Source: Desulfomonilia bacterium
GTDB taxonomy: Bacteria > Desulfobacterota > Desulfomonilia > UBA1062
Reading direction: 5' to 3'
Length of the DNA stretch: 64,000 nt
Assembly: GCA_963664325.2 (NCBI GenBank)
Contig: CAXXDQ010000003.1
Location: forward strand, 160,001-224,000
The translations under genes were made by a program, and so were the position numbers. The notes below the pieces were generated by a model, which made no database searches, was not told the DNA's origin, and worked only from the letters and a program-made list of their open reading frames with translations. Positions 1-64,000 of this stretch are shown here, one piece after another (position 1 is the first letter of the stretch; every line of letters starts with the position of its first letter).

Positions 1-675
1 GCTGATATAATTATCGCCACTGAGAAAACATTAATGGCCATGCCTGAAACGCGCATCGGTTTTTTCCCGGATGTCGGCGCAACAGGCTGGCTCTTTGAGA
101 AATGCGGGAAAGGTTATCCCGGCTTTCTGGGACTTACCGGTTATGAAATGCGCGGTGCCGAAACACTTCGAATAGGTCTGGCGACGCATCTCGTTTCCTC
201 GGACGCCCTTGAAGAGGTTTTCAGTGTTTTAAAAAATGCAGGACCGTCCCTGCCTCGGCCGAAAAACGAAACCAGGGAGGCAATAGCCGGGCTGCTTGAA
301 AAATATCTGATCAAAGATATTCCCGCTGATCCTGAAATGGATGCTTGGGTTGCCGGGCATTTCGACCGGACGGATGATATTGCAAACCTCATAGAATCTC
401 TCAATGTTTGCAGCTGGGGGAAAGATTATTGTGAGAAGTTCCTTGAAACCCTTCATGAGCGTTCTCCAACGGCATTGAAGCTGACCTCGATGCAGCTTGC
501 CCTGAACAGAGGCAAGCCGTTGGCAGAGGTTTTCGCAAATGACTTGAAAGCGGCTGACTTCATAATCCGCCAGCCAGACTACATCGAAGGCGTACGCGCA
601 AGGGTGATCGAAAAGGACAATGCCCCGGTGTGGAATCCTGATAATATAAAACTGGTTAAGGATATCAGCCTATAG
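1..675 (+). CDS. Enoyl-CoA hydratase/isomerase family, 3-hydroxyisobutyryl-CoA hydrolase-like (5' partial)
   Basis: Frame is open from base 1 ([26 protein letters not shown]). [14 protein letters not shown] and EGVRAxVIxKDNAPxW are HIBCH-type motifs. Confidence 0.85.
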
Positions 676-1542
676 CGTGCGGTTTTTCATGCCGTTAACA
701 AGTTCGGCCAGTTTGCCCATATCAGTTGAACGTTCATGCAAAGGGCGCTTGTCATTGAAATAGCCAGACAGCGTCTCCTCAAAGGCGGGATTTTGAGAGT
801 TCGTGTAAAGTATACCGAGGGGAAAGGGTCCCGTCTGAGTCGCCATTTTGAAGGCGTTTTCACGATCGGACGGGTCGTATGAGCCGTCAAGGTAATAGGT
901 GTGATCCCTGTACCATTGATGCGTATTGACCTTGTTGAAGGAAACGCAGGGCTGGAATATGTCCACCAGCGCATAACCCTTGTGCATAATCGCTTTTTTG
1001 ATGATTTCCTTTGTCCTTTCGACATCGCTCGAGAAGGCCCTGGCCACGAATGAGGCGTTCAGAGAAATAGCCACGGCCAGGGGGTTGAACGGTTCGAGGG
1101 TTACACCGGTTATCTGCACGGGCGTTACAAAGCCGCGGGGACTGGTCGGGGAGGCCTGGCCTTTCGTGAGTCCGTAAACCATGTTGTTGTGGACTATATT
1201 CGTGATGTCGGGGTTCCTGCGTATGGCGTGGATGAAATGGTTACCGCCTTCCCCGTAGGTGCATCCGTCGCCGCTCTCGGCAATTACAGTGAGCCTCGGA
1301 TTTGCAGCTTTTATTGCCGTGGCTGCAGGCAGCGACCTTCCGTGCAGTCCGTTGAAATAGCTGGCCCTGAGATATTGAGGTGTTTTGGCGGCCTGGCCGA
1401 TTCCTGATACAAGCACCAGTTTTTCCGGGCTGATCGAGAGCTCGGTGAGAGCGACCTTAAGCGCCTTCAGGATGTTGAAATTGCCGCATCCCGGGCACCA
1501 TGCAATATCGATTGCCTGGTTGAATTCAAAGCCGTCAGCCAC
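670..1542 (-). CDS. 2-oxoacid:ferredoxin oxidoreductase beta subunit (TPP-binding)
   Basis: WCPGCG, SGIG, LHGR, GDG...NN and FQPCVSFN motifs; overlaps the end of the alpha subunit. Confidence 0.95.
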
Positions 1543-3271
1543 TGTTTTTCCCCTTCAATGCCCTTTCGAGATCCTCGATGACATCTTCGAGCATGAACGG
1601 CATGCCGTCGTATTTAAGTATGCGCTCATCAAAATCGATGCCGGTTTCAAGCTTGATCAGTTTTGCGAACTGGCTTGTTGCGTTATTCTCTATAATGATC
1701 CTGTTTCTGGCGCGGCTGAGTATTTCAGAGGTTTCAGCAGGCAGGGGATAGACCTGTGAAAAATGCAGGAAAGCGACATCATCCCTGTCGATCGCCTCAA
1801 GGGCCTCCCTGACGACATTGAAGGTGGAGCCCCAGCCAACTACGAGGTGATTAAAAGATTGAGGGCCTGTCAATGTAGGAGGAACGGCGGCTGATGCGAG
1901 CCCTTTAAGTTTGTTAAGCCTCTTTTCAACCATAGATGAGCGCATCAGGGCATCCTCGGTTATATACCCGCCCTCATCATGCTCGTCGCTGTCCGCACAG
2001 ACGATGCCTTTTCCGAAACCGGGTATCCCCCTCGGGGAAACGCCGTCTGAAGTGAACTGATACCGCCTGTAGTCTTCCTTGGTTTCAATGACATATTTTT
2101 CGGGCTCAATAAGCTTTATGTCCGGTGGCGCTATACAGAAATTCGAATCAAGATAATGCTGGTCGGTCAGTATTATAACGGGGACCTGATACTTATCCGC
2201 CAGCATGAACGCCTGCCGCGTAAGGGTTAAACCCTCCTGTATCGAGCCGGGAGCGAGGATTGCGCGGGGAAATTCACCATGCCCCGAATAAAGCGCATGC
2301 TCCAGATCCGCCTGCTCGGTGCGCGTCGGCAGACCGGTAGCAGGACCGGGACGCTGGCCTATGTGAATCACCAGCGGGGATTCTATGGCGCCTGCCAGGC
2401 TCAGGCCCTCGACCATGAGCGCGAAGCCGCCGCCGGATGTAGTGACAAACCCCCTGCCTCCGGCATACCATGCACCCAGGGCCATATTGACGGCGCTTAT
2501 TTCATCCTCGGCCTGCTCGACTACCACGCCGAAATCCTGTGCATGACGGGCAAAAAACACCAGTACGCCCGTTGAGGGAGACATCGGGTATGAAGAGACA
2601 AAATTACACCCGCCCGCTAAACCGCCAATGCCTATGGCGTCCACGCCGCTCATTACCAGATTGTTTTTTACCTCTTCTGAAATCCTCACGGCAGGGAGAA
2701 GGCCTTGAGCCTGATTCCTGAGCTGTGCGCCCGAGTCATATCCAATTAAAACGGCCTCGATGCTTTTCTGTTTGCGTTGAGAGTCGCTTCTTGAAAATGA
2801 GTGTTCGAGCCTGGTTTTGACAAATCCAGGGTCAATCCCCATCATGGCCGCTAGTACGCCAAGGACAACCATGTTCAGTGTTATCAGGCCTCCGGCATCC
2901 TTCGACAGTTGTACAAGCGGGACATTTAATATTTTAAAGCCTTTCTTGAAAAACTCCTCAGGTATGAGATCAAAATCACCCAGTATTAAAGTATTTACAG
3001 TAACCCTTTCTTTAAACCGCTCAAGCGCATTAATATGCAGGGGAACGAAGATATCTATTCCCCTGCGGTATGAATTTACCGGTTTTGATGCAATGCGTAC
3101 CTGGGTTGAATTGTTGCCGCCGCGGATGCGCGACATGAATTCGCTGTATGAATATACAAAATAGCCGGCATTTTTGAATACATCCAGCAGCAGAATTTCA
3201 AGCTTCTGCAAACCCTGTCCTGCTTCACCTGAAATGAGAATAGAGATATCAGTTTGTGAAGCTGCACCCAT
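1535..3271 (-). CDS. 2-oxoacid:acceptor oxidoreductase alpha subunit (gamma-alpha fusion)
   Basis: [34 protein letters not shown] and [11 protein letters not shown] motifs. Confidence 0.95.
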
Positions 3272-3293
3272 ATTATTTATTTAAAATGGTCTT

Positions 3294-3905
3294 CTACCCG
3301 AACAGTTTGCCTGCAATCTTCGCCACATGACGGCCCTGATACTTTGCTCCTGCAAGTTCGTTCTGGCTGGGCTGGCGTTCTCCTGACGGGCCGGCTATGG
3401 TTGATGCCCCGTAAGGAGAACAACCGGTGATTTCGTCGATGCGCATCTGGGCGTCAAAAGAATACGGCAGGCCTACAATGACCATTCCATGGTGCAGGAG
3501 CGTGGTATGGACGCTCAGGATTGTTGATTCCTGGCCTCCGTGCTGCGTGGCGCTGCTGGTAAATACGCTGCCTACTTTTCCCACGAGGGCTCCCTTGGCC
3601 CAAAGCCCGCCAGTTGCATCGAGGAACTGCCTCATCTGGCCGCACATATTGCCAAAGCGGGTGGGTGTGCCGAAGATTATCGCATCCGCCTGGACAAGGT
3701 CTTCAACCCTGGCTACAGGGATATGGGCGAAGGCCTTCCGGGCTTCAAGCGCCCCCATCTTTTTCAGTACATCATCACCGAGGGTTTCCGGTACCCGGTG
3801 TAGTATGGCCCCGGCGCCGTCAACTTCCCGCACGCCTTCAGCCACGGCCTCGGCCATCTTATAGATATGGCCGTACATGGAATAAAAAAGCACAAGAACT
3901 TTCAT
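3294..3905 (-). CDS. wrbA: NAD(P)H:quinone oxidoreductase WrbA
   Basis: [22 protein letters not shown] and SPYGA motifs. Confidence 0.95.
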
Positions 3906-3909
3906 GATT

Positions 3910-4479
3910 TCATCCTCCCGGTTTTTTTAACTTGGTATTCATGACGGTTTTTTCAGTCGCCTCTACTGCCTTGATGTATTTTTCATGGATCATCTTTGCG
4001 TCGAATTCATAAAACCAGGCAAGCATGGCATCCTGCTCTTCTTTTGAAAAATATTCCAGAACCGGATAGAAAAAATGCTTGTCCTCTTTCTCGATGTGTT
4101 TTGGATAAAACTCTATAAGGGCCTTTAAACTGCCGGTGATTTCAGCAAGGGACGGCTTGTCGCCTTCAAGAAATCTGATCTTTGCCTCTACAAGCTTCCC
4201 TACGGTCTTACGGGCGAACTGATGCTCTTTTACAAGCCCTTTCATGATTTGGATGTGTTCGGCCGTAAGCGGTTTTTTCCCCAGTTCCTTAAACAGGATG
4301 TCTTCTTCCTTTCCGTGGTGGGTGCGGTCTGCATAGGTCTGTATGAAGTCAACAACAGAATCTATGAATACCGGATCGAAATTGCTTTGAGACTGAATTA
4401 CAGGCAGCTTTATTTCCACTGTGCGCAACATACGCTCGATAAGCCTGTGCTCCCACATCAATGGCCCGATAAACTTCAT
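3910..4479 (-). CDS. Hemerythrin (HHE) domain protein
   Basis: EH...HHGKEE...EH...HIEKED di-iron ligand pattern. Confidence 0.9.
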
Positions 4480-4844
4480 TTGACCTTAAGGTTTACCGTC
4501 TTTGAACCATAAAAGCTGCATGTTGCGGTCACTTCGAAATCATCACCTGCGGCAGCGGGAATATTATAAAAATAAGTGAAATATTCTTTTTCAGGCTGAT
4601 TTTTATAGGTGTTCTTGCTGATAATCTGGCCGTTTTTCTTTATATCCACATTTTTTATGTAATGGAAGCCGGGCATCAGCGAATAGTGCGTGATCGCTAC
4701 CGCAAGCGTCTGTTCGGCAGGATTATAAGTGAGCTGAATATCCTTGGGCGGGGTGGCTTGAGCAATACCGGGCAGAACACCCAGCAGCAATAAAGAGGAA
4801 ATCAGACATATTCTTTGAGACAAGCTTTTAGTTCTGTCTTTCAT
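4476..4844 (-). CDS. Secreted protein, possibly superoxide-reductase-like Ig fold
   Basis: ATG at 4844 with AAGGAG RBS; signal peptide ending AQA; H-x7-HYI...TCSFYG pattern. Confidence 0.6.
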   Translation of the reverse strand: MKDRTKSLSQRICLISSLLLLGVLPGIAQATPPKDIQLTYNPAEQTLAVAITHYSLMPGFHYIKNVDIKKNGQIISKNTYKNQPEKEYFTYFYNIPAAAGDDFEVTATCSFYGSKTVNLKVK

Positions 4845-4903
4845 ATTATCTCCTTTGAAACAAATAATTTTCATCAAATTAAAAAGTTATACCGACAATA
4901 ACA

Positions 4904-4942
4904 ATCAGGTTTTTCCCTATAACCGGCTTCTAAAAACCTGAG
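4904..4942 (-). promoter_or_regulatory. Island operator copy 1 (upstream of SOR-like/hemerythrin/wrbA/OFOR operon)
   Basis: Minus strand: CTCAGGTTTTTAGAAGCCGGTT-ATAGGG-AAAAA-CCTGAT-TG. Confidence 0.75.
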
Positions 4943-5071
4943 ATTTTTTTATCTCCCTCTGCAGGATTCATTGTTGATCTTGGTATATCCATGATCCTTC
5001 TTTCCGCAGCCGGCTGAAGTGCTTTTATAAAACTTGGTTTACAGGTGTCTGATTCGGGCTCCTGTCTTTCC

Positions 5072-5512
5072 TTACATGGCCAGGAAGCGCTGTCTGATAT
5101 TTTCCATCCTCTTGCGGTTCACCCCGAAATCCGAATGTCCGACCCTGGATGCCGAGCGGAATTGAATTGTTTTGTCCGAATCATTAAACAGGAACTCAAC
5201 ATCGTCCACAAAACGGAAGACGGCTGATGTAAACTCGGCATGCAGGTAATCGTCAGAAGTCTTGACAATTCTGGTCCTGGGCATCGAGTTAATGACCGCA
5301 ATCAGTTTTTTCATCGCCGCATCCTGTGTTGAAGTATACTTCATTGGTTCGATAGAGTGTTTTGAATCCGCTGCCTGGGTTGAAACGCAATTTGGCGAGG
5401 ACGGACATCTGGCGAGCTGCCCGTCTTTAACCCCCAGCCCGTCCGCCTTTGCTGCTGAAAAACCGGCCAGGACCATTGAAGCAGCCAATAGCATAGTAAT
5501 TTCTCTGGACAT
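5072..5512 (-). CDS. DUF1499 family exported protein
   Basis: Signal peptide; CPSSPNCVSTQ, FRFVDDVEF and RSASRVGHSDFGVNRKR motifs. Confidence 0.9.
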   Translation of the reverse strand: MSREITMLLAASMVLAGFSAAKADGLGVKDGQLARCPSSPNCVSTQAADSKHSIEPMKYTSTQDAAMKKLIAVINSMPRTRIVKTSDDYLHAEFTSAVFRFVDDVEFLFNDSDKTIQFRSASRVGHSDFGVNRKRMENIRQRFLAM

Positions 5513-5694
5513 CTTTTAAGCCTCCTTTATGCGGGTTTTTCATGGGGCCTTTCAAGGATGTGATCAAGGTCCTATTATAGGGTCACAGCCTCGTCCGATC
5601 AAGGAATTCAGGAGTGAAAAATACAACTTTTTTAAAAACAGCATCATTGCCTTTTTAAGTTTCTGGACCTATTTCTTATATAAACGGAGGGATA

Positions 5695-7158
5695 ATGAAG
5701 AACTTTGATTATGACCTCGGCATAATCGGCGGAGGCGCCGCAGGGCTGACAGCTGCAGCAGGCTCTGCGCAATTCGGGGCTAAAACGATATTGATCGAAA
5801 AATCCGGCAGACTGGGGGGAGACTGCCTCCATACCGGGTGCGTGCCGTCAAAAACCCTCATCAGAACCGCCGGGGTCTACACGCAGGCAAAAAGTTTTCC
5901 CGAGTTCGGCCTTGGCCCGATGGATATCCCGTCCGTCAATCTGGGTTCGGTAATGGACCACGTTCACAGGGTGATCGGGGAAATACAGAAACACGATTCA
6001 CCTGAACGGTTCTGCGGCCTTGGAGCTGAAGTCAGGTTCGGCGCTCCTGTTTTTACTGATGATCATACCGCCGAAATTGACGGCAGGAGCATAACAGCCC
6101 GGTCATGGATCATAGCAACGGGCTCGCATCCGGTACTGCCGCCAGTGGAAGGGCTTGAACAGGTCCCTTACTGGACAAATGAAACCGTGTTTTCCCAAAG
6201 GGATCTGCCGGCACGTCTCATCGTCCTTGGCGGTGGCCCGATAGGGCTTGAGATGGCACAGGCCTTTGCAAGGCTCGGTTCAAAGGTAAGCGTGGTCGAA
6301 TTCATGGATCAGATACTGGGACCTGAGGACCCCGATATTGCGGAGATCCTCAAGCAGCGCCTCCTTGAGGAAGGAATCGACATCCTTACTTCGACAAGGG
6401 CCGTCAATGCCGAATACATGGAGGGCGTCGTCAGCTTAAGAACTGCCCCGGTAAAAGCAGATGGGCCGGAGAATGTTATCAGGGCGGATGCAATCCTTGT
6501 TGCGGCAGGAAGAAAGCCGAACACCGAGGGACTTGGCCTTGAAAATGCGGGGGTAGAATATTCGGTGCGAGGCATACAAACCGACAGCAGGATGCGCACA
6601 AGCGTCAAGCATATATACGCCTGCGGAGATGTGAACGGGCTGATGCCGTTCACGCATGTCGCCGGGTATGAGGCCGGGATCGCCCTTACAAACGCTATCC
6701 TGCGCCTTCCCCGAAAGGCTGATTATTCAAAGATCGGCTGGTGCACTTATACTGCGCCGGCTGTCGCGAGCATCGGCTATAACGAGAAGCGCGCCCGGAA
6801 GGATGGTATCGGATACCGCGTATTTGAAGAGGAGTTTAAGGATAATGACCGGGCTTTGGCCGAAAATGAGGCATCGGGAAAGATCAAGCTGCTTTTAAGC
6901 GGCAGGGGTAAAGTGATCGGCTGCCAGATCATCGGCGCACATGCCGATGATCTGATTCACGAGTGGGTGATAGCTTTTTGTAATGATGTGAAACTTTCGA
7001 GGATTGCAGGCGCAGTTCATATCTACCCGACACTCTCCGAAATATCGAAGAGGGTTGCGGGCAAGGTTTTTTCTGAAAAGATATTCAGCAGGCGTTCAAG
7101 GGACCTGCTGCATTTCCTTTTCAGCCTCAAGGGCCGGGCCTGCAACCTGCCCGAATAA
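5695..7158 (+). CDS. Class I pyridine nucleotide-disulfide oxidoreductase (mercuric reductase/dihydrolipoamide dehydrogenase-like)
   Basis: GGGAAG, GGDCLHTGCVPSK, GGGPIGLE and HIYPTLSE motifs; no MerA C-terminal Cys-Cys pair. Confidence 0.9.
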   Translation: MKNFDYDLGIIGGGAAGLTAAAGSAQFGAKTILIEKSGRLGGDCLHTGCVPSKTLIRTAGVYTQAKSFPEFGLGPMDIPSVNLGSVMDHVHRVIGEIQKHDSPERFCGLGAEVRFGAPVFTDDHTAEIDGRSITARSWIIATGSHPVLPPVEGLEQVPYWTNETVFSQRDLPARLIVLGGGPIGLEMAQAFARLGSKVSVVEFMDQILGPEDPDIAEILKQRLLEEGIDILTSTRAVNAEYMEGVVSLRTAPVKADGPENVIRADAILVAAGRKPNTEGLGLENAGVEYSVRGIQTDSRMRTSVKHIYACGDVNGLMPFTHVAGYEAGIALTNAILRLPRKADYSKIGWCTYTAPAVASIGYNEKRARKDGIGYRVFEEEFKDNDRALAENEASGKIKLLLSGRGKVIGCQIIGAHADDLIHEWVIAFCNDVKLSRIAGAVHIYPTLSEISKRVAGKVFSEKIFSRRSRDLLHFLFSLKGRACNLPE

Positions 7159-7171
7159 GCGTGCTTGTCCG

Positions 7172-8545
7172 TTAGAATAGCCGGCGCACAAGAGGCAGTT
7201 TGAAACGGTAGGGGGCATAACGAAAAGGCATGTCGAATTTGAGGGTGTTTTTGACGATGCCCTTGTAATGGGTGAAGGTGTCAAAGCCCGTCTTGCCATG
7301 ATAGGCTCCCATCCCGCTGTTGCCCGCGCCGCCGAAAGGCAGCAGATGCGAAGCGACATGGACCATGGCGTCATTTATGCACACGCCGCCCGACGAGGTC
7401 CCCTTCAGTATCTTTTCCTGGTTCGAAGGGTTACTTGAAAAGAAGTACAGGCTGAGAGGTTTCGGCCTTGAGTTTACGAAGGTAATCGCGTCTCCCAGAT
7501 TCTCATATTCAAGAACAGGCAGGATGGGTCCGAATATCTCTGATTCCATGATCTTGTGTTCAGGCCTTACATTATCAATAATGGTCGGTGCTATATACCT
7601 TTCATTTTCCGCCGTTTGGCCTCCGGCAACTATGTCGCCCTGATCCATAAGACCTTTAAGCCTTGTGAAATGAGCCATGTTGATAATTCTGGCGTAATCA
7701 ACACTCGATATGGGATTATCTCCATAGAAGGACGCGATCTGTTTCTTGAGCGATTCGACGAGCTTATCTTTTATTTTTTTGTCTGCAAGGAGATAGTCCG
7801 GGGCTACGCAGGTCTGGCCGGCATTGAAGAATTTGGCCCATGCGATACGCTTTGCGGCATGGTCTATGTTTATGTCCTTATCGACAATGCAGGGGCTTTT
7901 TCCTCCCAGTTCGAGGGTTACCGGAGTGAGATTGCGTGCGGCGGCCTCCATGACAAGTCTGCCTATATTCGTGCCGCCGGTGAAAAAGATATAGTCGAAT
8001 TTTTCATTGAGAAGGTCAGCCGCTACGCGGGCATCGCCCGTGACGACCGTGATGAATGAAGGGTCAAAAGACCCGGAAACCATCTCCGCCATTACTGAAG
8101 ATGTGTAAGGGGCGAATTCGGAAGGTTTTATTACCGCGCAGTTTCCTCCTGCAATTGCTGATACGAGCGGAGCGAATGCAAGGTTGAACGGATAATTCCA
8201 GGGGGCGATGATAAGGCTTACGCCCCAAGGTTCGGGCATGATGTAGCTTTTGCCGGGAAACAGGTGCTTGGGTGAATGTATTCTCCTGGCTTTGGTCCAC
8301 GAACACACATTATTCAAGGCATGCTTGATTTCATTTTTGACAACTGCGATCTCGCTGGCATAGGCCTCCAGCACAGGTTTTCTCATGTCTTCCTGCAGGG
8401 CTTTGACGATCTTTCCGTCACTTGATTTGATCAGGCAAAGGAGGTCATTAAGCCTTTTCTTTCTGAAAGAGACATCCTTTGTCATGCCTGAATTGAAATA
8501 CCCCCTCTGGGCCTCAACGATCCGGCGGATATCAAATTGATCCAT
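7172..8545 (-). CDS. Aldehyde dehydrogenase (family 3-like)
   Basis: PWNYP, KPSE, FTGG, LELGGKSP, NAGQTCVAPD and EIFGP motifs. Confidence 0.95.
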   Translation of the reverse strand: MDQFDIRRIVEAQRGYFNSGMTKDVSFRKKRLNDLLCLIKSSDGKIVKALQEDMRKPVLEAYASEIAVVKNEIKHALNNVCSWTKARRIHSPKHLFPGKSYIMPEPWGVSLIIAPWNYPFNLAFAPLVSAIAGGNCAVIKPSEFAPYTSSVMAEMVSGSFDPSFITVVTGDARVAADLLNEKFDYIFFTGGTNIGRLVMEAAARNLTPVTLELGGKSPCIVDKDINIDHAAKRIAWAKFFNAGQTCVAPDYLLADKKIKDKLVESLKKQIASFYGDNPISSVDYARIINMAHFTRLKGLMDQGDIVAGGQTAENERYIAPTIIDNVRPEHKIMESEIFGPILPVLEYENLGDAITFVNSRPKPLSLYFFSSNPSNQEKILKGTSSGGVCINDAMVHVASHLLPFGGAGNSGMGAYHGKTGFDTFTHYKGIVKNTLKFDMPFRYAPYRFKLPLVRRLF

Positions 8546-8770
8546 AGTATTCTCCTTTCAGTTAATGCTGATTAGGGAAATCATATAACTTGAATATGTC
8601 CGGACAGGCATAAAGGAAAGGGGCAAACTTGACAAATCCGGGTTTTTGGAGCGTGATCGGCTGATGACTCCCCTTTTGAATAAAATCATTCAGGCTTTGA
8701 TGAAAAGCATAAGCTCCGCATTGCATCCTGTCTTCAGCAAATACAGCTATAGTTTTGGAGAAAAAAGGTA

Positions 8771-9550
8771 ATGCACCAGTGGATTGTCCGGTTATGTTTT
8801 TTTCTGGGGGTCTTCGCCATTGTCGCATTCTGGGAATTAAAGGCCCCGCGCAGGCCTCCCGCCACGGACAAGAATAAGCGGTGGTTTGCAAATATCACCA
8901 TAGTCGTTTTAAATACCGGTCTGGTGCAGGCCCTGTTTCCGGTTCTGCCGGTGGGGCTTGCAGTGATGGCACGGGCAAAAGGATGGGGCTTGTTCAACGG
9001 CTTTGAACCGGCATATTGGATTAAATGCCTTGTGAGTTTCCTGATCCTGGATCTTACTGTCTATCTCCAGCATGCGCTTTTTCATTACCTTCCGTCACTC
9101 TGGCGCCTGCACCGGATGCATCATACAGACCTTGATATTGACGTGACGACAGGCAACCGTTTTCATCCCCTCGAAATCATTCTTTCCACATGTATCAAAC
9201 TTGCCGTTGTCGCTCTGATCGGCGCCCCGGCCTTTGCGGTCCTCCTGTTCGAGATCGTCCTTAACGCAGCCTCCCAGTTTAATCACGGCAACGTCCTTCT
9301 ACCCCTAAAGGCGGATTCATTCCTGCGTTTTGTAATTGTCACGCCGGATATGCACAGGGTTCACCATTCGGTGGTGCCGGCGGAGACGAACAGCAATTTC
9401 GGCTTTGCACTTCCCTGGTGGGACCGACTGTTCGGAACATACCGGGCATTGCCGCAAGCCGGCCATGACAACATGGGCATCGGCCTGAATCAGTACCGTA
9501 ATCCTGAACAGTTAAAGCTATGGCACCTGCTGCTTGATCCCTTTAAGTAA
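8771..9550 (+). CDS. Sterol desaturase / fatty-acid hydroxylase family membrane protein
   Basis: His boxes HALFH, HRMHH, FNH, HRVHH; WWDRLFGTY. Confidence 0.9.
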   Translation: MHQWIVRLCFFLGVFAIVAFWELKAPRRPPATDKNKRWFANITIVVLNTGLVQALFPVLPVGLAVMARAKGWGLFNGFEPAYWIKCLVSFLILDLTVYLQHALFHYLPSLWRLHRMHHTDLDIDVTTGNRFHPLEIILSTCIKLAVVALIGAPAFAVLLFEIVLNAASQFNHGNVLLPLKADSFLRFVIVTPDMHRVHHSVVPAETNSNFGFALPWWDRLFGTYRALPQAGHDNMGIGLNQYRNPEQLKLWHLLLDPFK

Positions 9551-9575
9551 ATACATATATTAAATTTTTAAATCC

Positions 9576-10682
9576 TTAATGCATACTGTTGGAAAGGGCG
9601 GGGTAGTCCGTATAGCCAGCGGGACCTGGTGTATAAAAGGTATTATGGTCAGGCTCCTCCAGAGGCGCCCCCAGGCTGATGCGCTTCACCAGGTCAGGGT
9701 TCGAGATATAGTACTTGGCGAATGACACGGCATCGGCCAGCCCTTCCCGGATCACCCGGTTTCCCTTTTCAGGGTTGAATCCGCAGTTGATCACCAGGCT
9801 CCCCTTGTAGCGCGGTCTGAAATACTCGGCGATCCTGATGACAGCATAGGGCACCGTGTCCACAGGCAGCATGGGCTCTACGAAATGGGCATAGGCAAGT
9901 CTCCTGTAGTCGTTAAGCCTCTCCACGACATGCTCGAAAGTCGGGATGGTGTCCTTATCAATTGTGATTCCGAAAAGCCCGTGCGCCGAAGGGTTGAGCC
10001 GTATGCCGACCCTGTCCTGTCCCACGGCACCTGTCACTGAATCAAGGGTCTCGAAGAAAAATCTCGCCCTGTTCTCGTGGCTCCTTCCGTATTGATCGGA
10101 GCGTGTATTTGAGCAGTTAGTGAAGAACTGGTGGAACAGATACCCGTTGGCTGAATGGATCTCTACGCCATCAAAGCCTGCCGCCATGGCATTCAGGGCT
10201 GCCTTCCTGAAATCATCAGTGATGGCATGGATCTCGTCAATTGTAAGGGCATGGGGTGTAACCGTTTCCTTGAACCCCTGGGGCGTGTAGGAGCGGTCAT
10301 GGGGATTGATTGCTGAAGGCGCCACAGGGAGACTGCCTTCATGGAAATCAGGGTGTGACACACGGCCCACATGCCAGAGCTGGATGAAGATGTGGCCGCC
10401 TTTTTCGTGAACGGCCCCGGTAACAAGCTTCCATCCCTCGACCTGTGCCTGGCTGTAGATGCCCGGGGTATTGACATATCCTACAGCCTGCTTAGAGACC
10501 TGAGACCCCTCTGTGATTATAAGCCCTGCAGCAGCACGCTGCCTGTAATACTCGGCTATCAGTTCCGTAGGCGCGTTTTCCGGATTGTCCGCCCGGCTTC
10601 TCGTCATGGGCGCCATGAACACACGGTTCGGCAGCTCATAAGCGCCTATCCTGACAGGCTTTAACAGCTCATTCTCCTTCAC
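9576..10682 (-). CDS. Old-yellow-enzyme alkene reductase (NemA-like)
   Basis: MAPMTRSRA, QLWHVGRVSH and GFDGVEIHSANGYL motifs; probable GTG start at 10682 after an AAGGAGG RBS. Confidence 0.92.
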   Translation of the reverse strand: MKENELLKPVRIGAYELPNRVFMAPMTRSRADNPENAPTELIAEYYRQRAAAGLIITEGSQVSKQAVGYVNTPGIYSQAQVEGWKLVTGAVHEKGGHIFIQLWHVGRVSHPDFHEGSLPVAPSAINPHDRSYTPQGFKETVTPHALTIDEIHAITDDFRKAALNAMAAGFDGVEIHSANGYLFHQFFTNCSNTRSDQYGRSHENRARFFFETLDSVTGAVGQDRVGIRLNPSAHGLFGITIDKDTIPTFEHVVERLNDYRRLAYAHFVEPMLPVDTVPYAVIRIAEYFRPRYKGSLVINCGFNPEKGNRVIREGLADAVSFAKYYISNPDLVKRISLGAPLEEPDHNTFYTPGPAGYTDYPALSNSMH

Positions 10683-10766
10683 GGGACCCTCCTTCCACGC
10701 GGTAATCAAGCACGGCACCTCCATTGCAGAAGTGGTAAGGCCTGATTGAATTTTCTGTCAATGCCG

Positions 10767-11567
10767 TTATTTTTTAAAGATCTCTGTGAAAAAAAGCTTC
10801 ATGTGTTCCCAGGAGCGCTTATCCGCAAGCTCATTGTAGGCCACTCCCTTCGAAGGGTCCGAACCCGATGCCGGGTTAGTAAAGCTGTGCACTGCCCCTC
10901 CATAGCTGATCATCTGCCAGTCGACCCCGGCCTTGCGCATCTCATCCTGGAATGCGCTTATCTGCGATGCGGGAACATTCGGGTCATCAGCCCCGTTAAG
11001 GACGAGAACATGCGCCTTGATATTCCGGGCATCAGCCGGGTCGGGAGTATCCAGCGTTCCGTGAAAGCTTACCACGCCTGCGATATCAGCGCCGCTTCTT
11101 GCCAGTTCAAGGACTGTCGTTCCCCCGAAACAGTAACCTATGGCCGCCACCCTGTTTTTATCAGTCATGGGATTGTTCATCAACTCATTCAAACCTGCAT
11201 TTGCCCTTTTTCTCAAAAGGATGCGATCACCGGTTCTCAGTTTCCCGGCCATGGCCCCTGCTTCCTTAGGGTCTTTTGTGGAAAAGCCGTTTCCATACAT
11301 ATCAGCGGCAAATGCCAAATACCCCAGGCCGGCCAATTGTTTTGCACGCATTTTGATATAGTCATTAAGGCCCCACCATTCATGGATGATAAGGACAGCT
11401 GGGCGGGCACCCTTGACGGAATCATCATATGCCAGGTAACCTCTGAGCTCCTGGCTATCCTGCCGGTAGACTATGGTTTCCGTCCGTACAGTTGCCCATG
11501 CCGGAGAACCCGTCATCAGCGACGCTATTGCGGCACCGAAAAGACCGGTTAAAAAAAATCTTTTCAT
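10767..11567 (-). CDS. Exported dienelactone hydrolase family protein
   Basis: Signal peptide from ATG 11567; HEWWG, GYCFGG, GADD and HSFT catalytic motifs. Confidence 0.92.
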   Translation of the reverse strand: MKRFFLTGLFGAAIASLMTGSPAWATVRTETIVYRQDSQELRGYLAYDDSVKGARPAVLIIHEWWGLNDYIKMRAKQLAGLGYLAFAADMYGNGFSTKDPKEAGAMAGKLRTGDRILLRKRANAGLNELMNNPMTDKNRVAAIGYCFGGTTVLELARSGADIAGVVSFHGTLDTPDPADARNIKAHVLVLNGADDPNVPASQISAFQDEMRKAGVDWQMISYGGAVHSFTNPASGSDPSKGVAYNELADKRSWEHMKLFFTEIFKK

Positions 11568-11658
11568 GTTTTTATCTCCTTTTCCGTTTAAAATGAATTC
11601 GCGACATCCCGGGATGAACTTATGAGCCATTCGGTCATGAAAACCCAGATTTGGAATT

Positions 11659-12039
11659 TTATTCAGTTACCATCAGAACGCCGGTCATGTCTTCGTGCCT
11701 TTCGCCGCAATAGACGTCGCAATAAAAAGTAAAGCTTCCTGTTTTTTTCGGAGTGAACCGTATGTTGGTTGTCTTCCCGGGATAGATATCGGCACGCAGA
11801 CCCAAGCCGGGACAATTGAACCCATGCTTGACGTCCAGCGAGGTCAGTTCCAGAACTACCGGAACATCCTTCATGAGTGTAATCTCAGAAGGGATGAATT
11901 CGAAGCGCTTGGCCTGCACCTCAATTACCTGTCCCGAATCCGAATCCTGCGCCAGAACCGGTAACCCTGTCAGAAAGAGGGCGCAAACCATTAGACTCAA
12001 GGTGCTGGCTACGCTGAATCCTGCCTTGTTTTTATGCAT
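11659..12039 (-). CDS. Exported stand-alone cupredoxin with CuA-type motif
   Basis: Signal peptide; DVKHG...CDVYCGERHEDM (H...CxxxCxxxHxxM). Confidence 0.85.
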   Translation of the reverse strand: MHKNKAGFSVASTLSLMVCALFLTGLPVLAQDSDSGQVIEVQAKRFEFIPSEITLMKDVPVVLELTSLDVKHGFNCPGLGLRADIYPGKTTNIRFTPKKTGSFTFYCDVYCGERHEDMTGVLMVTE

Positions 12040-12943
12040 GCTGATCCTCCTTGATCGGAATTTCGCTTATGACACATTGCTGTTTGGTTACCTGATCGTC
12101 TATGCTCCGGAAACCAAGTCCTTTATAGGGCGCGGCCGGGTCCCAGGGAACCGGGGCCTTTTTGGGCACGGAACCAGGTGCGGGCAGCGGGTACATCAGG
12201 CCGCGTGCGGCATGGTGCGCAATATGGCCGGTCATATCGTGATGCTCCTGATGGATATGGCCGTAAAAGACTGTTACGTTCGGAAAAGGCATCAACAATT
12301 CAACGGCTCTGGCTCCGTCCGGAGTGGCCCATTCCCATTGCGGGTACAGGTCAAAGAGAGGGCGGTGCGTAAGGACAATGATCTGGGAGGTCCTGTCGAT
12401 TTTCCTAGTCTCCCGGCCCAGCCATTCCAGCTGGGCGTCACCGAGGCTCCCGCGCGGGTCCGAGACATTATCCAGGACTATGAAATGAACCCCCTTGTGG
12501 TCAAAGGAATAGTGGGTCTGGCCCAGGATTTCCTGATAGGCGGCGCCGTTATCCGCCGCGGCGTCATGTTCACCGGGCAGGAATTTGATCGTATCCTGCT
12601 TGAGGGTCTTGGTGATGTCACGGAATTCCGACAGCCTCCGTCTTCTCTCGGCAGGATCATCCGTGGAGTGGGTCAGATCTCCGGTAAAGACGATAAAGTC
12701 AGGTTGTGTTTTAAGGTTATTGACAATGGATATGGCCTTCTTGAGCGTACCGGTCGCATCGGGGTTGATGGCCGGACCACTGAAACCCCAGTGGGTGTCG
12801 GACATCTGGACAAAAGAGAAGTCATCGTCAACCTTCATACCCCCATAGGCAAAGGCCCGGGAGCCGATACTGGACAAGCTTATAAGACTGACCCCGCTGA
12901 TGCCGATCAGGCCGAGAAACTCCCTCCTGTTGATTTCTTTCAT
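12032..12943 (-). CDS. Tat-exported calcineurin-like metallophosphoesterase
   Basis: NRREFL Tat motif; SDTH, TGD, PGEHD, THRP and GHIH motifs. Confidence 0.9.
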   Translation of the reverse strand: MKEINRREFLGLIGISGVSLISLSSIGSRAFAYGGMKVDDDFSFVQMSDTHWGFSGPAINPDATGTLKKAISIVNNLKTQPDFIVFTGDLTHSTDDPAERRRRLSEFRDITKTLKQDTIKFLPGEHDAAADNGAAYQEILGQTHYSFDHKGVHFIVLDNVSDPRGSLGDAQLEWLGRETRKIDRTSQIIVLTHRPLFDLYPQWEWATPDGARAVELLMPFPNVTVFYGHIHQEHHDMTGHIAHHAARGLMYPLPAPGSVPKKAPVPWDPAAPYKGLGFRSIDDQVTKQQCVISEIPIKEDQHA

Positions 12944-13031
12944 TTCATGTACCTCCTTTCTTTCCTGTTACGGACTTAAGCAGCTGCAGGAAATCATGGC
13001 ACTTGTCATCGGCCTGATTTGGGCAGCTAAG

Positions 13032-13343
13032 CTATTTAACAACCAGTTCGTTCCTGACCTGTGCAACACCGGCAATGCCGCGGGCAACCTTCTCAGCCTT
13101 TTTCACTTTTTGCTCCGAATCGACAAAGCCGCTGAGAAGAACGACCCCTTTGTATGTTACAACATCGATCTGAAATATTTTCAGTGACGGTTCGGCCAGA
13201 ATCGCAGCTTGTACCTTGGCGGTGATGACAGAGTCGTCGACATACTGCCCGGTGCTTTCTGTCTTTTGCGTAGCTGCACAGCCGATGGATACTGATAAAA
13301 GAATTAAACATATGACTGGCGTAATAATCCTGCTTCTATTCAT
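13032..13343 (-). CDS. BON-domain lipoprotein (OsmY-like)
   Basis: Lipobox SIGC; GQYVDDSVITAKV, GVVLLSGFV and GVAQVRNEL motifs. Confidence 0.93.
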   Translation of the reverse strand: MNRSRIITPVICLILLSVSIGCAATQKTESTGQYVDDSVITAKVQAAILAEPSLKIFQIDVVTYKGVVLLSGFVDSEQKVKKAEKVARGIAGVAQVRNELVVK

Positions 13344-13405
13344 CGTATTTATCCTTTTGTTTTTTTATTAAGACATCTTTATCAGGGTGCCGCGCAATTT
13401 ATGCA

Positions 13406-13444
13406 ATAAGGGTTATCCTGATTTGTTGCTTCAAAAAACCTGAC
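13406..13444 (-). promoter_or_regulatory. Island operator copy 2 (upstream of BON gene and downstream cluster)
   Basis: Minus strand: GTCAGGTTTTTTGAAGCAACAA-ATCAGG-ATAAC-CCTTAT-TG. Confidence 0.8.
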
Positions 13445-13631
13445 GAGAAAAAACGGAAGGGAAACTCTAAAAAGATCCGAACCGGTCTGTTCATGACCAT
13501 TTTTAAAGTTCGTTCCCTCAAATATACCGATAATGACTAGTCGCCCGGGATGGCCGGACTATTATTTAGCCAGACCCCAAAATAAATTCGGGTAACGTGA
13601 TCATAGTTTGATGATTCAGCGCAGTCGGCGC

Positions 13632-13670
13632 ATAAGGTTTTTCGAAGGCATAAATCATGTTTTCCCTGAT
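13632..13670 (+). promoter_or_regulatory. Island operator copy 3 (upstream of candidate sRNA)
   Basis: ATAAGGTTTTTCGAAGGCATAA-ATCATG-TTTTC-CCTGAT-AG; TATATT at 13694-13699 is a possible -10. Confidence 0.7.
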
Positions 13671-13704
13671 AGAGGTAATTCTCTTAATACGTTTATATTT
13701 CTAA

Positions 13705-13790
13705 GCGAAATGATGAATAGTATTTACCTGTTCATCATTTACACATCAATAACTCCTCTTTAAACAGGCCCCCTCTGGCCTGTTTTTTTT
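13705..13790 (+). ncRNA. Candidate small regulatory RNA (~85 nt)
   Basis: Lies downstream of an operator copy; 13-bp hairpin 13708-13740, unpaired linker containing ACUCCUCU, then an intrinsic terminator; no track ORF here. Confidence 0.5.
13762..13790 (+). terminator. Rho-independent terminator
   Basis: AAACAGGCC-CCCTCT-GGCCTGTTT with a T8 run on the + strand. Confidence 0.8.
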
Positions 13791-13894
13791 ATATTCCAGA
13801 TATTTTCAGGGTCTCGCTGGTCAGGGGGTGTATGTTCAACATATGAATCGTATTGTTGAAAATCGGATGCCAGCTGATACACTTAAAGACAGTC

Positions 13895-16423
13895 CTAGAA
13901 ATTTACCATTTTGTAAAAGACCCGTTTTGCCAGTTCCGCGCATAATATGTAGCTTATTACAATCATGAGCAGCATGACAAAGAATTGGACAGGCAGCACT
14001 TTGAATCCGAACAGCGCAGCAAGCTGCGTGAACGGCAGAATCAGCGCAAGCGCCGCGATAATGCCAGTGGCAACCGCCAGATAGCGTCCGGGTGGACTCT
14101 TGAAAAATGGTCTGCGGCTTCTTATCACGAGCACGATCAGGGCGGCCGATATTACAGATTCCATGAACCATCCTGTCTGGAACTGCTCGGGGCTGGCATG
14201 AAGTATCCACAGCAATGCGCCGAAGGTCAGATAATCAAAGACAGAACTCAACAAACCAAAGACGAGCATGAATTTTTTTATAAAGCCTATATTCCACCTT
14301 CTTGGAACTTCCAGCAGTTCGGCATCCACGCTGTCAGTGGCGATAGTCATTTCAGGAAAGTCGGTCATCAGATTTGTGAGAAGTATCTGCTTCGGCAGGA
14401 GAGGCAGAAACGGCAGGATCAGAGATGCTCCCGCCATGCTGAACATGTTTCCGAAATTGGCGCTGGTGGCCATGAAGACATACTTGAGCGTGTTTGCAAA
14501 AGTCCGGCGGCCCTCGATCACACCCTGAAGCAGCACCTTCAGGTCGTTTTCCAGAAGCACGATGTCCGAGGCCTCTTTCGCGACATCCACCGCACTGTCA
14601 ACCGAGATTCCCACATCAGCGGTGTGAAGGGCTGATGCATCATTGATCCCGTCACCCAGATATCCCACCACGCTGCCTGATTTTTTCAGGGCATGTATTA
14701 TCCTTTCCTTCTGGTTGGGCTCTATCTCGGCGAAGATGTCAATTGAGGGCGACATGCGTATCAGGGCCTCATCGCTCATGTCATGCATGTCCGAGCCCGT
14801 AAGAATCCTGGTTGCAGACAGGCCTGTCTGGATCCCGACACTTGCCGCCACGAGTCTGTTATCGCCCGTGATTATCTTAAGCGCTACTCCCAGCTTTTCG
14901 AGTTCCTTGACAGTATCGCCGACGCCTTCCTTGGGCGGATCATCAAAGACGATAAATCCCATAAATGTCATATCTTTTTCATCAGCCTTGCTGATCGACC
15001 GAGCACTGGAGAATTCTTTAACGGCAATTCCGAGTGTGCGCAGTCCCTGGGCGCTGTATTCGGCAAAGCGTCGGTCTATTTCAGGCCTTAAGCTTGAGAT
15101 ATCCATTATATCTCCGCTGTCGCCTTCCGCGTTCGAACAGGCATCGATGACGTTTGCAAAAGCGCCCTTGGTTATCATGGTGTAAGTGGATTTATCACCT
15201 ACGAGGATGCTGAGCCGTTTGCGCAGGAAATCATATGGTATCTCGTCCAGCTTATTCTCTTTGAGGATGTCGATGCCTTTTATATCCTTGATCGCCTGGT
15301 CAATCGGGTTGTTGAACCCGGTCTCAAAGGCTGCGTTCAGGTAGGCAAGTCTCTTCACCTTTTCGCTTGCGCCTCCGTGAATGTCAAAGGCGCCCTCGAG
15401 CCTTACCCTGCCCCGGGTGAGCGTGCCTGTTTTGTCTGAGCACAGGATGTTCATGCTGCCGAAGTTTTCTATGGAATTCAGCTTCTTTACAATCACTTTC
15501 AGTCCGGCCATGCGCCTTGCGCCATGGGAAAGATTGATGCTTATTATGGCCGGCAGCAGCTGCGGCGTCAGGCCTACGGCCAGTGCCATCGAGAAGAGCA
15601 ATGATTCCAGTACCGGGCGCTTGAGGAAGACGTTGACCGCAAAGATTGCTATGACTAGGATAAGCGTCACCTCCATGAGCAGGTATCCGAAACGCCTCAC
15701 CCCCCGTTCGAATTCGGTTTCTTCGGGCCTGAGTTTCAGACGGTCTGAAATCTTTCCGAATTCGGTGCGTACTCCGGTGTTTACCACAAGGGCTTTCGCC
15801 CAACCGCTGACGGTATTCGTCCCCATCCATAAGGCATTCAAGCGCCCGGCAAACGGGGCTTCGGCATCAGTAACCCCATGCACTTTTTCAACAGGATAGG
15901 TTTCCCCGGTCAAAGAAGCCTCATTGACATAAAGATCCCTTGATTCGATTATCAGGCAATCACCGGGGATGATGTCCCCCGCCCTTAACAGGATGACATC
16001 GCCGGGGACTATCTGCTCGAGGGGTATTTCGGATTCGGCGCCATCCCTTATAACGTCGGCCTTTACCTGGACCATGGACAGAAGCTTTTTTACTGCATTT
16101 GCAGCCCCTTTTTCCTGCCAGAATCCCAGCAGGCCGCTTATGATAACGATTACCAATATGATGACGCTGTCTGTCGAATCATGGAGGATTGATGATATTG
16201 CTGCGGCAAAAAGCAATATCAGGATAATGGGGCTTTTAAACTGTGAGACAAGTAGTGTTACCGCGCTATCCGACCTTGCAGGTTTGAGCAGGTTGGGTCC
16301 CTCCGTATTAAGGCGGGAAGATGCTTCCTGGCCTGTGAGGCCGTTTTCGGATGATCCGGCAAGGATTATTGCCTGTTCTGCGGGGATACTCCAGTATGGC
16401 TTGTCTTTAATGCCTTCGAGCAT
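13895..16423 (-). CDS. mgtA: Magnesium-translocating P-type ATPase
   Basis: LTGET, AVGLTPQLLP, CSDKTGTLT, GDGIND and SANFGNMFS (MgtA-type) motifs. Confidence 0.92.
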   Translation of the reverse strand: MLEGIKDKPYWSIPAEQAIILAGSSENGLTGQEASSRLNTEGPNLLKPARSDSAVTLLVSQFKSPIILILLFAAAISSILHDSTDSVIILVIVIISGLLGFWQEKGAANAVKKLLSMVQVKADVIRDGAESEIPLEQIVPGDVILLRAGDIIPGDCLIIESRDLYVNEASLTGETYPVEKVHGVTDAEAPFAGRLNALWMGTNTVSGWAKALVVNTGVRTEFGKISDRLKLRPEETEFERGVRRFGYLLMEVTLILVIAIFAVNVFLKRPVLESLLFSMALAVGLTPQLLPAIISINLSHGARRMAGLKVIVKKLNSIENFGSMNILCSDKTGTLTRGRVRLEGAFDIHGGASEKVKRLAYLNAAFETGFNNPIDQAIKDIKGIDILKENKLDEIPYDFLRKRLSILVGDKSTYTMITKGAFANVIDACSNAEGDSGDIMDISSLRPEIDRRFAEYSAQGLRTLGIAVKEFSSARSISKADEKDMTFMGFIVFDDPPKEGVGDTVKELEKLGVALKIITGDNRLVAASVGIQTGLSATRILTGSDMHDMSDEALIRMSPSIDIFAEIEPNQKERIIHALKKSGSVVGYLGDGINDASALHTADVGISVDSAVDVAKEASDIVLLENDLKVLLQGVIEGRRTFANTLKYVFMATSANFGNMFSMAGASLILPFLPLLPKQILLTNLMTDFPEMTIATDSVDAELLEVPRRWNIGFIKKFMLVFGLLSSVFDYLTFGALLWILHASPEQFQTGWFMESVISAALIVLVIRSRRPFFKSPPGRYLAVATGIIAALALILPFTQLAALFGFKVLPVQFFVMLLMIVISYILCAELAKRVFYKMVNF

Positions 16424-16522
16424 TCAATATCCAGTCAAACGTTTAGATGGTATGGCAGTTCTGATTGCTGCAGGTATTTATCTCCTCATATCATTATTGC
16501 AATGAATAATTAAGTACAAACA

Positions 16523-16561
16523 ATCAGGCATTACCTGATTCCGGGCATAAAAATATTTTAA
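16523..16561 (-). promoter_or_regulatory. Island operator copy 4 (upstream of mgtA)
   Basis: Perfect palindrome AATCAGG-CATTA-CCTGATT at 16522-16540; distal element degenerate. Confidence 0.75.
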
Positions 16562-16899
16562 ATATTTTTCCTGTGATAATGGATTATGTCATCAACTCCG
16601 TTCACATCATAATGGGTGAATTTGATTCCAATGCCTTTTTCGTTTGTGCGAACCACATGTCCGTGCACCCATGCGATCTTGCCGTATTGCTCAATATTCA
16701 GATCGGCCTGGATATGTTCTCCCGCATTATGTTTGAATTGTGATTCCAGGAACATTCCGCCGAAGCTGATGTCCCGCACTAACCCCGGATGATCATTTTC
16801 AGATCCGCTTCTGTAGCGTGCGGGAACGTTGACTTTATTCCTTTCGAATTCCCGCTTTTCCGTTAAATTCCCACTGTCGTCGTCTCCTTTGCGTTTCAT
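16558..16899 (-). CDS. Single-domain PilZ protein
   Basis: RxxxR (REFER) and DxSxGG (DISFGG) c-di-GMP-binding motifs. Confidence 0.88.
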   Translation of the reverse strand: MKRKGDDDSGNLTEKREFERNKVNVPARYRSGSENDHPGLVRDISFGGMFLESQFKHNAGEHIQADLNIEQYGKIAWVHGHVVRTNEKGIGIKFTHYDVNGVDDIIHYHRKNI

Positions 16900-16925
16900 T
16901 ATACCCTCCTTGTTTTTGATGTTGG

Positions 16926-17522
16926 CTATTCTGACCTGTTCTTCGTACTTCTCCTGATCACGGTACCTGTTGATAGCAGCCCAAGGCCCAAAAGAAGGAG
17001 CGTGGAAGGTTCTGGAACCGGAGCAGGTTCAGGGACCGGGTCCTGGCAGGAGTTATAGTTGAGTCTAAAGGAGGAACGGTCCAGGTAGAAATCTCCTCCG
17101 AGCGAAGCCAGCGTTACGAACAGAGAGCCGTTATTGAATATGACATTGCAGCTGTAAACCCCGGGTTCGACATCCCCGGTCGCATATAGCCCGGAACCGG
17201 GAAAATCGAGAGAAATTTCAGGACTGTCAAACCTCTGGTTGCCGGCATCATGAAAGCTCAGTGATAAAGTCCCGTTAACGTAAGCCGGACCGGCCTGCGG
17301 ATCGAAGCTTAGAGCATGAGACCATCGTAAATAATCTCCAAAGCCGTCAAGACCGTTAACAGATCCATAGCCATAAGATAATAAAGTTCCCATGCCCTGG
17401 CCTGTTGATATTGCATCACTGCTTGAAAATGTAAGTGCATTCGAATAGGTTATGGGTGCGGAGAATGAGGCGGAAGCAAGTATTAAAACCAGTAAAACCG
17501 CCAGTATTAATTTCAGTTTCAT
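16926..17522 (-). CDS. PEP-CTERM sorting-domain surface protein
   Basis: Signal peptide from ATG 17522; C-terminal PVPEPAPVPEPSTLLLLGLGLL...RR. Confidence 0.9.
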   Translation of the reverse strand: MKLKLILAVLLVLILASASFSAPITYSNALTFSSSDAISTGQGMGTLLSYGYGSVNGLDGFGDYLRWSHALSFDPQAGPAYVNGTLSLSFHDAGNQRFDSPEISLDFPGSGLYATGDVEPGVYSCNVIFNNGSLFVTLASLGGDFYLDRSSFRLNYNSCQDPVPEPAPVPEPSTLLLLGLGLLSTGTVIRRSTKNRSE

Positions 17523-17615
17523 GTTATCCCCCTTTACTTTTCTTTGAAGATATCTAATCAGTGACATAAACCCCTTTTATAGCCAGCATAATCAATTTTT
17601 TCCCGGTTTTTCACA

Positions 17616-17654
17616 ATCAGGCAAAACCTTAATTTATTCCTCTAAATTCCTGAT
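17616..17654 (-). promoter_or_regulatory. Island operator copy 5 (upstream of PEP-CTERM/PilZ)
   Basis: Minus strand: ATCAGGAATTTAGAGGAATAAA-TTAAGG-TTTTG-CCTGAT-TG. Confidence 0.75.
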
Positions 17655-17675
17655 AGGAAGGGCTGAAAGGAGCTC

Positions 17676-17771
17676 TTAGAACTGCACCCAATGCCCGAGG
17701 AAGAAGAAGAATATTATTGCTATGACATGAAGAACCCACCAGTTGGGGGTCAGCCATTTAAATCTGTTCAT
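17676..17771 (-). CDS. 31-aa membrane peptide MNRFKWLTPNWWVLHVIAIIFFFFLGHWVQF (not in ORF track)
   Basis: ATGA overlap with the upstream stop, GGAGG 5 nt before the ATG, one hydrophobic helix, and similarity to the C-terminus of the upstream protein. Confidence 0.75.
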   Translation of the reverse strand: MNRFKWLTPNWWVLHVIAIIFFFFLGHWVQF

Positions 17772-18271
17772 AATTGCCTCCAGAGCAGATGGCCAAGGGT
17801 ATAAACAGCGCTTATTGCCGCCAGGTGCACAAGCCACCAGCCAATGTTGGGATAACGGTATGTAACGCCTTTTTTCTCCTTGTCCACGGCGTATCCGAAT
17901 GTTTCCAGGTCGAAGAGGGCCTTGCCTATAAAGAAGTTGGTCCAGAGGATCAGATTGTCGGAAAGCAGCGTCTGAACAATTACTGTCGCGAAAGTCGCAG
18001 GCTGCGGCCAGTTTGCAATTGAAAAATGGGTCATCAGGACCGTGCCGATGATGGTCAGCATTCCGTTTAACACATAGCCGTACTGGACCGTTTTCTTTGC
18101 TGAAAAAAGCACGGGGACCACAACGACGCTCAGTATGCCGATAATCAGAGGGATTATGTTAGCGGTATTATTTGATATGGAATGAATTCTCAGGTGCAGC
18201 AGGAATCCCCCCAGGGAAATACTTACAAGTGCGGCGAGCAGGGTCGATTTTGTATAAGTCCTCAGGGTCAT
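17768..18271 (-). CDS. Multi-TM membrane protein with intramembrane His residues, function unknown
   Basis: About 4-5 hydrophobic segments; AAGGAGG RBS; 15 nt downstream of iscU. Confidence 0.8.
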   Translation of the reverse strand: MTLRTYTKSTLLAALVSISLGGFLLHLRIHSISNNTANIIPLIIGILSVVVVPVLFSAKKTVQYGYVLNGMLTIIGTVLMTHFSIANWPQPATFATVIVQTLLSDNLILWTNFFIGKALFDLETFGYAVDKEKKGVTYRYPNIGWWLVHLAAISAVYTLGHLLWRQL

Positions 18272-18286
18272 TTACGCCTCCTTTCA

Positions 18287-18922
18287 TTACTCCGTGAACT
18301 TCACCTCTACGGATTTCACGTCCCAAAGAGGTTCAATCTTATCCATTATTTCCTGAGTGATATTGGCTGCAAACTGGTGATTTGCAGGAAGGTCGATGGT
18401 TACCAGCACCACCCCGTCTTTAATGCTGATGTCATTCACAAGATTCGTTCTCACAAGGTCCAGACCGGACAGGGGATTCATGACTTTTTTCAGGCGCTTT
18501 TTAACCGTCTCTACTGTTGTTGGAACCTTTTCACTAATCTTGCCGTTCAGCTCTTCATAATTCTGAATAGCCGAACGCAGTCCTTCAACGGCCAGAACAG
18601 AACAATGCGCCTTTATCGGCGGCAGCCCGCCCAGGGCATCGGCAGCCTGTTCCCATGTGATCTTTTTGGCCTCTTCAATGGTTTTACCTTTGGCGAGGTC
18701 GGTGATAATGGAGCCAGTAGCGATATTCGAGGCGCAGCCGTATGATTCGAATTTGACATCCTCGATGCGCTTACCGGTCTTGTCAACCTTTATGCTGACC
18801 GAAACCATGTCGCCGCAGGCGGGGCTGCCCTCTATGGCCTTTCCGTCAGGGTTTTCTATCTGCCCCACGTTGTGCGGGTGTTTGAAATGCTCAAGTACTT
18901 TTTCATTATACGGGAACTTCAT
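18287..18922 (-). CDS. iscU: IscU/NifU-N Fe-S scaffold fused to a C-terminal DUF59-like domain
   Basis: PACGD, YGC and LPPIKAHC motifs (three Cys plus Asp); the C-terminal ~70 aa (VMNPLSGLDLV...V-V-I) resemble DUF59. Confidence 0.88.
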   Translation of the reverse strand: MKFPYNEKVLEHFKHPHNVGQIENPDGKAIEGSPACGDMVSVSIKVDKTGKRIEDVKFESYGCASNIATGSIITDLAKGKTIEEAKKITWEQAADALGGLPPIKAHCSVLAVEGLRSAIQNYEELNGKISEKVPTTVETVKKRLKKVMNPLSGLDLVRTNLVNDISIKDGVVLVTIDLPANHQFAANITQEIMDKIEPLWDVKSVEVKFTE

Positions 18923-20097
18923 TTTCTAACCTCCTGACGGGGTTCCTTTCCCAGGGGACTGATCTTGCGCAAATCGCTTACGACTTCAGCAAGGACATCT
19001 GCCAGCCTGTCCACTTCCTGTTTCGTATTAAACCTGCCGAATGTAAAACGTATGGAGCCGTGCGCCTGCTCATGATCCCCGCCGATACCCATGATGACAT
19101 GGCTGGCCTCAAGTGAGCGGCTGAAGCAGGCGGAGCCGGTGCTTACAGCGAACCCGTGCATGTCAAGATGCAGGGTGACGGATTCGCCTTCCACATAGTG
19201 AAGTGTAATATTGGCGTTTTGGGGAAGCCTTTTAACTTTATGTCCATTAAGGCTCACGTCAGGGATTTCGGCCAGCACACGGTTGATTAGATGATCGCGG
19301 AGCTTTATGAAGCCTGCGTTTTCTTCCGGCTTGACAAGCTCCACAGCCTTGGCGAATCCGACAGCCCCGGGAATGTCCTCGAGCCCGGCCCTCAGGTTGA
19401 ATTCCTGGAAACCGCCGTCCATCCACTTTGAAAGAGGAGTTCCCTTCCTGATGTATAATCCCCCGACACCCTTTGGTCCGTGGATTGTATGGGCGGAAAC
19501 CGTTATCATATCCGCAGGAGAGTCGCGCACATCCAGATTAACGCGGGTGAAAGTGTGGGTCGCGTCCGTATGAAAGAGCACATGCTTCTGCCTGCATAAC
19601 CTTGCGATCGCCTCGATATCCTGAATGGTCCCTATTTCCTGGTTTGCGTGCTGTATGGTGACCAGGATTGTCTTGTCGGTGATGGCCTGGGAGAGCTCGT
19701 TGAGGTCGATAAGCCCGTCTTTACCTGCGCCGAGGTAGGTCGCCTTAAACCCCTGTTTCTCGAGCGCCTTCACACTGTTGAGAACAGGGAAATCTTCTAT
19801 CTTCGTTGTGATTATATGGCTCCCTTTCTTTGATTCCGGTCCCGACGCAATCCCCTTGATCGCCATATTGCTTGATTCTGTGGAACCTGACGTAAAGATG
19901 AATTCATCCGCAGCAGCGCCCAGAACACCGGCAATTGATTTTCGCGCTGCTTCCAGGGCCTCCTTGGCTTCTATGCCAAGCGAATACCCAAACTCGGAAG
20001 TGGCGACGGAATATACGTCAAAAAAGTATGGGGTCATGGCCTCGAGCACACGCTCATCAAGCCTTGTGGCTGCCGAGTTATCAAAATAGGATGACAT
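18919..20097 (-). CDS. IscS-like cysteine desulfurase homologue lacking the PLP Schiff-base lysine
   Basis: FTSGSTES, EIG, GPKG, VEGES, STGSAC and SIRF motifs; the canonical SxHK reads SAHT. Confidence 0.9.
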   Translation of the reverse strand: MSSYFDNSAATRLDERVLEAMTPYFFDVYSVATSEFGYSLGIEAKEALEAARKSIAGVLGAAADEFIFTSGSTESSNMAIKGIASGPESKKGSHIITTKIEDFPVLNSVKALEKQGFKATYLGAGKDGLIDLNELSQAITDKTILVTIQHANQEIGTIQDIEAIARLCRQKHVLFHTDATHTFTRVNLDVRDSPADMITVSAHTIHGPKGVGGLYIRKGTPLSKWMDGGFQEFNLRAGLEDIPGAVGFAKAVELVKPEENAGFIKLRDHLINRVLAEIPDVSLNGHKVKRLPQNANITLHYVEGESVTLHLDMHGFAVSTGSACFSRSLEASHVIMGIGGDHEQAHGSIRFTFGRFNTKQEVDRLADVLAEVVSDLRKISPLGKEPRQEVRK

Positions 20098-20118
20098 GTT
20101 TTCTTCCTTGATAAATGA

Positions 20119-20538
20119 TCAGATGAAAAGGTTGATGGCCGAGTTCCGGGCCTCATCGATATAGGTTCCGACAGCGCCGTATTCATCGATGATACCCTTG
20201 ATCAGGCTTTCCTTCTTTATCCCCATGATATCCATGGTCATCTGGCATGCTATGATCCTGCCCCCCAGTTCCTTGAAATCATCAAGAAGGCGCCTGAGAG
20301 AGGCCATGTTTACCGCCTTCATGCGGCGTTTGATAAGCCATCTGCCAAGCCCGCCGAAATTCATTTTTGAAAGCGGGCCCTTCTCAAGGCCTTTATCAAC
20401 AAGCCTCTCAAGGCCCCAGAATGTAAAATAGATTGTAGCTTCCATTCCCATGGCCAAAGCGCCGTTTGCAATAATAAGCGCGCTGTAAAATTTATCCATA
20501 TCGCCGCTGTGCAGGATGATTGTTGTTTTTTCCGTCAT
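20119..20538 (-). CDS. DsrE/DsrF/DrsH-like (DsrE2-type) sulfur carrier
   Basis: ATG 20538 after GGAGG; YFTFWGL, IACQMTMDIMG and terminal LFI motifs. Confidence 0.9.
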   Translation of the reverse strand: MTEKTTIILHSGDMDKFYSALIIANGALAMGMEATIYFTFWGLERLVDKGLEKGPLSKMNFGGLGRWLIKRRMKAVNMASLRRLLDDFKELGGRIIACQMTMDIMGIKKESLIKGIIDEYGAVGTYIDEARNSAINLFI

Positions 20539-20551
20539 GACACTGCCTCCA

Positions 20552-20773
20552 TCACCTGCGGATCCTGATCTTCCAGACGCCGCCGTCTTCCTCGACATCT
20601 AAAAGCTCCAGACCCAGGGCCTTAACCGCCATCGGTATCTCTTTTTTCGATGCCGGGTGTGTTCCGACAGCCTCTATAATATCTCCCGGAGAGGCCTTGC
20701 GCAGCGCTTTGCGTACCTCGACAAGCGGTACTGGACAGGTCTCGCCCTGTACGTCAACTTTAATTTCCGCCAT
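20552..20773 (-). CDS. tusA: TusA/SirA-family sulfur carrier
   Basis: VDVQGETCPVP (CPxP) motif, 73 aa. Confidence 0.9.
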   Translation of the reverse strand: MAEIKVDVQGETCPVPLVEVRKALRKASPGDIIEAVGTHPASKKEIPMAVKALGLELLDVEEDGGVWKIRIRR

Positions 20774-20833
20774 GCTACACCTCACTTTCTCGGGGCTATA
20801 CTGCTATGGATCACTGTTCAGGCAGTATTGCGG

Positions 20834-21301
20834 TTAGTTTATCTGTTCAGCCAGATAGTTCTCTTTACCGACCTGCTCTATCTGCCCCAGTTCCATTTCT
20901 ATGACATCTATGTGGCCCTCTTCGTCTTTGAGTATCGACGCAAACAACTCCCTGCTCCCGTTGTCGCCGACTTCCATGGCGAGTTTTATTGCCTCGTTGT
21001 ATCCCTTCAGGGCGACAATCTCGGATGCCAGGTCGTTGTTGTGCTGGGACTCAACGCCGGCGCCGATATTGATCTTATTCAAATGACTTAAAATCGGCGT
21101 GCCTTCCAGGAATAGGATCCTCTCTATAAGCCTTTCCGCATGCTTCATCTCATCAATGGCACGCTGCCGGTTGATTTTATGGAGTTTTTCATAGCCCCAG
21201 TTGTCGCACATCTCGGCATGAACCATGTACTGGCTGATGGCGGTTAGTTCATCGGCAAGCAGGCTGTTCAGTTTATCGATGATCTTGTCATTTCCCTTCA
21301 T
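20834..21301 (-). CDS. bfr: Bacterioferritin
   Basis: MKG...DELTAISQY...DEMKHA...ERILFLEG...DEEGH; heme-ligand Met present; GGAGG RBS before ATG 21301. Confidence 0.95.
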   Translation of the reverse strand: MKGNDKIIDKLNSLLADELTAISQYMVHAEMCDNWGYEKLHKINRQRAIDEMKHAERLIERILFLEGTPILSHLNKINIGAGVESQHNNDLASEIVALKGYNEAIKLAMEVGDNGSRELFASILKDEEGHIDVIEMELGQIEQVGKENYLAEQIN

Positions 21302-21413
21302 TTCATCCTCCCTGGAATTGATTTTTTGAATACTCTCATGCTGTATCTTGGTGTTAAAACCGTGCAACAGCGTTCCTTTTTAATCCGGATAGGGGAACTG
21401 ACAATAATTCACA

Positions 21414-21452
21414 ATCAGGGATTCCCTTACTTTTGGCTTCTAAAATTCTGAC
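21414..21452 (-). promoter_or_regulatory. Island operator copy 6 (upstream of bfr-tusA-dsrE-iscS-iscU operon)
   Basis: Minus strand: GTCAGAATTTTAGAAGCCAAAA-GTAAGG-GAATC-CCTGAT-TG. Confidence 0.78.
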
Positions 21453-21473
21453 AGCAAATTATTCCTTTACAGC

Positions 21474-21506
21474 TTGACATTTTATTGATGCCCTGTATGC
21501 TATAAA
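21474..21506 (+). promoter_or_regulatory. Probable sigma70 promoter of the two-component operon
   Basis: TTGACA-16 nt-TATGCT, plus an overlapping extended -10 TGcTATAAA. Confidence 0.5.
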
Positions 21507-21556
21507 AACTGTGTTTGTATATCAAATCGGTTCGATTAAAACTTAAACGGCGACAG

Positions 21557-22652
21557 ATGAAGACAATTTTAGAAAATAAATCTATCCCCTGTTTAGATAT
21601 TCCTGAAGACGTTTTAAAACTTTTATCCGTTGTGGATGAAGTTATCTGGATTATGTCAAGCAGTGGAAAAGAATTATATTATGTGAATCCAGCCTTTGAA
21701 CGCCTGTATGGAAAAGAAGTTTCCGGGTTCTATGACAATCCTGATCTCTGGCTTCTTTCCGTTCATCCGGATGACAGGCGTATTGCCGAAGAAAGCATTG
21801 AAGAGCTTCTGTCGTTTCGATATTCAAAGGCGGAATACCGCATCATAAGGCCCGACGGAACCGACAGATGGATCCTTGACAAGAAGCATATCATAAAAAA
21901 AAGGAGAAGATTGCGTGCCTCTGATAGGCTGTATCCTACGCGACATCACAGAGCAGAAGATGGCGAACGACAAGCTTAAGGAACTTCATGAGGACTTGCG
22001 TTCCCAGACATTCAATATGAGCCTGGCCGGGGAGAAGGAGAGAAGGCGGATTGCGACGGAACTTCATGACAATGTGAGCCAGAACCTGGCTTACTGTAAA
22101 ATAAAACTCAAAGAGATCGAAAAAGACGGCAATTATTCCGGGTTGGCCGGTGAACTGAACGAGATCAATATATTGCTGACTGAGGCCATAAAAAATATCA
22201 GGTCACAGACATTCGAGCTCAGCCCCCCCCTTCTTTATGACCTCGGGCTGGAACCGGCAATCGATTGGCTTGGAGAGAATATAATTGCAAAAAGGGGAAT
22301 GAATTTCCGGCTGGACAGTGATGAATATCAAAAACCGATAAGCAATGAATTGAGAGTGCTTTTATTCCAGATCGTTCGGGAACTTCTGAACAATATCGCC
22401 AAACATTCCCAGGCCAGGGAAGTCATGGTATTTATCAGGTATGCAACGGACACTGTCATGATAAGCGTTCAGGATAACGGCATAGGTTTTGAAGAGTCTG
22501 AAATGTCAACAGGGCATCAGCAAAGTCATGGTTATGTAAGCATCAGGGAGCGGCTGAATCATATAGGCGGATTTTTCAGCATTAAATCCAAACAGGGTGC
22601 GGGAACAAAGGTAAACATCGTTGTTCCCATTAATGAGAGGGGAATGATATGA
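21557..22652 (+). pseudogene. Cytoplasmic PAS + HisKA_3 sensor kinase split by a +1 frameshift in an A8 run
   Basis: Removing one A at 21895-21902 joins the PAS half (VHPDDR...YRIIRPDG) through KKGEDCVPLIGCILRDITE to ERRRIATELHD...QDNGIGF. Confidence 0.85.
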
Positions 22653-23296
22653 AGACAAAAATCTTGCTGGCGGATGACCATAAAATAATGAGGGAAGGAC
22701 TCAAGACGATTCTGGAAAAACAGCCGGAATTTGAAGTGACTGGAGAGGCTTCAAACGGTATTGAAGCCATTGATGCGGCAATTGAGAAAAACCCGGATGT
22801 GATTATTATGGATATCAACATGCCCGATTTGAACGGCATTGAAGCGACCTTGAGAATCAAGCATGAAAAGCCTTCGATAAAGATTCTGGCCCTGTCAATG
22901 CATGACGACAGAAAATTTCTAATAAACATGCTGAAGGCAGGGGCTTCAGGCTATCTTCTGAAGGATTGCGCGTCGGATGAATTGATTGACGCCATTAGGG
23001 TTATCAGGAAAAACCGTTTGTTCATAAGCCCTGACCTTGTTGATGACATGGTAAGAGACTTTGTAATGTCGGCCCAGATTTCCGACCTGTCGGTGTTTTC
23101 AATACTCACCAAACGGGAACGCGATGTTCTGCAGAGAATCTCGGAGGGAAGGTCAACAAAAGAAATTGCATTTGATCTCAACGTTAGCGTCAAGACCGTG
23201 GAGACATTCCGTTACAAGATCGAAGACAAAACAGGTCTGCACAGCATTGCGGAACTGACAAAATATGCAATCCGCGAAGGGATTACAACCTTGTAA
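22649..23296 (+). CDS. NarL/FixJ-family response regulator (REC + LuxR HTH)
   Basis: LADDH, MDINMP, GYLLK and LTKRE...STKEIA...SVKTVET motifs. Confidence 0.95.
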   Translation: MKTKILLADDHKIMREGLKTILEKQPEFEVTGEASNGIEAIDAAIEKNPDVIIMDINMPDLNGIEATLRIKHEKPSIKILALSMHDDRKFLINMLKAGASGYLLKDCASDELIDAIRVIRKNRLFISPDLVDDMVRDFVMSAQISDLSVFSILTKRERDVLQRISEGRSTKEIAFDLNVSVKTVETFRYKIEDKTGLHSIAELTKYAIREGITTL

Positions 23297-23315
23297 AATG
23301 TTCCCCGGGAGATTG

Positions 23316-23777
23316 CTATTTGACCATCAGGACCTGCGAAGTTGCATTTCTTAAAACCCTCTCGGCCACGCCTCCCATCATGTGCTTGATAAAACCCGTC
23401 TTTCCGTGGGATCCGATGATTATGAGGTCAATGTCTTTATTCTGTTGTTCTTTAATTATTTCTTCATAAGGGTTTCCCTTTTTTATGTCATATTCGATTT
23501 CTACGGCATGGTCCTGAGAAAAATTTCTCACTTCATTCTTCATCAGCTCCCTTGAATTGATGACGCTGTCGGTATTGTATTTTTCCATCATTTCAACCGG
23601 GATGCAGTAATCGACTGCGCACTGCTGGACCGTATTATCGATGACATGAAGCAGATAGACCTTTGAATTGTATTTTTCCGCAATATCAGAGGCAACACTT
23701 AAGGCGATATCTGAATGTTTAGAGAAATCCGTCGGCACGAGAATCTTCTTTGGTTTAAACATACTCTTCTCCTTCAT
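23316..23777 (-). CDS. Universal stress protein
   Basis: ILVPTDFS, LLHV and DLIIIGSHG...GGVAERV motifs. Confidence 0.93.
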   Translation of the reverse strand: MKEKSMFKPKKILVPTDFSKHSDIALSVASDIAEKYNSKVYLLHVIDNTVQQCAVDYCIPVEMMEKYNTDSVINSRELMKNEVRNFSQDHAVEIEYDIKKGNPYEEIIKEQQNKDIDLIIIGSHGKTGFIKHMMGGVAERVLRNATSQVLMVK

Positions 23778-23832
23778 TCATTTTATTTTTAATTTAATGA
23801 GTTATATAGATATTGAAACCTCAGGCTTCACA

Positions 23833-23871
23833 ATCAGGCATAGCCTGATATCGGGCTTCCAAATACCTTAA
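23833..23871 (-). promoter_or_regulatory. Island operator copy 7 (upstream of usp)
   Basis: Minus strand: TTAAGGTATTTGGAAGCCCGAT-ATCAGG-CTATG-CCTGAT-TG (perfect palindrome). Confidence 0.82.
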
Positions 23872-23980
23872 TGATTATTTTCAAAAAAATAAAAAAACCG
23901 ATTTGTTGTGTTTAGTGTTAACTCTGCTGAATAAGTATTTACCTGAACGGACTGGGCGGCAGGTGCCGCAATTTAAGCAA

Positions 23981-24019
23981 ATAAGGTTTTTCGAATGCGG
24001 ATTTCAGGTATGCCCCTAT
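23981..24019 (+). promoter_or_regulatory. Island operator copy 8 (upstream of msrB-msrA)
   Basis: ATAAGGTTTTTCGAATGCGGAT-TTCAGG-TATGC-CCCTAT-AG; a further palindrome-like ATAAGT-ATTTA-CCTGAA lies at 23931-23947. Confidence 0.7.
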
Positions 24020-24100
24020 AGTCAAAAACCGCTGATTTTTTTAAACAGTATCAGGAGCCACAAATAAAAATGGTGAATCGAAAGTATAAAGGAGCCTTAT

Positions 24101-24691
24101 ATGAAGGTGCTTTTACCGGCATTAACCTTGATGACAATAATCTTGTTTTTTGGAAATCCCGCCGCTGCCGAACAAAAGGAGATTAAAATGAGCGGTAATA
24201 ACAGTATGACCAAGACATCCGGGATGATGAATTCCGGCTGGAAGAATTTCAAGAAACCCGATAATGCGGTTCTGAAAAAAATGCTTACCCCGATGCAATA
24301 CAACGTGACGCAAAATCAAGGGACTGAACCCGCCTTCAAAAACGAATACTGGGACAATAAGAAGGAAGGCATCTATGTCGATATAGTCTCAGGCGAGCCT
24401 CTTTTCAGCTCCAGGGACAAATATGATTCGGGCACCGGCTGGCCCAGTTTCACAAGGCCTCTGGAGCCGGACAACATCGTTACCAGGAAGGACAGAAGCC
24501 TTTTTTCGGTCCGAACCGAGGTCAGAAGCAGGCACGGCGATTCGCATCTCGGGCATGTATTCAATGACGGTCCGCCGCCCACAGGGCTTAGATATTGTAT
24601 GAATTCGGCATCCCTGATGTTTATCCCGAGAGAAGACCTCGAAAAAAAAGGCTATGGTGAATACAATAAAAACTTCACCCACCAGAGATGA
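24101..24691 (+). CDS. msrB: Peptide-methionine (R)-S-oxide reductase, with signal peptide
   Basis: [21 protein letters not shown] and RYCMNS motifs; N-terminal hydrophobic leader. Confidence 0.95.
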
Positions 24692-24711
24692 TTCTTTACA
24701 AAGGAGCTGTC

Positions 24712-25335
24712 ATGAACCTGCGACTGGCAACATTAATACTGACAACCGGTCTCATGTTGATTTCCATGAATGCCCAGGCCTCTGATGTTTATAAGTCGTC
24801 AGCCAGGCCTCATTTTGAAAAGGCCACTTTTGCGGGCGGATGTTTCTGGTGCATGGAAGCGGAGTTTGAAGGGCTTGTTGGAGTAATATCCGTAGTTTCC
24901 GGCTATACGGGAGGCAATAAGATTAACCCGACCTATGAGGAGGTCTCTTCAGGTTCCACGGGCCATGCGGAGTCTGTAGAAATCACTTTCGATCCCTCGA
25001 AAATCAGCTACGCGAAACTGCTGGATGTTTTCTGGCATAATGTTGACCCGACTGTTAAGGACAGGCAGTTCTGTGATATTGGCAACCAGTACCGTACTGC
25101 GATCTTCTATCATGACGGTGAACAGAAGCGACTTGCTGAAATGTCCAGGGACAACCTCATCACTACCGGGCGGATCAAGCCTCCGGTTTACACCGAAATC
25201 GTTCCTGCGGGTGTTTTCTACCGGGCTGAAGAATATCATCAGGACTATTACAAAAAGAATCCCCTGCGCTACAGATTTTACCGCTACAACTGCGGCCGTG
25301 ACAAGCGTCTGAAAGAAATATGGGGAAAAGAATAG
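24712..25335 (+). CDS. msrA: Peptide-methionine (S)-S-oxide reductase, with signal peptide
   Basis: FAGGCFWC, SGYTGG, TGHAE and AEEYHQDYY motifs; AAGGAG RBS before ATG 24712. Confidence 0.95.
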   Translation: MNLRLATLILTTGLMLISMNAQASDVYKSSARPHFEKATFAGGCFWCMEAEFEGLVGVISVVSGYTGGNKINPTYEEVSSGSTGHAESVEITFDPSKISYAKLLDVFWHNVDPTVKDRQFCDIGNQYRTAIFYHDGEQKRLAEMSRDNLITTGRIKPPVYTEIVPAGVFYRAEEYHQDYYKKNPLRYRFYRYNCGRDKRLKEIWGKE

Positions 25336-25534
25336 GTCTGGTTTGTAAACGGGCTTCAGGGGTGTGTGCATTCAATTCAACAGAACTGTCTGGCTATAGT
25401 CTTATTGAATATTTACCATTCCGGATTAATATTCCATTATACTTCCGAATTGATATTTACTTCGATTTTTTAGTATGCTGACCTGCTGAAGGTGGTCACT
25501 GAATAGGCTCGATATAATGGATATTTAAAGGATA

Positions 25535-28500
25535 ATGCCAATGAAGAAAAAGACAAACCGCTCATTGTCCGAGAGGACATCAGATAACGGCCCGGCAATG
25601 AATCCTGTAAAAACCGCTGAAACTGAAAAAAAATCATCAGGCCGGGCCCTGGCAGGTAAGAATTCATTAAAAGAAGGGTTTGAGAACCCTGTCTGCCGTC
25701 AGGGTACAGAGTATGACATAAATGAGCACGTGAAAAGAGAGGAAGAGCTTGAAAGGCTTAACCGGACGCTCAAGGCCCTCAGCGACAGCAGCAAGGCATT
25801 AATGCGGGTAACGGAAGAATCGGAATATCTCAAGGAAGTCTGCAAGATAATTATTGAGGACTGCGGTCACAAAATGGTGTGGATAGGTTATGCCGAAGAT
25901 GATGAATACAAGTCTGTAAGACCTGTTGCATATGCCGGATTCGAAGAGGGCTATCTGGAAACACTGAATATCTCATGGGCGGACACGGAGCGCGGGAACG
26001 GTCCGACGGGAAGGGCCATCCGTACAGGAACAATCAACACATGCAGGAACATGCTGAATGATCCCCTATTTGAACCATGGCGGGAGGATGCAATAAGACG
26101 GGGGTATGCTTCCTCTATAGTCTTTCCGTTAAAAGAAGGAACAAAGAGCTTTGGCGCTATATCCATATATTCGCCTCAGCCGGACCCGTTCTCGGAAGAT
26201 GAGATAAAACTGCTGACGGAACTTGCGGATAACCTTTCCTACGGGATCATATCCGTAAGGCTGCGTAATGCGCATATGGAGGCGGAAAAAGCCTTGCGTG
26301 AGAGCGAAGAACGTTTCAAGGCCATCACTTCCAGCTCCCCTGACCACCTGTTAATGCAGAACAATAAACTGGAATATACGTTTATTAAAAATCCCCAGCT
26401 GGGTCTTACTGAAAAGGACATGATCGGAAAGACCGATTACGACTTTTTATCAAAGGAAGATGCCGACAAAATTACAAAGATTAAAAAGCAGGTTTTAAAA
26501 ACAGGCAGGCCATCACATCTGGAGACATTTCTTATCTCTCCTCAGGGCCACAAGGAGTATTTTGACGGCACATATGTTCCTAAGTTTAATAGTACAGGCC
26601 AGATCGACGGTCTGATAGGGTATTTCAAGAATATTACCGAACGCAAACAAATAGAAGAGGCGTTATTCAAAAGTGAAGAGCAATACCGGACCCTTTTCAA
26701 TTCCATGACGGAAGGATTTGCTCTGCATGAGATAATTTACGATGAAAAAGGCGAGCCGGTAAATTATTGCTTTCTGGAGATAAATCCTTCCTTCGAAATG
26801 CTCACGGGCCTTAAGAAAGAGGATGTTCTCGGCAGGCTCATGACTGAAGTGCTTCCTGATGAAGACCCGCAATGGATAAAGATTTATGGTGATGTGGCCA
26901 TTACAGGCAATCCTATACATTTCGAGCATTTTTCTCAGGCTCTCAAACGACAGTTCGAAGTTTTTTCATATTGCCCGTCACCGGGACGTTTTGCAGTATT
27001 GTTTATTGACATCACTGAACGCAAAAAAGCCGAAGAGGAGCTGGACATTCATCGGAGCCGCCTTGAAGAACTGATAAAGATAAGGACGGCAGAACTTGAG
27101 ATAAGGAACAAACAGCTCGAGAACGAAATCAATGAACGCGTTAAGTCGCAAGCGGCCCTGAAAGAAGCCGGCGAATACAACCGCTCGCTTATTGAAGCAA
27201 GCCTTGACCCCCTTGTCACGATCGGTGCCGACGGAAAGATAATGGATGTTAATCATTCCACGGAACAGGTCACGGGTCTATCAAGGGAAGAACTCATAGG
27301 AACTGACTTTTCGGACTATTTCACGGAACCGGACAAGGCGCGTGCAGGTTATGAAAAGGTTTTTATGGAAAGTGCTGTTTATGACTATCCCCTTGAGATC
27401 CGGCATATTGGGGGCCATGCGACACCAGTCTTATACAATGCATCGGTTTACAGAAACAAAGCGGGTGAAGTAGTCGGTGCATTCGCAGCAGCACGCGATA
27501 TCACGGAACTCAAAAAAGCGCAGGAGATGCTTCTGAGTATCAATGAAGAGCTGGAACACAGGGTGCTGCTCCGGACTGCCGAACTGGAGGCCTCAAACTA
27601 TAGACTCAGGAATGAAATAATCGAACGCAAACAGGCTCAGGAAAATTTTCAGAAATCCGCAAAACAATGGAAGACGACATTTGACGCTGTTAATGACGTT
27701 ATCTGGCTTTTGGACAATGACTACAGGATCATTCGCTGCAACAGCGCAACGGAAAAATATTTCGGGAAAGATATCATGGACATTCTTGGCAGCTACTGCT
27801 GGGAAATCGCCCATGGAGCATCCGAACCGATATGCGATTGTCCCTATATGCAGTTGAAGCAGGGAATGGGAAGGACAACATGCGAGCTTCAGTCGGGCCA
27901 GCGCTGGCTTGAGGTGAGTGTCGATCCGATTTATGACGATGAAGGCAATATGAACGGAGCGGTCCATATCATCCGGGATATAACCAATCGCAAACATGAA
28001 GAGATAAAAAGAAATAAACTGAAGGAGCAGCTTCGCCAGTCACAGAAAGTGGAAAGTCTCGACCTGATAGCCGGCGGCATAGCGCACGAATTTAACAACC
28101 TGCTCCAGAACATCATTGGCAATCAGGAGCTTGCGCTTTGGGGAATGAGGGAAAGCTCCGCAGAAAAAGAATACATAAAGACAGCATCCAAAGCGGCACA
28201 ATATGCGGCAGGCCTGACATCACAGATGCTTGCGTACTCGGGAAGGGGACACTTTGTTCTGGAGCAGGTTGATCTCAATCAGATAATCATGGATATGGAT
28301 CAGGTTCTAAAGAGCTTGATAAGCAACGAAACCGCATTGTCTTACCGGCTTGAAAACGATCTGCCGATGATTAATGCCGATAAAATACAGGTAAGGCAGA
28401 TGATTCAGAATCTTGTTGTAAACGCATCTGAGGCAATCGGAGCCTCTGCCGGCCGGATTTTAGTGTCTACAGGCACTGCCCAGTGCCGGAGTGAAGAACT

Positions 28501-29197
28501 TGAAACACAATGGATGATCGGGCAATTGCCCGACGGCCTTTACGTATATCTCGAAGTATCTGATACAGGCTGCGGCATGGATGATGAAATTCTTGACAGG
28601 ATCTTCGACCCGTTTTTTTCCACTAAAAATATCGGCCGCGGTCTTGGCCTTGCTGCGGTTCATGGAATTATACAGGGACACAGGTGTTCGGTTCAGGTCA
28701 ACAGCAAGCCCGGCTCCGGCACAGTATTCAGGGTCCTGTTTCCGGTTAGTGGAAACAAAGAAATTATCGAGATAAAAGGTGTTGCAGAGAAGCCCGCAGC
28801 AGGCAGTAACAAAGTCATATTATTTGTTGATGATGAGGAAGAGCTTGTCAATATCGGAACTGCGGCCCTTGAGATGGCAGGCTACAAGGTCTTGACCGCC
28901 TCGAACGGCAAAGAAGCTCTCGAAATATTTACCGCCAATCTCAATACCGCAAAAGCGGAAGACAGGATAGCCTGCATCATCCTGGATTATATTATGCCCC
29001 GCATGGACGGGGAGGAAGCCATGCGGGAATTCAGGAAAATTGCTCCCGCGATACCTGTTATTCTCACAAGCGGCTACGGGGAAGATTTCGTGTTCCGGCA
29101 TTTTAATCAAAATGATCTTGCAGGTTTTGTAAAAAAACCATATTCCTTGAATACATTAACTGGATTATTGAAAAAAACGCTTTGCATTGATGACTAA
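25535..29197 (+). CDS. Hybrid sensor histidine kinase (GAF, multiple PAS, HisKA, HATPase, REC)
   Basis: GAF region, repeated DITERK-type PAC ends, [13 protein letters not shown]-box, [18 protein letters not shown] and a C-terminal VDDE...LDYIMP...KP receiver. Confidence 0.93.
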
Positions 29198-29228
29198 CTT
29201 TCAGCAAAACAATAAAGTAATAAATGTA

Positions 29229-29267
29229 GTAAGGTATTTGGAGGCTCATAATAAGGATTACCCTGAT
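29229..29267 (+). promoter_or_regulatory. Island operator copy 9 (upstream of EF-hand gene)
   Basis: GTAAGGTATTTGGAGGCTCATA-ATAAGG-ATTAC-CCTGAT. Confidence 0.8.
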
Positions 29268-29313
29268 ATAAAAAAAGATATATTAAAACTATCTATCGCT
29301 AAGGAGGTAACAT

Positions 29314-29793
29314 ATGAAAAATCAAATTATAACCGGACTCTGTTTCATTTTCGTTATACTGCTTACTGTCCCTTCATTCGCGGCAACCCAAAAAATACAG
29401 CCTGATATTCCGCAGTCGGTATTTCAAGCACTGAAATCTCAAAATATAAGCGCATCCGAGTTAAAGGCGCAAAGGCAGAGCATATTCGACAAGATGGATG
29501 TGGAGAAGGACGGCAAAATCAGCAAAGACGAATTCATGCTTTATGAGAAGAGTATTTTCGCGGGGCTTGACAAGAAGAAAGATGATGCCCTTACTCCCGA
29601 TGAGGTAAATAAAACCTGCCAGGTTTACTTTGTATGCCTTGATGCGAACAAGGACAACAAGGTCACGCTGCAGGAATTTGAGGCCAAGCTGGATGAGACG
29701 TTCAAGCTTATGGACGGAAAGGACAAGGACGGTTATATTACCAGTAAAGAATATTTCTCTTACTGGAAGGCCAAGGATAAGGCCGACAGATAA
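29314..29793 (+). CDS. Exported EF-hand calcium-binding protein
   Basis: Signal peptide; four EF-hand-like loops (DVEKDGKISKDE, DKKKDDALTPDE, DANKDNKVTLQE, DGKDKDGYITSKE); TAAGGAGG RBS. Confidence 0.88.
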   Translation: MKNQIITGLCFIFVILLTVPSFAATQKIQPDIPQSVFQALKSQNISASELKAQRQSIFDKMDVEKDGKISKDEFMLYEKSIFAGLDKKKDDALTPDEVNKTCQVYFVCLDANKDNKVTLQEFEAKLDETFKLMDGKDKDGYITSKEYFSYWKAKDKADR

Positions 29794-29815
29794 AGCTTAT
29801 ACAACAGGCTTAAAT

Positions 29816-31147
29816 TCACATCTTCTGCCGCAGTTCCCTTGCTGCATGGTGCACGGCGTCCACAGAACTGCTGAAAGGCGGCGAATAGGCGAAGTCCAGA
29901 TAGGCGATCTCTTCAATATTAAGGCGGGACCATAAGGCCACCGCCAGTGCGTTGATCCTGGATACGGCGCCTGTTTCGCCTATGGCCTGGGCGCCCAGAA
30001 GTTTTCCTGTGGATCTGTCGGCGACAAGTTTCAAGCCAATTTTTTTCTTTCCCATCAGGCTTCCGACAGCGTTGCCCCAATAGATATGGCTGACGGGGTG
30101 GAACCCGGCAGAGCCGGCCTCATGTTCATCAATTCCAGTGGCTGCGGCCTCCAGGTTGAAAACTTTAAAAGACTGTGACCCGACAACACCGGGGAAAATA
30201 TCAGGCATGCCGGCGATATTATGTCCGGCGACCCGGCCTTGTTTATTGGCGATATCGGACAGTGGGATATGCACCCACTGACTGGTGACCCTGTTAAAGA
30301 CCTCGCAGCAGTCTCCTATGGCGAAAACATCTTTATCGGAAGTCGTCTGGGAAAAATCAACGGCAATCGCCCCTGTCCGGCCTATCCTGATACCTGCATC
30401 CATCGCAAGACGCACATCCGGCCTTATTCCGACCGCTAGAAGTATCATGTCAGAATCCAGCGTCATATGTTTTGTTGCCAGGCGCAGAGGGGTGAGGGAG
30501 CCTTTCTCAATAGATATTACATCCTGATTCGGATAATAATCCACTCCGTTTTTATCGAGTTCCTCAAGGATGGTTTTTGACAACCCGGGGTCCCAGCGCA
30601 TTACGGGAAATTCAACCTGGTTAACCATCTGAACCTTGATGCCCAGACCCTGCAGGGCTTCGCTCATTTCCATGGCTATGAATCCAGCACCGACAATTAC
30701 GGCCTTCCTGCAGGATTTTTCTTTAATGTATTGCTTGATTCTGAGAGCGTCAGCTATGTTTTTCAGTGAAAAAACACCTTCAAGGTCCTCTCCCTCAATG
30801 CCCGGGCTTATAAGCCTTGAGCCTGTGGCCATGACAAGGGTGTCATACGGGACTCTTGAACCGTCCGACAGCCGGACTGTTTTATTATCCCTGTCCAGAG
30901 ACTCTGCCCGTGTTTTCAGAAGAACATTGATTCCGGTTTCCCTGAATCTTTCAAGGGCATTGCCGATGATTTTATCCTCTCCTTTGATTACATCACCGAT
31001 GTAATAAGGGAGAGGTCAGGTTGAAGGGGCTATATATCCGCCTGATTCGATAACAGTGATGTTTGCTTCAGGATCGGTCCGTTTGACTTCGGCAGCTGCA
31101 GTGGGACCTGAAGTTCCACCGCCTATTATGACAAGATTACGGGTCAT
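29816..31147 (-). CDS. Selenocysteine-containing NADH oxidase / CoA-disulfide reductase family flavoprotein (443 aa, Sec44)
   Basis: ATG 31147 with AAGGAGG RBS; MTRNLVIIGGGTSG...YIAPST-UGA-PLPYYIG continues in frame into the 338-aa track ORF; C-terminal LDFAYSPPFS. Confidence 0.88.
30976..31015 (-). promoter_or_regulatory. Bacterial SECIS-like hairpin immediately 3' of the in-frame UGA
   Basis: mRNA CCUCUCC-CUU-AUUACAUC-GGU-GAUGUAAU-CAAA-GGAGAGG: 7-bp and 8-bp perfect stems with a G-containing apical loop. Confidence 0.8.
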
Positions 31148-31229
31148 GAAATATCCTCCTTTCTCAACCCTTGAGCAGGTTCAAAATATAATATCCAGAT
31201 GGACGGGAGAATGAGCTGTTATATGGGTA

Positions 31230-31439
31230 TCAGCGCCTTGAGCCTGCGTTTGCGGCCGGCCGGTTTTTTTTAGGCTTTGATTTGAATATGAATAGAAAAT
31301 CATTTTCTTCCTTGCCCGCCGGATTATGATTTGTTGATTGTCCGGATGGGGTATTCAGGCGGCATTCCCTGAATACTTTGTTCATTCTTTCCTGAAGAAC
31401 CAGTAATTCCCTGATTTGAGATTTCACGTTCCTTGCCAT
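31230..31439 (-). CDS. Small hypothetical protein with an Hsp20-like N-terminal segment
   Basis: AAGGAGG RBS; RELLVLQERMNKVF; no alpha-crystallin domain. Confidence 0.55.
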   Translation of the reverse strand: MARNVKSQIRELLVLQERMNKVFRECRLNTPSGQSTNHNPAGKEENDFLFIFKSKPKKNRPAANAGSRR

Positions 31440-31459
31440 GAAGTCAAACCTCCTTCCGC

Positions 31460-32317
31460 TTAAGGCATCATAAGGTCTATGTTTTCCTCAAGCGCGTTTT
31501 TGAATTTCTCTTTCACGCTGTTTTCTATCTGGCGTACCCTTTCTTTCGAGATGGTATATTTCTGTCCCAGATCCATAAGGGTTTTAGGGTTGTCAGTCAT
31601 AATGCGCTGCTGCATAATATCCTGCTCGCGCAAAGTAAGCCCGTTAAGGGCAGAGCCGATCTTTTCTTTCATGAAACTGGTGCGCTGGGATTCCATAACC
31701 TGATCTTCAGGGTTGGATCTTGTGTCTGCAAGGATATCCATGAAGCTGGTTTCGGAACTGGGGTTTATCGGACAATCGAGCGAGAAGCAGCTTCCGGAAA
31801 GCCGGATTATTATCTCCTCGATATGCTTTGGACTTGCATTGAATCTTGCTGATAATGCATTTGACTGGTCGGTAATGCTCTCTTCGGAAACAAATTCTTC
31901 GGAGAGAGCCTGGTTCAGCTTGTAAAAAAGTCTCTTCTGAAGTTTTGTCGTTCCTATCTTAACAGGCGAGAAAAACCTCAGTATGTAGTCATTTATCGCG
32001 GCCTTGATCCACCATACGGCATAGGTCATCAGCCTGTAACCCCTGTAGGGGTCAAATTTGTTGATCGCCGTAATCAATCCTATGGCGCCTTCCTGAAAGA
32101 TATCCTCAATCGGCAGCTTGTATCCTGAATATTCGAGAGCAATGTAGACGACGTTTTTAAAGTTGGCGTTTGCAAGGCTCTGAGCGGCTTCAATGTCACC
32201 CTGTTCTATAAAGCGTGTTGCAAGTGCGAATTCCTCGTCCCTTCCTAGCGACGGAATGCCTTCGAACCTGTCGAGGAGCTCTGCAACCGGGTTATTGTGT
32301 AGGCTTTTATTGTTCAT
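31460..32317 (-). CDS. rpoH: RNA polymerase sigma-32 family factor
   Basis: QEGAIGL, KFDP-RG-RL-TYAVWWI, RpoH-box-like VKIGTTKLQKRLFYKL and SKERVRQIE motifs. Confidence 0.88.
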   Translation of the reverse strand: MNNKSLHNNPVAELLDRFEGIPSLGRDEEFALATRFIEQGDIEAAQSLANANFKNVVYIALEYSGYKLPIEDIFQEGAIGLITAINKFDPYRGYRLMTYAVWWIKAAINDYILRFFSPVKIGTTKLQKRLFYKLNQALSEEFVSEESITDQSNALSARFNASPKHIEEIIIRLSGSCFSLDCPINPSSETSFMDILADTRSNPEDQVMESQRTSFMKEKIGSALNGLTLREQDIMQQRIMTDNPKTLMDLGQKYTISKERVRQIENSVKEKFKNALEENIDLMMP

Positions 32318-32322
32318 TTTAT

Positions 32323-32832
32323 TTATTTTTTATTCAGCATGGTCATGATTTCACGCATGAATGAAGGCAGATCCGAGGGCCCCCGTGAAGTTATAAGATT
32401 TCTGTCCACCACGACCTCGCGGTCTTCGAAAAATGCACCGGCTTCTTTCAATTCCACACCTACGGATCTGTATGAAGTGGCATGCCATCCCTTCAGCAGT
32501 CCTGCACTTATCAGGACCTGAGGTCCGTGACATATTGCTGCTACCGGCTTGCCTGATTCGAAAAAACTGCGGGCAATCTCAAGCGCCTTTGTGTCCTTTC
32601 TCACTTTTTCCGGGGCTTTGCCGCCTGGAATGACAAGAATGGCGTATTCTCCGGCGTTTATTTCACCGAAGGCCCTGTCGGCATCCACCTTGTAACCATG
32701 GATCCCTTTTATAGGACCCTTTGCCTGTGCCGCCACATCCACGTCTATGGCGGCTTCCTTCAGCCTGTAATATGGAACCAGCAGTTCAAGGTCTTCAAAA
32801 TTGTCCGAGCTTATGATCAATGCCTTCATCAT
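32323..32832 (-). CDS. PfpI/DJ-1 family protein
   Basis: FEDLE, IPGG, AAICHGP and LITSRGPSDL motifs. Confidence 0.93.
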   Translation of the reverse strand: MMKALIISSDNFEDLELLVPYYRLKEAAIDVDVAAQAKGPIKGIHGYKVDADRAFGEINAGEYAILVIPGGKAPEKVRKDTKALEIARSFFESGKPVAAICHGPQVLISAGLLKGWHATSYRSVGVELKEAGAFFEDREVVVDRNLITSRGPSDLPSFMREIMTMLNKK

Positions 32833-32886
32833 GTCCCTCCGTAAATCCGGGGATTATTCAGTCTTGAAGTGAAAGATACAGTCCGG

Positions 32887-33507
32887 TCACTGTTTCAGGA
32901 GATCTTCAAGCCTTTTGTTCACTTCCGGCCAGTTGACTATGTTCCAGAAAGACTCTATGAACTTTGCCCTGTCGTTTTTATAGTCGACGTAATATGCATG
33001 CTCCCATACATCCAGCACCATAAGTATCCTGAACATCGGATAAACATTGATGTTATGCTTTTCCACCTGCATTATCACCGGCCTGTTGGTGAGTCTGCAA
33101 AAGGTCAGTGCAGCCCATCCCGAACCCTCGGTGCTTGATGCCGTCAGGGAGAATATCTTTTTAAACCTGTCGAACGAGCCGTACTCTTCATCTATGACCT
33201 TCGCTATTGTCCCTGACGGAATTCCGCCCCCGGGCCCGCCTGCGGGTGCCAGATTTTTCCAGAACAGGGAATGAAGCAGGTGTCCGCCTATATGGAATGA
33301 AAGCTCTTTGAAAGTGGCTTTCGCGTCAAAATCGAGGCTTTCCGTCCTTGCCTTGTCCATTTTTTCGAAAATGGCGTTTGCTCCGTTTACATATGCGGCA
33401 TGGTGTTTGTCATGATGAAGCCTGAGAAGTTCCTCCGATATATAAGGTTGAAGAGCGTTATAACCGTAAGTGAGATCCGGTAGTACATACTGTTTTTTTG
33501 CTTCCAT
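32887..33507 (-). CDS. sod: Fe/Mn superoxide dismutase
   Basis: LHHDKHH, HSLFW, GSGW and DVWEHAYY motifs. Confidence 0.96.
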
Positions 33508-33623
33508 GATTTTTGTCTCCTTTTCATTTTTTGTTTTACCCTTTGACGGCGGAGCTGAATTCCATTTTTTAAAATTGTTTCAGATCCTGTTATGAGTTAT
33601 CAGCCGGCACCGGATTTTCCTCA

Positions 33624-33662
33624 ATCAGGCGAAACCTTATTTTCTGTTGCGAAATACCTGAT
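33624..33662 (-). promoter_or_regulatory. Island operator copy 10 (upstream of sod-pfpI-rpoH operon)
   Basis: Minus strand: ATCAGGTATTTCGCAACAGAAA-ATAAGG-TTTCG-CCTGAT-TG. Confidence 0.8.
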
Positions 33663-33801
33663 AATCAAGGGGATATAAGAGCTTGCAATAAAGGGCAGGT
33701 TTTCAGTGCTTTTTCCGCCTGCGGAGAACTGTAAATCCGCTTTTGCCGACTTCGTTTCAAAGGCAGTTACTTTTTTATTTTAAAAAGATTAAGGTAAAAG
33801 A

Positions 33802-34941
33802 ATGTTCACCTATCAGAAGACGAACCGGTATTTTGCCCAGATTGCGGACGGCATGGAGGAACTGGGCAAGGAGGAGCTTGCCTCGCTCGGGGCAGAGGAT
33901 ATCAACGTTGTCTTTCGCGGGTTGTTCCTGACGGCCGACAGGGAAGCCCTTTACCGCATCAATTACATGACCAGGCTGTGTACGCGCATACTTGCGCCGC
34001 TCATCACCTTTGACTGCCACAGCACGAAGTACCTGTACAGGACCGCGCAGGGCATCGACTGGCCGGCGCTCTTTTCCGTTAACCAGACATTCTGCATCTC
34101 GGCGAATCTCACTAACAGCAAGATAAGACATTCCCAGTATGCATCGCTTTGCCTGAAGGATGCGATAGTCGACCAGTTCAGGGAGCGTTTTGAAATGAGG
34201 CCAGATGTGGAACGGATAAACCCGGACATCCATATCAACCTGCACATAGACAGCAACAAGGCCACCATTTATCTGGATACATCGGGAGGCTCGCTGCACA
34301 GGCGGGGATACAGGAATGAGGCGGTTGAAGCGCCCATGCAGGAGAACCTGGCCGCGGCAATTATCAAGCTGTCGGGCTGGGACGGCCGGACGCCTTTATA
34401 TGACCCGATGTGCGGTTCAGGCACATTGCTTTTTGAGGCCTTCATGCACTGCTGCCATATCCCTGCCGGCTACCGGCGTGATAATTTCGGATTCACTTTT
34501 CTTCCCGATTTCGATAGTTCACTCTGGGGATCTGTCAAATCTGAAGCAGATGCAATGGTGAGAGAACTTCCCAAAGGACTGATAGGCGGGAGCGATATTC
34601 AGGAGCAGGCGGTTGCAGCGGCGCGGGCCAATGCGCGGAATCTCCCCGGGGGCAGGGCGATAACGTTTAAAAGGTCGGGGTTTATGGACCTTCCTGATCT
34701 CAATGAAACTACCATTGTGTGCAATCCGCCTTACGGCAGGCGTATGGGTACAAAGGATGAAATGGGTCTCATGATGAAGGATTTCGGGGATTTTCTCAAA
34801 CAGCGGTGTAAAGGCTCGACAGCCTACATATATTTCGGAAACAGAGAGCTCATAAAAAAAGTCGGGTTGAGGTCGGCATTCAAGATCCCGCTAAAAAACG
34901 GCCCACTCGACGGCAGGCTGGTGAAGTACGAGCTTTATTGA
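33802..34941 (+). CDS. THUMP-domain class I SAM-dependent RNA methyltransferase (RlmL-like)
   Basis: KDAIVDQF, SLHRRGYR, DPMCGSGT and NPPYG motifs. Confidence 0.92.
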   Translation: MFTYQKTNRYFAQIADGMEELGKEELASLGAEDINVVFRGLFLTADREALYRINYMTRLCTRILAPLITFDCHSTKYLYRTAQGIDWPALFSVNQTFCISANLTNSKIRHSQYASLCLKDAIVDQFRERFEMRPDVERINPDIHINLHIDSNKATIYLDTSGGSLHRRGYRNEAVEAPMQENLAAAIIKLSGWDGRTPLYDPMCGSGTLLFEAFMHCCHIPAGYRRDNFGFTFLPDFDSSLWGSVKSEADAMVRELPKGLIGGSDIQEQAVAAARANARNLPGGRAITFKRSGFMDLPDLNETTIVCNPPYGRRMGTKDEMGLMMKDFGDFLKQRCKGSTAYIYFGNRELIKKVGLRSAFKIPLKNGPLDGRLVKYELY

Positions 34942-34957
34942 TATGTCAGACTCAAAT

Positions 34958-34985
34958 AAAAAGGCAGCAGGTTGTTCCTGCTGCC
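34958..34985 (-). terminator. Intrinsic terminator after the OFA transporter
   Basis: GGCAGCAGG/CCTGCTGCC stem with a T5 tract on the minus strand. Confidence 0.7.
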
Positions 34986-35010
34986 ATGGAACTTTTGATC
35001 GTAACCGGTG

Positions 35011-36507
35011 CTAAGCTGTTTTCGGAGGCTTGATAAGAACGGCTGCAAGCAGAATACCCAGAACAGCAAGGCCGGCCGTCGGCCAGAATGCAAACTGCAG
35101 TGAGCCGAAGATATCTTTTGCAAATCCCGAAATCAGTCCGCCAAGGATTGCACCTATGCCGTATGCGAAAAAGACAACGCCATAGTTCCTTGCATAATTT
35201 TTAATTCCAAAGAATGCTGCCGTAGATGTCGGCGCTATTGCAAGCCATCCGCCGAGGCAGAGCCAGAACAGGATGAATGACGCCACATAAAGTGCTACAT
35301 TCCCTTCCTTAGCAAGGAGCATTATGCATGATGCGATAAGTATGAGTAAAAGGTTCAGCAGTGCAGCTGTACGGGGAGTGGATTTGTCGATGATTGTTCC
35401 GAACAGCGGCCTGCCTACAGCATTGAATATTGCGAACACGCCGACAAGCGATGCTGCGAACGCCTTGTCTATTTTAATAACCTCTGTACCGACAGTACTT
35501 GAAACACCGATAGCCATAAGGCCTGCAAGGCTTCCTATCAGAAAGCACAGGAACACGCCCCAGTATGTGCCGGTCTTCACCATTGTTGCAGCGTCAAGGT
35601 CCACAACCGCTGCCGTTCCCGCTGCAGGCGTCCAGCCTGCCGGTTTCCATCCGGTGACCGGGAATTTGAGAGGAAGGGACAGGAGGAATATGATTACAAG
35701 GAATGCAATGCCGAAATATATGAATGTCGTGGAAAGGCCCACTGAATCAAGAAGCAGGCTGGCGATTTTTGCGGTAAGAAGGGCTGACCCGCCGAAGCCG
35801 GCAACCGTAAGGCCGACAGCGAGGCCCTTTTTGTCTGGAAACCATCGTGCGGCAATGGCAATCGGGCAGCCATAGGCCAGTCCCACTCCGCTGCCTGCGA
35901 TAACGCCGTAAGTCAGGACCAGCAAATATATATTTGTTGCAAAACCTGAGAGGAACCAGCCGGCGGCAACAATCAAACCGCCGATTATTGTCAGATTCCT
36001 GGGCCCTATTTTTTCCATAATTCTGCCGCCAAAGAACATTGTTACGGCAAAGAAAGCCAGGAATATCATAAACGGCAGATTGCTCTGGAATGATGATATC
36101 TTGTTTATTGATAGCAGTATATCAAGCTTATCGGGATTGAGCCCTTTGAGATGAGTTACGAACGCCTCGGCCTTGATGGTTTCCTTGACAGGATCAAGTT
36201 TGAATATCTCGATGACATAAGGTACATCCAGGGTTGAGTGCCTTGCCTTGAGTTCGGCGGCCTTGTCTTTTTTCAGGCCGTATACCTTGCCAAGCAGCTC
36301 TTTGCCGTGTTTATCCTGATTGATGGCCTCTATTTCCGGAACAACTGCAATTGCGGTTAATGTGTTGAAATACTGTTCAACCGGTTTTTTGAATACGCTG
36401 TAGGCGTAAACGGTGCCGAGACACAGGTTGATAACAAGTCCCAGTATAACCAGCAGCCACCTTCCCGATTCGGGCTTCATACCGAACAATTTTGTATCCT
36501 CCGACAT
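35011..36507 (-). CDS. OFA-family MFS transporter with a long loop insertion after TM1
   Basis: CLGTVYAYSVF, RWFPDKKGLAVG, FNAVGR and FFG-KNYARNYG motifs. Confidence 0.9.
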   Translation of the reverse strand: MSEDTKLFGMKPESGRWLLVILGLVINLCLGTVYAYSVFKKPVEQYFNTLTAIAVVPEIEAINQDKHGKELLGKVYGLKKDKAAELKARHSTLDVPYVIEIFKLDPVKETIKAEAFVTHLKGLNPDKLDILLSINKISSFQSNLPFMIFLAFFAVTMFFGGRIMEKIGPRNLTIIGGLIVAAGWFLSGFATNIYLLVLTYGVIAGSGVGLAYGCPIAIAARWFPDKKGLAVGLTVAGFGGSALLTAKIASLLLDSVGLSTTFIYFGIAFLVIIFLLSLPLKFPVTGWKPAGWTPAAGTAAVVDLDAATMVKTGTYWGVFLCFLIGSLAGLMAIGVSSTVGTEVIKIDKAFAASLVGVFAIFNAVGRPLFGTIIDKSTPRTAALLNLLLILIASCIMLLAKEGNVALYVASFILFWLCLGGWLAIAPTSTAAFFGIKNYARNYGVVFFAYGIGAILGGLISGFAKDIFGSLQFAFWPTAGLAVLGILLAAVLIKPPKTA

Positions 36508-36732
36508 AAAAATATCCTCCCATGAATTTTAAGAAATTAGCGACGGACTATATTGAACTAGAGGTTCCGATGTCAATCGGGAAAGTGACATATTGTATTA
36601 CCAGCTTAATATTAAAGGACAATAAAATGAATTTCCAATCGGTTGTGAATTACAGTTATATCTTGCAAGAACCACGGTTTGGGGGTATGCCGTTTCAGAT
36701 ATTAATAATTAAAGATTATCAAGGAGGGGTTT

Positions 36733-38016
36733 ATGGCAGGTAATGAAAATCTTGAAAGCAAACGCTGGGGAATAGCCACAGCCGCTGTTGTCATGCAGCT
36801 GTGTCTCGGTACGGTTTACGCATGGTCGGTCTTCAAGAAGCCTCTGATGGGAGCTCACGGATGGGAAGAAGCAGCCACGCAGTATACCTTCATGATATTC
36901 ATGTTCACGATAGGTTGCGCTGCTGCGTTCGGCGGGACTCTCGTTGACAAAAAAGGGCCTAAGTTTGTTGCAACGGTCGGAGGTATTCTTTTCGGTTTAA
37001 GCACGCTGCTCGCTGGTGTTGCAGACCAGATAGGCAGCCTTCCTCTCCTGTATCTTTCTTATGGTATTATAGGCGGGCTCGGTAACGGGTTCTGTTATGT
37101 TACCCCGATAGCCACACTGATCCGCTGGTTCCCCGATAAGAGAGGGCTTGTTACAGGCCTGGCAGTCATGGGATTCGGTTTCGGTGCATTCTTCATGGGC
37201 AAGATCGCGCCCATGATGATCGGATCTTTTAAAGGCGGACTCACAGCATCAGGTGTCGCCCTTACATTCTATATATGGGGAGCCATTTTCCTGGTGCTTG
37301 TTGTCGGCGCAGCCCAGTTTTACAAGAACCCGCCGGCCGGCTGGCTTCCGGCAGGATTTACACCTTCCGCAAGCTCTGTCTCGGCGGCGGATTCACTCAT
37401 GTTCGGCCAGGCTGTGAAGACCCCTCAGTGGTGGATGCTCTGGGCCATGCTGTTCCTGAATGTCTCGGCCGGTCTCGGACTCATCTCCCAGCTTTCTCCG
37501 CTTGCACAGGATTATTACAAACCCCTGGTTACCGACCCGTCCATAACGGGTGAAGCCCTTGTCAAGGTTCTCGCTGCGGCAGGCGGTACGGTGGTATCCA
37601 TAACGGCCATATTCAACGGACTTGGCAGACTTTTCTGGGCCAGGGTTTCCGACTCCATTGGCAGAAAGGCCGTCTTCGGGACCATGTTTGCCACACAGGC
37701 CGTTATTTATATCCTGATTGCGCTGGGAATCCTTTCAAATTACTGGGTATTCATGATTGCAGGCTGCTACCTGCTGGCATGCTACGGCGGCGGTTTTGCA
37801 ACCATGCCTGCATTTGCTGCGGATAACTTCGGACCCGGCTACATAGGCAAGGTGTACGGCTTCATGCTCACGGCCTGGGCCTGTGCAGGCCTTGTCGGCC
37901 CGTTCGTGTTTGCAAAATTCAAGGGTCAGGCCCTTTATATTGCTGCGGCGCTGCTCATTGCAGGACTTTTAATAGACATTGTATTCAAGAACAGGACAAA
38001 GAAGGCTGCGGCATAA
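36733..38016 (+). CDS. OFA-family (oxalate/formate antiporter-like) MFS transporter
   Basis: CLGTVYAWSVF, RWFPDKRGLVTG, FNGLGR and CYGGGFATMPA motifs. Confidence 0.92.
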   Translation: MAGNENLESKRWGIATAAVVMQLCLGTVYAWSVFKKPLMGAHGWEEAATQYTFMIFMFTIGCAAAFGGTLVDKKGPKFVATVGGILFGLSTLLAGVADQIGSLPLLYLSYGIIGGLGNGFCYVTPIATLIRWFPDKRGLVTGLAVMGFGFGAFFMGKIAPMMIGSFKGGLTASGVALTFYIWGAIFLVLVVGAAQFYKNPPAGWLPAGFTPSASSVSAADSLMFGQAVKTPQWWMLWAMLFLNVSAGLGLISQLSPLAQDYYKPLVTDPSITGEALVKVLAAAGGTVVSITAIFNGLGRLFWARVSDSIGRKAVFGTMFATQAVIYILIALGILSNYWVFMIAGCYLLACYGGGFATMPAFAADNFGPGYIGKVYGFMLTAWACAGLVGPFVFAKFKGQALYIAAALLIAGLLIDIVFKNRTKKAAA

Positions 38017-38022
38017 AAAACA

Positions 38023-38049
38023 AAAAGCGGGCTTTGGCCCGCTTTTCTT
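38023..38049 (+). terminator. Intrinsic terminator (possibly bidirectional)
   Basis: AAAAGCGGGC-TTTG-GCCCGCTTTT hairpin just after the transporter stop. Confidence 0.75.
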
Positions 38050-38125
38050 CACTGATAAAATCCCTTTACAATGCATTAATTTTCCCTCATAAAAATCAGG
38101 AAGCCAAATAATCAGGGAGGTCTGC

Positions 38126-38773
38126 TTGTCAAAAGAAATTATTTCACAGATATTAAGGAACAATGAAAAGTTTGCCGCCGACCGCGGCGAGGGCTATTTC
38201 AAGCCTCATTCCACAAGCCAGCAGCCCAAGATAACGCTTGTATCCTGCTGCGACTCCCGCGTGCAGCCCGGGATAATAGACCCCGACCCGATAAATAAAA
38301 TATTTACCGTCGAGACTATCGGCAATCAGATGACATCGGCCCAGGGTTCGGTTGACTACGGCATTCTTCACCTGCACACCCCGGTGCTTTTGATCATGGG
38401 GCACACGGACTGTGGAGCGGTAAAGGCGTTCATGAAGGGCTATGATAAGGAAAACGATGCGATCAAACGTGAACTTGACAACATGAAGCCGTCGCTCAAG
38501 GCTGTTGCCGATGGAGCGGATTTCAATGCTGAACTGATAAGCAACATCAAGAAAAATGTCGATTATCAGGCGGGTGTAGCGGTTGAAAGGTATTCAAAGC
38601 TTGTTGATGCAGGCTCGCTTATGGTGATAGGGGCGGTATATGATTTTCAGAATGCCTTCGGCAAGGGATATGGAAGGCTTCTGATCAGGAGTATAGATGG
38701 TAAAACCGGTCTCAAAAGGGAAGATATGCTGGCCTGCGGCGTGGATTTGAAAGATGCGTTAATTCAGGATTGA
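38126..38773 (+). CDS. Beta-class carbonic anhydrase
   Basis: CxDSR (CCDSRV) and GHTDCGA zinc ligands. Confidence 0.9.
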   Translation: MSKEIISQILRNNEKFAADRGEGYFKPHSTSQQPKITLVSCCDSRVQPGIIDPDPINKIFTVETIGNQMTSAQGSVDYGILHLHTPVLLIMGHTDCGAVKAFMKGYDKENDAIKRELDNMKPSLKAVADGADFNAELISNIKKNVDYQAGVAVERYSKLVDAGSLMVIGAVYDFQNAFGKGYGRLLIRSIDGKTGLKREDMLACGVDLKDALIQD

Positions 38774-39168
38774 GGGGTAATATTGACGTGACCCTGGAAG
38801 AAATAAAAAAGGAACTGGACGGAGAAGTTATTGTCGGGCATGAGAAGCTTGCAATTGATCTGAAGACGGCATTCGCTGCAGACCTGATGAGCGACGTCCT
38901 TGCTTTTGCCCGGTCGGGCTGCCTTCTGATAACCGGGCTGACCACCGCGCAATCAGTCAGGACTGCGTTTGCCCTGGACATTGCTGCAATAATCATATGC
39001 CGCGGTAAAAGCCCGCAGGAACAGGCTATCGAAATAGCAAAAGAGCTTCATATCCCGATTATACGTACGCAATATATCATGTTCGAAACATGCGGAATAC
39101 TTTACAGGGCCGGTATTTACGGCTGTATACGCGAGGTCTGCAGCGGGGATAATACCTGTGGCACCTGA
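38770..39168 (+). CDS. DRTGG-domain protein
   Basis: AADLMSDVLAF, LLITGL and RGK motifs; start codon uncertain. Confidence 0.85.
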   Translation: MRGNIDVTLEEIKKELDGEVIVGHEKLAIDLKTAFAADLMSDVLAFARSGCLLITGLTTAQSVRTAFALDIAAIIICRGKSPQEQAIEIAKELHIPIIRTQYIMFETCGILYRAGIYGCIREVCSGDNTCGT

Positions 39169-39604
39169 CAGCAATTTCGGGGGATATTTTACAGTCAAGG
39201 GCCGCGAATTCATCGATGCAGGCCTGATCTCAAGCCAGATAAAGAAAGTGCTCAAGGAACACGGTGTTCCTGAAGAGGCGGTAAGGAAGGCTGCTGTCGT
39301 AGTATTCGAGGCCGAAGTGAACATCATCTCCTATGCGGACGTCGGGACAATATCGTTCAGGGTTGAGGACGGCGTCATCACCATCGAGGCAATAGATAAG
39401 GGCGCAGGCATTCCCGATATAAAAAGGGCGCTGATAGAAGGGTTTTCAACAGCGGACGACCAGGTAAGGGAGATGGGATTCGGGGCCGGAATGGGACTGC
39501 CGAATATCAAGAAGTTTTCCGACATATTCGAGATAAATTCGGAAGTCGGCAAGGGGACAACCCTTAAAAGCATAATAAAAATTCAGGAAAAGGACGGGCT
39601 TTGA
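39158..39604 (+). CDS. Anti-sigma-factor-type Ser/Thr kinase (HATPase_c)
   Basis: FEAEVN, DKGAGIPD, GFST and EMGFGAGMGLPN motifs. Confidence 0.9.
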   Translation: MAPDSNFGGYFTVKGREFIDAGLISSQIKKVLKEHGVPEEAVRKAAVVVFEAEVNIISYADVGTISFRVEDGVITIEAIDKGAGIPDIKRALIEGFSTADDQVREMGFGAGMGLPNIKKFSDIFEINSEVGKGTTLKSIIKIQEKDGL

Positions 39605-39605
39605 T

Positions 39606-39944
39606 ATGGATTTAAAAACTATTGTTAAAAGCCTTGGTCTTGAGGTCTTCTGCTGTGAGAACAGGCTTGAAGGATCTGTTGACGGCGGTTATTCGGGCGA
39701 CCTGTTGAGCGATGTCATGGCAAATGCCAAAAAAGGCAACGTATGGATAACCAGGCAGGTTCATCCGAATACCGTTGCCGTTGCTACACTTAAGGAGCTT
39801 TCGGCGATCATTGTTGTCAAAGGCGCAAAACCCGATGCCGACACCTTGAGCAGGGCCGAAAAGGAAGGCGTTCCTGTCCTGGGGAGCAGCCTGCCCGCGT
39901 TCGAGACTGCAGGCAGGATTTTTAAACTCTTTGGGGCTTCTTAA
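39606..39944 (+). CDS. DRTGG-domain protein
   Basis: GYSGDLLSDVMA and VWITRQVHPNTVAVA motifs. Confidence 0.88.
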   Translation: MDLKTIVKSLGLEVFCCENRLEGSVDGGYSGDLLSDVMANAKKGNVWITRQVHPNTVAVATLKELSAIIVVKGAKPDADTLSRAEKEGVPVLGSSLPAFETAGRIFKLFGAS

Positions 39945-39968
39945 GGCCCTGCACTTCGTACAGGCGGG

Positions 39969-40709
39969 GTGATGCGCGTATTTTCCTGCGACCTTCATAT
40001 ACACACATGTCTTTCCCCCTGCGCCGAACTCGATATGCACCCTTCGGCCGTTGTCAGAAAGGCGCTCGAAAAAAAACTGGATGTCATCGCAATATGCGAC
40101 CACAATGCCTCTGAGAATGCCGGTTATGTAATGAATGCTGCAAAAGGAACGCCACTGGTTGTCCTTCCGGGCATGGAAGTGACAAGCATGGAAGAAGTTC
40201 ATATGATTGCCCTTTTTGATACCCTTGAAGCCCTCCAAGCGCTCCAGAAAACAGTTTATGAGAATCTTGCGGGGCAAAACGACGAGGACGTATTCGGGGT
40301 GCAGGCGATTGTAAACGAACTCGGGGAGGTCGAGGGCTTCAACCAGCGGCTGCTGATAGGTGCTACAGGCCTTTCCTTGAACCGTCTTGTGGACACGGTG
40401 CATGCACTTGGAGGTCTTGCCGTTCCCTCGCATATCGACCGTGAAATGTTCGGCCTGCTGGCCCAGCTGGGATTTGTCCCCCCTGATGCCGCTTTCGATG
40501 CGCTGGAAATTTCCGCCAGGACGGGTATAAAAAAGGCCAGGGAACTCTACCCGGAGCTTTCCGGACATGCCTTTATCACGTCGTCCGATGCCCATTATAT
40601 TTCAGATATCGGCAGTTCCCCGACATGGCTTTTCCTTGAGGCCCCGAGCCTTGCGGAAATCGGGCTGGCCCTTAAGGCCGCAGCCGGAAGAAGGATTGAG
40701 GAGCGATAA
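39969..40709 (+). CDS. PHP-domain phosphoesterase
   Basis: DLHIHTCLSPC, CDHN, PGMEV...EEVH and SSDAH motifs. Confidence 0.92.
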   Translation: MMRVFSCDLHIHTCLSPCAELDMHPSAVVRKALEKKLDVIAICDHNASENAGYVMNAAKGTPLVVLPGMEVTSMEEVHMIALFDTLEALQALQKTVYENLAGQNDEDVFGVQAIVNELGEVEGFNQRLLIGATGLSLNRLVDTVHALGGLAVPSHIDREMFGLLAQLGFVPPDAAFDALEISARTGIKKARELYPELSGHAFITSSDAHYISDIGSSPTWLFLEAPSLAEIGLALKAAAGRRIEER

Positions 40710-41248
40710 TGATCGAACTGGCGCTCCACATACTTGATATCTCACAGAACTCGCTCAGGGCCGGTGCGAGCCTCGTTGAAATAACATTGGTTGAAGATAT
40801 CAAAAAGGACTGTCTTTCCATATGTATAAAAGACAACGGCTGCGGCATGAATGCTTCGGAAATCGAAAAGGCGCTCGACCCGTTCTATACGACAAAAAAA
40901 GTTAGAAGGATAGGGCTCGGGCTCCCCATGCTCAAGCAGGCCGCCCTTCAGGCCGAGGGTAATTTCGTAATTGAATCCGAGCCGGGCAAAGGGACATTAA
41001 TATCTGCGGAATTCAGGCATTCCCACATAGACAGGCAGCCCATCGGTGATGTTTCAGGGGCTGTGGTCGCGCTCGTTCTTGAGAAGCCTGAAGTCGATAT
41101 ACTCTTCACCTACAGAAGGGACTCCTTCGAATACGTACTTGACACAAGGGAAATCAGGGAAACCCTTGGCAGCGTACCTTTGAATAACATGGATGTAATA
41201 GGATATATCAGGGACAGCATAAGGGAAGGCATGTCCTCATCTGATTAA
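40709..41248 (+). CDS. Histidine-kinase-like ATPase
   Basis: ELALHILDISQNS, DNGCGM, DPFYTT, GLGLP and HIDRQPIGD motifs. Confidence 0.9.
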   Translation: MIELALHILDISQNSLRAGASLVEITLVEDIKKDCLSICIKDNGCGMNASEIEKALDPFYTTKKVRRIGLGLPMLKQAALQAEGNFVIESEPGKGTLISAEFRHSHIDRQPIGDVSGAVVALVLEKPEVDILFTYRRDSFEYVLDTREIRETLGSVPLNNMDVIGYIRDSIREGMSSSD

Positions 41249-41264
41249 TGAGAGGGAAGGCACC

Positions 41265-42653
41265 GTGAACATTAAATCCTCGGGATTTAGGCGCTATTTC
41301 AGGCCGTCCATCGCTCGGCGCATGGCCGTTACCCTGACGCTCTTCGGCATTGTTATCGGATACCTGGTTTTTATAATCCTTTTCACCTGGGGCGCAGGCG
41401 ACATCATAAACCTCGTAACAAAAAGGTTCGAAGAAAACATTTATTCGCTTTTCCCGGATAACAGAGGTGACAGTCTTCTTGGCCTCATTGATATAAAAGA
41501 CAAGGGTTCGTTGAGAGCGGTAAACCTGTTTGCCGAATTCTCTTCGGGGATGAATTCCATTGACGACATAAGGCTTTATTACAAGGCATATGGCGTCTGG
41601 TCGGAAATATATATGGGGGATAACGATACCTTCCATACAAAAGACGTCAGGGAACCGGATACCATAAAGAAGCTTGAACAGATCATGACCGGAAAGAAGA
41701 TATCCCTGTCGAAGATAAACTTCGGGTTTTCGGACAGGCTTGAGGTAACGGACAACCTGACAAGACCGGTCGATAAATACAACTATGTGCTTACATACAG
41801 CATTGCAAGGCCGTCGATAATCGCATTTATGAAAAAGAATCCGGGCCAGAACCTCGTGTTCTGCATGCTGCTGCTTCTTTTTTCATATCTTATAGGGCTT
41901 GTATTCGGCAGGGGCATTGTCAGGCCTGTTGAAGAACTTTCCCGCGAGGCCAGAATTATCGCATCAGGCGACTTCGAGCGGGAATTCCATACAAAAAGCA
42001 GGGATGAAATAGGCAAACTTGCAGACTCGCTCAATTCAATGGCCGCAAGCATACGAGCGGCCATGAAGGAGCGGGAAGACCTGATGCTGGGTATCCTGAC
42101 CGCGCTCACCCGTTCAATCGACGCCAAATCGCGCTGGACGGCCGGCCACAGCGAGAGGGTCACAAGGTATACAATGATGATCGGCTGGAGGCTCGGCCTC
42201 AGCGATGAAGTCATGGACAAGCTCATGGTGTCGGCAGTCCTTCATGACATAGGTAAGATAGCCGTACCGGAGGCCATCCTTGACAAGCCTGGGAGGCTTA
42301 CGGAAGAGGAATTTGCGATAATCAAATCTCACCCTTCAACCGGCGCGGGCATAATCAAGGACATTCCATCGTATGATGCCATACTGCCGGGCATACTCTA
42401 TCATCATGAGCGGTGGGACGGCAAAGGCTACCCGGAAGGGCTAAAGGCGGAATCCATCCCGGTCTTTGCAAGGATAATTGCGATTGCCGACGTTTACGAT
42501 GCGGTTACTGAGGATCGTCCCTACAGAAAGGCCATGTCAAAGGATGAGGTAATAGCGTTCATCAAAGGCAATAAAGGCAGGATGTTCGATCCCCATATTG
42601 CGGATGAATTTGTTTCGATAATAAGCGATAAGGATGCAAGTAAAGCTCACTGA
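41265..42653 (+). CDS. Membrane HAMP + HD-GYP c-di-GMP phosphodiesterase
   Basis: Two TM helices, HAMP (DEIGKLA), GHSERV, LHDIGK, HHERWDGKGYP and DRPYR motifs. Confidence 0.92.
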   Translation: MNIKSSGFRRYFRPSIARRMAVTLTLFGIVIGYLVFIILFTWGAGDIINLVTKRFEENIYSLFPDNRGDSLLGLIDIKDKGSLRAVNLFAEFSSGMNSIDDIRLYYKAYGVWSEIYMGDNDTFHTKDVREPDTIKKLEQIMTGKKISLSKINFGFSDRLEVTDNLTRPVDKYNYVLTYSIARPSIIAFMKKNPGQNLVFCMLLLLFSYLIGLVFGRGIVRPVEELSREARIIASGDFEREFHTKSRDEIGKLADSLNSMAASIRAAMKEREDLMLGILTALTRSIDAKSRWTAGHSERVTRYTMMIGWRLGLSDEVMDKLMVSAVLHDIGKIAVPEAILDKPGRLTEEEFAIIKSHPSTGAGIIKDIPSYDAILPGILYHHERWDGKGYPEGLKAESIPVFARIIAIADVYDAVTEDRPYRKAMSKDEVIAFIKGNKGRMFDPHIADEFVSIISDKDASKAH

Positions 42654-42815
42654 AAATTGGTTGCATCTATGCGGAATCAAAGGTAAAAACAGCTCTTTGA
42701 TATTTTACGACACCATGCTATAGCTTTGCTCTCCGTCTGGGTCATTTGCATGGGCTTATGTGCAGTATGTAATGACGGTTGGAAAGTTCATTGAATATAT
42801 TGCTAGGAGATATCC

Positions 42816-45800
42816 ATGGATAAACACAAACTTGAACCGGTAAGGTTCGTAACGGCAGTTGCCCTTTTCGACGGGCATGATGCGTCAATCAATATTATCA
42901 GAAGGATTCTTCAGGATGCGGGCGCCGAAGTCATCCACCTCGGCCATAACAGGGGAGTCAAAGAGGTCGTCCGTGCCGCCATCCAGGAAGGCGCCCATGG
43001 AATTGCGATGAGCTCTTACCAGGGCGGGCATGTAGAGTTTTTCAAGTACATGATCGACCTCCTCAGGGAAAACGGATGCGGATATATAAAGGTTTTCGGA
43101 GGCGGGGGCGGCGTCATCGTCCCTGAGGAAATAGAGGAACTCCAGGCCTATGGAGTCGCAAAAATTTATTCCCCGCTTGACGGCAAGAAGATGGGCCTTA
43201 GGGGAATGATCGACCACATGATATCTGTTGCCCGAGATGTGCGGATTCCGGATGTCAGGGGCGACATGGCATCATTGAAGAACAGGGACCAGGCCCTGAT
43301 CGGCCGTCTGATAAGCATGGCGGAGGCGAATATCATGGGTTTCAGCACCCGGTATGAAGAGATCAGGTCCGAAATAAAGCCTGTCCAGGGCATACCCGTT
43401 GTAGGCATTACAGGAACAGGCGGATCCGGCAAGAGCTCCTTCATCGACGAGATGGTCCGCAGGTTCATCGAATTTTATCCTGACAAGACCATTGCGATAA
43501 TCTCAGTTGACCCGTCGCGTTCAAAGAGCGGCGGCGCCCTGCTCGGAGACCGGATCCGCATGAATTCAATCGAAAATGACAGGGTGTACATGCGCTCGAT
43601 GGCAACAAGGCTTTCAAAGGACGAACTGTCCATAGCCATCCACGACGCCATCGATATAGTAAAGGCCGCGGGCTATGACCTGGTGCTGGTTGAAACCAGC
43701 GGCATCGGCCAGGGCGATGCCGCCGTCTCAAAGATCAGCAACTGTTCGATATATGTAATGACAAGCGAATACGGTGCGCCTTCGCAGCTGGAGAAGATCG
43801 ACATGCTCGACTATGCGGACATGGTGGTGCTGAACAAGTTCGAACAGCAGAAGGCCCTTGATGCTCTCAGGGATGTGAGAAAGCAGTATATGCGCAACCA
43901 CGACCTCTTTGAAAAGGCAGAGGATGACATGCCCGTTTTCGGTACGGTCGCGAGCAGGTATGATGACAGGGGCTCGGACAGGGCCTTTGCCTTTCTGATG
44001 AAGCTTGTGGCCGAAAAAGGCGGCGTCGACTGGAACCTCCCCCCCATGCCGGAAGAGATAAAGGAAAAACCTAAACCCGGAATCGTTGCGCCGGAAAGGG
44101 AGCAGTATCTGAGGGAAATTGCCGGGGCCGTCAGGTCATACCACAAACATACGGATGAGGCCTCGGACGATATCAGAAAGTATGCAGTGCTCAAAGACCT
44201 GAGCCGTGATGAGACCGGAACCGACAAGAACCATCTTGCCGGAGTGCTGCAGAAGGTGGAAGCTCATATCCAGCAGGAAGATAAAAAGCTGCTCAGGGAG
44301 TGGGAAACAGTATCAAAACATTATACCGGAAAAAGTTACAGCTATTCCGTCAGGGGCAAGGAAATTAAGGTTCCCCTTAAGAACGCAACTCTTTCCGGCC
44401 TTGAAGTGCCCAGGGTCGCCCTGCCCGATTACAGGGACAAGGGTGAGATATACAGGTGGGTCAGGAAGGAAAACGTCCCGGGCTCATTCCCGTACACGTC
44501 GGGAGTCTTTCCGTTCAAGCGCGACTGGGAAGACCCGAAGAGGCAGTTCGCGGGTGAAGGGACACCCGAGCGCACCAACAGAAGATTCCATTACCTGTGC
44601 AGGAACGATGATGCGAAGAGGCTTTCAACCGCCTTCGACAGCGTGACGCTCTACGGGGAAGACCCTGACGAAAGGCCTGACATCTTTGGAAAAATCGGCG
44701 AGAGCGGGGTCAGCATATGCACGTTCGAAGATATGAAAAAACTCTATGCCGGATTCGACCTGTGCTCCCCCCTGACAAGCGTTTCAATGACCATCAACGG
44801 GCCGGCCCCGATCATGGCGGCATTTTTCTTCAATACGGCCATAGACCAGCAGATGGAGAAGTTCGAAAAGGAAAACGGCCGCAAACCCGGCAGGGAAGAG
44901 CTGGCCAATCTGAAAAAATGGGTCATGTCGAATGTCAGGGGCACCGTTCAGGCTGACATTCTCAAGGAGGACCAGGGCCAGAATACCTGTATATTTTCAA
45001 CGGAGTTTGCCCTTAAGATGATGGGGGACATACAGCAGTTCTTCATCGACAACGACGTCAACAACTTCTACTCGGTGAGCATCAGCGGCTACCATATAGC
45101 CGAGGCCGGGGCCAACCCAGTCAGCCAGCTGGCCTTCACGCTGGCAAACGGCTTCACCTATGTCGAGTATTACATGTCCCGCGGCATGGACGTGACCGAA
45201 TTCGCCAAGAACTTCTCGTTCTTTTTCTCGAGCGGCATGGATGCCGAATACAGCGTCCTCGGAAGGGTGGCCCGCAGGATATGGGCCATAGCCATGAGGG
45301 ACCTGTACAAGGGCGACGAAAGGGCGCAGAAGCTAAAGTACCATATACAGACCTCGGGCCGGTCTCTGCACAGCATGGAGATACAGTTCAATGATATAAG
45401 GACCACGCTCCAGGCCCTTACCGCGCTGAACGACAACTGCAACTCCCTGCACACGAACGCCTATGACGAGGCGATCACGACGCCGACCGAGGAATCAGTC
45501 CGCCGCGCAATGGCCATCCAGCTCATCATAAACCGTGAATTCGGGCCGTCCCGGAACGAGAACCAGGCGCAGGGCTCATTCTTCCTCGAATGGCTTACCG
45601 ACGCTGTCGAAGAGGCAGTGCTGCAGGAGTTCGAGCGGATCAGCGAGAGAAAAGGCGTGCTGGGTGCAATGGAAGTCCATTACCAGAGGGCCAAGATCCA
45701 GCAGGAATCGCTCAATTATGAGCATCTGAAACACAACGGCAAGCTGCCCCTGATCGGTGTGAACACTTTCGAGAACCCCGAAAACGAGGGGCAGGAAGAC

Positions 45801-46049
45801 AGGCCGGGCGCATGCGTAGCGCTGACCCGGGCGACGAATGAGGAGAAAATGGCGCAGCTCAACAACCTCAGGGCCTTCCAGAAAAAGCACAAGCAGAAGG
45901 CGCCCCAGGCGCTGAAGCGTCTCAAGGAAGTCGCGCTTTCAGGCGGCAATATATTCGAGGAACTCATGGAGACCGTGCGCGTCGCCAGTCTGGGCCAGAT
46001 AACAGGTGCGTTATATGAGATCGGAGGCCGATACAGGAGGAACATGTGA
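42816..46049 (+). CDS. icmF: Fused isobutyryl-CoA mutase / MeaB-type GTPase
   Basis: B12-binding LFDGHDASINI, GITGTGGSGKSS, LGDRIRM, ETSGIGQ, FAGEG and GRYRRNM motifs. Confidence 0.95.
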   Translation: MDKHKLEPVRFVTAVALFDGHDASINIIRRILQDAGAEVIHLGHNRGVKEVVRAAIQEGAHGIAMSSYQGGHVEFFKYMIDLLRENGCGYIKVFGGGGGVIVPEEIEELQAYGVAKIYSPLDGKKMGLRGMIDHMISVARDVRIPDVRGDMASLKNRDQALIGRLISMAEANIMGFSTRYEEIRSEIKPVQGIPVVGITGTGGSGKSSFIDEMVRRFIEFYPDKTIAIISVDPSRSKSGGALLGDRIRMNSIENDRVYMRSMATRLSKDELSIAIHDAIDIVKAAGYDLVLVETSGIGQGDAAVSKISNCSIYVMTSEYGAPSQLEKIDMLDYADMVVLNKFEQQKALDALRDVRKQYMRNHDLFEKAEDDMPVFGTVASRYDDRGSDRAFAFLMKLVAEKGGVDWNLPPMPEEIKEKPKPGIVAPEREQYLREIAGAVRSYHKHTDEASDDIRKYAVLKDLSRDETGTDKNHLAGVLQKVEAHIQQEDKKLLREWETVSKHYTGKSYSYSVRGKEIKVPLKNATLSGLEVPRVALPDYRDKGEIYRWVRKENVPGSFPYTSGVFPFKRDWEDPKRQFAGEGTPERTNRRFHYLCRNDDAKRLSTAFDSVTLYGEDPDERPDIFGKIGESGVSICTFEDMKKLYAGFDLCSPLTSVSMTINGPAPIMAAFFFNTAIDQQMEKFEKENGRKPGREELANLKKWVMSNVRGTVQADILKEDQGQNTCIFSTEFALKMMGDIQQFFIDNDVNNFYSVSISGYHIAEAGANPVSQLAFTLANGFTYVEYYMSRGMDVTEFAKNFSFFFSSGMDAEYSVLGRVARRIWAIAMRDLYKGDERAQKLKYHIQTSGRSLHSMEIQFNDIRTTLQALTALNDNCNSLHTNAYDEAITTPTEESVRRAMAIQLIINREFGPSRNENQAQGSFFLEWLTDAVEEAVLQEFERISERKGVLGAMEVHYQRAKIQQESLNYEHLKHNGKLPLIGVNTFENPENEGQEDRPGACVALTRATNEEKMAQLNNLRAFQKKHKQKAPQALKRLKEVALSGGNIFEELMETVRVASLGQITGALYEIGGRYRRNM

Positions 46050-46579
46050 GCCGCATCGGTAAAGGCTATGTCCAGATTTACACAGGAAACGGCAAGGGAA
46101 AGACGACGGCGGCGCTTGGGCTCGCTTTGCGCGCGGCAGGACATGGCCTGAAAACCATAATCGTGCAGTTCATGAAAGGTCAGCATTACGGCGAACTTGA
46201 AAGCGCCAAGATGCTTGGCGGCCTTGTAACAATCGAGCAGTTCGGCCACCCCCAGTTCTGCAAACTTACCGACCCGCCCGATGCGGCCGATGTCAGGAGG
46301 GCGCAGGCTGCACTCATGCGTATCCGCGAGATTATTTCAGAAAAGGCCTGCGATGTGCTTGTCATCGATGAGGCGACAACCGCCGTCATGTTCAACCTGA
46401 TCAGGGAAAGCGACCTGCTTGAGCTTGTCAAAGACAGGCCCTCGGGAATGGAACTGGTTCTGACCGGACGCGCTGCGACGCCCGCCCTTATCGAAGCCGC
46501 TGACCTGGTCAGCGAGATGAAGGACATAAAGCACTATTATAACAAGGGCGTGCAGGCGAGGAAGGGCATCGAAAGCTGA
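46046..46579 (+). CDS. cobO: Cob(I)yrinic acid a,c-diamide / cob(I)alamin adenosyltransferase (BtuR/CobO type)
   Basis: YTGNGKGKTTAALG, QFMKG, LTGR and ADLVSEM...KH...RKGIE motifs. Confidence 0.92.
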   Translation: MSRIGKGYVQIYTGNGKGKTTAALGLALRAAGHGLKTIIVQFMKGQHYGELESAKMLGGLVTIEQFGHPQFCKLTDPPDAADVRRAQAALMRIREIISEKACDVLVIDEATTAVMFNLIRESDLLELVKDRPSGMELVLTGRAATPALIEAADLVSEMKDIKHYYNKGVQARKGIES

Positions 46580-46583
46580 TGTT

Positions 46584-46778
46584 TTCCATTCCGCATTCAA
46601 GCGCTTCCATTGATTCGGGCCATTGACGGCCCTCACCCTCCGGGCGCACCTTTGATGCGTCAATTTTCGTGAAGCGAAAATTTGTCGGCTGCGTCGGAAT
46701 GCTCCTCGACATACGGTAATGTATGCCTGCGTCGCTTCCTCCTTGCCTCCTTGGTATCATCTTGAATGCGAAACGGAA
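46584..46778. mobile_element. MITE/REP-like element with 18-bp imperfect terminal inverted repeats
   Basis: TTCCATTCCGCATTCAAG ... CTTGAATGCGAAACGGAA (16/18 inverted match) with internal hairpins. Confidence 0.65.
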
Positions 46779-46948
46779 CAAAACAAGGCGCGTTATAACT
46801 TCACATACCTTTGTCGCTCCTTGATTCGTCGCTGCAATATTGGGATCACGAACTTCCTGTTTGGCTCCTCAAGCCGAGCAAAGCGAAGGCGAAGAGACAT
46901 ACCTTGAAAGTATGTTTCACTCCTCATCTTCGTCACTTCGCGGTCTGT

Positions 46949-47025
46949 ATTGATTCGGGTTATTGATGGCCCTCACCCTTCGGGCGCATCTTTGATGCGT
47001 CAATTTTCGTGAAGCGAAAATTTGT
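46949..47025. repeat. Second copy of the ~77-bp multi-hairpin core
   Basis: Near-identical to 46609-46685 (ATTGATTCGGG...AATTTTCGTGAAGCGAAAATTTGT). Confidence 0.85.
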
Positions 47026-47061
47026 TCTAACGCTCTGCATGTTTTGATGACAATTATCTGC

Positions 47062-47230
47062 ATTATTTCGGTCTATAATGGCTCTTAACCTTCGGGCGCA
47101 TCTTCGATGAGTTAATTTTCGTGAAGCGAAAATTTGTCGGCTGCGTCGGAATGCTCCTCAACATACGGTAATGTATGCCTGCGTCGCTACCTCCTGGCCT
47201 CCTCTGCATCATCTTGAATGCGAAACGGAA
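47062..47230. repeat. Third, 5'-degenerate copy including the right terminal repeat
   Basis: Matches 46609-46778 and ends in the identical CTTGAATGCGAAACGGAA. Confidence 0.85.
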
Positions 47231-47420
47231 GATGTATATTCCCACATCCTTTTCCCTTCATTAATGATTCTTTGTTATTAATAAAATATTGATGCAGACC
47301 TTAAATGAAGAATTGAAATCGTGATTTGAAAATCAAACGAATTACGCAACATGCATATTAATTGTCAGGCGGATGTTCCGTACAGGATGAAGGATCAAAC
47401 AACTCAAATAAGGGAGCGAA

Positions 47421-48029
47421 ATGGGATATATACTGCGGCTGGAAAATGAACATGATTACAGAGAGACGGAAAACATAACACGCGAAGCATTCTGGGATGT
47501 GTATAAACCCGGATGCAATGAACACCTGCTCGTGCACAAGCTGAGAGCGGCTGGCGCTTTTGTAAAAGAGCTTGATTTTGTCGTCTGTTACGGTTCAAAA
47601 ATCATCGGGAACATCATGTGCTCCAGGGCCAAGGTTATTGATAAGGATAACAATCAATTCGAGGTCCTGTGTCTTGGTCCTGTAACTGTGCTGCCCGAGT
47701 ATCAAAAAAAGGGGATAGGCAGGCTCCTGATCGAAGGGACCATAAAAGAGGCCCGGAGATTAAACTTCAAGGGCATTTTCCTGATGGGGAATCCTGCTTT
47801 CTATACAAGGTTCGGATTTAAAAATGCGAAGGTGTTCGGAATTCAGACCTCGGAAGGCGGGAACTTTGATTACTTTATGGGGCTTGAGCTTAAGGAGAAC
47901 AGCCTTAAAGGCATAACGGGCAGGTTCCATGAAGATGCAGTATTTCAAGTGCCGGAAGACGAATTGGAGGAGTTCGAGAAGGAGTTTCCCAAAAGAGAAA
48001 AGCATGTGACTGATACGCAGTTGAAATGA
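47421..48029 (+). CDS. GNAT N-acetyltransferase (YhbS-like)
   Basis: LGPVTVLPEYQKKGIG acetyl-CoA motif and GNPAFYTRFGF. Confidence 0.9.
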   Translation: MGYILRLENEHDYRETENITREAFWDVYKPGCNEHLLVHKLRAAGAFVKELDFVVCYGSKIIGNIMCSRAKVIDKDNNQFEVLCLGPVTVLPEYQKKGIGRLLIEGTIKEARRLNFKGIFLMGNPAFYTRFGFKNAKVFGIQTSEGGNFDYFMGLELKENSLKGITGRFHEDAVFQVPEDELEEFEKEFPKREKHVTDTQLK

Positions 48030-48051
48030 GAAGAAGAAACCCGGCAATTCC

Positions 48052-48076
48052 TTCCCATTCGCATTCAAGTGCTTCC
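48052..48076. repeat. Isolated left-end remnant of the MITE-like element
   Basis: TTCCCATTCGCATTCAAGTGCTTCC versus TTCCATTCCGCATTCAAGCGCTTCC at 46584. Confidence 0.7.
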
Positions 48077-48163
48077 TTAAGCTGTTCCGCTGTGGTAGCA
48101 GCGGATGATCAACACGTCAGGCAGTGACTGAACCTATTCACACCCGAAAGGAGATTTGTTGAA

Positions 48164-48910
48164 ATGGACATTCCACGGATATTCAACATTACCGAAAGTG
48201 CTCACCGCATCCATAACCCGTTCACACCCGAAAAGCTCGCCACTTTAGGCGCTGCGCTGCGTATGGAATCGGGAACCCGGGTGCTCGACCTCGGCAGCGG
48301 TTCGGGGGAGATGCTGTGCTCCTGGGCGCGTGATCACGGCATTATCGGCACCGGCATCGACATGAGCCGGCTGTTCACAGAGCAGGCAAAACTCCGGGCT
48401 GTTGAACTCGGCGTCGCCGATAGAGTCAAGTTCATCCATGATGATGCCGCAGGCTTTGTCTCTGACGACAAGGTTGGCGTGGCGGCCTGTGTCGGCGCAA
48501 CCTGGATCGGCGGGGGAGTCGCCGGCACTATCGAGCTTCTGGCGAGGAGCCTCATCACCGGAGGGATAATCCTCATCGGCGAGCCCTACTGGCGGCAGAT
48601 GCCGCCGACAGAAGATATTGCCAAGGGGTGTCTTGCCCACTCGATCTCCGATTTTCTCATGCTTCCTGAACTTATCGCGTCTTTCGGCCACCTCGGCTAC
48701 GACGTCATTGAAATGGTTCTGGCTGACCAGGACGGCTGGGACAGGTATGAAGCGGCCAAATGGCTCACCATGCGAAGGTGGCTTGAAGCCAATCCAGGCG
48801 ACGAACTCGTAAAAGAAGTTCGAACCCAACTGACCTCGGAACCCGTGCGCTACGCCACTTACACGCGTGAATACCAGGGCTGGGGTGTGTTTGCACTGAT
48901 GTCGCGGTGA
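48164..48910 (+). CDS. Class I SAM-dependent methyltransferase, E. coli YjhP-like
   Basis: MDIPRIF...HRIHNPFT, LDLGSGSGEML, IGEPYW and WDRYEAAKWLTMRRWL motifs. Confidence 0.9.
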   Translation: MDIPRIFNITESAHRIHNPFTPEKLATLGAALRMESGTRVLDLGSGSGEMLCSWARDHGIIGTGIDMSRLFTEQAKLRAVELGVADRVKFIHDDAAGFVSDDKVGVAACVGATWIGGGVAGTIELLARSLITGGIILIGEPYWRQMPPTEDIAKGCLAHSISDFLMLPELIASFGHLGYDVIEMVLADQDGWDRYEAAKWLTMRRWLEANPGDELVKEVRTQLTSEPVRYATYTREYQGWGVFALMSR

Positions 48911-48953
48911 TGAGGAAAACTTAAGGGATCAGTCCGCAACAATTGACATAACG

Positions 48954-48984
48954 CAGGGTGAAGGTTTCCGGATCCTTCACCCTG
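48954..48984. terminator. Hairpin between convergent genes
   Basis: 11-bp perfect stem CAGGGTGAAGG/CCTTCACCCTG; no strong U-tract. Confidence 0.5.
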
Positions 48985-48988
48985 ATTC

Positions 48989-49549
48989 CTAGAACAAATA
49001 TTTCAAATAAAGCGAGGCGGATGTTCCGCCGAAGTCGACATTTTGATCCCAGTCATTGGACTTGAGTTTTGCCTGGGAATATTTTCCCTCGACGCCCAGG
49101 GCCAGGCTATCGATGATCCTGTATCCGGCCCCTAATATCGCATGCCAGCCGATACCTGTGCCGCTGGTCTTCATACTGCTGTAATCCAGTTTGCCCCAGT
49201 AATATCCGGCTCCTCCCCCTATGTAAATTTCCATCTTGTCCACAGGGTGGATCTTGCCTTTGATTGTTGCAAAGGCCCCGTAACAGGTCGCCGTGTAGTC
49301 GGATATATCTTTATATTTAGTGTCATAATATGTTCCGCCGAGTTCTGCAGAGAAGTTTCTGCCGAAGTTTCTGCCGTAATCGACTTCGTAAACCAGGGCC
49401 TGTTTGAAATCCTTCAGTCCGTTTGATGATGAATTGGGCCAGAACCAGCCGGCCTTGAGATTGATATAATCGTCAGGTTCCGCGGCAATGACCAGTCCCG
49501 GTATTGACAGAATTATTGCCATTGATATGACGGTGAGCAGCTTTCTCAT
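48989..49549 (-). CDS. Outer-membrane beta-barrel protein (OmpA/OmpW-like)
   Basis: Signal peptide, amphipathic strands, YIGGGAGY and a C-terminal Y-x-F. Confidence 0.85.
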   Translation of the reverse strand: MRKLLTVISMAIILSIPGLVIAAEPDDYINLKAGWFWPNSSSNGLKDFKQALVYEVDYGRNFGRNFSAELGGTYYDTKYKDISDYTATCYGAFATIKGKIHPVDKMEIYIGGGAGYYWGKLDYSSMKTSGTGIGWHAILGAGYRIIDSLALGVEGKYSQAKLKSNDWDQNVDFGGTSASLYLKYLF

Positions 49550-49812
49550 GCATCCCTCTCATTTAATGTTTTGAACAAAGTATAAATGTTTTAGCCTCAC
49601 GGTCAAGAACAGTTTGTTTTCTTGTATCGGACTTAAAGAAAATCCCGGAGGTTTTCGATAAAATTAATGGTAATTTAAAGAACATTTGGGTTGAGAAGGA
49701 AGCTGAAAAGGAGTAATCAGCATATCAAACATTATTGGATTCATGCGGCTTTAGTTGGTAACTGCTCCTGTTTTCAGGCTTCATCCAAAGATAGATCGGA
49801 CGAGGAGGATAA

Positions 49813-50385
49813 ATGGAAATGATAATAAAGGGTATGCGAGGTTTTGTCATGGCGGTAATACTGACGACCCTTATGCTTCTTGCCGGTACCAGTTCATATT
49901 CTGCCGATCTCCAGGCTCCATCCGGCGATTTAAGTTTGCCGAAACCGAACAATTCATTGCCTGACGGTACTGATGTTCCTCAAGATAACGCGATTACGAG
50001 CATAAAGAAGGCCCTTCCCCCTGTTCCCTACGCGAATGAAGGATATGCCGTTTTATTCCCCACATATTTAGGCATGATGGTAGGCGGATTAGTGGGCCTG
50101 CCTCTGGGAATGGCGTTTGTATTGCCGGCAGGTATCGTGGGATACGGCGTTTTCCCGATCATCCTGTATGAAACCGGGAAAGACCCCGAGAAAGACAACC
50201 CCGTACCGATAGGTGACGACCTGGCGGTAATGAGCAGCAAGCCGGTCGTGTGGCTTGCATACGGTACGGGCTATATTGTCGGCTTCCCGTTTCTCGCAGT
50301 GAAAAAGATCGTTTATGACCTTCCCAAAAGCCTGTTCTATGATCCGTTCCATAAAGATAAGCAGGCCGCTCAGGTAAAAGAATAA
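49813..50385 (+). CDS. Hypothetical exported/membrane protein
   Basis: GAGGAGG RBS, signal peptide and two further hydrophobic stretches. Confidence 0.65.
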   Translation: MEMIIKGMRGFVMAVILTTLMLLAGTSSYSADLQAPSGDLSLPKPNNSLPDGTDVPQDNAITSIKKALPPVPYANEGYAVLFPTYLGMMVGGLVGLPLGMAFVLPAGIVGYGVFPIILYETGKDPEKDNPVPIGDDLAVMSSKPVVWLAYGTGYIVGFPFLAVKKIVYDLPKSLFYDPFHKDKQAAQVKE

Positions 50386-50414
50386 GATAATGGCGCTGTA
50401 TTGCAGGGCTGATC

Positions 50415-51464
50415 ATGAAGCTTGAACAATCTGATTTCGGACAGCTGAGTGACGGCAGCAAGGTAGGCCTCTGGCGTCTGCAGGCCGGTGATATCGAGGT
50501 CAGGCTGACCAATTTCGGAGCGGCGATAGTATCAATGATTTGCCCGGACACATCCGGGAATATGGCTGATATAGTGCTCGGCTATGACACCGTCAATGAA
50601 TACGAGAACGATAAGATATATGCCGGCAGCACCATTGGCAGAGTGGCCAACAGGATCGATAAGGGCAGATTCACCCTTGACGGCAATGTCTACGAACTTC
50701 CCAGAAACTCCGGAGAGGTTCACCTGCATGGCGGGATAAACGGTTTCAACAAGGCTTTGTGGCAGGCGCAGGAGCTTGAAGTGGAAAACGGTCTCGGCCT
50801 TGAAATGAAATACCTGAGCCTTGACAATGAAGAAGGCTATCCCGGCAACCTCCAGGTCAAAGTGGTTTTTTCCCTGAAAAACGATAATTCCCTGAGAATC
50901 GATTATTATGCGCAGACCGACAAAAAGACGATTGTCAACCTTACAAACCATTCATATTTCAATCTTGCGGGTTCGGGCGACATCCTTGACCATGAGCTGT
51001 GGCTCAATTCGGAATACTTCCTTCCCATGAACAAGAATTTCGTTCCTATCGGCGCCGAGCTTTCGGTGAAAAATACGCCGATGGACTTTCATAAACAGAC
51101 AAGGATCGGGAACAGGATAAACGACAACTACCAGCAGATAAAGCTTGCCGGGGGATATGACCACAACTATGTCATCTCGGGCAACGGGGGAGAAATGAGG
51201 AAGGCGGCCATAGTACATGAGCCGCAATCCGGCAGGGTCCTTGAGGTATTTACCACGCAACCGGGAATACAGTTCTACTCGGGCAACTTTCTTGACGGGA
51301 GCGTTACCGGAAAATCCGGGAAGGTTTATCAGAAAAGAAACGGCCTCTGCCTGGAGACGCAGCATTATCCGGATTCTCCGAATCATAAAGATTTTCCGTC
51401 AATCGAACTCAGCCCCGGCGATACTTACAGGCAGGCGACAATCTTCAGGGTTACTGCAGAATAA
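50415..51464 (+). CDS. galM: Aldose 1-epimerase
   Basis: GRVANRI, HLHGG, NLTNHSYFNL, GYDHN and CLETQHYPDSPN motifs. Confidence 0.95.
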   Translation: MKLEQSDFGQLSDGSKVGLWRLQAGDIEVRLTNFGAAIVSMICPDTSGNMADIVLGYDTVNEYENDKIYAGSTIGRVANRIDKGRFTLDGNVYELPRNSGEVHLHGGINGFNKALWQAQELEVENGLGLEMKYLSLDNEEGYPGNLQVKVVFSLKNDNSLRIDYYAQTDKKTIVNLTNHSYFNLAGSGDILDHELWLNSEYFLPMNKNFVPIGAELSVKNTPMDFHKQTRIGNRINDNYQQIKLAGGYDHNYVISGNGGEMRKAAIVHEPQSGRVLEVFTTQPGIQFYSGNFLDGSVTGKSGKVYQKRNGLCLETQHYPDSPNHKDFPSIELSPGDTYRQATIFRVTAE

Positions 51465-51569
51465 TAAAATATTTTCCGCATTATATGCGGAGATCGATTT
51501 TTTTAAGGGGAGGGTATCATGAAAAGGGCGCTGAGGAGGCCTTTTACAAAAGACTAGCAGGGAGGAGAA

Positions 51570-52200
51570 ATGGAGCTTTTAAAGAAACTGTCCGAGTCAG
51601 TATGCAGCGGCGATATGGAGTCAGCTCTTAAGCTTACAGATCAGGCGCTGGCCGGAGGCGTTGGCGTATCCGACATACTGGAGCTGGGTCTGATCACCGC
51701 GATGTCAAAAGTGGGCGAAGACTTCAAGAACGGGGAAATTTTCGTGCCCGAGATGCTCATTGCGGCACGGGCCATGAACAAAGCCCTTGAAAGGCTGGAG
51801 CCTGAAATGGTCCGCGGGAACATCGAATCAAAGGGCACGTTTATCATCGGTGCCGTCAAGGGCGACCTGCATGACATAGGCAAAAACCTGGTGGGAATAA
51901 TGTTCAAGGGTGCCGGGTTCAGGGTCATTGACCTGGGCACCGATGTGAGCCTGGAAAAATTCATAAAGGCCGCGAAAGAATATAACCCCCGATATAATCG
52001 GCATCTCTTCACTCCTGACAACTACAATGCCCTACATGCAGACCATCATTGAAGGGTTGCGCGCCGAAGGCGTGGGCGCAAAAATTATTGTGGGCGGGGC
52101 GCCCCTCAACAGGGAATTCGCACTCAGCATCAATGCCGACGGTTACGCTGAAAATGCCGCGGAAGCGGCCGATCTCGGCAAAAGTCTGATGGGAATATGA
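51570..52200 (+). pseudogene. Methyltransferase corrinoid protein split by a +1 frameshift in a C5 run
   Basis: GDLHDIGKNLV; removing one C at 51986-51990 restores PDIIGISSLLTTTM...VGGAP...ADGYAENA to TGA 52198-52200 (209 aa). Confidence 0.88.
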
Positions 52201-52204
52201 AGAT

Positions 52205-53293
52205 ATGATGGAGCTCTCCGATGTAATGCCCATCGAGCATATCGACGACTGGGAAATGCGCATCAGAAGGCAGGATGCAGCTTTCAGATTCGAAATACTT
52301 GACAGGCCGATGGTTGATTTGTCGTTTTTTGAATATAACCCGGACTATCCTTTTCCGACCAAACAGCACGACTCATTCGAACAATGGTGGCTGGATATCG
52401 ATTATCAGGTTGAACTCTGGCTGGCCCTGACCATGGGCACATGCTGCATGGGAGACGCTCTGCCCAAGTTCATACCAAACCTGGGGCCTGATTTCTTTGC
52501 CGCATGCTACGGCGGGAAGATGGTTTTTGAGCAGACCACATCGTTTATAGAACCGTTTCTGGAAAACTGGGAAGACGCGGACAGACTGGAGTTTGACTGG
52601 AAGAACCCCTATTTTCTGAAAATGGAAGAATTATATCAAGCCACACTTGAAGTCGGCAAAAACAGGTTCTATATTGCCTGGCCCGACATACACGCCGGCG
52701 GTGACTGCCTGGCGGGGTTCAGGGGGCCTGCGAACCTGGCCATGGACCTTTACGACAACCGTGAACAGATCAAGATATTGCTTAGGAAAGTAACAAAGGA
52801 TTTTTTCAAGCTCTACGACCACTACTATGACAAACTCACAAAGGCCCATCAGCCATGCACCGGCTGGCCGGGTCCGGTTTCAACTTACAGATGGCATGTT
52901 CCGTCAAACGACTTTTCTTACATGATCTCGCCCAGGGACTTTGACGAGATTTTCCTCGAGGGCTTAAGGGAAGAGAACCGCTACATGGAGGCTAACATCC
53001 ACCACCTGGACGGCCCCGGCTGCCTGAGGCACCTGGACAGCCTGCTGACCATCAGGGAATTGAATATGATCCAGTGGGTTTACGGAGCAGGCCGCGGCAG
53101 GGCCGGCGATTATATCGAGCTCTATAAAAAGATACAGGCCTCAGGAAAAGGCCTCCAGTTCCAGGATGTGGAGGTTGACGAAGTGGATAAACTGATAAGC
53201 GAGCTCAGACCCGAGGGCGTCTGGATGCACGTGAATGTTGCGGACAGGGAACAGGCCGAAGCCGTGCTGAGAAAGGTTGAAAAGTGGAAGTAG
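52205..53293 (+). CDS. Uroporphyrinogen decarboxylase / MtaA-like methyltransferase superfamily protein
   Basis: PNLGP, D...FRG...LAMDLYD, DFSYMISP, HHLDGPG and IQWVYGAG motifs; directly follows the corrinoid gene. Confidence 0.78.
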   Translation: MMELSDVMPIEHIDDWEMRIRRQDAAFRFEILDRPMVDLSFFEYNPDYPFPTKQHDSFEQWWLDIDYQVELWLALTMGTCCMGDALPKFIPNLGPDFFAACYGGKMVFEQTTSFIEPFLENWEDADRLEFDWKNPYFLKMEELYQATLEVGKNRFYIAWPDIHAGGDCLAGFRGPANLAMDLYDNREQIKILLRKVTKDFFKLYDHYYDKLTKAHQPCTGWPGPVSTYRWHVPSNDFSYMISPRDFDEIFLEGLREENRYMEANIHHLDGPGCLRHLDSLLTIRELNMIQWVYGAGRGRAGDYIELYKKIQASGKGLQFQDVEVDEVDKLISELRPEGVWMHVNVADREQAEAVLRKVEKWK

Positions 53294-53619
53294 AATATAA
53301 TCAGTAAAACCATTCGCGAGCCTACGCCGTACCTGGTTAGATGTTAATGTGCGGCTTGGGATGACAGGCCCTTCGCCAATTTATAATTTCTTATGGAATT
53401 CGCTATGGGATATGGTTCGCAGATACCCTGAGATTTCAACAAGATATTTTCAGGATAGGTGGAACAAAGCAGACCCCATTAATTCAGCCAGATGATTTCC
53501 TTAATGAACTTATTAAAAGTGACAGAATCAAATATATTGAGATGGATTATGTAGACTTCACTAATCATAATCGCTGGTTGCTGTAATGTGGGGTCTCGAA
53601 CCTTAATCTTGCATAGGCC

Positions 53620-53647
53620 TTGACTTGCCGGGAAAGCGGCTTATAAT
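53620..53647 (+). promoter_or_regulatory. Near-consensus sigma70 promoter
   Basis: TTGACT-16 nt-TATAAT, about 195 nt upstream of the lipoprotein start. Confidence 0.6.
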
Positions 53648-53843
53648 TCAAGCATTGTTAAATGTAATCTGGTCCGGCATCGGCCGATTATCCGGAGGAG
53701 GGTGCTGTTAATAAATCAAAATCATTTCATCGCTGATTTCTCCTCTCATACTGTCTGGATAAGCCGGATGGGCATTGGGATATTGATATCGTCATCTGCC
53801 GGTCAGCCGACCGGCCGGTGCTTAATACATAAGGAGGTACAGG

Positions 53844-55568
53844 GTGAATAGAATTTTAGGATTGACCGTATTGATCGTCATAATGGCATGTGTATCGGGG
53901 TGCATCATCTCCGCCTCTCCCGATCCGCATGATACCATCGTCATGCAGTTGAACGAATACCAGTATTTCACTGTTTCCAATGTGCCGGTGCCGGGTGCAA
54001 ACATGAGCGAGGCCACCTGGGAGGCCGATCGCGACCCGGGATGGTTCGAGTCCCAGCTCAATGGACCGACCACTTTCAGTCTGAGCATGATGCCGCAGAG
54101 CGCAGGACGTTTTTCGATATCTTGCCATGTCGTGGATTTTCTCGGGTCGCCCACCGGGCCCGGCATCCATATGATAGACCTGTGGTCAGGCTCGCGAACC
54201 TGGACGGTTATCGTCCAGGGCGTTGAAATCACGCCTAAGACCTGTCTTGCACAGACAAGCGGGATCACCCAGACGTATACCGCCCTTGTGTATCCTGAAG
54301 GCGCCTACGCGTTTGCCTGGTACCTGGACGGGCAGCTGGTGTGCACGCAGCAGGTTTTCAATTTTACACCTGCGCCGGACCAGGTCGGCCACCATGTCCT
54401 CGTAGTCACGGCTCAGCTGGGAAACACCGTCTATACCTCCACCAAGGACATATATGTGCCGCTTGCAAGGGTGGGGGGCAATGCCTGGGATTATGCCTAT
54501 AACATCGCCCCCACCGCGGATGGCGGGTTCATCCTCGCCGGATCATCAGAGTCGGATGATATCCCTGCCCTTCCCGGCATCGGGGAGAAGAACGATTACC
54601 TTGTCAAGTTTGACAGCGCCGAGATGGTATGGCAGGAAATCCTGGGAAAACCGAACGCGAAGTTGGAATTGACGCATATCACCCAGACCCCTGATGGCGG
54701 ATATATCGCGTCCGAATACCTGGATTATGGAGAAGGTCACATCCTCCGGTTAAATGAAGCGGGAGACCTTGTCTGGCGCAGTGAATACGGACAAGCCCCA
54801 CTGGAAGATTCTTTTGCAGCCGACCTGCAGGGTACTGCGGACGGTGGCGCCATCATGATCGAATATGATACCAACGTGCTGGCCAAGCTCGACGCACAGG
54901 GCATTGTGCAGTGGCTGAAAGAGCTTTCAATCGGCACGGCAACCATCAATGCCGCGGCCCAGACCGCGGACGGCGGGTATCTGGTCGTCGGACTGGTCCA
55001 GCAGGATGCTATCCCGGGTCTCTCAGTCCAAGGCTCGGGGGATGGTCTGATCATAAGGCTTGATGCTGCAGGCGAACCGCTCTGGTACCAGCGTTGCGGC
55101 GGTAGCGGATGGGATAATGCTTCCGGTGTCAGGCTTACATCCGATGGCGGGTTCATCGTATGGGGAATGACAAGCTCGGAAGATATTCCCTCGGGAGCGG
55201 TTCCGGGATTTGACAGATATGGCCAGAATCAATATCTCTGCAAATGCGATGAGCTGGGAAACATACAGTGGCAGAAACGGTATGGCTACTATTTTATCAG
55301 TAATGTCCAGACTCGCTCGGACGGAGGCTATCTCCTGATCGGTGATGACCATTCCCCGGTAACCGATGCCCTTGAAGGTTTGATCATCAGGCTCGATCAG
55401 AACGGGAACGAGCAGAACCGGTACATGATTGGCGACGGGAAAAGTCACGTTTCCTATTCCGTGTTGCCCGGGGGGATGCTCAGGACCGCTGCGGGAGGAT
55501 TTCTCGTAGCCGTAAATCTCGCCGACGATATCTTTCTGCTGCCGTTTGACTCCGAAGGTAAGCCGTGA
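53844..55568 (+). CDS. Lipoprotein with Ig-like N-terminus and beta-propeller repeats
   Basis: TAAGGAGG RBS, lipobox VSGC, repeated TxDGG(F/Y)...LD--G---W units. Confidence 0.8.
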   Translation: MNRILGLTVLIVIMACVSGCIISASPDPHDTIVMQLNEYQYFTVSNVPVPGANMSEATWEADRDPGWFESQLNGPTTFSLSMMPQSAGRFSISCHVVDFLGSPTGPGIHMIDLWSGSRTWTVIVQGVEITPKTCLAQTSGITQTYTALVYPEGAYAFAWYLDGQLVCTQQVFNFTPAPDQVGHHVLVVTAQLGNTVYTSTKDIYVPLARVGGNAWDYAYNIAPTADGGFILAGSSESDDIPALPGIGEKNDYLVKFDSAEMVWQEILGKPNAKLELTHITQTPDGGYIASEYLDYGEGHILRLNEAGDLVWRSEYGQAPLEDSFAADLQGTADGGAIMIEYDTNVLAKLDAQGIVQWLKELSIGTATINAAAQTADGGYLVVGLVQQDAIPGLSVQGSGDGLIIRLDAAGEPLWYQRCGGSGWDNASGVRLTSDGGFIVWGMTSSEDIPSGAVPGFDRYGQNQYLCKCDELGNIQWQKRYGYYFISNVQTRSDGGYLLIGDDHSPVTDALEGLIIRLDQNGNEQNRYMIGDGKSHVSYSVLPGGMLRTAAGGFLVAVNLADDIFLLPFDSEGKP

Positions 55569-55599
55569 TGGGTTGGCGGGCCGCTGGAAAATAGGCTGT

Positions 55600-55635
55600 A
55601 AAGGGCCGGGACACAGGGTCCTGGCCCTTTTGTTT
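55600..55635 (+). terminator. Rho-independent terminator
   Basis: AAAGGGCCGGGAC-ACAGG-GTCCTGGCCCTTT followed by TGTTT. Confidence 0.78.
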
Positions 55636-55912
55636 GTCTGTAGATAATGAATCCTGTAAGGTTTTCACATCTCATGCAAAGCGGTGAATTATCTTGAAGC
55701 CGCAAAATTACTGTACTGAAACTTGATTTTTAAAATATCGGTTCTCAATTTGTCATATAGATGAGCACGACAGGGATGTCTCCGATAATGAAAAAAAATA
55801 TCAGGAGATCATGGCCGAACTCGATGCGCGAAGAAGCATGGCTGCCTGACAGGCTGCCGGTGAATCTACGGCCTGCAGCAAAGGCTGTTTTATATCGTCA
55901 GCCGCAGATGCC

Positions 55913-56884
55913 CTAGGCTTCGATCTCGAAACCGGCATCCTCGATCATGCGCAATGCCTCGTCCTGCGGCTGGCCGCCCTCGGTGAGATAGCCGTTTACG
56001 AATATCGAATTCACGATGAAAAGGGCCAGAGGCTGCAGGCTCTTCAGGTGGACCTCTCTTCCTCCGGCAACGCGTATGTCCGCTGCGGGATTGAGAAGTC
56101 TGGCCAACGCCAGCACTCTGAGGCAGCGCATGGGTGTAAGCCCGGTCTCCAGTGTTTCGAACGGGGTTCCCTTGACCGGGATGAGGAAATTAATCGGTAC
56201 GGATTCCGGCTTTATCTTTGAGAGCGTCATGAGCATGTCCACGATGTCCTCGTCCGTCTCGCCCTGGCCTATGATGCCGCCCGAGCAGAGTTCGAGCCCT
56301 GCGTTGCGGCATGTCTCAAGGTTGCGGACACGTTCGGCCCATGTGTGCGTGGTGCATATGTTGGGGTAGTGGCGTTCGCTGGTGTTGAGATTGTGGTTGA
56401 TGCGGTCGAGCCCTGAAGTGCTAAGCCTTAGCGCCTGATCCGGCGTGAGAAACCCAAGCGAGCAGCAGATGGGAATCCCGGCCTTTTCCTTGATGGCCCT
56501 GACTGCGCTGCACAGTGCGTCTACTTCCGCATCGCTCAAGGTAATTCCGCTCAGCCCGATACAGAAGCGGTGCGCATTAAGCCTCTTTGCATTGGCGGCT
56601 TCGGTTATGAGCGTTTCCGTTGCCTTTAGTCCGTGGCGCGCGATCTCGGCACCCGAGACACAGGATTGCGAGCAGTAATGGCAGTCTTCGGTGCATATGC
56701 CGCTCTTGGCATTGCTGAGCACCTGAACCTGAACGCGCCTTCCGAAAAAATGCCTGCGCACCTGCCATGCCGCATTAAAGAGGCTGAGCGAATCATCGCC
56801 GGAAGCGGCAAGAATGGTGAGCGCCGTTTTTCTTGACAGCACCTTGCCTGATATTACGGATTTCGCCAAACCGGAATAATTCAT
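55913..56884 (-). CDS. bioB: Biotin synthase
   Basis: NAKSG-CTEDCHYCSQS, RFC, CCSLG, NHNLNTS, CSGGIIG, SVPINFL and IRVAGGR motifs; probable start 56884. Confidence 0.95.
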   Translation of the reverse strand: MNYSGLAKSVISGKVLSRKTALTILAASGDDSLSLFNAAWQVRRHFFGRRVQVQVLSNAKSGICTEDCHYCSQSCVSGAEIARHGLKATETLITEAANAKRLNAHRFCIGLSGITLSDAEVDALCSAVRAIKEKAGIPICCSLGFLTPDQALRLSTSGLDRINHNLNTSERHYPNICTTHTWAERVRNLETCRNAGLELCSGGIIGQGETDEDIVDMLMTLSKIKPESVPINFLIPVKGTPFETLETGLTPMRCLRVLALARLLNPAADIRVAGGREVHLKSLQPLALFIVNSIFVNGYLTEGGQPQDEALRMIEDAGFEIEA

Positions 56885-57037
56885 TTTATGACGTGTATGT
56901 TTTTTCCCGTCTGCGGGCAAGGAATTTATCAGGCCGGAACAGTTATGCCTGTCAGTCGTTTATCATAAGGCCTCATGTGTCACCTTGAAATGAAACAAAA
57001 TGGTTAATTTGTCATGGATCAAAGCCAGGCATCGTAT

Positions 57038-58804
57038 CTATTTTTCTTTCCATAACATATCCCTCAATCCGCTGGAGCTGGAAGCTGACCATGATGATGC
57101 CGTTTCGATGATGCCGGGGTTTGCCCAGACTGTAAGGCTTTTCCTGGCGCGGGTGATCCCGGTGTAAACAAGCTCTTTCGTGAGCACCTCGGAATCCTTT
57201 TCGGGCAGGATAAGAAGGACATTATCGAATTCCGAACCCTGGGACTTGTGGACCGTCATGGCGAAGACGGGCTCGTTTTCCGGAAGCCTCGCTACCGGGA
57301 TACTTCTAAGCCGGTTCCCTCCCTCCTGCGCCTGCTCGAACCAGGCTTCGAGCACGCCGTCCGGCCTCCTGGCGACTATGCCGACATCACCGTTAAACAG
57401 CCTCAGCGTATAGTCGTTCTTCGTTATCATGACCGGCATCATGTCGTAATATCTGCCGCGGGGCGAGATGAGTCCGGCCGATGCCAGTATGCCCTCGACC
57501 GCAGCGGTTATGCCCGATACGCCGTAGGGGCCTTCCCTCAGGCCGCACAGTATCCTGAACGAGTTGAAGAGCGTGAGTTTATCGCTGATTGAACCTGCCT
57601 TTATGTAAGGCGAAAAGCGCTCTATAACGGTCTCTGCCAGCGCCCGCCTTATCCCGGATTTTTCCGGCGCAGGCCTGATGATAACGCCGCTGTCCTGCCC
57701 CGGCATTTTGGAAGCGAAGCTGCCGTCCCTCACACATGCGCTCAAAAGGCCAATCCCTGAAGAAGAAGAGAAGCGGTAGTTCTTCCTGAGTTCTACTATC
57801 GAATCCTGGAAGGAGCTTTCACCGTGAGGAAGCCTGAAGCCGGTAATGCCTTCCACGAGTCCGCAGAATTTATTTGAATATTCATGCGCGTCCCCGCTGT
57901 CGCATATGTCGCCCAGCACGAAGCCTTCTTCGACCGAGGACAGCTGGTCTTTGTCGCCTAAAAGTATCAGGCGCGCACCTTCCTTCATGGCCGAGGCAAG
58001 CCTCGACATGAGCGGCAGCGACACCATCGAGGCCTCGTCAATGACTATCACGTCTGCGGAAAGGGGCCTCTTTTCGTTGTAAACCGTCCTCGCCGGGTCG
58101 CCGCCAAGGCCGATGAGACGGTGTATGGTCAGGGCTTCCGAAGGGATGGCTTTTTTTATCCTGTCCTCGCAGTCAAGCGCGCCGAGCGCGTTCGCCACCG
58201 CCTCGCCCAGCCTTTTAGCGGCCTTTCCCGTGGGTGCGGCAAGTACGATTTCAAGGGTCGGGTCCTGTTCGAGGATGAGGCAGAGTATCCTCGCCACGGT
58301 CGTGGTCTTGCCCGTTCCCGGCCCGCCCGTGATTACGGAAAAGCCTCTTGTGGCCGCGGTGATTGAGGCGACCTTCTGCCAGTCGATCCTGCCTTCATTT
58401 CCGGGGAAGAGCCTGTCAAGACCTTCTCTGAGCCTGCCCGTTTCAAAACTTACAGGCTGTGATGCAAGCGTTAGGATCTTTACGGCAAGCCTCAGTTCAT
58501 ACAGGAAATATCTCATCAGGTAGAGTCTGCCCGCGTTATCGAGAACGAGAGGGGCGATATCATCACCCCGGCTAACGACACCTGAAGCCAGAAGCTCGTT
58601 TTCCCAGATTGCTGCATCGGGTATGACACCGATGCCTTCGATTTCTCTGCCCGCGTATCCGGCAAGGTCTGCGCAGATGTTACGCTCACTCAAGGCCCTG
58701 GCTGCGAGCGCTGCTGCGGCCGCAGCCGAGTGGCTGCCCGAAAGTCTTTCGATGAGCCCGGCGAGGTGAAGGTCTATCTGGGCGAACGTTTCGTCAGGCG
58801 TCAT
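57038..58804 (-). CDS. recD: Exodeoxyribonuclease V alpha subunit
   Basis: ITGGPGTGKTT, APTGKAA, DEASMV, LGDKDQL, AMTVHKSQGSE and YTGITRA motifs; probable start 58804. Confidence 0.95.
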   Translation of the reverse strand: MTPDETFAQIDLHLAGLIERLSGSHSAAAAAALAARALSERNICADLAGYAGREIEGIGVIPDAAIWENELLASGVVSRGDDIAPLVLDNAGRLYLMRYFLYELRLAVKILTLASQPVSFETGRLREGLDRLFPGNEGRIDWQKVASITAATRGFSVITGGPGTGKTTTVARILCLILEQDPTLEIVLAAPTGKAAKRLGEAVANALGALDCEDRIKKAIPSEALTIHRLIGLGGDPARTVYNEKRPLSADVIVIDEASMVSLPLMSRLASAMKEGARLILLGDKDQLSSVEEGFVLGDICDSGDAHEYSNKFCGLVEGITGFRLPHGESSFQDSIVELRKNYRFSSSSGIGLLSACVRDGSFASKMPGQDSGVIIRPAPEKSGIRRALAETVIERFSPYIKAGSISDKLTLFNSFRILCGLREGPYGVSGITAAVEGILASAGLISPRGRYYDMMPVMITKNDYTLRLFNGDVGIVARRPDGVLEAWFEQAQEGGNRLRSIPVARLPENEPVFAMTVHKSQGSEFDNVLLILPEKDSEVLTKELVYTGITRARKSLTVWANPGIIETASSWSASSSSGLRDMLWKEK

Positions 58805-61800
58805 TCTTCTCCCCCAGCAGCCCTGAGGCCAGTTGATCAATGGTGTTTTCATCAGGTCTTGCGCGGTATATGCCTGTCCTGCTTTCATTGTCCACGCCCC
58901 TTAGAAATAGGTAGAGCACTCCGCCGAAATGCCTTTCATAACTGTATTCCGGAAGCCTGAGCATGAGGTATCTGTGAAGGGCGAGCGTGTAGATGTGGTA
59001 CTGCAGCACATAGAATTCGGCCGTCATCTCGCCTTCCATGGTCTCTTCGCCGTAGTCTTCAGTCTCGGGGCCGAGATAGTTCGATTTCCAGTCGATGATG
59101 TAGAACTTTCCGTTGAGTTCGAACACGAGATCGATGAAGCCCCTTAAAAACCCGCGCGACGGCTTTATGTCGAGAGTCTCAAGGATGGCCTTAAGCCCGC
59201 CGTCCATACCGGATCGTCCGATTGCCGCCTTCAGACTCTCAGAGTCAAGGCTTGCGACGGGGAGCATGAATTCGAGTTCTGAAAGCCTCTCATCCCGGCC
59301 TGTGCCGCATAATCTGCACCCGGGTTCAACCTCCACGGAAAGGACGTTTCGCACAATTGCGTTTATCGCACCCAGCCACTTCTCATCGAAGCCGTGTCTT
59401 TTCATAACGTCTTTGATGAGGTCCGTATCCGGCTCCTTGAAGTCGATAAGCTCCATCACCTCGTGGAGCATGTTTCCTGTAGCGGCGCCCTTCGGCATGG
59501 ACGGTATGCCCAGGCCTTCGGGCTGGTTCCCCCTGCGGTCGGTGGATGCGTCCACGTCGCGGCCGTCCGAATACGCGCCCATGCTCAGCGACGTATAGCT
59601 CATGATGCCGAAACGCGTGTCGATGTCCGCCTTGAACGCCCTTGCGGCAAGTTCTGGTGCGGCCTTTTCAGGGATTGCGCTTTTTACGGCTTCCGCAATA
59701 GGAGCGGGTTCGAGCCTTATGTAATCCGAGTCGAGGGTTGATGCGTCCTCGCCTCTCAGAAGCGCTTCGAGAGCCGTGTTCTCGCCCTTCAAGGTTCTGC
59801 AGCTTATCAGGTAGCACCTGTCAATCGCGCGGGTGAGAGCCACATACAGAAGGCGCATGCTCTCCTGCATGGATTCCTCGGCGCATTTTATTTTGTTTGA
59901 AACCCTATCCTCGGAACCCAGGTCGAGGACGCGCACGCCGCCGTCATTGAAGACCACGTCTTTTGTATCCGTCTCGTCCCAGGCGAACGGGATGAAGACC
60001 ACCGGGTACTGCAGGCCCTTGCTCTTGTGGACCGTGGTTATAATTACCGCGTCCTCGTCGCTTTCGAGCCTCAGTTCGGATTCGCCGGGACCGGCGTTTC
60101 CGCTTATCCTCTCGTTCAGCCAGACGACAAGGGAATCCATTCCGGTTTTACCCGAGGTCTCGGCCATGTGCAGAAGCTCGGCAAGGTGCTGCATGTTCGT
60201 AAGCCTGCGCTCGGCCCCGGGCAGCACGGCGAGCCTCTCTCTGGCGCCGCCGCCGTAGAACTCTCTGAACATGCGCATGAAGCCGTGGTCCCTCCAGAGT
60301 TCGTGATAATTAAGAAATCCGGTTATAAGGGCGTCCCTGGCGACGGAATCTTCATCGAGCGAGGCCAGTTCATCGGCCGTCATGCCGTAGAGAGGACTTG
60401 CCAGGCAGGCCTTTATGAGGTCGAATCTTGAAGGCTCCCTCGCGGCGTCGAGAAGAAGCCTCATCAACCGCGCCTCGCTGCCGGAAAAGACCTTTTCATC
60501 GCTCGTTACGATGCACTTCACGCCTCTCCGGACAAGGGCATCCCGGACAAGGCCCGCCTGACGCCATTTGCGTGCGAGCACGGCGATGTGTCCGGGCCGC
60601 AGGTTCCGTGCGCTTATGAGCCTTGCAGCCTCGGCAGCAACCGCTTCGGCCGCCTGGCGCGCCGCTTCCTCCTTGTTAATGTCCGCTGAAGGGTCTCCCA
60701 GCGTCCATATCCTGAGAGGTTCTCCCGTGAGCGCTGTCTGCGGCTCTTTTCCCGAGGGTTCTACCCTTTCGTACGGTATGCCTTCATGGCCGAAAGGCCC
60801 TTTTTCGAAGAGCCTGTTGACCGCTTCCACAAGGGGGCTTACCGACCTGTAGTTCGTATCCAGTCTGTGGGTGTTTTCTTCGGGTATGCCTTTCTTGGCA
60901 GCCAGATATGTGAATATGTCGGCGCCCCTGAAACCGTATATGGACTGCTTGGGGTCGCCGATCAGATACATCGTGCCGTCCGGGAATATCGTGCTGAAGA
61001 TCTCCCACTGCACGGGGTCGGTGTCCTGGAATTCGTCTATGAGCGCGGCCTTGAACTTCTCCCTCACGGCGTTCTTCATGCCTTCGCCGCCTGATGCGAG
61101 CGCCTGCCTCATCATAAGGAGCAGGTCGTCGAAATGCAGACTGCCGAGAGATTCCTTTGCAAGCGGCATATTACGCCTGTAAAAACCGGTGAACTCGCGC
61201 TTTAGCCATATCGTCATCACATCAAATGCATTATCAAGGCTGGTGAAGATTTCAGCAAACCCGTCGCAGCAGACGAAGAAGGGATGAAGGGGCTTGTTGG
61301 CCGGCAATTGGGACTTTTCAGCCATGAAGGAATGCTTGAAATATTTGAACCTCTCGAAGATGACCGGGGTGAAACCCTCTTCAACAAAACCGTCCATCTC
61401 CTCTATGGCCTTTATGACGGTCTTTTTCTGGTAGGATTTTCTATTAAGGAGACCGGATGTCTCTAGCATGCCGCAAACTTCGGTCCTGGACTCTCTCCAT
61501 ATCGCCTTAAGTTCGGCGTATGCGGCCTTCGCGGAGACGATCACGCTTTCGATATCCGGTCTCGCAGCCTCGGGTATGATGCGCGCTTCCGGGCCAGCCA
61601 TGCGGGCGGTCTTCAGGAAATCTTCGGGAGAGGGCTTCGCCCGGGCAAGATACTCCAGCGGCAGGTTGTAGATATGTTTTCTGAAGAAGTCCCATGCCGT
61701 ATTCATCGCGATGTCCGTCTGGTCCGGGATGAGTTCGAGCGCGTATGCCGAGCCCGTCTCGAATGCCATCTCGTTCAGCATGCGGTAGCAGAATCCGTGT

Positions 61801-62099
61801 ATGGTGAATATTGCCGCCGTATCGAAGGCGAGCACGGCGGAGCGCATGAGACCCGCGTTTGCGGCAGCACCCTCTTTTTCCAGCCGGGCCTGTTGTTTTC
61901 TCAGACGGGCGCGAATCCTGTCCCGCAATTCCGATGTCGCGGCCTCGGTGAACGTGACCACGAGTATCTGATCCGGCCTGAGGCCGCTTTCTATAAGCCT
62001 TACGTAGAGCCCTTCTATGGAGTATGTTTTTCCGGTGCCTGCGCTGGCCTCTATCAGGTGGACGCCGTGAAGCGGGATATTATTCGGGTCGAAAATCAT
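58794..62099 (-). CDS. recB: Exodeoxyribonuclease V beta subunit
   Basis: EASAGTGKT, DEFQDTD, GDPKQSIY, HKSKGL, YVALTRA and nuclease GFIDL...IDWKSN motifs. Confidence 0.96.
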   Translation of the reverse strand: MIFDPNNIPLHGVHLIEASAGTGKTYSIEGLYVRLIESGLRPDQILVVTFTEAATSELRDRIRARLRKQQARLEKEGAAANAGLMRSAVLAFDTAAIFTIHGFCYRMLNEMAFETGSAYALELIPDQTDIAMNTAWDFFRKHIYNLPLEYLARAKPSPEDFLKTARMAGPEARIIPEAARPDIESVIVSAKAAYAELKAIWRESRTEVCGMLETSGLLNRKSYQKKTVIKAIEEMDGFVEEGFTPVIFERFKYFKHSFMAEKSQLPANKPLHPFFVCCDGFAEIFTSLDNAFDVMTIWLKREFTGFYRRNMPLAKESLGSLHFDDLLLMMRQALASGGEGMKNAVREKFKAALIDEFQDTDPVQWEIFSTIFPDGTMYLIGDPKQSIYGFRGADIFTYLAAKKGIPEENTHRLDTNYRSVSPLVEAVNRLFEKGPFGHEGIPYERVEPSGKEPQTALTGEPLRIWTLGDPSADINKEEAARQAAEAVAAEAARLISARNLRPGHIAVLARKWRQAGLVRDALVRRGVKCIVTSDEKVFSGSEARLMRLLLDAAREPSRFDLIKACLASPLYGMTADELASLDEDSVARDALITGFLNYHELWRDHGFMRMFREFYGGGARERLAVLPGAERRLTNMQHLAELLHMAETSGKTGMDSLVVWLNERISGNAGPGESELRLESDEDAVIITTVHKSKGLQYPVVFIPFAWDETDTKDVVFNDGGVRVLDLGSEDRVSNKIKCAEESMQESMRLLYVALTRAIDRCYLISCRTLKGENTALEALLRGEDASTLDSDYIRLEPAPIAEAVKSAIPEKAAPELAARAFKADIDTRFGIMSYTSLSMGAYSDGRDVDASTDRRGNQPEGLGIPSMPKGAATGNMLHEVMELIDFKEPDTDLIKDVMKRHGFDEKWLGAINAIVRNVLSVEVEPGCRLCGTGRDERLSELEFMLPVASLDSESLKAAIGRSGMDGGLKAILETLDIKPSRGFLRGFIDLVFELNGKFYIIDWKSNYLGPETEDYGEETMEGEMTAEFYVLQYHIYTLALHRYLMLRLPEYSYERHFGGVLYLFLRGVDNESRTGIYRARPDENTIDQLASGLLGEKNDA

Positions 62100-64000
62100 A
62101 ATTCTTCCCACCTCATATTTTCAAGGAGTTCGCCGAAAAAGGCCGTGCTTACCTCTTTGAAACCTCCGTCCATGGGGGAAGCCTCGCCCGGATATATGAG
62201 GTAATAAGGGTCTCTGTCCTTTTCGCCCTCGTTGAAAGCTGTTCCTTCCCATGCCTTTTCTGCTGCAATGAGCGCTAAAGCTTCGCCTTTTTTTTCTATG
62301 GCCTCTGCGTAGTCCATAGATATTTCCGGGAAGAAATGAATGGGACGGGAAAGGCCCGATGAGAATAGATCGAGTATGTTCCCAAGCGTTTTCCGCGGAT
62401 CGGCGAGAGGCCCGAACCTCATCACGGCAGGGATGCGGTCATTATCCTTTTTCTTTTTGAATCCGGCAAGGAACGATGCCCCGCCCTCTTTAAAGACATT
62501 GAACATGACATGCGTGAGCCATGCGTTCACGATATGTCTGGCCTTTATGACAGAAGGCCTGAAGGAAAACGGAGCGCCTCCTTTAAGCTCGAAGCCGCCC
62601 GATATGACATGGCCCGCCGATGTGATCTCGAACCTCTCGAATACGGCAGGGCCTGCGCCCGCAATATCCCTTACGGTTGCAACGAGCTCTTTCGCCTGCC
62701 CGAGAAGCTCCCCGTAAAGGGCCTCTCCCAGCAAGGCATGCGGGAGCAGGCCGCCCGCTTTCAGCACTGGCAGGGGATCGGCGTCCTTCATGAGGCTTTC
62801 CACGATTGTCCGGCTTATCATGAAATTCCGGAGATTGTCGGGTTTTATGGCCTCCCTGTCCTCGATCTCTTCATCGCCGCCTTTTATGCTTATGCCGAGA
62901 CTTCTCCTCAGGAAGAACCTTACAGGGTTCCTGAAGAATTCGCTCAGTGTCTCGGCGGAAAGGTTTCTGAATTCAGCGGCATCGCATTTTACGGGTGAAC
63001 ATATAAACGGTTTTACCGGGGCGGCATCCTTGCGGATGAGAGCCTTTGCGGTTTCGCAGTCGCCTTTAGAATAGCTGAATAGCCTTTCGTCTTCGCCCGT
63101 GAAGTATTTCGGGGAAAACCCCTGAAGCCTGTGTCTCGTTACGAACCTGTCTTCAAAGGCCTTATCCCACTTGTCCGGATCGTCCTCTTTCAGCCCGTTT
63201 ATGTCGAAATTTGCCTTTATGTAGTCGATGAGTTCGCTTACCAGTACGGACGGCGGCCTCTTCGAATTGTCCCTTATGTCCTGGCCGGTATAGCTTATGT
63301 AAAGCCTCTTGCCTGCTGAGATAATGGATTCTAGGAAAAGGTACCTGTCGTCGTCTCTCAGTGAGCGGTCACCCTTTTTCGGTCTTTTCCTGATCAGGTT
63401 GAATCCGGCGGGGATATCCTGCCTGGGATAGGCGTCGTCGTTTATGCCGATGAGGCAGATGGCCTTCATCGGTATGCTCCTCATGGGAAGGAGCGAGCAG
63501 AACGTGACGCCTTTTGTGAGGAACCGGCCTGTCACGGGTTTTCTGATAGAGGTCTTTATCAGGTGCGCGACTGCCTGCATGCAAAGCCCGCCCTGACAGG
63601 GGCTATCTTCCGACAGCTCCGATATTGCGGCCCTGAGGGCTGCTGCACCCTTGATGCACTCACTGGTGTCGAGCATGTCGTCCACCATTTTCAGAAGAAG
63701 CTCCGTCCATTCGCCAAGGCCTAGCTTTTCCGAAAGCCTCATGCCGTAATGAAAGGCCATATCGGTGAACGTGAGGAATTTTCCGAGCAGTTCGGCGCGC
63801 TCTCCCTCTATGCCGTCAATCGTCAGGATTCCTTTATAAAGCATGCCGCCGGGCATGGCGTATCCCAGCAGCAGCCTGTCGAGGCCTGCCCGCCAGGTGT
63901 TCTCGCCGGTTGCGTCGAAGCCGAGCCCTTTCCTGTTTTCCGCATCAATCCCCCATCTTATGCAGGCGGTGTTTATCCACTCCCTTATGATGGAGGTATC
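62096..64000 (-). CDS. recC: Exodeoxyribonuclease V gamma subunit (5' partial)
   Basis: Frame is open to the window end (IRWG...NTWRAGLDRLLLGYAM); GVTFCSLLPMRSIP, DDRYLFLE and PSVLVSEL motifs. Confidence 0.94.
   Translation of the reverse strand, partial: DTSIIREWINTACIRWGIDAENRKGLGFDATGENTWRAGLDRLLLGYAMPGGMLYKGILTIDGIEGERAELLGKFLTFTDMAFHYGMRLSEKLGLGEWTELLLKMVDDMLDTSECIKGAAALRAAISELSEDSPCQGGLCMQAVAHLIKTSIRKPVTGRFLTKGVTFCSLLPMRSIPMKAICLIGINDDAYPRQDIPAGFNLIRKRPKKGDRSLRDDDRYLFLESIISAGKRLYISYTGQDIRDNSKRPPSVLVSELIDYIKANFDINGLKEDDPDKWDKAFEDRFVTRHRLQGFSPKYFTGEDERLFSYSKGDCETAKALIRKDAAPVKPFICSPVKCDAAEFRNLSAETLSEFFRNPVRFFLRRSLGISIKGGDEEIEDREAIKPDNLRNFMISRTIVESLMKDADPLPVLKAGGLLPHALLGEALYGELLGQAKELVATVRDIAGAGPAVFERFEITSAGHVISGGFELKGGAPFSFRPSVIKARHIVNAWLTHVMFNVFKEGGASFLAGFKKKKDNDRIPAVMRFGPLADPRKTLGNILDLFSSGLSRPIHFFPEISMDYAEAIEKKGEALALIAAEKAWEGTAFNEGEKDRDPYYLIYPGEASPMDGGFKEVSTAFFGELLENMRWEEL

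Follow-up and report, generated by a model that had tools for sequence, protein, structure and literature searches.

The window analyzed here, a stretch of 64,000 nucleotides from a Desulfomonilia bacterium, carries ten copies of a unit in which a short distal element precedes a palindrome, and it also encodes a NarL-type response regulator, which raises the question of what reads this unit and with what effect on the genes behind it.

A 41-bp bipartite unit and the promoter signal behind it

A preliminary description of this DNA had listed ten 39-bp strings, and the coordinates and strands of all ten match the sequence. The 22-bp offset that it had given between the distal TMAGG and the palindrome is kept in 10/10 sites, the alignment being ungapped, and is constant across all 21 sites of the genome. 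Allowing at most two mismatches, the palindrome ATCAGG-N5-CCTGAT has 19 matches in the window, against a mean of 3.18 and a maximum of 7 in 100 shuffles; nine of the ten sites are within these 19, and the msrBA site has three mismatches. The genome scan and the shuffle control that had been called for bear this out. Using a matrix of 41 columns derived from the ten window sites, which scores those same sites at 42-53 bits and at 29-46 bits in leave-one-out mode, we found 21 sites of at least 24.7 bits in the whole 4.3-Mb genome, the next-best match reaching 16.7, while three block-shuffled genomes gave no match of 20 bits or more (maximum 19.4). The unit is 41 bp long rather than 39, a conserved TG standing directly 3′ of the 39-bp unit (position 40 is T in 17/21 sites of this genome and position 41 is G in 16/21).

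The distal-left, proximal-left and proximal-right half-sites draw on a common variant set, T[C/A][A/G]GG, and TCAGG, TAAGG, TAGGG and TCGGG are used in the same way in this genome and in other phyla. Because the three half-sites use identical variants, the unit would behave as a transcription-factor site, and its sequence supports the reading of a bipartite protein-binding site. Conserved T and A tracts flank the half-sites. Although conserved, CGAAG, which forms the right half of the distal site, does not resemble a half-site, so that a second dimer at this position is a guess. Some copies belong to paralogous blocks (flanking sequence is common to C9:22876 and C4:665611 over about 100 bp, and also to the two copies on C5), as a dispersed repeat or mobile promoter cassette without a dedicated regulator might. 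We give such an origin almost no weight: outside these blocks conservation is limited to the 41 bp and a phased -10, the ten window copies and the other copies with an annotated downstream region all face a gene or a terminator-ended transcript, and the motif is conserved beside one regulator family across many phylum labels.

The conserved TTG (39-41) and TAwnnT (62-67) would place a sigma-70-type promoter directly behind the palindrome, by computation. A63 is present in 16/21 sites and W64 in 21/21 sites of this genome. In 40 sites from other genomes, used in no matrix for the downstream columns, T62 is found in 23, A63 in 30, W64 in 34 and T67 in 24, and column 63 carries 1.01 bits while every other column from 42 to 94 carries at most 0.45, a modest -10 signal in two site sets that both include paralogous or orthologous promoters. 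A consensus scan returned TTGAAA-16-TATATT beginning at motif position 39 of one site, no start codon was found before motif position 86, and at the two EF-hand promoters transcription is predicted to begin at the margin of the ribosome-binding site, which leaves a 12-nt leader. Computed from the predicted -10, the centres of the two sites lie near -43 and -65, and this DevR/DosR-like placement suggests activation by analogy. The arrangement computed from the two independent site sets is that of a class II activator-dependent sigma-70 promoter (site at -41 to -43, weak -35, phased -10).

Genes and small RNAs behind the sites

On the minus strand, site 1 (4904..4942, 46.6 bits) precedes a 133-aa ORF, hemerythrin, an FMN reductase-like gene and OFOR alpha/beta (4877 down to 670), and site 2 (13406..13444, 51.1 bits) precedes a BON-domain gene (13343-13032), with which the metallophosphoesterase, cupredoxin, dienelactone hydrolase and OYE genes that follow on the same strand may form one operon. 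Further along this strand are site 4 (16523..16561, 42.8 bits), before an MgtA-like P-type ATPase (16423-13895), site 5 (17616..17654, 47.3 bits), before a PEP-CTERM protein (17567-16926) and a PilZ protein (16899-16558), site 6 (21414..21452, 48.7 bits), before bacterioferritin (bfr), DsrE-like, NifS and NifU genes and a 167-aa ORF (21367 down to 17768), site 7 (23833..23871, 53.3 bits), before usp (23777-23316), and site 10 (33624..33662, 49.1 bits), before sod, pfpI, an RpoH-like sigma gene and a 69-aa ORF (33507 down to 31230). On the plus strand, site 8 (23981..24019, 42.3 bits) precedes msrB and msrA (24101-25335), and site 9 (29229..29267, 45.9 bits) an EF-hand protein (29314-29793). 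The targets named in the preliminary description thus agree with Pfam and NCBIfam, apart from the plus-strand site 3 (13632..13670, 50.3 bits), which has no protein gene behind it; a terminator follows, and the site precedes a small-RNA candidate. This candidate (13705..13793, plus strand), whose start we placed from the promoter geometry, is predicted to hold a 5′ hairpin, a single-stranded CUCCUC stretch and an intrinsic terminator (13762-13785) with a T run (MFE -27.7 kcal/mol, z -7.47), and was not found in the 10 relatives searched; about three sites appear to drive small RNAs. On the same strand as msrBA and 3′ of it lies a hybrid GAF-PAS-PAS histidine kinase with a receiver domain (25535..29197, plus strand), which may belong to the site 8 unit. 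Large PAS/GAF kinases also stand behind the motif in other phyla.

The regulon had been described as island-wide, with no copy beyond 33.7 kb. This is true within the window, but the term is too narrow, as 11 further copies lie outside it: one precedes the window by 1.5 kb, and 10 are elsewhere in the genome; 11 of the 21 sites are thus clustered in 35 kb. Copies elsewhere precede katG, a second usp, ompA and other genes. With sod, katG, msrBA, bfr, Fe-S assembly, pfpI and hemerythrin, the content in this genome is clearly oxidative defence, in agreement with the oxygen-stress regulon originally proposed, while the dormancy regulon proposed beside it found no support. In other lineages, the pair of regulator and motif is found mostly with signalling and surface protein genes rather than oxidative ones, so that oxygen stress would be a lineage-specific use of the pair, and the signal is not readable from the family.

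The RpoH-like sigma paralogue (31460..32317, minus strand) is the third gene of its motif-led operon, after sod and pfpI, as in self-amplifying sigma circuits. The unit might then be a promoter of this sigma factor, with TnGAAG (11-16) as -35 and CCTGAT (34-39) as -10, hexamers that are 17 bp apart in a sequence with a loose resemblance to sigma-32 promoters. This is very improbable, given that the genus mates have only an ordinary RpoH (55-57% identity) and yet carry the full motif, as do distant phyla, that the supposed -10 mirrors an element conserved in the spacer, something a promoter does not require, and that a separate -35/-10 signal lies downstream. The paralogue was found in this genome only and in none of the 40 relatives searched. 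Dependence of the motif on it was rejected on this absence and on the presence of the motif in G001-G003 and other phyla; the RpoH-like sigma is a target of the regulon and not the reader of the motif.

Linkage of the motif to the adjacent two-component system

Orthologues of the NarL/FixJ-type response regulator (22649..23296, plus strand), the proposed binder, were found at 73-74% identity only in the genus mates G001-G003, adjoining a motif site; none was found in the 37 other relatives, where the best match is at most 43% identical. With a sequence model (E below 0.002), the motif has 21 matches in G000, 4 in G001, 4 in G002, 5 in G003 and none in the same 37 relatives. Motif and orthologue therefore co-occur, physically linked, in 4/4 genomes of the genus, which counts as about one observation, the genus mates being close kin. 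In all three mates pfpI and the divergent kinase-regulator operon are separated by 115-150 bp that contain a site, and the same place in this genome is taken by site 6, before bfr and likewise divergent to that operon. Among orthologous targets, hemerythrin, a PEP-CTERM gene and pfpI retain the motif within the genus; in the genus mates it stands before the PEP-CTERM gene, and in G002, where this was looked at, a PilZ gene comes next.

Beyond the genus, we compared 78 loci with distant orthologues (46-64% identity) under many phylum labels; 27 of them have a site of at least 20 bits, compared with none in five locus shuffles, although the loci were fetched with the regulator itself and another factor encoded beside it is possible. 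The 27 loci contain 31 sites; 19 of these stand no more than 300 bp away from the regulator gene, and 17 of the 19 are on its strand, 48-162 bp past its stop. Of the 51 loci without a site of this strength, many consist of a short contig, and a variant is used in some lineages. Multi-site regulons also occur in other orthologue-bearing genomes, five of which have 17, 7, 6, 1 and 0 motif matches, the one with none being a complete genome with a 54% orthologue.

The regulator looks functional from its sequence. Its receiver (Pfam Response_reg, E 9.9e-31) has D9, D10, D55 and K105, that is, the acid pocket, the phospho-acceptor Asp55 and Lys105, all invariant across 10 aligned orthologues, and the same holds for the stretch S180-K182-T183-E185-R188 of its C-terminal GerE/LuxR helix-turn-helix (Pfam GerE, E 1.4e-15). 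Given that the assignment was made entirely from co-occurrence and adjacency, and that the distal part contains a conserved T tract and GAAGC that are unlike a half-site, the motif might be read by another DNA-binding protein with which the NarL-type regulator merely travels. We judge this improbable. In each lineage examined, the regulator is the only DNA-binding protein adjoining the motif among the annotated flanking genes, the other neighbours varying from lineage to lineage; its helix-turn-helix is invariant where the motif is conserved; and the palindrome is of the size and type that NarL-family dimers use. By co-occurrence and linkage, the regulator at 22649-23296 is thus the best candidate binder, as the preliminary description had it; the activation that it also claimed, the signal and the binding itself, we infer. 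The motif is most likely the docking site of this neighbouring two-component regulator, which would switch the genes on.

The sensor kinase (PAS_3, HisKA_3, HATPase; 21558..22652, plus strand) lies directly upstream of the regulator; in the assembly, a frameshift splits it within an A8 run (21895-21902). The genus mates have an intact version of 361-363 aa, and the system may be deregulated or inactive here. A sigma-70-like promoter for the kinase-regulator operon, TTGACA-16-TATGCT (21474..21501, plus strand), is a consensus match only, with 22 bp between it and the distal end of site 6. A frameshifted kinase would be compatible with a defence set that is permanently derepressed, and the palindrome touches the -35 hexamer, a position from which NarL-family proteins are known to repress; the regulator could accordingly bind the motif but repress, or act both ways, the genes being released when the kinase is silent. 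This is unlikely, since the whole of both sites, at about -43 and -65, is upstream of the -35/-10 pair, as in the activating layout of DevR, and since of the -35 and -10 no more than TTG and TAw is conserved, a weakness expected of activator-dependent promoters.

We therefore regard the 41-bp unit as probably a tandem operator of the adjacent two-component system, acting in activation. A regulator dimer would bind the proximal palindrome AT[C/A]AGG-N5-CCT[G/T]AT, and a second dimer would bind cooperatively, two helical turns upstream, to a distal site made of one consensus half-site, the T tract and GAAGC. The palindrome would abut the -35 hexamer TTGnnn (39-44) of a weak sigma-70-type promoter whose -10, TAwnnT, would lie at 62-67 and whose start near position 74 would set the sites near -43 and -65, where the phosphorylated regulator would recruit RNA polymerase, like DevR/DosR. 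With oxygen or peroxide as the presumed signal, it would control at least 21 promoters, eleven of them in the 35-kb cluster, and hence superoxide dismutase, catalase-peroxidase, methionine sulfoxide reductases, bacterioferritin, Fe-S assembly, PfpI and hemerythrin, as well as two USPs, the second sigma-32-like factor and about three small RNAs.

A wider and distinctly tentative reading is that regulator and 41-bp operator-promoter form a portable module across uncultured bacteria of many phylum labels, placed there at the top of multi-kinase/c-di-GMP networks, which here might have captured oxidative-defence genes, a private sigma-32-like factor (a two-tier cascade) and anti-Shine-Dalgarno small RNAs. 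The records of the module are labelled as Desulfobacterota relatives, Nitrospirota, Verrucomicrobiota, Bacteroidota, Hydrogenedentes and others. If this reading is true, a syntroph-like bacterium would have here a master switch, so far undescribed, that responds to oxygen exposure. Strict anaerobes of this group are mostly uncultured, and little is known of how their oxygen defence is organised. The present analysis provides a complete wiring diagram that can be tested, in which one two-component system is linked to 21 named promoters by a precise 41-bp site of fixed promoter geometry, and a search model that recovers this circuit from records of many phylum labels. It also provides a case of one regulator family keeping its operator while its target genes are swapped, and a well-defined promoter, inducible on the present reading, of possible use as a genetic part in anaerobes.

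Comparison with known systems

The likeness to DosR, drawn from the outset, stands for the geometry of the tandem sites and not for descent. At the DevR-controlled tgs1 promoter, tandem primary and secondary boxes at -42.5 and -63.5 lie in helical phase and are bound cooperatively (PMC3177182), compared with about -43 and -65 here on a predicted start. The DevR/DosR system of Mycobacterium tuberculosis also resembles this one in its NarL-family regulator, in having USPs in the regulon, in tandem sites spaced by about two helical turns, of which one is well conserved and the other of poor symmetry, with the proximal one beside the -35, and in a divergent promoter pair with one common operator. 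The regulator itself is not a DosR orthologue: it has full-length matches to VraR, NarL, DesR and DevR structures, with VraR (123 bits) and NarL (109.5) scoring above DevR (94.5), and no DevR model is among the top 25 NCBIfam matches listed, the best being MctR, below its own cut-off. The half-site here is T[C/A]AGG, not the Dev box, and the genes are those of oxidative defence instead of hypoxic dormancy. DosS and DosT are GAF-domain haem sensor kinases, whereas the kinase at 21558-22652 has a single PAS (PAS_3) and no GAF domain was found in it.

In class II activation of the LuxR/TraR and NarL types, a dimer on a palindrome near -42 touches sigma region 4 and the alpha subunit. The palindrome here is centred likewise, but with a fixed second site 22 bp upstream and conserved T/A tracts flanking the half-sites. 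The oxygen-sensing NreBC system of staphylococci consists of a cytoplasmic PAS/HisKA_3 kinase and a NarL-type regulator whose target is a GG...CC palindrome; it shares these traits and the oxygen link with the present one; four cysteines of the NreB PAS hold an Fe-S cluster and the targets are those of nitrate respiration, whereas the intact kinase of a genus mate has two cysteines (C19, C126) in its first 130 residues and the targets here are defence genes. Database entries that call close homologues "NreC" carry an automatic name. ComA of Bacillus subtilis, also of the NarL family, acts on an inverted repeat plus a third half-site that is downstream and close; the third element here is 22 bp upstream, with a conserved flank of its own. 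Second sigma-32 factors of the RpoHII type control oxidative-stress genes in alphaproteobacteria, and the RpoH-like sigma of the sod-pfpI operon is similarly tied to oxidative defence, but as a regulon target found in this genome only.

A tandem motif at 21 sites of the genome

The preliminary description had quoted ten copies of a bipartite motif between positions 4904 and 33662 of the window, each consisting of a distal TMAGG part and, 22 bp on, a proximal palindrome, ATCAGG-N5-CCTGAT. Checked against the window sequence, all ten strings are found at their positions, and in a gap-free alignment the palindrome is offset from the distal TMAGG by the same 22 bp in 10 of 10 sites. When up to two mismatches are allowed, the palindrome by itself has 19 matches in the window, where 100 shuffles average 3.18, and these matches take in nine of the ten sites. 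Given that TG at positions 40-41 is also conserved, we treated the 39-bp unit as one of 41 bp, and we scanned the genome as a whole (4.3 Mb in 9 contigs, the window corresponding to C3:160001-224000) with a matrix made from the ten window sites, whose leave-one-out scores are 29-46 bits. The scan returned 21 sites of at least 24.7 bits, with the next-best match at 16.7 bits, and three block-shuffled genomes contained no match of 20 bits or more. The motif is therefore real, as the proposed comparison with shuffled DNA bears out.

That no copy lies past 33.7 kb is correct within the window by the matrix scan. The term “island-wide,” however, does not describe the regulon: 11 copies lie outside the window, one 1.5 kb before it (C3:158450) and ten elsewhere in the genome (C3:116328, C3:389620, C3:1048558, C3:1049148, C4:237063, C4:665611, C5:121203, C5:122062, C7:549568 and C9:22876). 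A search for a compositional island found no sharp edge, with 44.5-51.5% GC in the cluster against 47.6% in the contig, and Rfam gave no family match in the window. Three of the outside copies (C9:22876, C4:665611 and C3:1049148, in loci L006, L007 and L011) belong to paralogous blocks made of the motif and about 150 nt of similar leader. In the C4 and C3 blocks there is a 69-72-aa ORF starting MLNF(S/T)GKT, without a Pfam family; at C9:22876 the leader is common with the other blocks and no such ORF is listed behind it. The two C5 copies are each ahead of a paralogous 145-aa secreted protein.

The distal-left, proximal-left and proximal-right half-sites draw on one variant set, here and in other phyla, which would fit recognition of all three by a single protein. 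Unlike them, the right half of the distal part has CGAAG following a nearly invariant T tract. One locus of another genome (L115, G043 C4:104000-106345) has three tandem copies of the 22-bp distal unit, TMAGG-nTTTT-CGAAGC-AAAAA, ahead of the proximal palindrome, as though further dimers could stack there, and some Syntrophorhabdus-like loci have a C-rich distal right half that comes closer to a palindrome. We infer that the distal part is a secondary, low-symmetry dimer site.

Candidate readers of the motif and a predicted promoter

The cluster holds two candidate readers of the motif, an RpoH-like sigma factor (31460-32317, minus strand) and a NarL-type response regulator (22649-23296, plus strand). 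The sigma factor scores 243.9 bits on the RpoH model, under the equivalog cut-off, and a better-scoring second RpoH is encoded on another contig. No orthologue of the island sigma was found in the 40 relatives searched; the genus mates have an ordinary RpoH only, which is 55-57% identical to the island sigma, the same distance as that to the second copy of its own genome. Using a sequence model of the 21 sites, we found four to five strong sites in each of three genus mates. Since these genomes carry the motif without the paralogue, the motif is independent of it. The sigma factor is a predicted target of the regulon and not the motif reader. Its gene comes third in the motif-led sod-pfpI operon, a placement that suggests a two-tier cascade.

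A promoter inside the motif, TnGAAG-17-CCTGAT, was first considered and then dropped: the sigma paralogue was not found in the genus mates that have the motif, CCTGAT mirrors an element that would belong to the “spacer,” and a separate promoter signal lies downstream. The two site sets on which this signal was read (the 21 sites of this genome and 40 from other genomes) both include related promoters, so that the following counts overstate independence: in this genome, T40 is found in 17/21 and G41 in 16/21, neither being mirrored left of the palindrome, and positions 62-65 read k-A-W-a (A63 in 16/21, W64 in 21/21); in the 40-site set, whose downstream columns played no role in any matrix, T62 is found in 23, A63 in 30, W64 in 34 and T67 in 24, column 63 having 1.01 bits and all other columns from 42 to 94 at most 0.45. 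The pattern reads as TTGnnn, a 17-bp spacer and TAwnnT, a predicted weak sigma-70-type promoter whose -35 would start at the last base of the palindrome. An independent consensus scan picked out, at one site, TTGAAA-16-TATATT from motif position 39 on, and no start codon is closer than motif position 86. Transcription would start near position 74, so that the palindrome would be centred at about -43 and the distal part at about -65.

The three genus mates have orthologues of the NarL-type regulator with 73-74% identity; among the remaining 37 relatives no regulator match exceeds 43% identity, and the same 37 have no motif-model match at E <0.002. In each of the three genus mates, pfpI and the divergent kinase-regulator operon are separated by a short gap that contains one site; a further site, a few kb off, precedes a PilZ-rubrerythrin fusion. 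The window counterpart of the divergent position is site 6 (21414..21452, minus strand), in front of bfr. Within the genus, the motif is kept at hemerythrin, PEP-CTERM and pfpI genes.

Because the genus mates are close kin, we widened the search past the genus, using the regulator as query and one genome per species. This gave 78 loci, two of them from genus mates and the remainder with regulator orthologues at 46-64% identity, labelled Syntrophales, Syntrophorhabdus, Nitrospirota, Verrucomicrobiota, Hydrogenedentes, Kiritimatiellia, Ignavibacteriae, Bacteroidota and others. At least one site of 20 bits or more was found at 27 of the 78, and none in five shuffles of these loci. Of the 31 sites, 19 are no more than 300 bp from the regulator gene, and 17 of these follow it on the same strand, 48-162 bp past its stop codon. 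Whole-genome scans of five genomes with a regulator orthologue yielded 17, 7, 6, 1 and 0 sites. The helix-turn-helix stretch is invariant in an alignment of ten orthologues, and the phospho-acceptor pocket is intact. Association of this kind, strong as it is, points to the regulator as the probable reader of the motif. Databases give its homologues generic names, along with a few automatic “NreC” labels; a literature search found no description of motif or regulator, and neither half-site string is present in the main text of a Desulfovibrio response-regulator mapping paper. The preliminary reading is largely right and can be sharpened: we take the motif to be the predicted tandem operator of a widely distributed, uncharacterised NarL-family two-component system, in class II position on a fixed predicted promoter, with a putative oxidative-defence regulon of at least 21 promoters.

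Putative targets, candidate small RNAs and the kinase operon

Pfam and NCBIfam agree with the genes that had been assigned to the window sites (hemerythrin, wrbA, OFOR, BON, mgtA, PEP-CTERM, bfr with an Fe-S operon, usp, msrBA, an EF-hand protein and sod-pfpI-rpoH). Outside the window, the motif precedes a catalase-peroxidase gene (katG), a further USP gene that follows one for a small secreted protein, another EF-hand gene, this one with a flavin reductase, genes for an OmpA-like porin and a PNPOx-like protein, and several small ORFs, secreted or unassigned. Of the two functions proposed, oxygen stress or dormancy, the gene content in this genome is plainly oxidative defence, and dormancy is without support. 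Motif-led genes in other phyla mostly encode large PAS/GAF kinases, single receiver proteins, HD-GYP and GGDEF-PilZ proteins, the regulator itself, surface proteins, OmpA and small ORFs, suggesting that the family keeps operator and promoter geometry and exchanges targets. The oxidative-defence set counts as a speciality of this genus and has grown greatly in this genome (21 sites versus 4-5 in genus mates).

Parts of c-di-GMP signalling recur among the targets: this genome has a PilZ protein, genus mates have the PilZ-rubrerythrin fusion, and other phyla have GGDEF-PilZ and receiver-HD-GYP proteins (16558-16899 in the window; L024 6762-7667; L056 3822-5228; L124). A pyridine-nucleotide disulfide oxidoreductase ORF (29816-30832, minus strand) matches its Pfam profile only from position 105 and looks N-terminally cut, which may reflect another frameshift.

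Three motif sites have no protein gene behind them and an intrinsic terminator within about 60-90 nt, defining candidate small RNAs at 13705-13793 (plus strand) in the window, L013 374-437 (plus strand) and L011 2486-2406 (minus strand). The clearest is 13705-13793, with a predicted fold of a 5′ hairpin, a single-stranded CUCCUC stretch and a terminator (z -7.47). It was found in this genome only, being absent from the 10 relatives searched, and so stays a candidate. Two of the three expose C/U-rich stretches, CUCCUC and CCUCCUU, which could pair with ribosome-binding sites.

The sensor kinase gene (21558-22652, plus strand) is frameshifted by an A8 run (21895-21902) into ORFs 21515-21979 and 21915-22652; with one A fewer, the frame aligns colinearly with the kinases of genus mates, which are intact at 361-363 aa. 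Four public DNA runs compared with 21300-23400 gave partial coverage of the regulator gene and none of the A8 run. The frameshift is either an error of the assembly or a genuine lesion at a slippage site, which might be phase-variable. A near-consensus sigma-70-like promoter of the kinase-regulator operon, TTGACA-16-TATGCT (21474-21501, plus strand), stands back to back with site 6, 22 bp from its distal end, so that this shared operator could also feed back on the system.

Comparison with known systems

NreB has four cysteines in its kinase PAS domain, which the kinase here lacks; an NreB-like Fe-S sensor was dropped because the PAS region of the present kinase has two cysteines only. A solved-structure search gave no hint of a ligand for this domain.

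DosR had been offered as an analogy. A DevR/DosR study (PMC3177182) reports that at least two boxes are required and that tandem boxes are what marks the regulon; binding begins at a conserved box and extends cooperatively to a poorly conserved one beside it, and at tgs1 the boxes are found at -42.5 and -63.5, in helical phase. DosR touches sigma region 4 and the alpha subunit, according to a 2026 structure paper. The kinase-regulator promoter next to site 6 resembles the DevR-controlled tgs1-Rv3131 pair with its shared divergent operator. The analogy holds for the way of working, and the tandem geometry is apt; it does not extend to membership, since structure matches put the regulator at least as near to VraR or NarL as to DevR, the half-site differs, and the kinase has a single PAS domain without GAF. 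The system is of a known kind, a NarL-family two-component system, and its predicted regulon reaches well past the island.

What the first reader, a model, noticed from the sequence alone, without database searches (positions are those of the whole stretch)
17676..21301. Fe-S assembly operon built on a PLP-less IscS pseudoenzyme with TusA and DsrE sulfur carriers
Seen: a co-oriented bfr-tusA-dsrE2-iscS*-iscU/DUF59-membrane protein-31 aa peptide operon. Compared with E. coli IscS (from memory), the homologue changes several PLP or substrate contacts together: SGHK to SAHT (Schiff-base Lys206 to Thr, codon ACA at 19486-19488), EHKAV to EDFPV (His104), NNEIG to NQEIG, DATQ to DATH, RSGT to RAGL, and the GNPAS loop is lost. 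The catalytic-loop Cys (STGSAC) and SIRF Arg remain. Established: the Lys-PLP aldimine is required for desulfuration; Archaeoglobus fulgidus IscS also lacks the Lys, is inactive and lends its Cys as a cluster ligand on IscU; TusA and DsrE proteins carry persulfide. Inference: this is a cysteine-independent Fe-S assembly or repair route in which sulfane sulfur passes from DsrE/TusA to the IscS* Cys and on to IscU, with iron from Bfr, induced by the stress operator. The Lys-to-Thr change alone is one base from AAA, but the clustered changes argue against a read error.
Basis: partly seen in the sequence, partly recalled or inferred. Interest (0 to 1): 0.86.

Follow-up and report, generated by a model that had tools for sequence, protein, structure and literature searches.

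The report
Lysine-less IscS cassette with sulfur carriers
The window carries a widely shared four-gene set (TusA, DsrE2, an IscS lacking its catalytic lysine, and an IscU-DUF59 scaffold) that probably builds iron-sulfur clusters without cysteine desulfurase chemistry, a route that has been noticed in one methanogen but never studied.

Summary
On the minus strand lie bfr, tusA, dsrE2, iscS*, an iscU-DUF59 fusion, a membrane protein and a 31-aa ORF.

It is not decay. All 120 closest homologues share the changes, and dN/dS is about 0.09.

The real unit is the four-gene cassette tusA-dsrE2-iscS*-iscU/DUF59. It occurs at about 70% identity in many anaerobic bacterial and archaeal lineages. It was not found in the 3 same-genus genomes searched. 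Bfr, the membrane protein and the peptide are local additions, and no stress operator was found.

IscS* belongs to a wider IscS subfamily tied to IscU-DUF59 and TusA. That subfamily lost the lysine at least four times.

In 4 of 5 Methanofastidiosa genomes IscS* is the only IscS-type protein found.

M. acetivorans IscS1/IscU1 appears to be a member. It is noted in print as lysine-less but has not been characterised.

A TusA/DsrE2-to-IscS*-to-IscU sulfur relay is the best reading (about 0.45), but it is inferred. Sulfur direction, cofactor content and DsrE2 chemistry are untested.

The parts
20834..21301 (-). bacterioferritin gene (155 aa). It is a local neighbour, not part of the conserved cassette.
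   Evidence: TIGR00754 scores 166.7 bits, over its cut-off of 125.55, and PF00210 also matches. The ATG at 21301 is preceded by GGAGG. Only weak ferritin-like matches (27-28% identity) were seen, in 2 of 80 related loci.
20795..20831 (.). 10-nt inverted repeat between bfr and tusA; role unknown
   Evidence: One search finds 90% complementary arms 17 nt apart. No T-run follows the repeat.
20552..20773 (-). tusA (73 aa from the ATG at 20773), a sulfur-carrier protein with the Cys-Pro-x-Pro active site
   Evidence: PF01206 scores 76.7 bits. Cys13, Pro14 and Pro16 are invariant in 74 of 74 cassette TusA rows. Arg21 and Arg25, which correspond to E. coli TusA Arg27 and Arg31, are invariant in 74 of 74.
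20119..20538 (-). soluble DsrE2-type protein (139 aa from the ATG at 20538) with a single conserved cysteine
   Evidence: PF13686 scores 129.9 bits. The NCBIfam DsrE2 equivalog scores only 69.3 bits, under its cut-off of 210. Cys98 is invariant in 59 of 59 rows. The closest solved structures are 3pnx and 2qs7.
18919..20097 (-). iscS* (392 aa), an IscS/NifS-type protein without the PLP lysine
   Evidence: PF00266 scores 228.8 bits, but every NCBIfam cysteine desulfurase equivalog falls below its cut-off. The best solved relative is A. fulgidus IscS 4eb5 at E 3.4e-101. Clade-wide changes are shown.
19486..19488 (-). ACA codon for Thr204, standing in place of the Schiff-base lysine (E. coli Lys206)
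   Evidence: The codon is read and aligned. Thr stands here in 119 of 120 homologues.
19126..19128 (-). codon of Cys324, the mobile-loop cysteine (E. coli Cys328)
   Evidence: Cys is present in 120 of 120 homologues, and the flanking S-T-G-S-A-C-F-S-R-S-L-E stretch is almost invariant, with Ser319 in 109 of 120. The coordinate was computed from the start at 20097.
18287..18922 (-). iscU scaffold (residues 1-127) fused to a DUF59/FeS_assembly_P domain (residues 138-207)
   Evidence: PF01592 scores 140.8 bits and PF01883 scores 49.8 bits. Cys36, Asp38, Cys63, His106 and Cys107 are invariant in 73 of 73 rows, and the DUF59 part has no cysteine. The start overlaps the iscS* stop as ATGA.
17768..18271 (-). 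167-aa membrane protein of unknown family; a local addition
   Evidence: It has no Pfam or NCBIfam match. It has 511 homologues of 165-167 aa, and the few with names come from Thermodesulfobacteriota and Syntrophobacteria. It was found in none of the 80 related loci.
17676..17771 (-). 31-aa hydrophobic ORF whose ATG overlaps the membrane gene's stop; unverified as a gene
   Evidence: Its sequence resembles the C-terminal helix of the membrane protein (read by eye).

Best explanation
The conserved unit is a horizontally spread four-gene cassette, tusA-dsrE2-iscS*-iscU/DUF59. It most likely assembles Fe-S clusters on IscU without desulfurating cysteine itself.

In this reading IscS* is a former cysteine desulfurase that has lost PLP catalysis. 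It keeps its fold, its IscU partner and its mobile-loop cysteine. It serves as the docking hub and last thiol of a cysteine-to-cysteine sulfur relay:
- DsrE2 Cys98 and/or TusA Cys13 pass sulfur to IscS* Cys324.
- IscS* Cys324 passes sulfur to IscU (Cys36, Cys63, Cys107).
- IscS* Cys324 may also serve as a cluster ligand, as in A. fulgidus.
- The DUF59 domain may help hand the cluster on.

Shown here: the cassette and its spread, the loss of the lysine and of four other PLP contacts, strong purifying selection, invariant cysteines in all four proteins, and repeated loss of the lysine within the subfamily.

Inferred, not shown: that the product is an Fe-S cluster, that sulfur flows from the carriers towards IscS*, where that sulfur comes from, and that no cofactor is bound.

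In this genome the cassette is an accessory system beside a canonical IscS-IscU. A link to oxidative or metal stress is only a weak contextual hint.
For: 1. A conserved clade.
- 120 of 120 best homologues keep the changes H104D, K105F, N155Q, G234F(118)/Y(2), T243L/I/M (119 of 120) and T329F; Q183H is in about 118 of 120; K206T is in 119 of 120. Cys328 and Arg354 are retained in 120 of 120.
- 238 of 392 positions are at least 90% conserved.
- At 50% clustering the clade collapses to one full-length representative (573 bits), and the next hit scores 426 bits.

2. Purifying selection. Nei-Gojobori dN/dS has a median of 0.088 and a maximum of 0.24 over the 324 pairs with dS between 0.1 and 1.5. 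The set was 81 sequences.

3. A conserved cassette.
- By ORF clustering, tusA is in 73, dsrE2 in 74 and iscU-DUF59 in 74 of 80 genome loci.
- The loci come from Chloroflexota, Syntrophales, Thermodesulfovibrionales, Atribacterota, Methanofastidiosa, Altiarchaeales, Methanobacteriaceae and Methanosarcinaceae, at 68-74% identity.
- The cassette DsrE2 was found in 0 of 3 same-genus genomes and 1 of 24 same-family genomes.

4. Invariant thiols.
- TusA Cys13: 74 of 74.
- DsrE2 Cys98: 59 of 59.
- IscU Cys36, Asp38, Cys63, His106 and Cys107: 73 of 73.

5. The lysine is dispensable in this subfamily.
- In an IQ-TREE quick tree of 67 hand-picked rows, a 22-row subfamily (SH-aLRT 91, inside a 98* clade) is defined by the signature Val31, Phe/Tyr230, Phe233 and Cys-Phe-x-Arg, and by the IscU-DUF59 context.
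- It holds 11 Lys-bearing and 11 Lys-less rows.
- The losses fall in four separate places. Two of them are sister pairs supported at 99-100*.

6. The carriers persist without a local desulfurase. TusA and DsrE2 stay intact in the Lys-less clade. This would be hard to explain if their only sulfur source were IscS* catalysis (inference from points 3 and 4).

7. IscS* can be the only IscS-type protein. In 4 of 5 Methanofastidiosa genomes it is the only strong Aminotran_5 hit at 238-248 bits, and the next hit scores 112-120 bits over a partial match.

8. The TusA docking salt bridges known from the E. coli IscS-TusA structure are kept on both sides. That interface is described in PMC2854127 (passages read).
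- TusA Arg21 and Arg25: 74 of 74.
- IscS* Glu46: 117 of 120, against Glu in only 30 of 123 Lys-bearing relatives.
- IscS* Asp/Glu49: 117 of 120.
- IscS* Arg52: 120 of 120.

9. A precedent exists. Lys-less A. fulgidus IscS has no desulfurase activity, and its Cys ligates the [2Fe-2S] cluster on IscU (PMC8918507 and PMC7585200, passages read). A. fulgidus IscS and IscU are also the best solved relatives of IscS* and of this IscU.
Against: 1. Nothing shows which way sulfur moves. Lys-, His104- and Thr243-bearing relatives of the same subfamily have the same iscU-DUF59-tusA-dsrE2 neighbours (L119, L159). The carriers may therefore have begun as acceptors of IscS sulfur, as TusA and TusBCD are in E. 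coli.

2. The only soluble DsrE2B tested in vitro, from M. cuprina, reacted with none of six sulfur compounds and accepted no thiosulfonate from DsrE3A or TusA (PMC4175335, passages read). The window's DsrE2 scores 69.3 bits against the NCBIfam DsrE2 model, whose cut-off is 210.

3. Asp180, Thr76 and His205 (PLP ring-N and phosphate contacts) and Arg354 are all retained (Thr76 and Arg354 in 120 of 120; Asp and His are invariant or nearly so in the 72-row alignment). A. fulgidus IscS binds PMP without the lysine. A non-covalent cofactor is therefore not excluded.

4. No gene for loading the carriers (rhodanese, sulfide oxidase) is conserved beside the cassette. The sulfur source is unknown.

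5. Three closely related Anaerolineae loci (L011, L013, L025) hold iscS* alone, despite flanks of at least 2.7 kb.

6. This genome has a canonical Rrf2-IscS-IscU set and a SufB, so the cassette is not needed for bulk Fe-S supply here.

7. M. acetivorans IscS1/IscU1 was not consistently detected in proteomes (PMC7585200).
Confidence: 0.45

Rival explanations
1. A. fulgidus-like scaffold only. IscS* merely holds IscU and lends Cys324 as a cluster ligand, and free sulfide enters the cluster directly. TusA and DsrE2 are not donors. They take sulfur away for thiolation of tRNA or cofactors, or they tune or protect the complex.
For: - This is the A. fulgidus precedent. Its IscS has no desulfurase activity and provides a Cys ligand, and sulfide is the proposed sulfur source.
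- The hosts are anaerobes, judging from the record titles.
- Lys-bearing relatives have the same carriers, which fits an acceptor role as in E. coli IscS to TusA to TusBCD.
- M. cuprina DsrE2B was unreactive in vitro.
- No carrier-loading enzyme is conserved beside the cassette.
Against: - If the carriers depended on IscS catalysis for sulfur, they should decay once the lysine is lost. Yet their cysteines are invariant in 74 of 74 and 59 of 59 rows, and they are present in 73-74 of 80 loci of the Lys-less clade.
- A. fulgidus-type IscS forms a separate clade that keeps His104.
Confidence: 0.25
2. The cassette is not mainly an Fe-S builder. It could be a sulfur-trafficking or detoxifying module for reactive sulfur species, or for thiophilic metals such as copper. 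It could also be a thiolation pathway that uses IscU only as an Fe-S cofactor donor.
For: - A heavy-metal P-type ATPase with HMA domains is the immediate downstream neighbour in 8-9 of 55 loci.
- Rubrerythrin, SOD, desulfoferrodoxin, nitroreductase and ferritin-like genes recur in the flanks. Rubrerythrin is in 8 loci, other rubrerythrin-like genes in 6 and 4, SOD in 4 and desulfoferrodoxin in 4, out of 80.
- Here bfr is the upstream neighbour.
Against: - The ATPase loci are mostly Dehalococcoidia, so they are kin rather than independent cases.
- No fifth gene is conserved.
- IscU keeps every cluster-ligand residue in 73 of 73 rows and is fused to an Fe-S assembly domain.
Confidence: 0.12
3. 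IscS* is still an enzyme. It binds PLP, PMP or another ligand non-covalently in the remodelled pocket and acts on cysteine or some other sulfur substrate.
For: - The counterparts of Asp180, Thr76, His205 and Arg354 are conserved, as is His346 (120 of 120).
- A. fulgidus IscS holds PMP without the lysine.
- The new pocket residues (Asp102, Phe103, Gln153, His181, Phe230, Phe233, Phe325, Arg327) are themselves invariant or nearly so. This looks like a redesigned site rather than a decayed one.
Against: - The lysine is both the anchor and the catalytic base in this enzyme class (established knowledge; describes the PLP-Lys aldimine).
- The ring-stacking His104 and the phosphate contact Thr243 are also gone.
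- The A. fulgidus D199K variant still held PMP.
Confidence: 0.08
4. The changes are a sequencing error or strain-specific decay of an ordinary iscS.
Against: The same residues occur in 119-120 of 120 homologues from many phyla. dN/dS is 0.088 and the frame is intact.
Confidence: 0.01

Closest known systems
Archaeoglobus fulgidus IscS-IscU (PDB 4eb5, 4hvk, 4r5f)
   Same: - It is a type I IscS fold lacking the Schiff-base lysine, with the loop cysteine kept, encoded beside IscU.
- It is the best solved relative of both IscS* (E 3.4e-101) and this IscU (E 2.4e-40).
- It has no desulfurase activity, and its Cys ligates the cluster on IscU.
   Different: - A. fulgidus has Asp at the lysine position, keeps His104 and Asn155 (alignment), and binds PMP.
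- It falls in a separate clade.
- Its IscU (153 aa) has no DUF59 fusion.
- I could not check whether it has TusA or DsrE2 neighbours.
Methanosarcina acetivorans isc1 cluster (IscS1 MA0808, IscU1 MA0807)
   Same: - The paper's Table 1 gives IscS1 the same S-T-G-S-A-C-F-S loop at residues 318-325. It states that the lysine and PLP residues are missing.
- It gives IscU1 as 24.2 kDa, with Cys, Asp, Cys, Cys and the LPPIK motif at exactly the window's spacing plus 9. [quoted passage not shown]
- The cassette is present in 18 of 41 sampled genomes of the family of the Methanomethylovorans MAG behind locus L084 (presumably Methanosarcinaceae). All 11 loci I examined hold it, one of them cut short by the fetched stretch.
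   Different: - Membership of MA0808 itself is inferred, because I could not fetch that sequence and Figures S1/S2 are in the closed supplements.
- The paper does not mention TusA or DsrE (0 occurrences) and did not characterise IscS1, which formed inclusion bodies.
E. coli IscS-TusA-TusBCD sulfur relay
   Same: - It uses the same three protein families: IscS, TusA and a DsrE-type protein.
- The central TusA-Arg / IscS-Glu,Asp salt bridges of the solved interface are conserved in the cassette.
   Different: - In E. coli, sulfur starts at PLP-dependent IscS and flows outward to tRNA.
- Here IscS* lacks the lysine.
- The aromatic pair Trp45-Phe58 is replaced by Ile-Ala.
- DsrE2 is a single soluble protein, not TusBCD.
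Minimal iron-sulfur system MIS (MisS-MisU)
   Same: It is an adjacent IscS-like and IscU-like pair without chaperones or A-type carriers, found in anaerobes and archaea (review PMC13066941, passages read).
   Different: MisS is described as a cysteine desulfurase. The review text I read mentions no DsrE (0 occurrences) and no lysine (0 occurrences), and mentions TusA only as an E. coli IscS acceptor.
Metallosphaera cuprina DsrE3A-DsrE2B-TusA
   Same: It has a soluble DsrE2B with one conserved Cys (Cys99 there, Cys98 here) encoded beside TusA. The solved DsrE2B-type structure 2qs7 is the second-best solved match.
   Different: It is linked to sulfur oxidation through an Hdr-like complex, not to IscS/IscU. 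DsrE2B was unreactive in vitro.

Membership tests
Type I cysteine desulfurase (IscS/NifS) | Class-V aminotransferase fold or sequence | tested here: met
   PF00266 scores 228.8 bits over residues 4-365.
Type I cysteine desulfurase (IscS/NifS) | Reaches a curated equivalog score (NifS, IscS) | tested here: not met
   TIGR03402 scores 431.2 against a cut-off of 530.75. TIGR02006 scores 368.4 against 643.2. NF010611 scores 376.9 against 548.
Type I cysteine desulfurase (IscS/NifS) | Schiff-base lysine (E. coli Lys206) and ring-stacking His104 | tested here: not met
   Thr204 and Asp102 stand in their place. Thr is in 119 and Asp in 120 of 120 homologues.
Type I cysteine desulfurase (IscS/NifS) | Mobile-loop catalytic cysteine | tested here: met
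   Cys324 is present in 120 of 120 homologues.
Type I cysteine desulfurase (IscS/NifS) | Cysteine desulfurase activity and bound PLP | not testable with these tools
   This needs purified protein.
Lysine-less IscS of the A. fulgidus kind | Lysine replaced, loop Cys kept, IscU encoded alongside | tested here: met
Lysine-less IscS of the A. fulgidus kind | Same evolutionary lineage as A. fulgidus IscS | tested here: not met
   The A. fulgidus-type representatives (P0147, P0188, P0215) form their own clade (97*, 99*), apart from the 98* clade that holds IscS*. Assigning P0147 to the A. fulgidus type rests on its identical motif around the Asp.
IscS subfamily tied to IscU-DUF59 (defined here) | Signature Val31, Phe/Tyr230, Phe233, Cys324-Phe-x-Arg327 together with an adjacent IscU-DUF59 fusion | tested here: met
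   The window protein has all of these. All 17 metagenome loci with that signature whose downstream side is held show IscU, and where it is not cut, DUF59. None of the loci with the canonical signature has DUF59.
TusA | PF01206 match and the Cys-Pro-x-Pro active site | tested here: met
   76.7 bits. Cys13, Pro14 and Pro16 are invariant in 74 of 74 rows.
DsrE2 sulfur carrier | Family match | tested here: inconclusive
   PF13686 scores 129.9 bits and passes, but the NCBIfam equivalog NF047629 scores 69.3 against a cut-off of 210.
DsrE2 sulfur carrier | Carries persulfide or thiosulfonate on the conserved Cys | not testable with these tools
   Cys98 is invariant in 59 of 59 rows. The one soluble DsrE2B assayed in print was unreactive.
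IscU scaffold | NifU_N domain with three Cys and the Asp | tested here: met
   PF01592 scores 140.8 bits. Cys36, Asp38, Cys63 and Cys107 are present in 73 of 73 rows. The NCBIfam equivalogs fall below cut-off, for example 150.8 against 187.9.
Bacterioferritin | Equivalog score | tested here: met
   TIGR00754 scores 166.7 against a cut-off of 125.55.

The most novel reading that the evidence does not exclude
The cassette is a self-contained, horizontally mobile Fe-S assembly machine that needs no PLP chemistry. Sulfane sulfur or sulfide is caught by DsrE2 and TusA, handed to the loop cysteine of a retired desulfurase, and built into clusters on IscU-DUF59. This would be a sulfur-donor route for anaerobes that have no cysteine desulfurase, as appears to be the case in Methanofastidiosa. 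Its redundancy with cysteine desulfuration would explain why the lysine was lost at least four times in this subfamily.
Probability: 0.35. Interest if true: 0.85.

Novelty: new variant of a known kind. Interest (0 to 1): 0.68.

Why it matters
How strict anaerobes and methanogens that lack a cysteine desulfurase, or do not use cysteine, get sulfur into Fe-S clusters is an open question. The reviews I read say that no sulfurtransferase is known for SMS and that MIS is the least studied system (PMC13066941).

This cassette gives a concrete, widespread and strongly conserved candidate. It holds four proteins, each with one invariant thiol site. It is present in the genetically tractable Methanosarcina group. 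Lys-bearing relatives are available as natural controls.

It also shows a catalytic site being abandoned repeatedly while the protein stays under strong selection. That makes it a clear case of an enzyme turning into a non-catalytic partner.

Tried and rejected
- Complex prediction of IscS* with TusA, using alignments A4 and A2: ipSAE 0.01 in both runs, verdict 'no answer'. This is not evidence either way. I also sent a single IscS* chain, whereas in E. coli the loop Cys comes from the second subunit.

- Expression: no RNA holder was listed for the stretch.

- Stress operator: no inverted repeat of 8 nt or more lies in 21290-21560. Promoter-like hits were 9 against 5.0 +/- 2.4 expected, which is not informative.

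- Insertion site: same-genus genomes share only scattered segments of about 67-70% identity from this region, on different contigs. No empty site could be shown.

- In-frame TGA flags in three Methanosarcinaceae IscS* matches were natural stop codons read through, not selenocysteine.

- A conserved fifth gene or a carrier-loading enzyme: none was found among 52 upstream and 55 downstream immediate neighbours, nor in the flanks of the sister loci.

- Literature:
  - DsrE2 + TusA + IscS + IscU: 0 papers.
  - DsrE2 + cysteine desulfurase + TusA: 1 unrelated paper.
  - DsrE/TusA/NifS/NifU: nothing relevant.
  - MisS/MisU/PLP/lysine: only noise.
  - MA0806-MA0810 locus tags: only PMC7585200.
  - The library lacks most subscription journals. 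Supplements are closed, so Figures S1/S2 of PMC7585200 and the data of the MIS/SMS survey could already show the TusA/DsrE2 link.
  - The three primary A. fulgidus papers (Marinoni 2012, Yamanaka 2013, Pagnier 2015) were seen only as citations and through the reviews.

- The phylum of the window's organism was not established. The only hint is the names attached to relatives of the membrane protein.

Rows I dropped:
- Searches used 139 of the 150 representatives (length 340-460 aa).
- One search used the window plus 58 of 72 DsrE2 matches. I left out 8 whose match ran into the tusA overlap, one with a stop, and 5 more.
- A4 used the window plus 71 of 121 proteins, picked arbitrarily.
- The 67 rows were picked by hand to cover the groups.
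- Searches took only the longest ORF of at least 90 aa within 900 nt of the cassette, in loci with the canonical gene order.

Full report
**What is there**

The minus strand of 17676-21301 carries seven tightly spaced ORFs:
- bfr (20834-21301).
- tusA (20552-20773).
- A soluble dsrE2 (20119-20538).
- An IscS/NifS-type gene, here called iscS* (18919-20097).
- iscU fused to a DUF59/FeS_assembly_P domain (18287-18922).
- A 167-aa membrane protein (17768-18271).
- A 31-aa ORF (17676-17771).

Family assignments come from Pfam and NCBIfam. Bfr passes its equivalog cut-off. IscS* matches Aminotran_5 at 228.8 bits but falls short of every curated cysteine desulfurase model. The iscS*/iscU and membrane/peptide junctions are ATGA overlaps. 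A 10-nt inverted repeat without a T-run separates bfr from tusA.

**The active-site changes are real**

I took E. coli K-12 IscS from NC_000913. I aligned it with IscS*, with two IscS/NifS-type paralogues and one class-V aminotransferase of the same genome, and with two second-copy IscS from related loci. Only IscS* has all of the following:
- Thr for Lys206 (ACA at 19486-19488).
- Asp-Phe-Pro for His104-Lys-Ala.
- Gln for Asn155.
- His for Gln183.
- Leu for Thr243.
- A longer, different loop in place of Gly-Asn-Pro-x-Ser.

Cys328, Arg354, Asp180, Thr76 and His205 are kept.

**It is a conserved clade under selection, not decay**
- The 120 best database homologues (70-92% identity) all carry the changes.
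- Further pocket residues are nearly or fully invariant in the clade and differ from 123 Lys-bearing relatives: Val for Asn35, Phe for Gly234, Phe for Arg237, and Phe and Arg flanking the loop cysteine.
- 238 of 392 positions are at least 90% conserved.
- Among representatives at 50% identity, the clade is one full-length cluster at 573 bits, followed by a drop to 426 bits.
- Nei-Gojobori dN/dS over 324 sequence pairs with usable dS has a median of 0.088 and a maximum of 0.24.

**The unit is a four-gene cassette that moves between lineages**

A scan of one genome per species found 497 relatives. The best 80 loci come from these groups, at 68-74% identity:
- Chloroflexota (Dehalococcoidia, Anaerolineae)
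- Syntrophales
- Thermodesulfovibrionales / Nitrospiraceae
- Atribacterota
- Calditrichales
- Methanofastidiosa
- Altiarchaeales
- Methanobacteriaceae
- Methanomethylovorans

By ORF clustering, tusA is present in 73, dsrE2 in 74 and iscU-DUF59 in 74 of the 80 loci. It is nearly always in the order tusA-dsrE2-iscS*-iscU/DUF59. Four Anaerolineae/Anaerolineales loci have iscS*-iscU/DUF59-tusA(-dsrE2) instead. Three closely related Anaerolineae loci have iscS* alone.

Neither bfr nor the membrane protein recurs. Among 52 upstream and 55 downstream immediate neighbours, no fifth gene is conserved. The commonest downstream neighbour is a heavy-metal P-type ATPase, in 8-9 of 55 loci, mostly Dehalococcoidia.

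Rubrerythrin-like, SOD, desulfoferrodoxin, nitroreductase and ferritin-like genes turn up in a minority of flanks. This is a weak hint of a link to oxidative stress and no more.

The cassette's DsrE2 was found in none of three same-genus genomes (93-97% complete) and in one of 24 same-family genomes. The distribution is patchy, which fits horizontal transfer.

**The partner proteins look functional**
- TusA keeps its Cys-Pro-x-Pro site in 74 of 74 rows.
- DsrE2 keeps one cysteine, Cys98, in 59 of 59 rows.
- IscU keeps Cys36, Asp38, Cys63, His106 and Cys107 in 73 of 73 rows. Its DUF59 part has no cysteine.
- The central salt bridges of the solved E. coli IscS-TusA interface (PMC2854127, passages) are conserved on both sides. 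TusA Arg21 and Arg25 are present in 74 of 74 rows. IscS* Glu46 is present in 117 of 120, against 30 of 123 Lys-bearing relatives. Asp/Glu49 is present in 117 of 120 and Arg52 in 120 of 120.
- The aromatic contact Trp45-Phe58 of that interface is replaced by Ile-Ala.

**A wider subfamily that keeps losing its lysine**

Of the 150 nearest representatives, 18 lack the lysine. Three of those belong to the clade itself.

A FastTree of 147 rows places IscS* in a supported group (96*) of 17 rows, of which 16 are Lys-less. The A. fulgidus type (Asp or Ser at the lysine position, His104 kept) forms a separate clade.

I then fetched metagenome loci of the nearest sister, P0123. They show a subfamily marked by Val31, Phe/Tyr230, Phe233 and Cys-Phe-x-Arg. 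In these loci the subfamily sits beside an IscU-DUF59 fusion, usually followed by tusA and sometimes dsrE2. Loci with the canonical signature have a plain IscU and no DUF59, and only one of them shows a weak (29% identity) TusA match.

Within this subfamily:
- Some members keep Lys206, His104, Gln183 and Thr243 (L119, L122, L159).
- Some keep the lysine but have lost Gln183.
- Some have Leu for the lysine, with further losses.
- The IscS* clade has Thr.

An IQ-TREE quick tree of 67 hand-picked rows gives the subfamily 22 rows (SH-aLRT 91, inside a 98* clade). They split 11 with and 11 without the lysine. The losses fall in four places, and two of them are sister pairs supported at 99-100*.

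Two things follow. The link to the sulfur carriers is older than the loss of the lysine, and PLP catalysis has been dispensable again and again in this setting.

**The genome setting**

This genome (4.3 Mb, 9 contigs) also has:
- A canonical Rrf2-IscS-IscU-NadA set.
- A 501-aa IscS-like protein.
- A class-V aminotransferase beside a 199-aa TusA-domain protein.
- One SufB.

The cassette is therefore an accessory system here. By contrast, in 4 of 5 Methanofastidiosa genomes (1.6-1.8 Mb) IscS* is the only strong Aminotran_5 hit, at 238-248 bits. The next hits are partial matches at 112-120 bits. The fifth genome has a canonical enzyme. These are incomplete assemblies, so absence is not proven. 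Even so, four concordant genomes suggest the cassette can work without a type I desulfurase.

**What is already in print**

- A. fulgidus IscS has Asp for the lysine and no desulfurase activity. Surprisingly, it binds PMP, and its cysteine ligates the [2Fe-2S] cluster on IscU D35A. Sulfide was proposed as the sulfur source (review PMC8918507 and PMC7585200, passages read).
- PMC7585200 reports that M. acetivorans IscS1 (MA0808) lacks the lysine and PLP residues. It has the same S-T-G-S-A-C-F-S loop and pairs with a 24.2-kDa IscU1 whose ligand spacing equals the window's plus 9. [quoted passage not shown] IscS1 was insoluble and was not studied further.
- I found the full cassette in 18 of 41 sampled genomes of the family of the Methanomethylovorans MAG behind locus L084 (presumably Methanosarcinaceae). 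All 11 loci I examined hold it, one of them cut short by the fetched stretch. One 4.2-Mb genome shows HIT - TusA - DsrE2 - IscS* - IscU/DUF59 - a 76-aa ORF. IscS1/IscU1 is therefore very probably a member of this cassette.
- That paper never mentions TusA or DsrE. My searches found no paper that links them to IscS/IscU.
- A 2026 review of Fe-S biogenesis that I read in passages mentions neither DsrE nor a Lys-less MisS.
- Supplements were closed and subscription journals are mostly not held, so prior notice elsewhere cannot be excluded.

**How it most likely works**

I favour a thiol relay feeding an IscU scaffold, with confidence of about 0.45:
- TusA and/or DsrE2 bring sulfane sulfur.
- IscS* docks them through the retained TusA surface.
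- IscS* takes the sulfur on its loop cysteine.
- IscS* delivers it to IscU, where it may also act as a fourth ligand.

The strongest argument is comparative. The carriers, with their cysteines, persist wherever the lysine is gone. That is hard to explain if IscS catalysis were their only sulfur supply. A second sulfur input would also explain why the lysine could be lost four times.

The arguments against are weighty:
- The carriers also accompany Lys-bearing relatives, and in E. coli sulfur flows the other way.
- The only soluble DsrE2B tested reacted with nothing (PMC4175335).
- No loading enzyme is conserved beside the cassette.
- Several cofactor contacts survive, so a non-covalent ligand remains possible.

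The main rival (0.25) is the A. fulgidus model. There IscS* is a scaffold, sulfide enters directly, and the carriers act as acceptors or modulators.

**Verdict**

The interesting object is the mobile four-gene cassette and its parent subfamily, not the local bfr-to-peptide operon.

It is a new variant of a known kind. Lys-less IscS partners of IscU are known from A. fulgidus, and the same thing has been noted in M. acetivorans.

It is directly testable in Methanosarcina. If the relay is real, it bears on the open question of how anaerobes supply sulfur for Fe-S clusters.

Noticed in passing
window 17676-17771 and 17768-18271: The 31-aa ORF starts in an ATGA overlap with the membrane gene's stop. 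Its sequence resembles that protein's C-terminal helix, sharing a Trp-Trp-x-Leu-His ... Leu-Gly-His pattern. The membrane protein belongs to an unnamed family of 165-167-aa proteins with 511 homologues and several conserved-looking His residues in its helices.
   Followed up: partly
L001 (G000:C3:939351-943454): A second sulfur-related cluster in the same genome: a 2-hydroxyglutaryl-CoA dehydratase D-component-like gene, a class-V aminotransferase with the lysine, and a 199-aa protein with an N-terminal TusA domain.
   Followed up: no
L002 (G000:C7:515422-519501): An IscS-like protein of 501 aa with a C-terminal extension of about 110 residues and no family match, next to a PhoU_div (DUF47) gene.
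   Followed up: no
L145, L147, L149, L151-L154, L156, L157, L165, L168, L174: Another Lys-less IscS group, always beside a plain IscU. It has Gln at the lysine position, Asp at the His205 position and Val at the Arg354 position. It forms its own 100* clade.
   Followed up: partly
L021, L027, L028, L038, L044, L052, L053, L069, L071 (downstream of the cassette); L195: A heavy-metal P-type ATPase with HMA domains, and YHS domains in 4 of them, directly follows the cassette in 8-9 of 55 loci. In E. coli K-12, tusA also lies next to zntA. This is probably coincidence or lineage synteny, but copper and zinc are known to attack Fe-S assembly.
   Followed up: no
window 13895-17567: Downstream on the same strand lie a PEP-CTERM protein (16926-17567), a PilZ-domain protein (16558-16899) and an 842-aa P-type cation ATPase without HMA domains (13895-16423).
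   Followed up: no
window 21515-23777: Divergent from bfr lie a PAS-domain ORF and an ORF that by its sequence looks like a sensor histidine kinase (21515-22652), an ORF that looks like a LuxR-type response regulator (22649-23296), and an ORF resembling a universal stress protein (23316-23777, opposite strand). These were read and not scanned against families.
   Followed up: no
L011, L013, L025: Three closely related Anaerolineae loci carry iscS* with no tusA, dsrE2 or iscU within 2.7-5 kb. The partners may lie elsewhere in those genomes or may have been lost.
   Followed up: no

Follow-up and report, generated by a model that had tools for sequence, protein, structure and literature searches.

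Whether a reading frame that is interrupted by TGA at the column of a catalytic cysteine can nevertheless encode a complete enzyme, and what such an enzyme would do, is the question raised by a flavoprotein gene in a stretch of 64,000 nucleotides from a Desulfomonilia bacterium, the whole of which is referred to here as the window. In the mechanical list of open reading frames (ORFs) the gene is present only as a 338-aa tail (30832-29816). A sequence-only reading had proposed that this ORF lacks its N-terminus, that the true frame stays open from an upstream ATG through an in-frame TGA into the listed tail, and that the product is an NADH oxidase/CoA-disulfide reductase with selenocysteine (Sec) at its single redox centre. 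The proposals on the missing N-terminus and on the frame are borne out and Sec at the redox centre is strongly supported, both by independent genomes and by constraint on the synonymous sites of the SECIS element; a hidden selenoprotein is therefore well supported, although of a kind that is already known.

The frame read from the ATG on the minus strand encodes 443 residues; its only internal stop is the TGA of codon 44, which lies in the context YIAPST-U-PLPYYIG, and it closes with a terminal TGA at 29818-29816 (Table 1). Besides codon 44 there is no further stop or frameshift in the 443 codons, and purine-rich SD-like stretches precede the equivalent start in 11/11 close loci. When the first 43 residues were used as the query, two separately called 43-aa peptides were found, P0122 (86% identity) and P0123 (84%), both of which end exactly before the Sec column, whilst the best match of the window protein, P0002, is 398 aa long and 84% identical; P0123 and P0002 come from contigs of equal length (9611) and would seem to be two halves of one gene. 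Comparison of the window with the 11 close loci gives a like pattern for codons 2-43 and codons 57-200, with pN of 0.30-0.41 and pS of about 0.70-0.87: conservation is equal before and after the TGA, and silent sites are saturated.

Table 1. Features of the predicted selenoprotein gene and its surroundings, with positions counted from the first letter of the window
Feature	Position	Strand	Basis or remark
Full gene, 443 aa, predicted Sec at residue 44	29816..31147	-	Translation, 120 homologues, PDB matches over residues 2-440, AlphaFold model
SD-like AGGAGG	31155..31160	-	7 nt before the ATG at 31147
Codons 1-43, absent from the annotated ORF	31019..31147	-	FAD-binding GxGxxG strand-helix, CoA-cleft residues K22/R23
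In-frame TGA, codon 44, predicted Sec on the catalytic Cys column	31016..31018	-	Homologue column
Bacterial SECIS hairpin (predicted)	30976..31015	-	Fold, spacing, upper stem invariant in 11/11 TGA genes
SECIS lower stem, 7 bp	31015-31009 with 30982-30976	-	Fold
SECIS upper stem, 8 bp	31005-30998 with 30994-30987	-	Fold
SECIS GGU loop	30997-30995	-	18 nt after the UGA
312-bp intergenic gap, rpoH-like gene to selenoprotein gene	31148..31459		Sequence
RpoH-family sigma factor	32317-31460	-	NCBIfam; context only
PfpI/DJ-1	32832-32323	-	NCBIfam; context only
Fe/Mn superoxide dismutase	33507-32887	-	NCBIfam; context only

The best 120 protein matches consist of 88 full-length proteins, 31 proteins that start at column 46 and the window's own fragment, and every one of the 88 full-length proteins has Cys at the residue-44 column. 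At the level of genomes, for which the best 80 of 585 related loci were used (a sample and not a census), TGA at codon 44 is the sole internal stop in ten loci (L001-L008, L010 and L011) and the remaining 70 have Cys, so that Cys/UGA pairs do occur at this column; among the 11 of these loci that are at least 49% identical to the window protein, nine have TGA. The hosts named for the close loci are Syntrophaceae, Syntrophales, Smithella, Syntrophobacteraceae, an uncultured deltaproteobacterium and Acidobacteriota; selenoproteins are numerous in Syntrophus aciditrophicus (19) and in Syntrophobacter fumaroxidans (31; PMC1794560, Table 3; here and below, papers are cited for those parts of their text that were available). 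For the closest relatives, P0002, P0122, P0123 and P0004, the TGA and the gene neighbourhood are inferred. A methyltransferase gene beside the selenoprotein gene likewise has relatives whose source names indicate Deltaproteobacteria. Residue 44 aligns with the redox Cys of solved single-cysteine flavoproteins, in a column where the Shewanella C43S mutant 3nt6 has Ser, and the geometry of a Cys beside the FAD is confirmed by PMC9405070. Searches of the 64-kb window with ARAGORN for tRNAs and against Rfam at the gathering threshold gave no match, in 12 close loci ARAGORN found nothing but a tRNA-Met, none of selA, selB, selC and selD was seen in these 64 kb, and no other selenoprotein candidate was noticed within the window.

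In the published rule for bacterial SECIS elements the loop has 3-9 nt, the upper stem 4-16 bp and the first two loop positions a G, with a spacing of 16-37 nt from the UGA and an MFE of at most -7.5 (PMC13188914, Fig. 2). The hairpin downstream of codon 44, which begins at the first base 3' of the UGA, agrees with these constraints when compared by hand, having a 3-nt GGU loop, a stem of 8 bp, a spacing of 18 nt and a folding energy of -19.6 kcal/mol. Its z-score is -3.7 for a segment of 59 nt (1/200 shuffles as stable) and -4.9 for one of 46 nt (0/200), and a loose form of the rule passes 10 of the 2609 TGA triplets in the window, that of codon 44 among them. An invariant 8-bp Watson-Crick stem with a GGN loop, the third base of which varies freely, is found in all 11 TGA genes (the window and the ten from the best 80 of 585 loci), as against an all-Watson-Crick stem in 1/14 Cys genes that code for the same peptide, YYIGDV; the Cys comparison set comprised 19 of the 70 Cys loci and included all 14 that code for this peptide. 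Furthermore, five synonymous codons are fixed in 11/11 TGA genes, a set that the codon usage of each gene would lead one to expect with a probability of 0.0002-0.012. The peptide PYYIGDVI is present in 31/31 truncated protein matches and in 9/88 Cys forms among the best 120, for which the Fisher p of 7e-21 is overstated because the rows are related.

Compensatory base changes were seen in 0/8 pairs across the 11 aligned TGA genes, as the SECIS lies in conserved codons, and since such changes are absent it is the synonymous fixation that supports the element. When G-U pairs are allowed, 5/14 of the YYIGDV Cys genes (again from the best 80 of 585 loci) also close the stem, and the peptide is therefore predisposed to form a hairpin. 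The two-stem hairpin with a GGU loop that had been described directly after the UGA is indeed present, but what is conserved in relatives is the upper stem and the GGN loop, the long lower stem showing no conservation across the 11 aligned TGA genes. A perfect stem in the face of saturated silent sites would indicate that the lineage of the window itself has maintained it, and probably still decodes Sec.

Trees were built with a quick method from columns beginning at residue 57, so that neither the Sec site nor the SECIS codons contributed, on 79 rows that remained after the protein matches had been thinned at 85% identity; they do not include the UGxP protein of Geobacter, and truncated proteins were treated as Sec forms by inference, both in the AU test below and in the counts of changes. 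In the 79-row tree the window falls within a clade of 65 rows (SH-aLRT 99) whose signatures are P45, in 99/99 rows having that column where the outgroup has G in 13/14 rows, W185 (129/130 rows) and W357 (128/130), together with the loss of the YY of the HAxYYPG motif, there being no Tyr among the four commonest residues at 363-365. The context APSTUPLPY, which had been called atypical, is so, but this is not peculiar to the gene: the P after U is a signature of the subfamily, and the AP(S/A)T stretch is common to two close relatives. Few of the best 150 representatives obtained by clustering at 50% lie in or near the clade (CG in 135, CP in two, one of which is the query), and no FSAC motif occurs within the first 80 residues of any of the 150. 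Departures of the window from the clade consensus at T12, P41, N63, S297 and V429 belong to a set of residues (T12, P41, G62-N63, S297 and V or M429) shared with P0002/P0123, P0122 and in part P0004, and therefore represent a trait of the lineage and not decay; judged by these residues, the window and these proteins (P0004 in part) are a derived sub-lineage.

Sec and Cys are interleaved on the tree, with at least 10 changes on 79 rows and nine on 36 rows. The AU test, run under LG+G4 on the quick tree with columns from residue 57 and with 15 rows set against 22, rejected a single Sec clade (p 3e-6). The earliest-branching rows of the clade have TGA (L010) or are truncated (P0124), which suggests an ancestral Sec with repeated reversion to Cys, the change counts themselves giving no direction. 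Natural pairs of Sec and Cys sisters include L008 with L009 and P0056, L002 with P0011, and L004 with P0024. A second Sec form, with the motif U-S-E-P, is encoded at L011:719-2086 (+); it is 39% identical to the window protein, has an identical 8-bp SECIS stem and still contains a YPG motif, and its place in the tree is beside two Cys proteins outside the UPxP clade. Three proteins near the base of the clade, P0187, P0201 and P0124, are without an N-terminus (they start at profile position 75-76 or 46) and may be hidden Sec forms.

The sequence-only reading had also suggested that the gene is co-transcribed behind sod-pfpI-rpoH, and this is unsupported. Whilst the gaps within sod-pfpI-rpoH are 54 and 5 bp, 312 bp containing a strong hairpin separate rpoH from the selenoprotein gene, and relatives are found behind trxB-lgt instead. 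A conserved sod-pfpI-rpoH context was ruled out, as these genes do not stand beside relatives in the best 80 of 585 loci: neither sod nor pfpI is matched there, and rpoH has one 30% sigma-factor match, in L010, downstream and on the opposite strand. In contrast, trxB and lgt lie upstream in 7/12 close loci from the same 80 (L002, L003, L004, L006, L008, L009 and L020; five with TGA and two with Cys), several loci being short contigs, with terC often near (four loci) and a SpoU methylase in five; trxB was assigned by TIGR01292 above its cut-off. A scan of 29200-33900 for promoters and terminators was at the level of shuffles (6 vs 6.0 and 6 vs 5.3) and so gives no evidence for or against an operon.

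Some further observations were made on these neighbourhoods. The hairpin in the 312-bp gap, of 16 pairs at 31344-31383, has a T tail on the plus strand only, where no gene is listed, and has no second copy within the window. In L006 the lgt gene is broken near 3690 into two frames. Between 3294 and 33507 the window holds genes for a flavodoxin-like protein, hemerythrin, a MerA-like flavoprotein, an old-yellow-enzyme homologue, NifS/NifU, DsrE2, a ferritin-like protein, PfpI and Sod, as well as MsrB and MsrA in Cys forms with apparent signal peptides. A convergent gene at 29314-29793 (+), which ends 22 bp from the stop of the selenoprotein gene, encodes a protein that looks secreted, has multiple EF hands and matches lanmodulin weakly (39 bits against a cut-off of 135). 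The DsrE2-like gene at 20598-18919 (-) ends in an in-frame TGA seven codons before the start of a cysteine desulfurase; no good hairpin follows (-6.7 kcal/mol) and this TGA is probably due to chance. Two other genes are apparently frameshifted, that of a PAS-like sensor kinase at 21515-22652 (+), in an A run, and that of a corrinoid (B12-binding) protein at 51570-52200 (+), in a C run.

Could the TGA be something other than a Sec codon? Were it a true stop, whether in a pseudogene, through a sequencing error or in a Sec gene, acquired or left behind, whose host is unable to decode it, one might point to the two apparent homopolymer frameshifts near 21895 and 51990, from which it follows that the assembly is not error-free, to the position of the gene outside the trxB-lgt context, to the several residues that depart from the clade consensus and to the fact that no Sec machinery was seen in the 64 kb of the window. 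These residues are, however, common to P0122, P0123, P0002 and partly P0004, the closest relatives are broken at the same place (into the 43-aa P0122 and P0123 and the 398-aa P0002), and 10 other genomes among the best 80 of 585 loci share the TGA. With an otherwise uninterrupted frame, a SECIS that is intact in spite of saturated silent sites, and CTC at codon 46, so that no ready restart is at hand, a true stop seems very unlikely. Reading of UGA as Trp, Gly or Cys, by a changed code or by non-specific readthrough, would account for a frame that is uninterrupted before and after the TGA, but UGA is a normal stop in the source genome: it ends 23 of 59 hand-picked ORFs of the window, this gene included, and most of these have short junk extensions. 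The column is moreover Cys, and never Trp or Gly, in 88/88 proteins of the best 120 and in 70/70 non-TGA loci of the best 80 of 585, and selection for a SECIS-type hairpin is confined to genes with TGA, which leaves reassignment as the most improbable of these readings. It is thus very likely, judging from the sequences compared, that Sec44 is decoded and that the gene makes a full-length selenoprotein.

With Cys in place of Sec, 28 PDB sequences are matched from end to end at E values up to 1e-40, the best being 6pfz, 6ruz, 3iwa and 3cgb; the AlphaFold model, made with a 28-row alignment, has a pLDDT of 93 and a TM of 0.95 to 6pfz, and persulfide or CoA reductases take every one of the top 16 ranks among the Foldseek matches listed. 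The best NCBIfam models are those of CoA-disulfide reductases (CoADRs), TIGR03385, which ranks highest and covers residues 5-433 (351.4 bits, cut-off 578.8), and NF007123 (347.4 bits, cut-off 458), and the clade members L001 and P0005 likewise score below the CoADR cut-offs; the NADH oxidase (NOX) model NF046103 gives 229.7 bits against a cut-off of 600. The first 82 residues alone match CoA enzymes at 1e-14 to 1e-6 and NADH peroxidase (NPX) at 3e-4 or worse. With sequence and fold closer to CoA-binding disulfide/persulfide reductases than to NOX/NPX, the label of NADH oxidase is not supported, and the likeliest function is not that of a water-forming NADH oxidase.

Several residues bear on the choice of substrate and cofactor. 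S363-L364 align with the YY of the HAxYYPG motif in 3cgb, the region of S. aureus Tyr361, which has a catalytic role and for which mutant structures are among the Foldseek matches listed. R23, N301-K302 and Y421 are kept, the last being invariant in 130/130 clade rows and matching by numbering offset the active-site Tyr419 of the YxPP motif of S. aureus, a residue named in PMC1924876. The protein ends at residue 443 without a C-terminal rhodanese domain, which in Npsr/CoAPR enzymes is about 100 aa long (PMC7969121), and the match to 6pfz spans only residues 2-444 of its chain; the protein is therefore not an Npsr. Asn176 sits at the place of Glu183, the residue by which the Npsr of A. fulgidus selects NADH (PMC7969121), whilst His-Lys or His-Arg is found there in most members of the clade, so that use of NADPH or of both cofactors is plausible. 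Residues 62-65 lie in the segment lining the CoA cleft, a segment that sets substrate choice in a family where prediction of the substrate from sequence only is unreliable (PMC6026696). Since the YYPG tyrosines and the NADH-selecting Glu are lost and the wall of the CoA cleft is altered, substrate or cofactor preference may differ from that of a textbook CoADR. On balance, the main activity is probably CoA-linked S-S or persulfide reduction.

Two other functions for a selenoprotein were weighed against this one. It is possible, though unlikely, that the enzyme is mainly an NAD(P)H oxidase/peroxidase in which Sec44, by way of a selenenic acid, would reduce O2 or H2O2 to water as an oxygen defence beside sod: the fold and the single redox position are shared with NOX/NPX (TM 0.93), oxidative-stress genes abound in the window (sod, pfpI, msrA, msrB, ferritin-like, hemerythrin and flavodoxin-like), the wall of the CoA cleft is altered in the window's sub-lineage, and in the literature A. 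fulgidus Npsr has oxidase activity too and deletion of the CoADR of T. kodakarensis raises O2 sensitivity when sulfur is present (PMC7969121). Set against this are the score of 230 bits on the NOX model, the ranking of NPX/NOX below CoA enzymes by both sequence and fold, and a sod neighbourhood that is not conserved in the best 80 of 585 loci. NOX and NPX use an active-site His10, and residues 1-43 of the window protein contain no His; a literature search for the role of His10 in NOX/NPX found no paper. Marginally less likely again is a selenoprotein reductase with another substrate, which might be the disulfide of a low-molecular-weight thiol other than CoA, some selenium species or a protein with which it works in the thioredoxin system. 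The clade-wide changes near the active site (P45, W185, W357 and the loss of both YYPG tyrosines), the scores below the CoADR cut-offs in 3/3 clade members scanned and the linkage of a true thioredoxin reductase gene in 7/12 close loci would fit such an enzyme; however, the basic residues 22-23 and N301-K302 are kept as in the CoADR of B. anthracis, no gene for a substrate-specific partner is conserved, and the trxB-lgt linkage, which occurs in other bacteria, may be plain synteny.

The account we lean towards is that of a selenoprotein NAD(P)H-dependent reductase that would cycle a Sec44-CoA bond on CoA persulfide, polysulfide or disulfide. The ribosome would start at 31147, and the hairpin 3' of codon 44 would bind SelB-GTP-Sec-tRNA so that UGA is recoded as Sec, a mechanism that is established in bacteria and presumed to operate here. 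The product is modelled as a flavoprotein of the CoA-disulfide reductase/NADH peroxidase group, and is assumed from its homologues to be a homodimer. By analogy with Cys43-SSCoA, NAD(P)H would reduce FAD, which would then reduce the Sec44-Se-S-CoA mixed bond, and the selenolate would attack CoA persulfide, polysulfide or CoA disulfide with release of a thiol or H2S. The likely role of such an enzyme would be the redox upkeep of thiols and sulfane sulfur in an anaerobic deltaproteobacterium.

A more speculative extension, which we hold only tentatively, is that the U-P-x-P proteins form an unlisted and ancestrally Sec-using subfamily in Syntrophales and Acidobacteriota, without the YYPG tyrosines, usually behind trxB-lgt and with many reversions to Cys, in which a more acidic selenol might make the tyrosine helpers dispensable and the substrate or chemistry might be unlike that of CoA-disulfide reductase. 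As Y-I-G-D-V already encodes a near-palindrome, a SECIS could then be gained or lost by silent changes alone, and if this were true it would explain the recurrence of Sec at this site, including the U-S-E-P form of L011. The gene is mis-called in databases: 31 of the 120 best matches are cut so that they begin shortly behind the Sec codon, and residues 1-43 are entered as a peptide of their own. The existence of many natural Sec/Cys sister pairs together with one short invariant SECIS means that the gain from selenium in a flavin-coupled, single-centre reductase is directly testable, as is the ease with which Sec is gained and lost.

That a Sec-containing form of this family is not new, as the sequence-only reading had recognised, is clear from earlier work. 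Sec at the same site was reported in 2006 in Geobacter metallireducens (PMC1794560), one Sec NADH oxidase has been reported from an Olavius symbiont (PMC1976440), and the Sec form is listed as predicted in two reviews (PMC9312934 and PMC13188914), of which PMC13188914 gives its motif as UGxP and lists it as not experimentally verified, so that a form predicted since 2006 still awaits such verification. The printed examples of Sec forms read UGIP, UGLP and UALP (PMC1794560, PMC12013277 and PMC2398784). No UPxP motif was found in a literature search or in the available parts of the supplements to PMC12013277 and PMC2398784, and one BSepDB supplement (PMC13326102) gave, in its available part, no match for the family names; BSepDB or the supplements to PMC1976440 may hold the form. 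It would therefore appear that the U-P-x-P branch is unlisted, within a family that is already known.

Among enzymes of known structure, the NADH oxidases and peroxidases 1npx, 2bc0, 2cdu and 5er0 have the fold (TM 0.91-0.94) and the position of the single redox Cys in common with the window protein, but are 23-27% identical to it and score lower, and the window protein, unlike enzymes that use His10, has no His in residues 1-43. The CoADRs of B. anthracis (3cgb), T. thermophilus (6ruz), P. horikoshii (4fx9) and S. aureus (1yqz) are alike in length (~440 aa) and fold (TM 0.91-0.95) and share both the single redox residue at 43/44 and the C-terminal YxPP tyrosine; they are 26-34% identical, and the window protein differs from them in having Sec for Cys and S363-L364 for YY and in falling below both NCBIfam cut-offs. 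The Npsr/CoAPR enzymes of A. fulgidus (6pfz), S. loihica (3nta) and E. faecalis (8a56) have the same redox column, and 6pfz is the best match by both sequence and structure (E 7e-77, TM 0.95); unlike the window protein of 443 aa they carry a C-terminal rhodanese domain and have 550-590 aa, and Glu183 of Npsr is replaced by Asn176.

The closest comparison is with the listed Sec CoADR/NADH oxidase (WP_011365774.1), which belongs to the same domain family and has Sec on the same catalytic column, encoded by an in-frame UGA. The listed Geobacter form, like that of the window, has a deltaproteobacterial host and Sec at the SxxxU position. By eye, the Geobacter protein keeps the RAGYFPG motif that is lost in the window's clade, and codes for a different peptide after Sec, and hence for a different SECIS. 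Whereas the listed form has U-G-x-P, the proteins described here have U-P-(L/M/T)-P (UPLP in the window), and because in the 2026 review (PMC13188914) forms that differ in Sec motif count as distinct subfamilies, we rate the U-P-x-P branch as a separate form of a known selenoprotein family.
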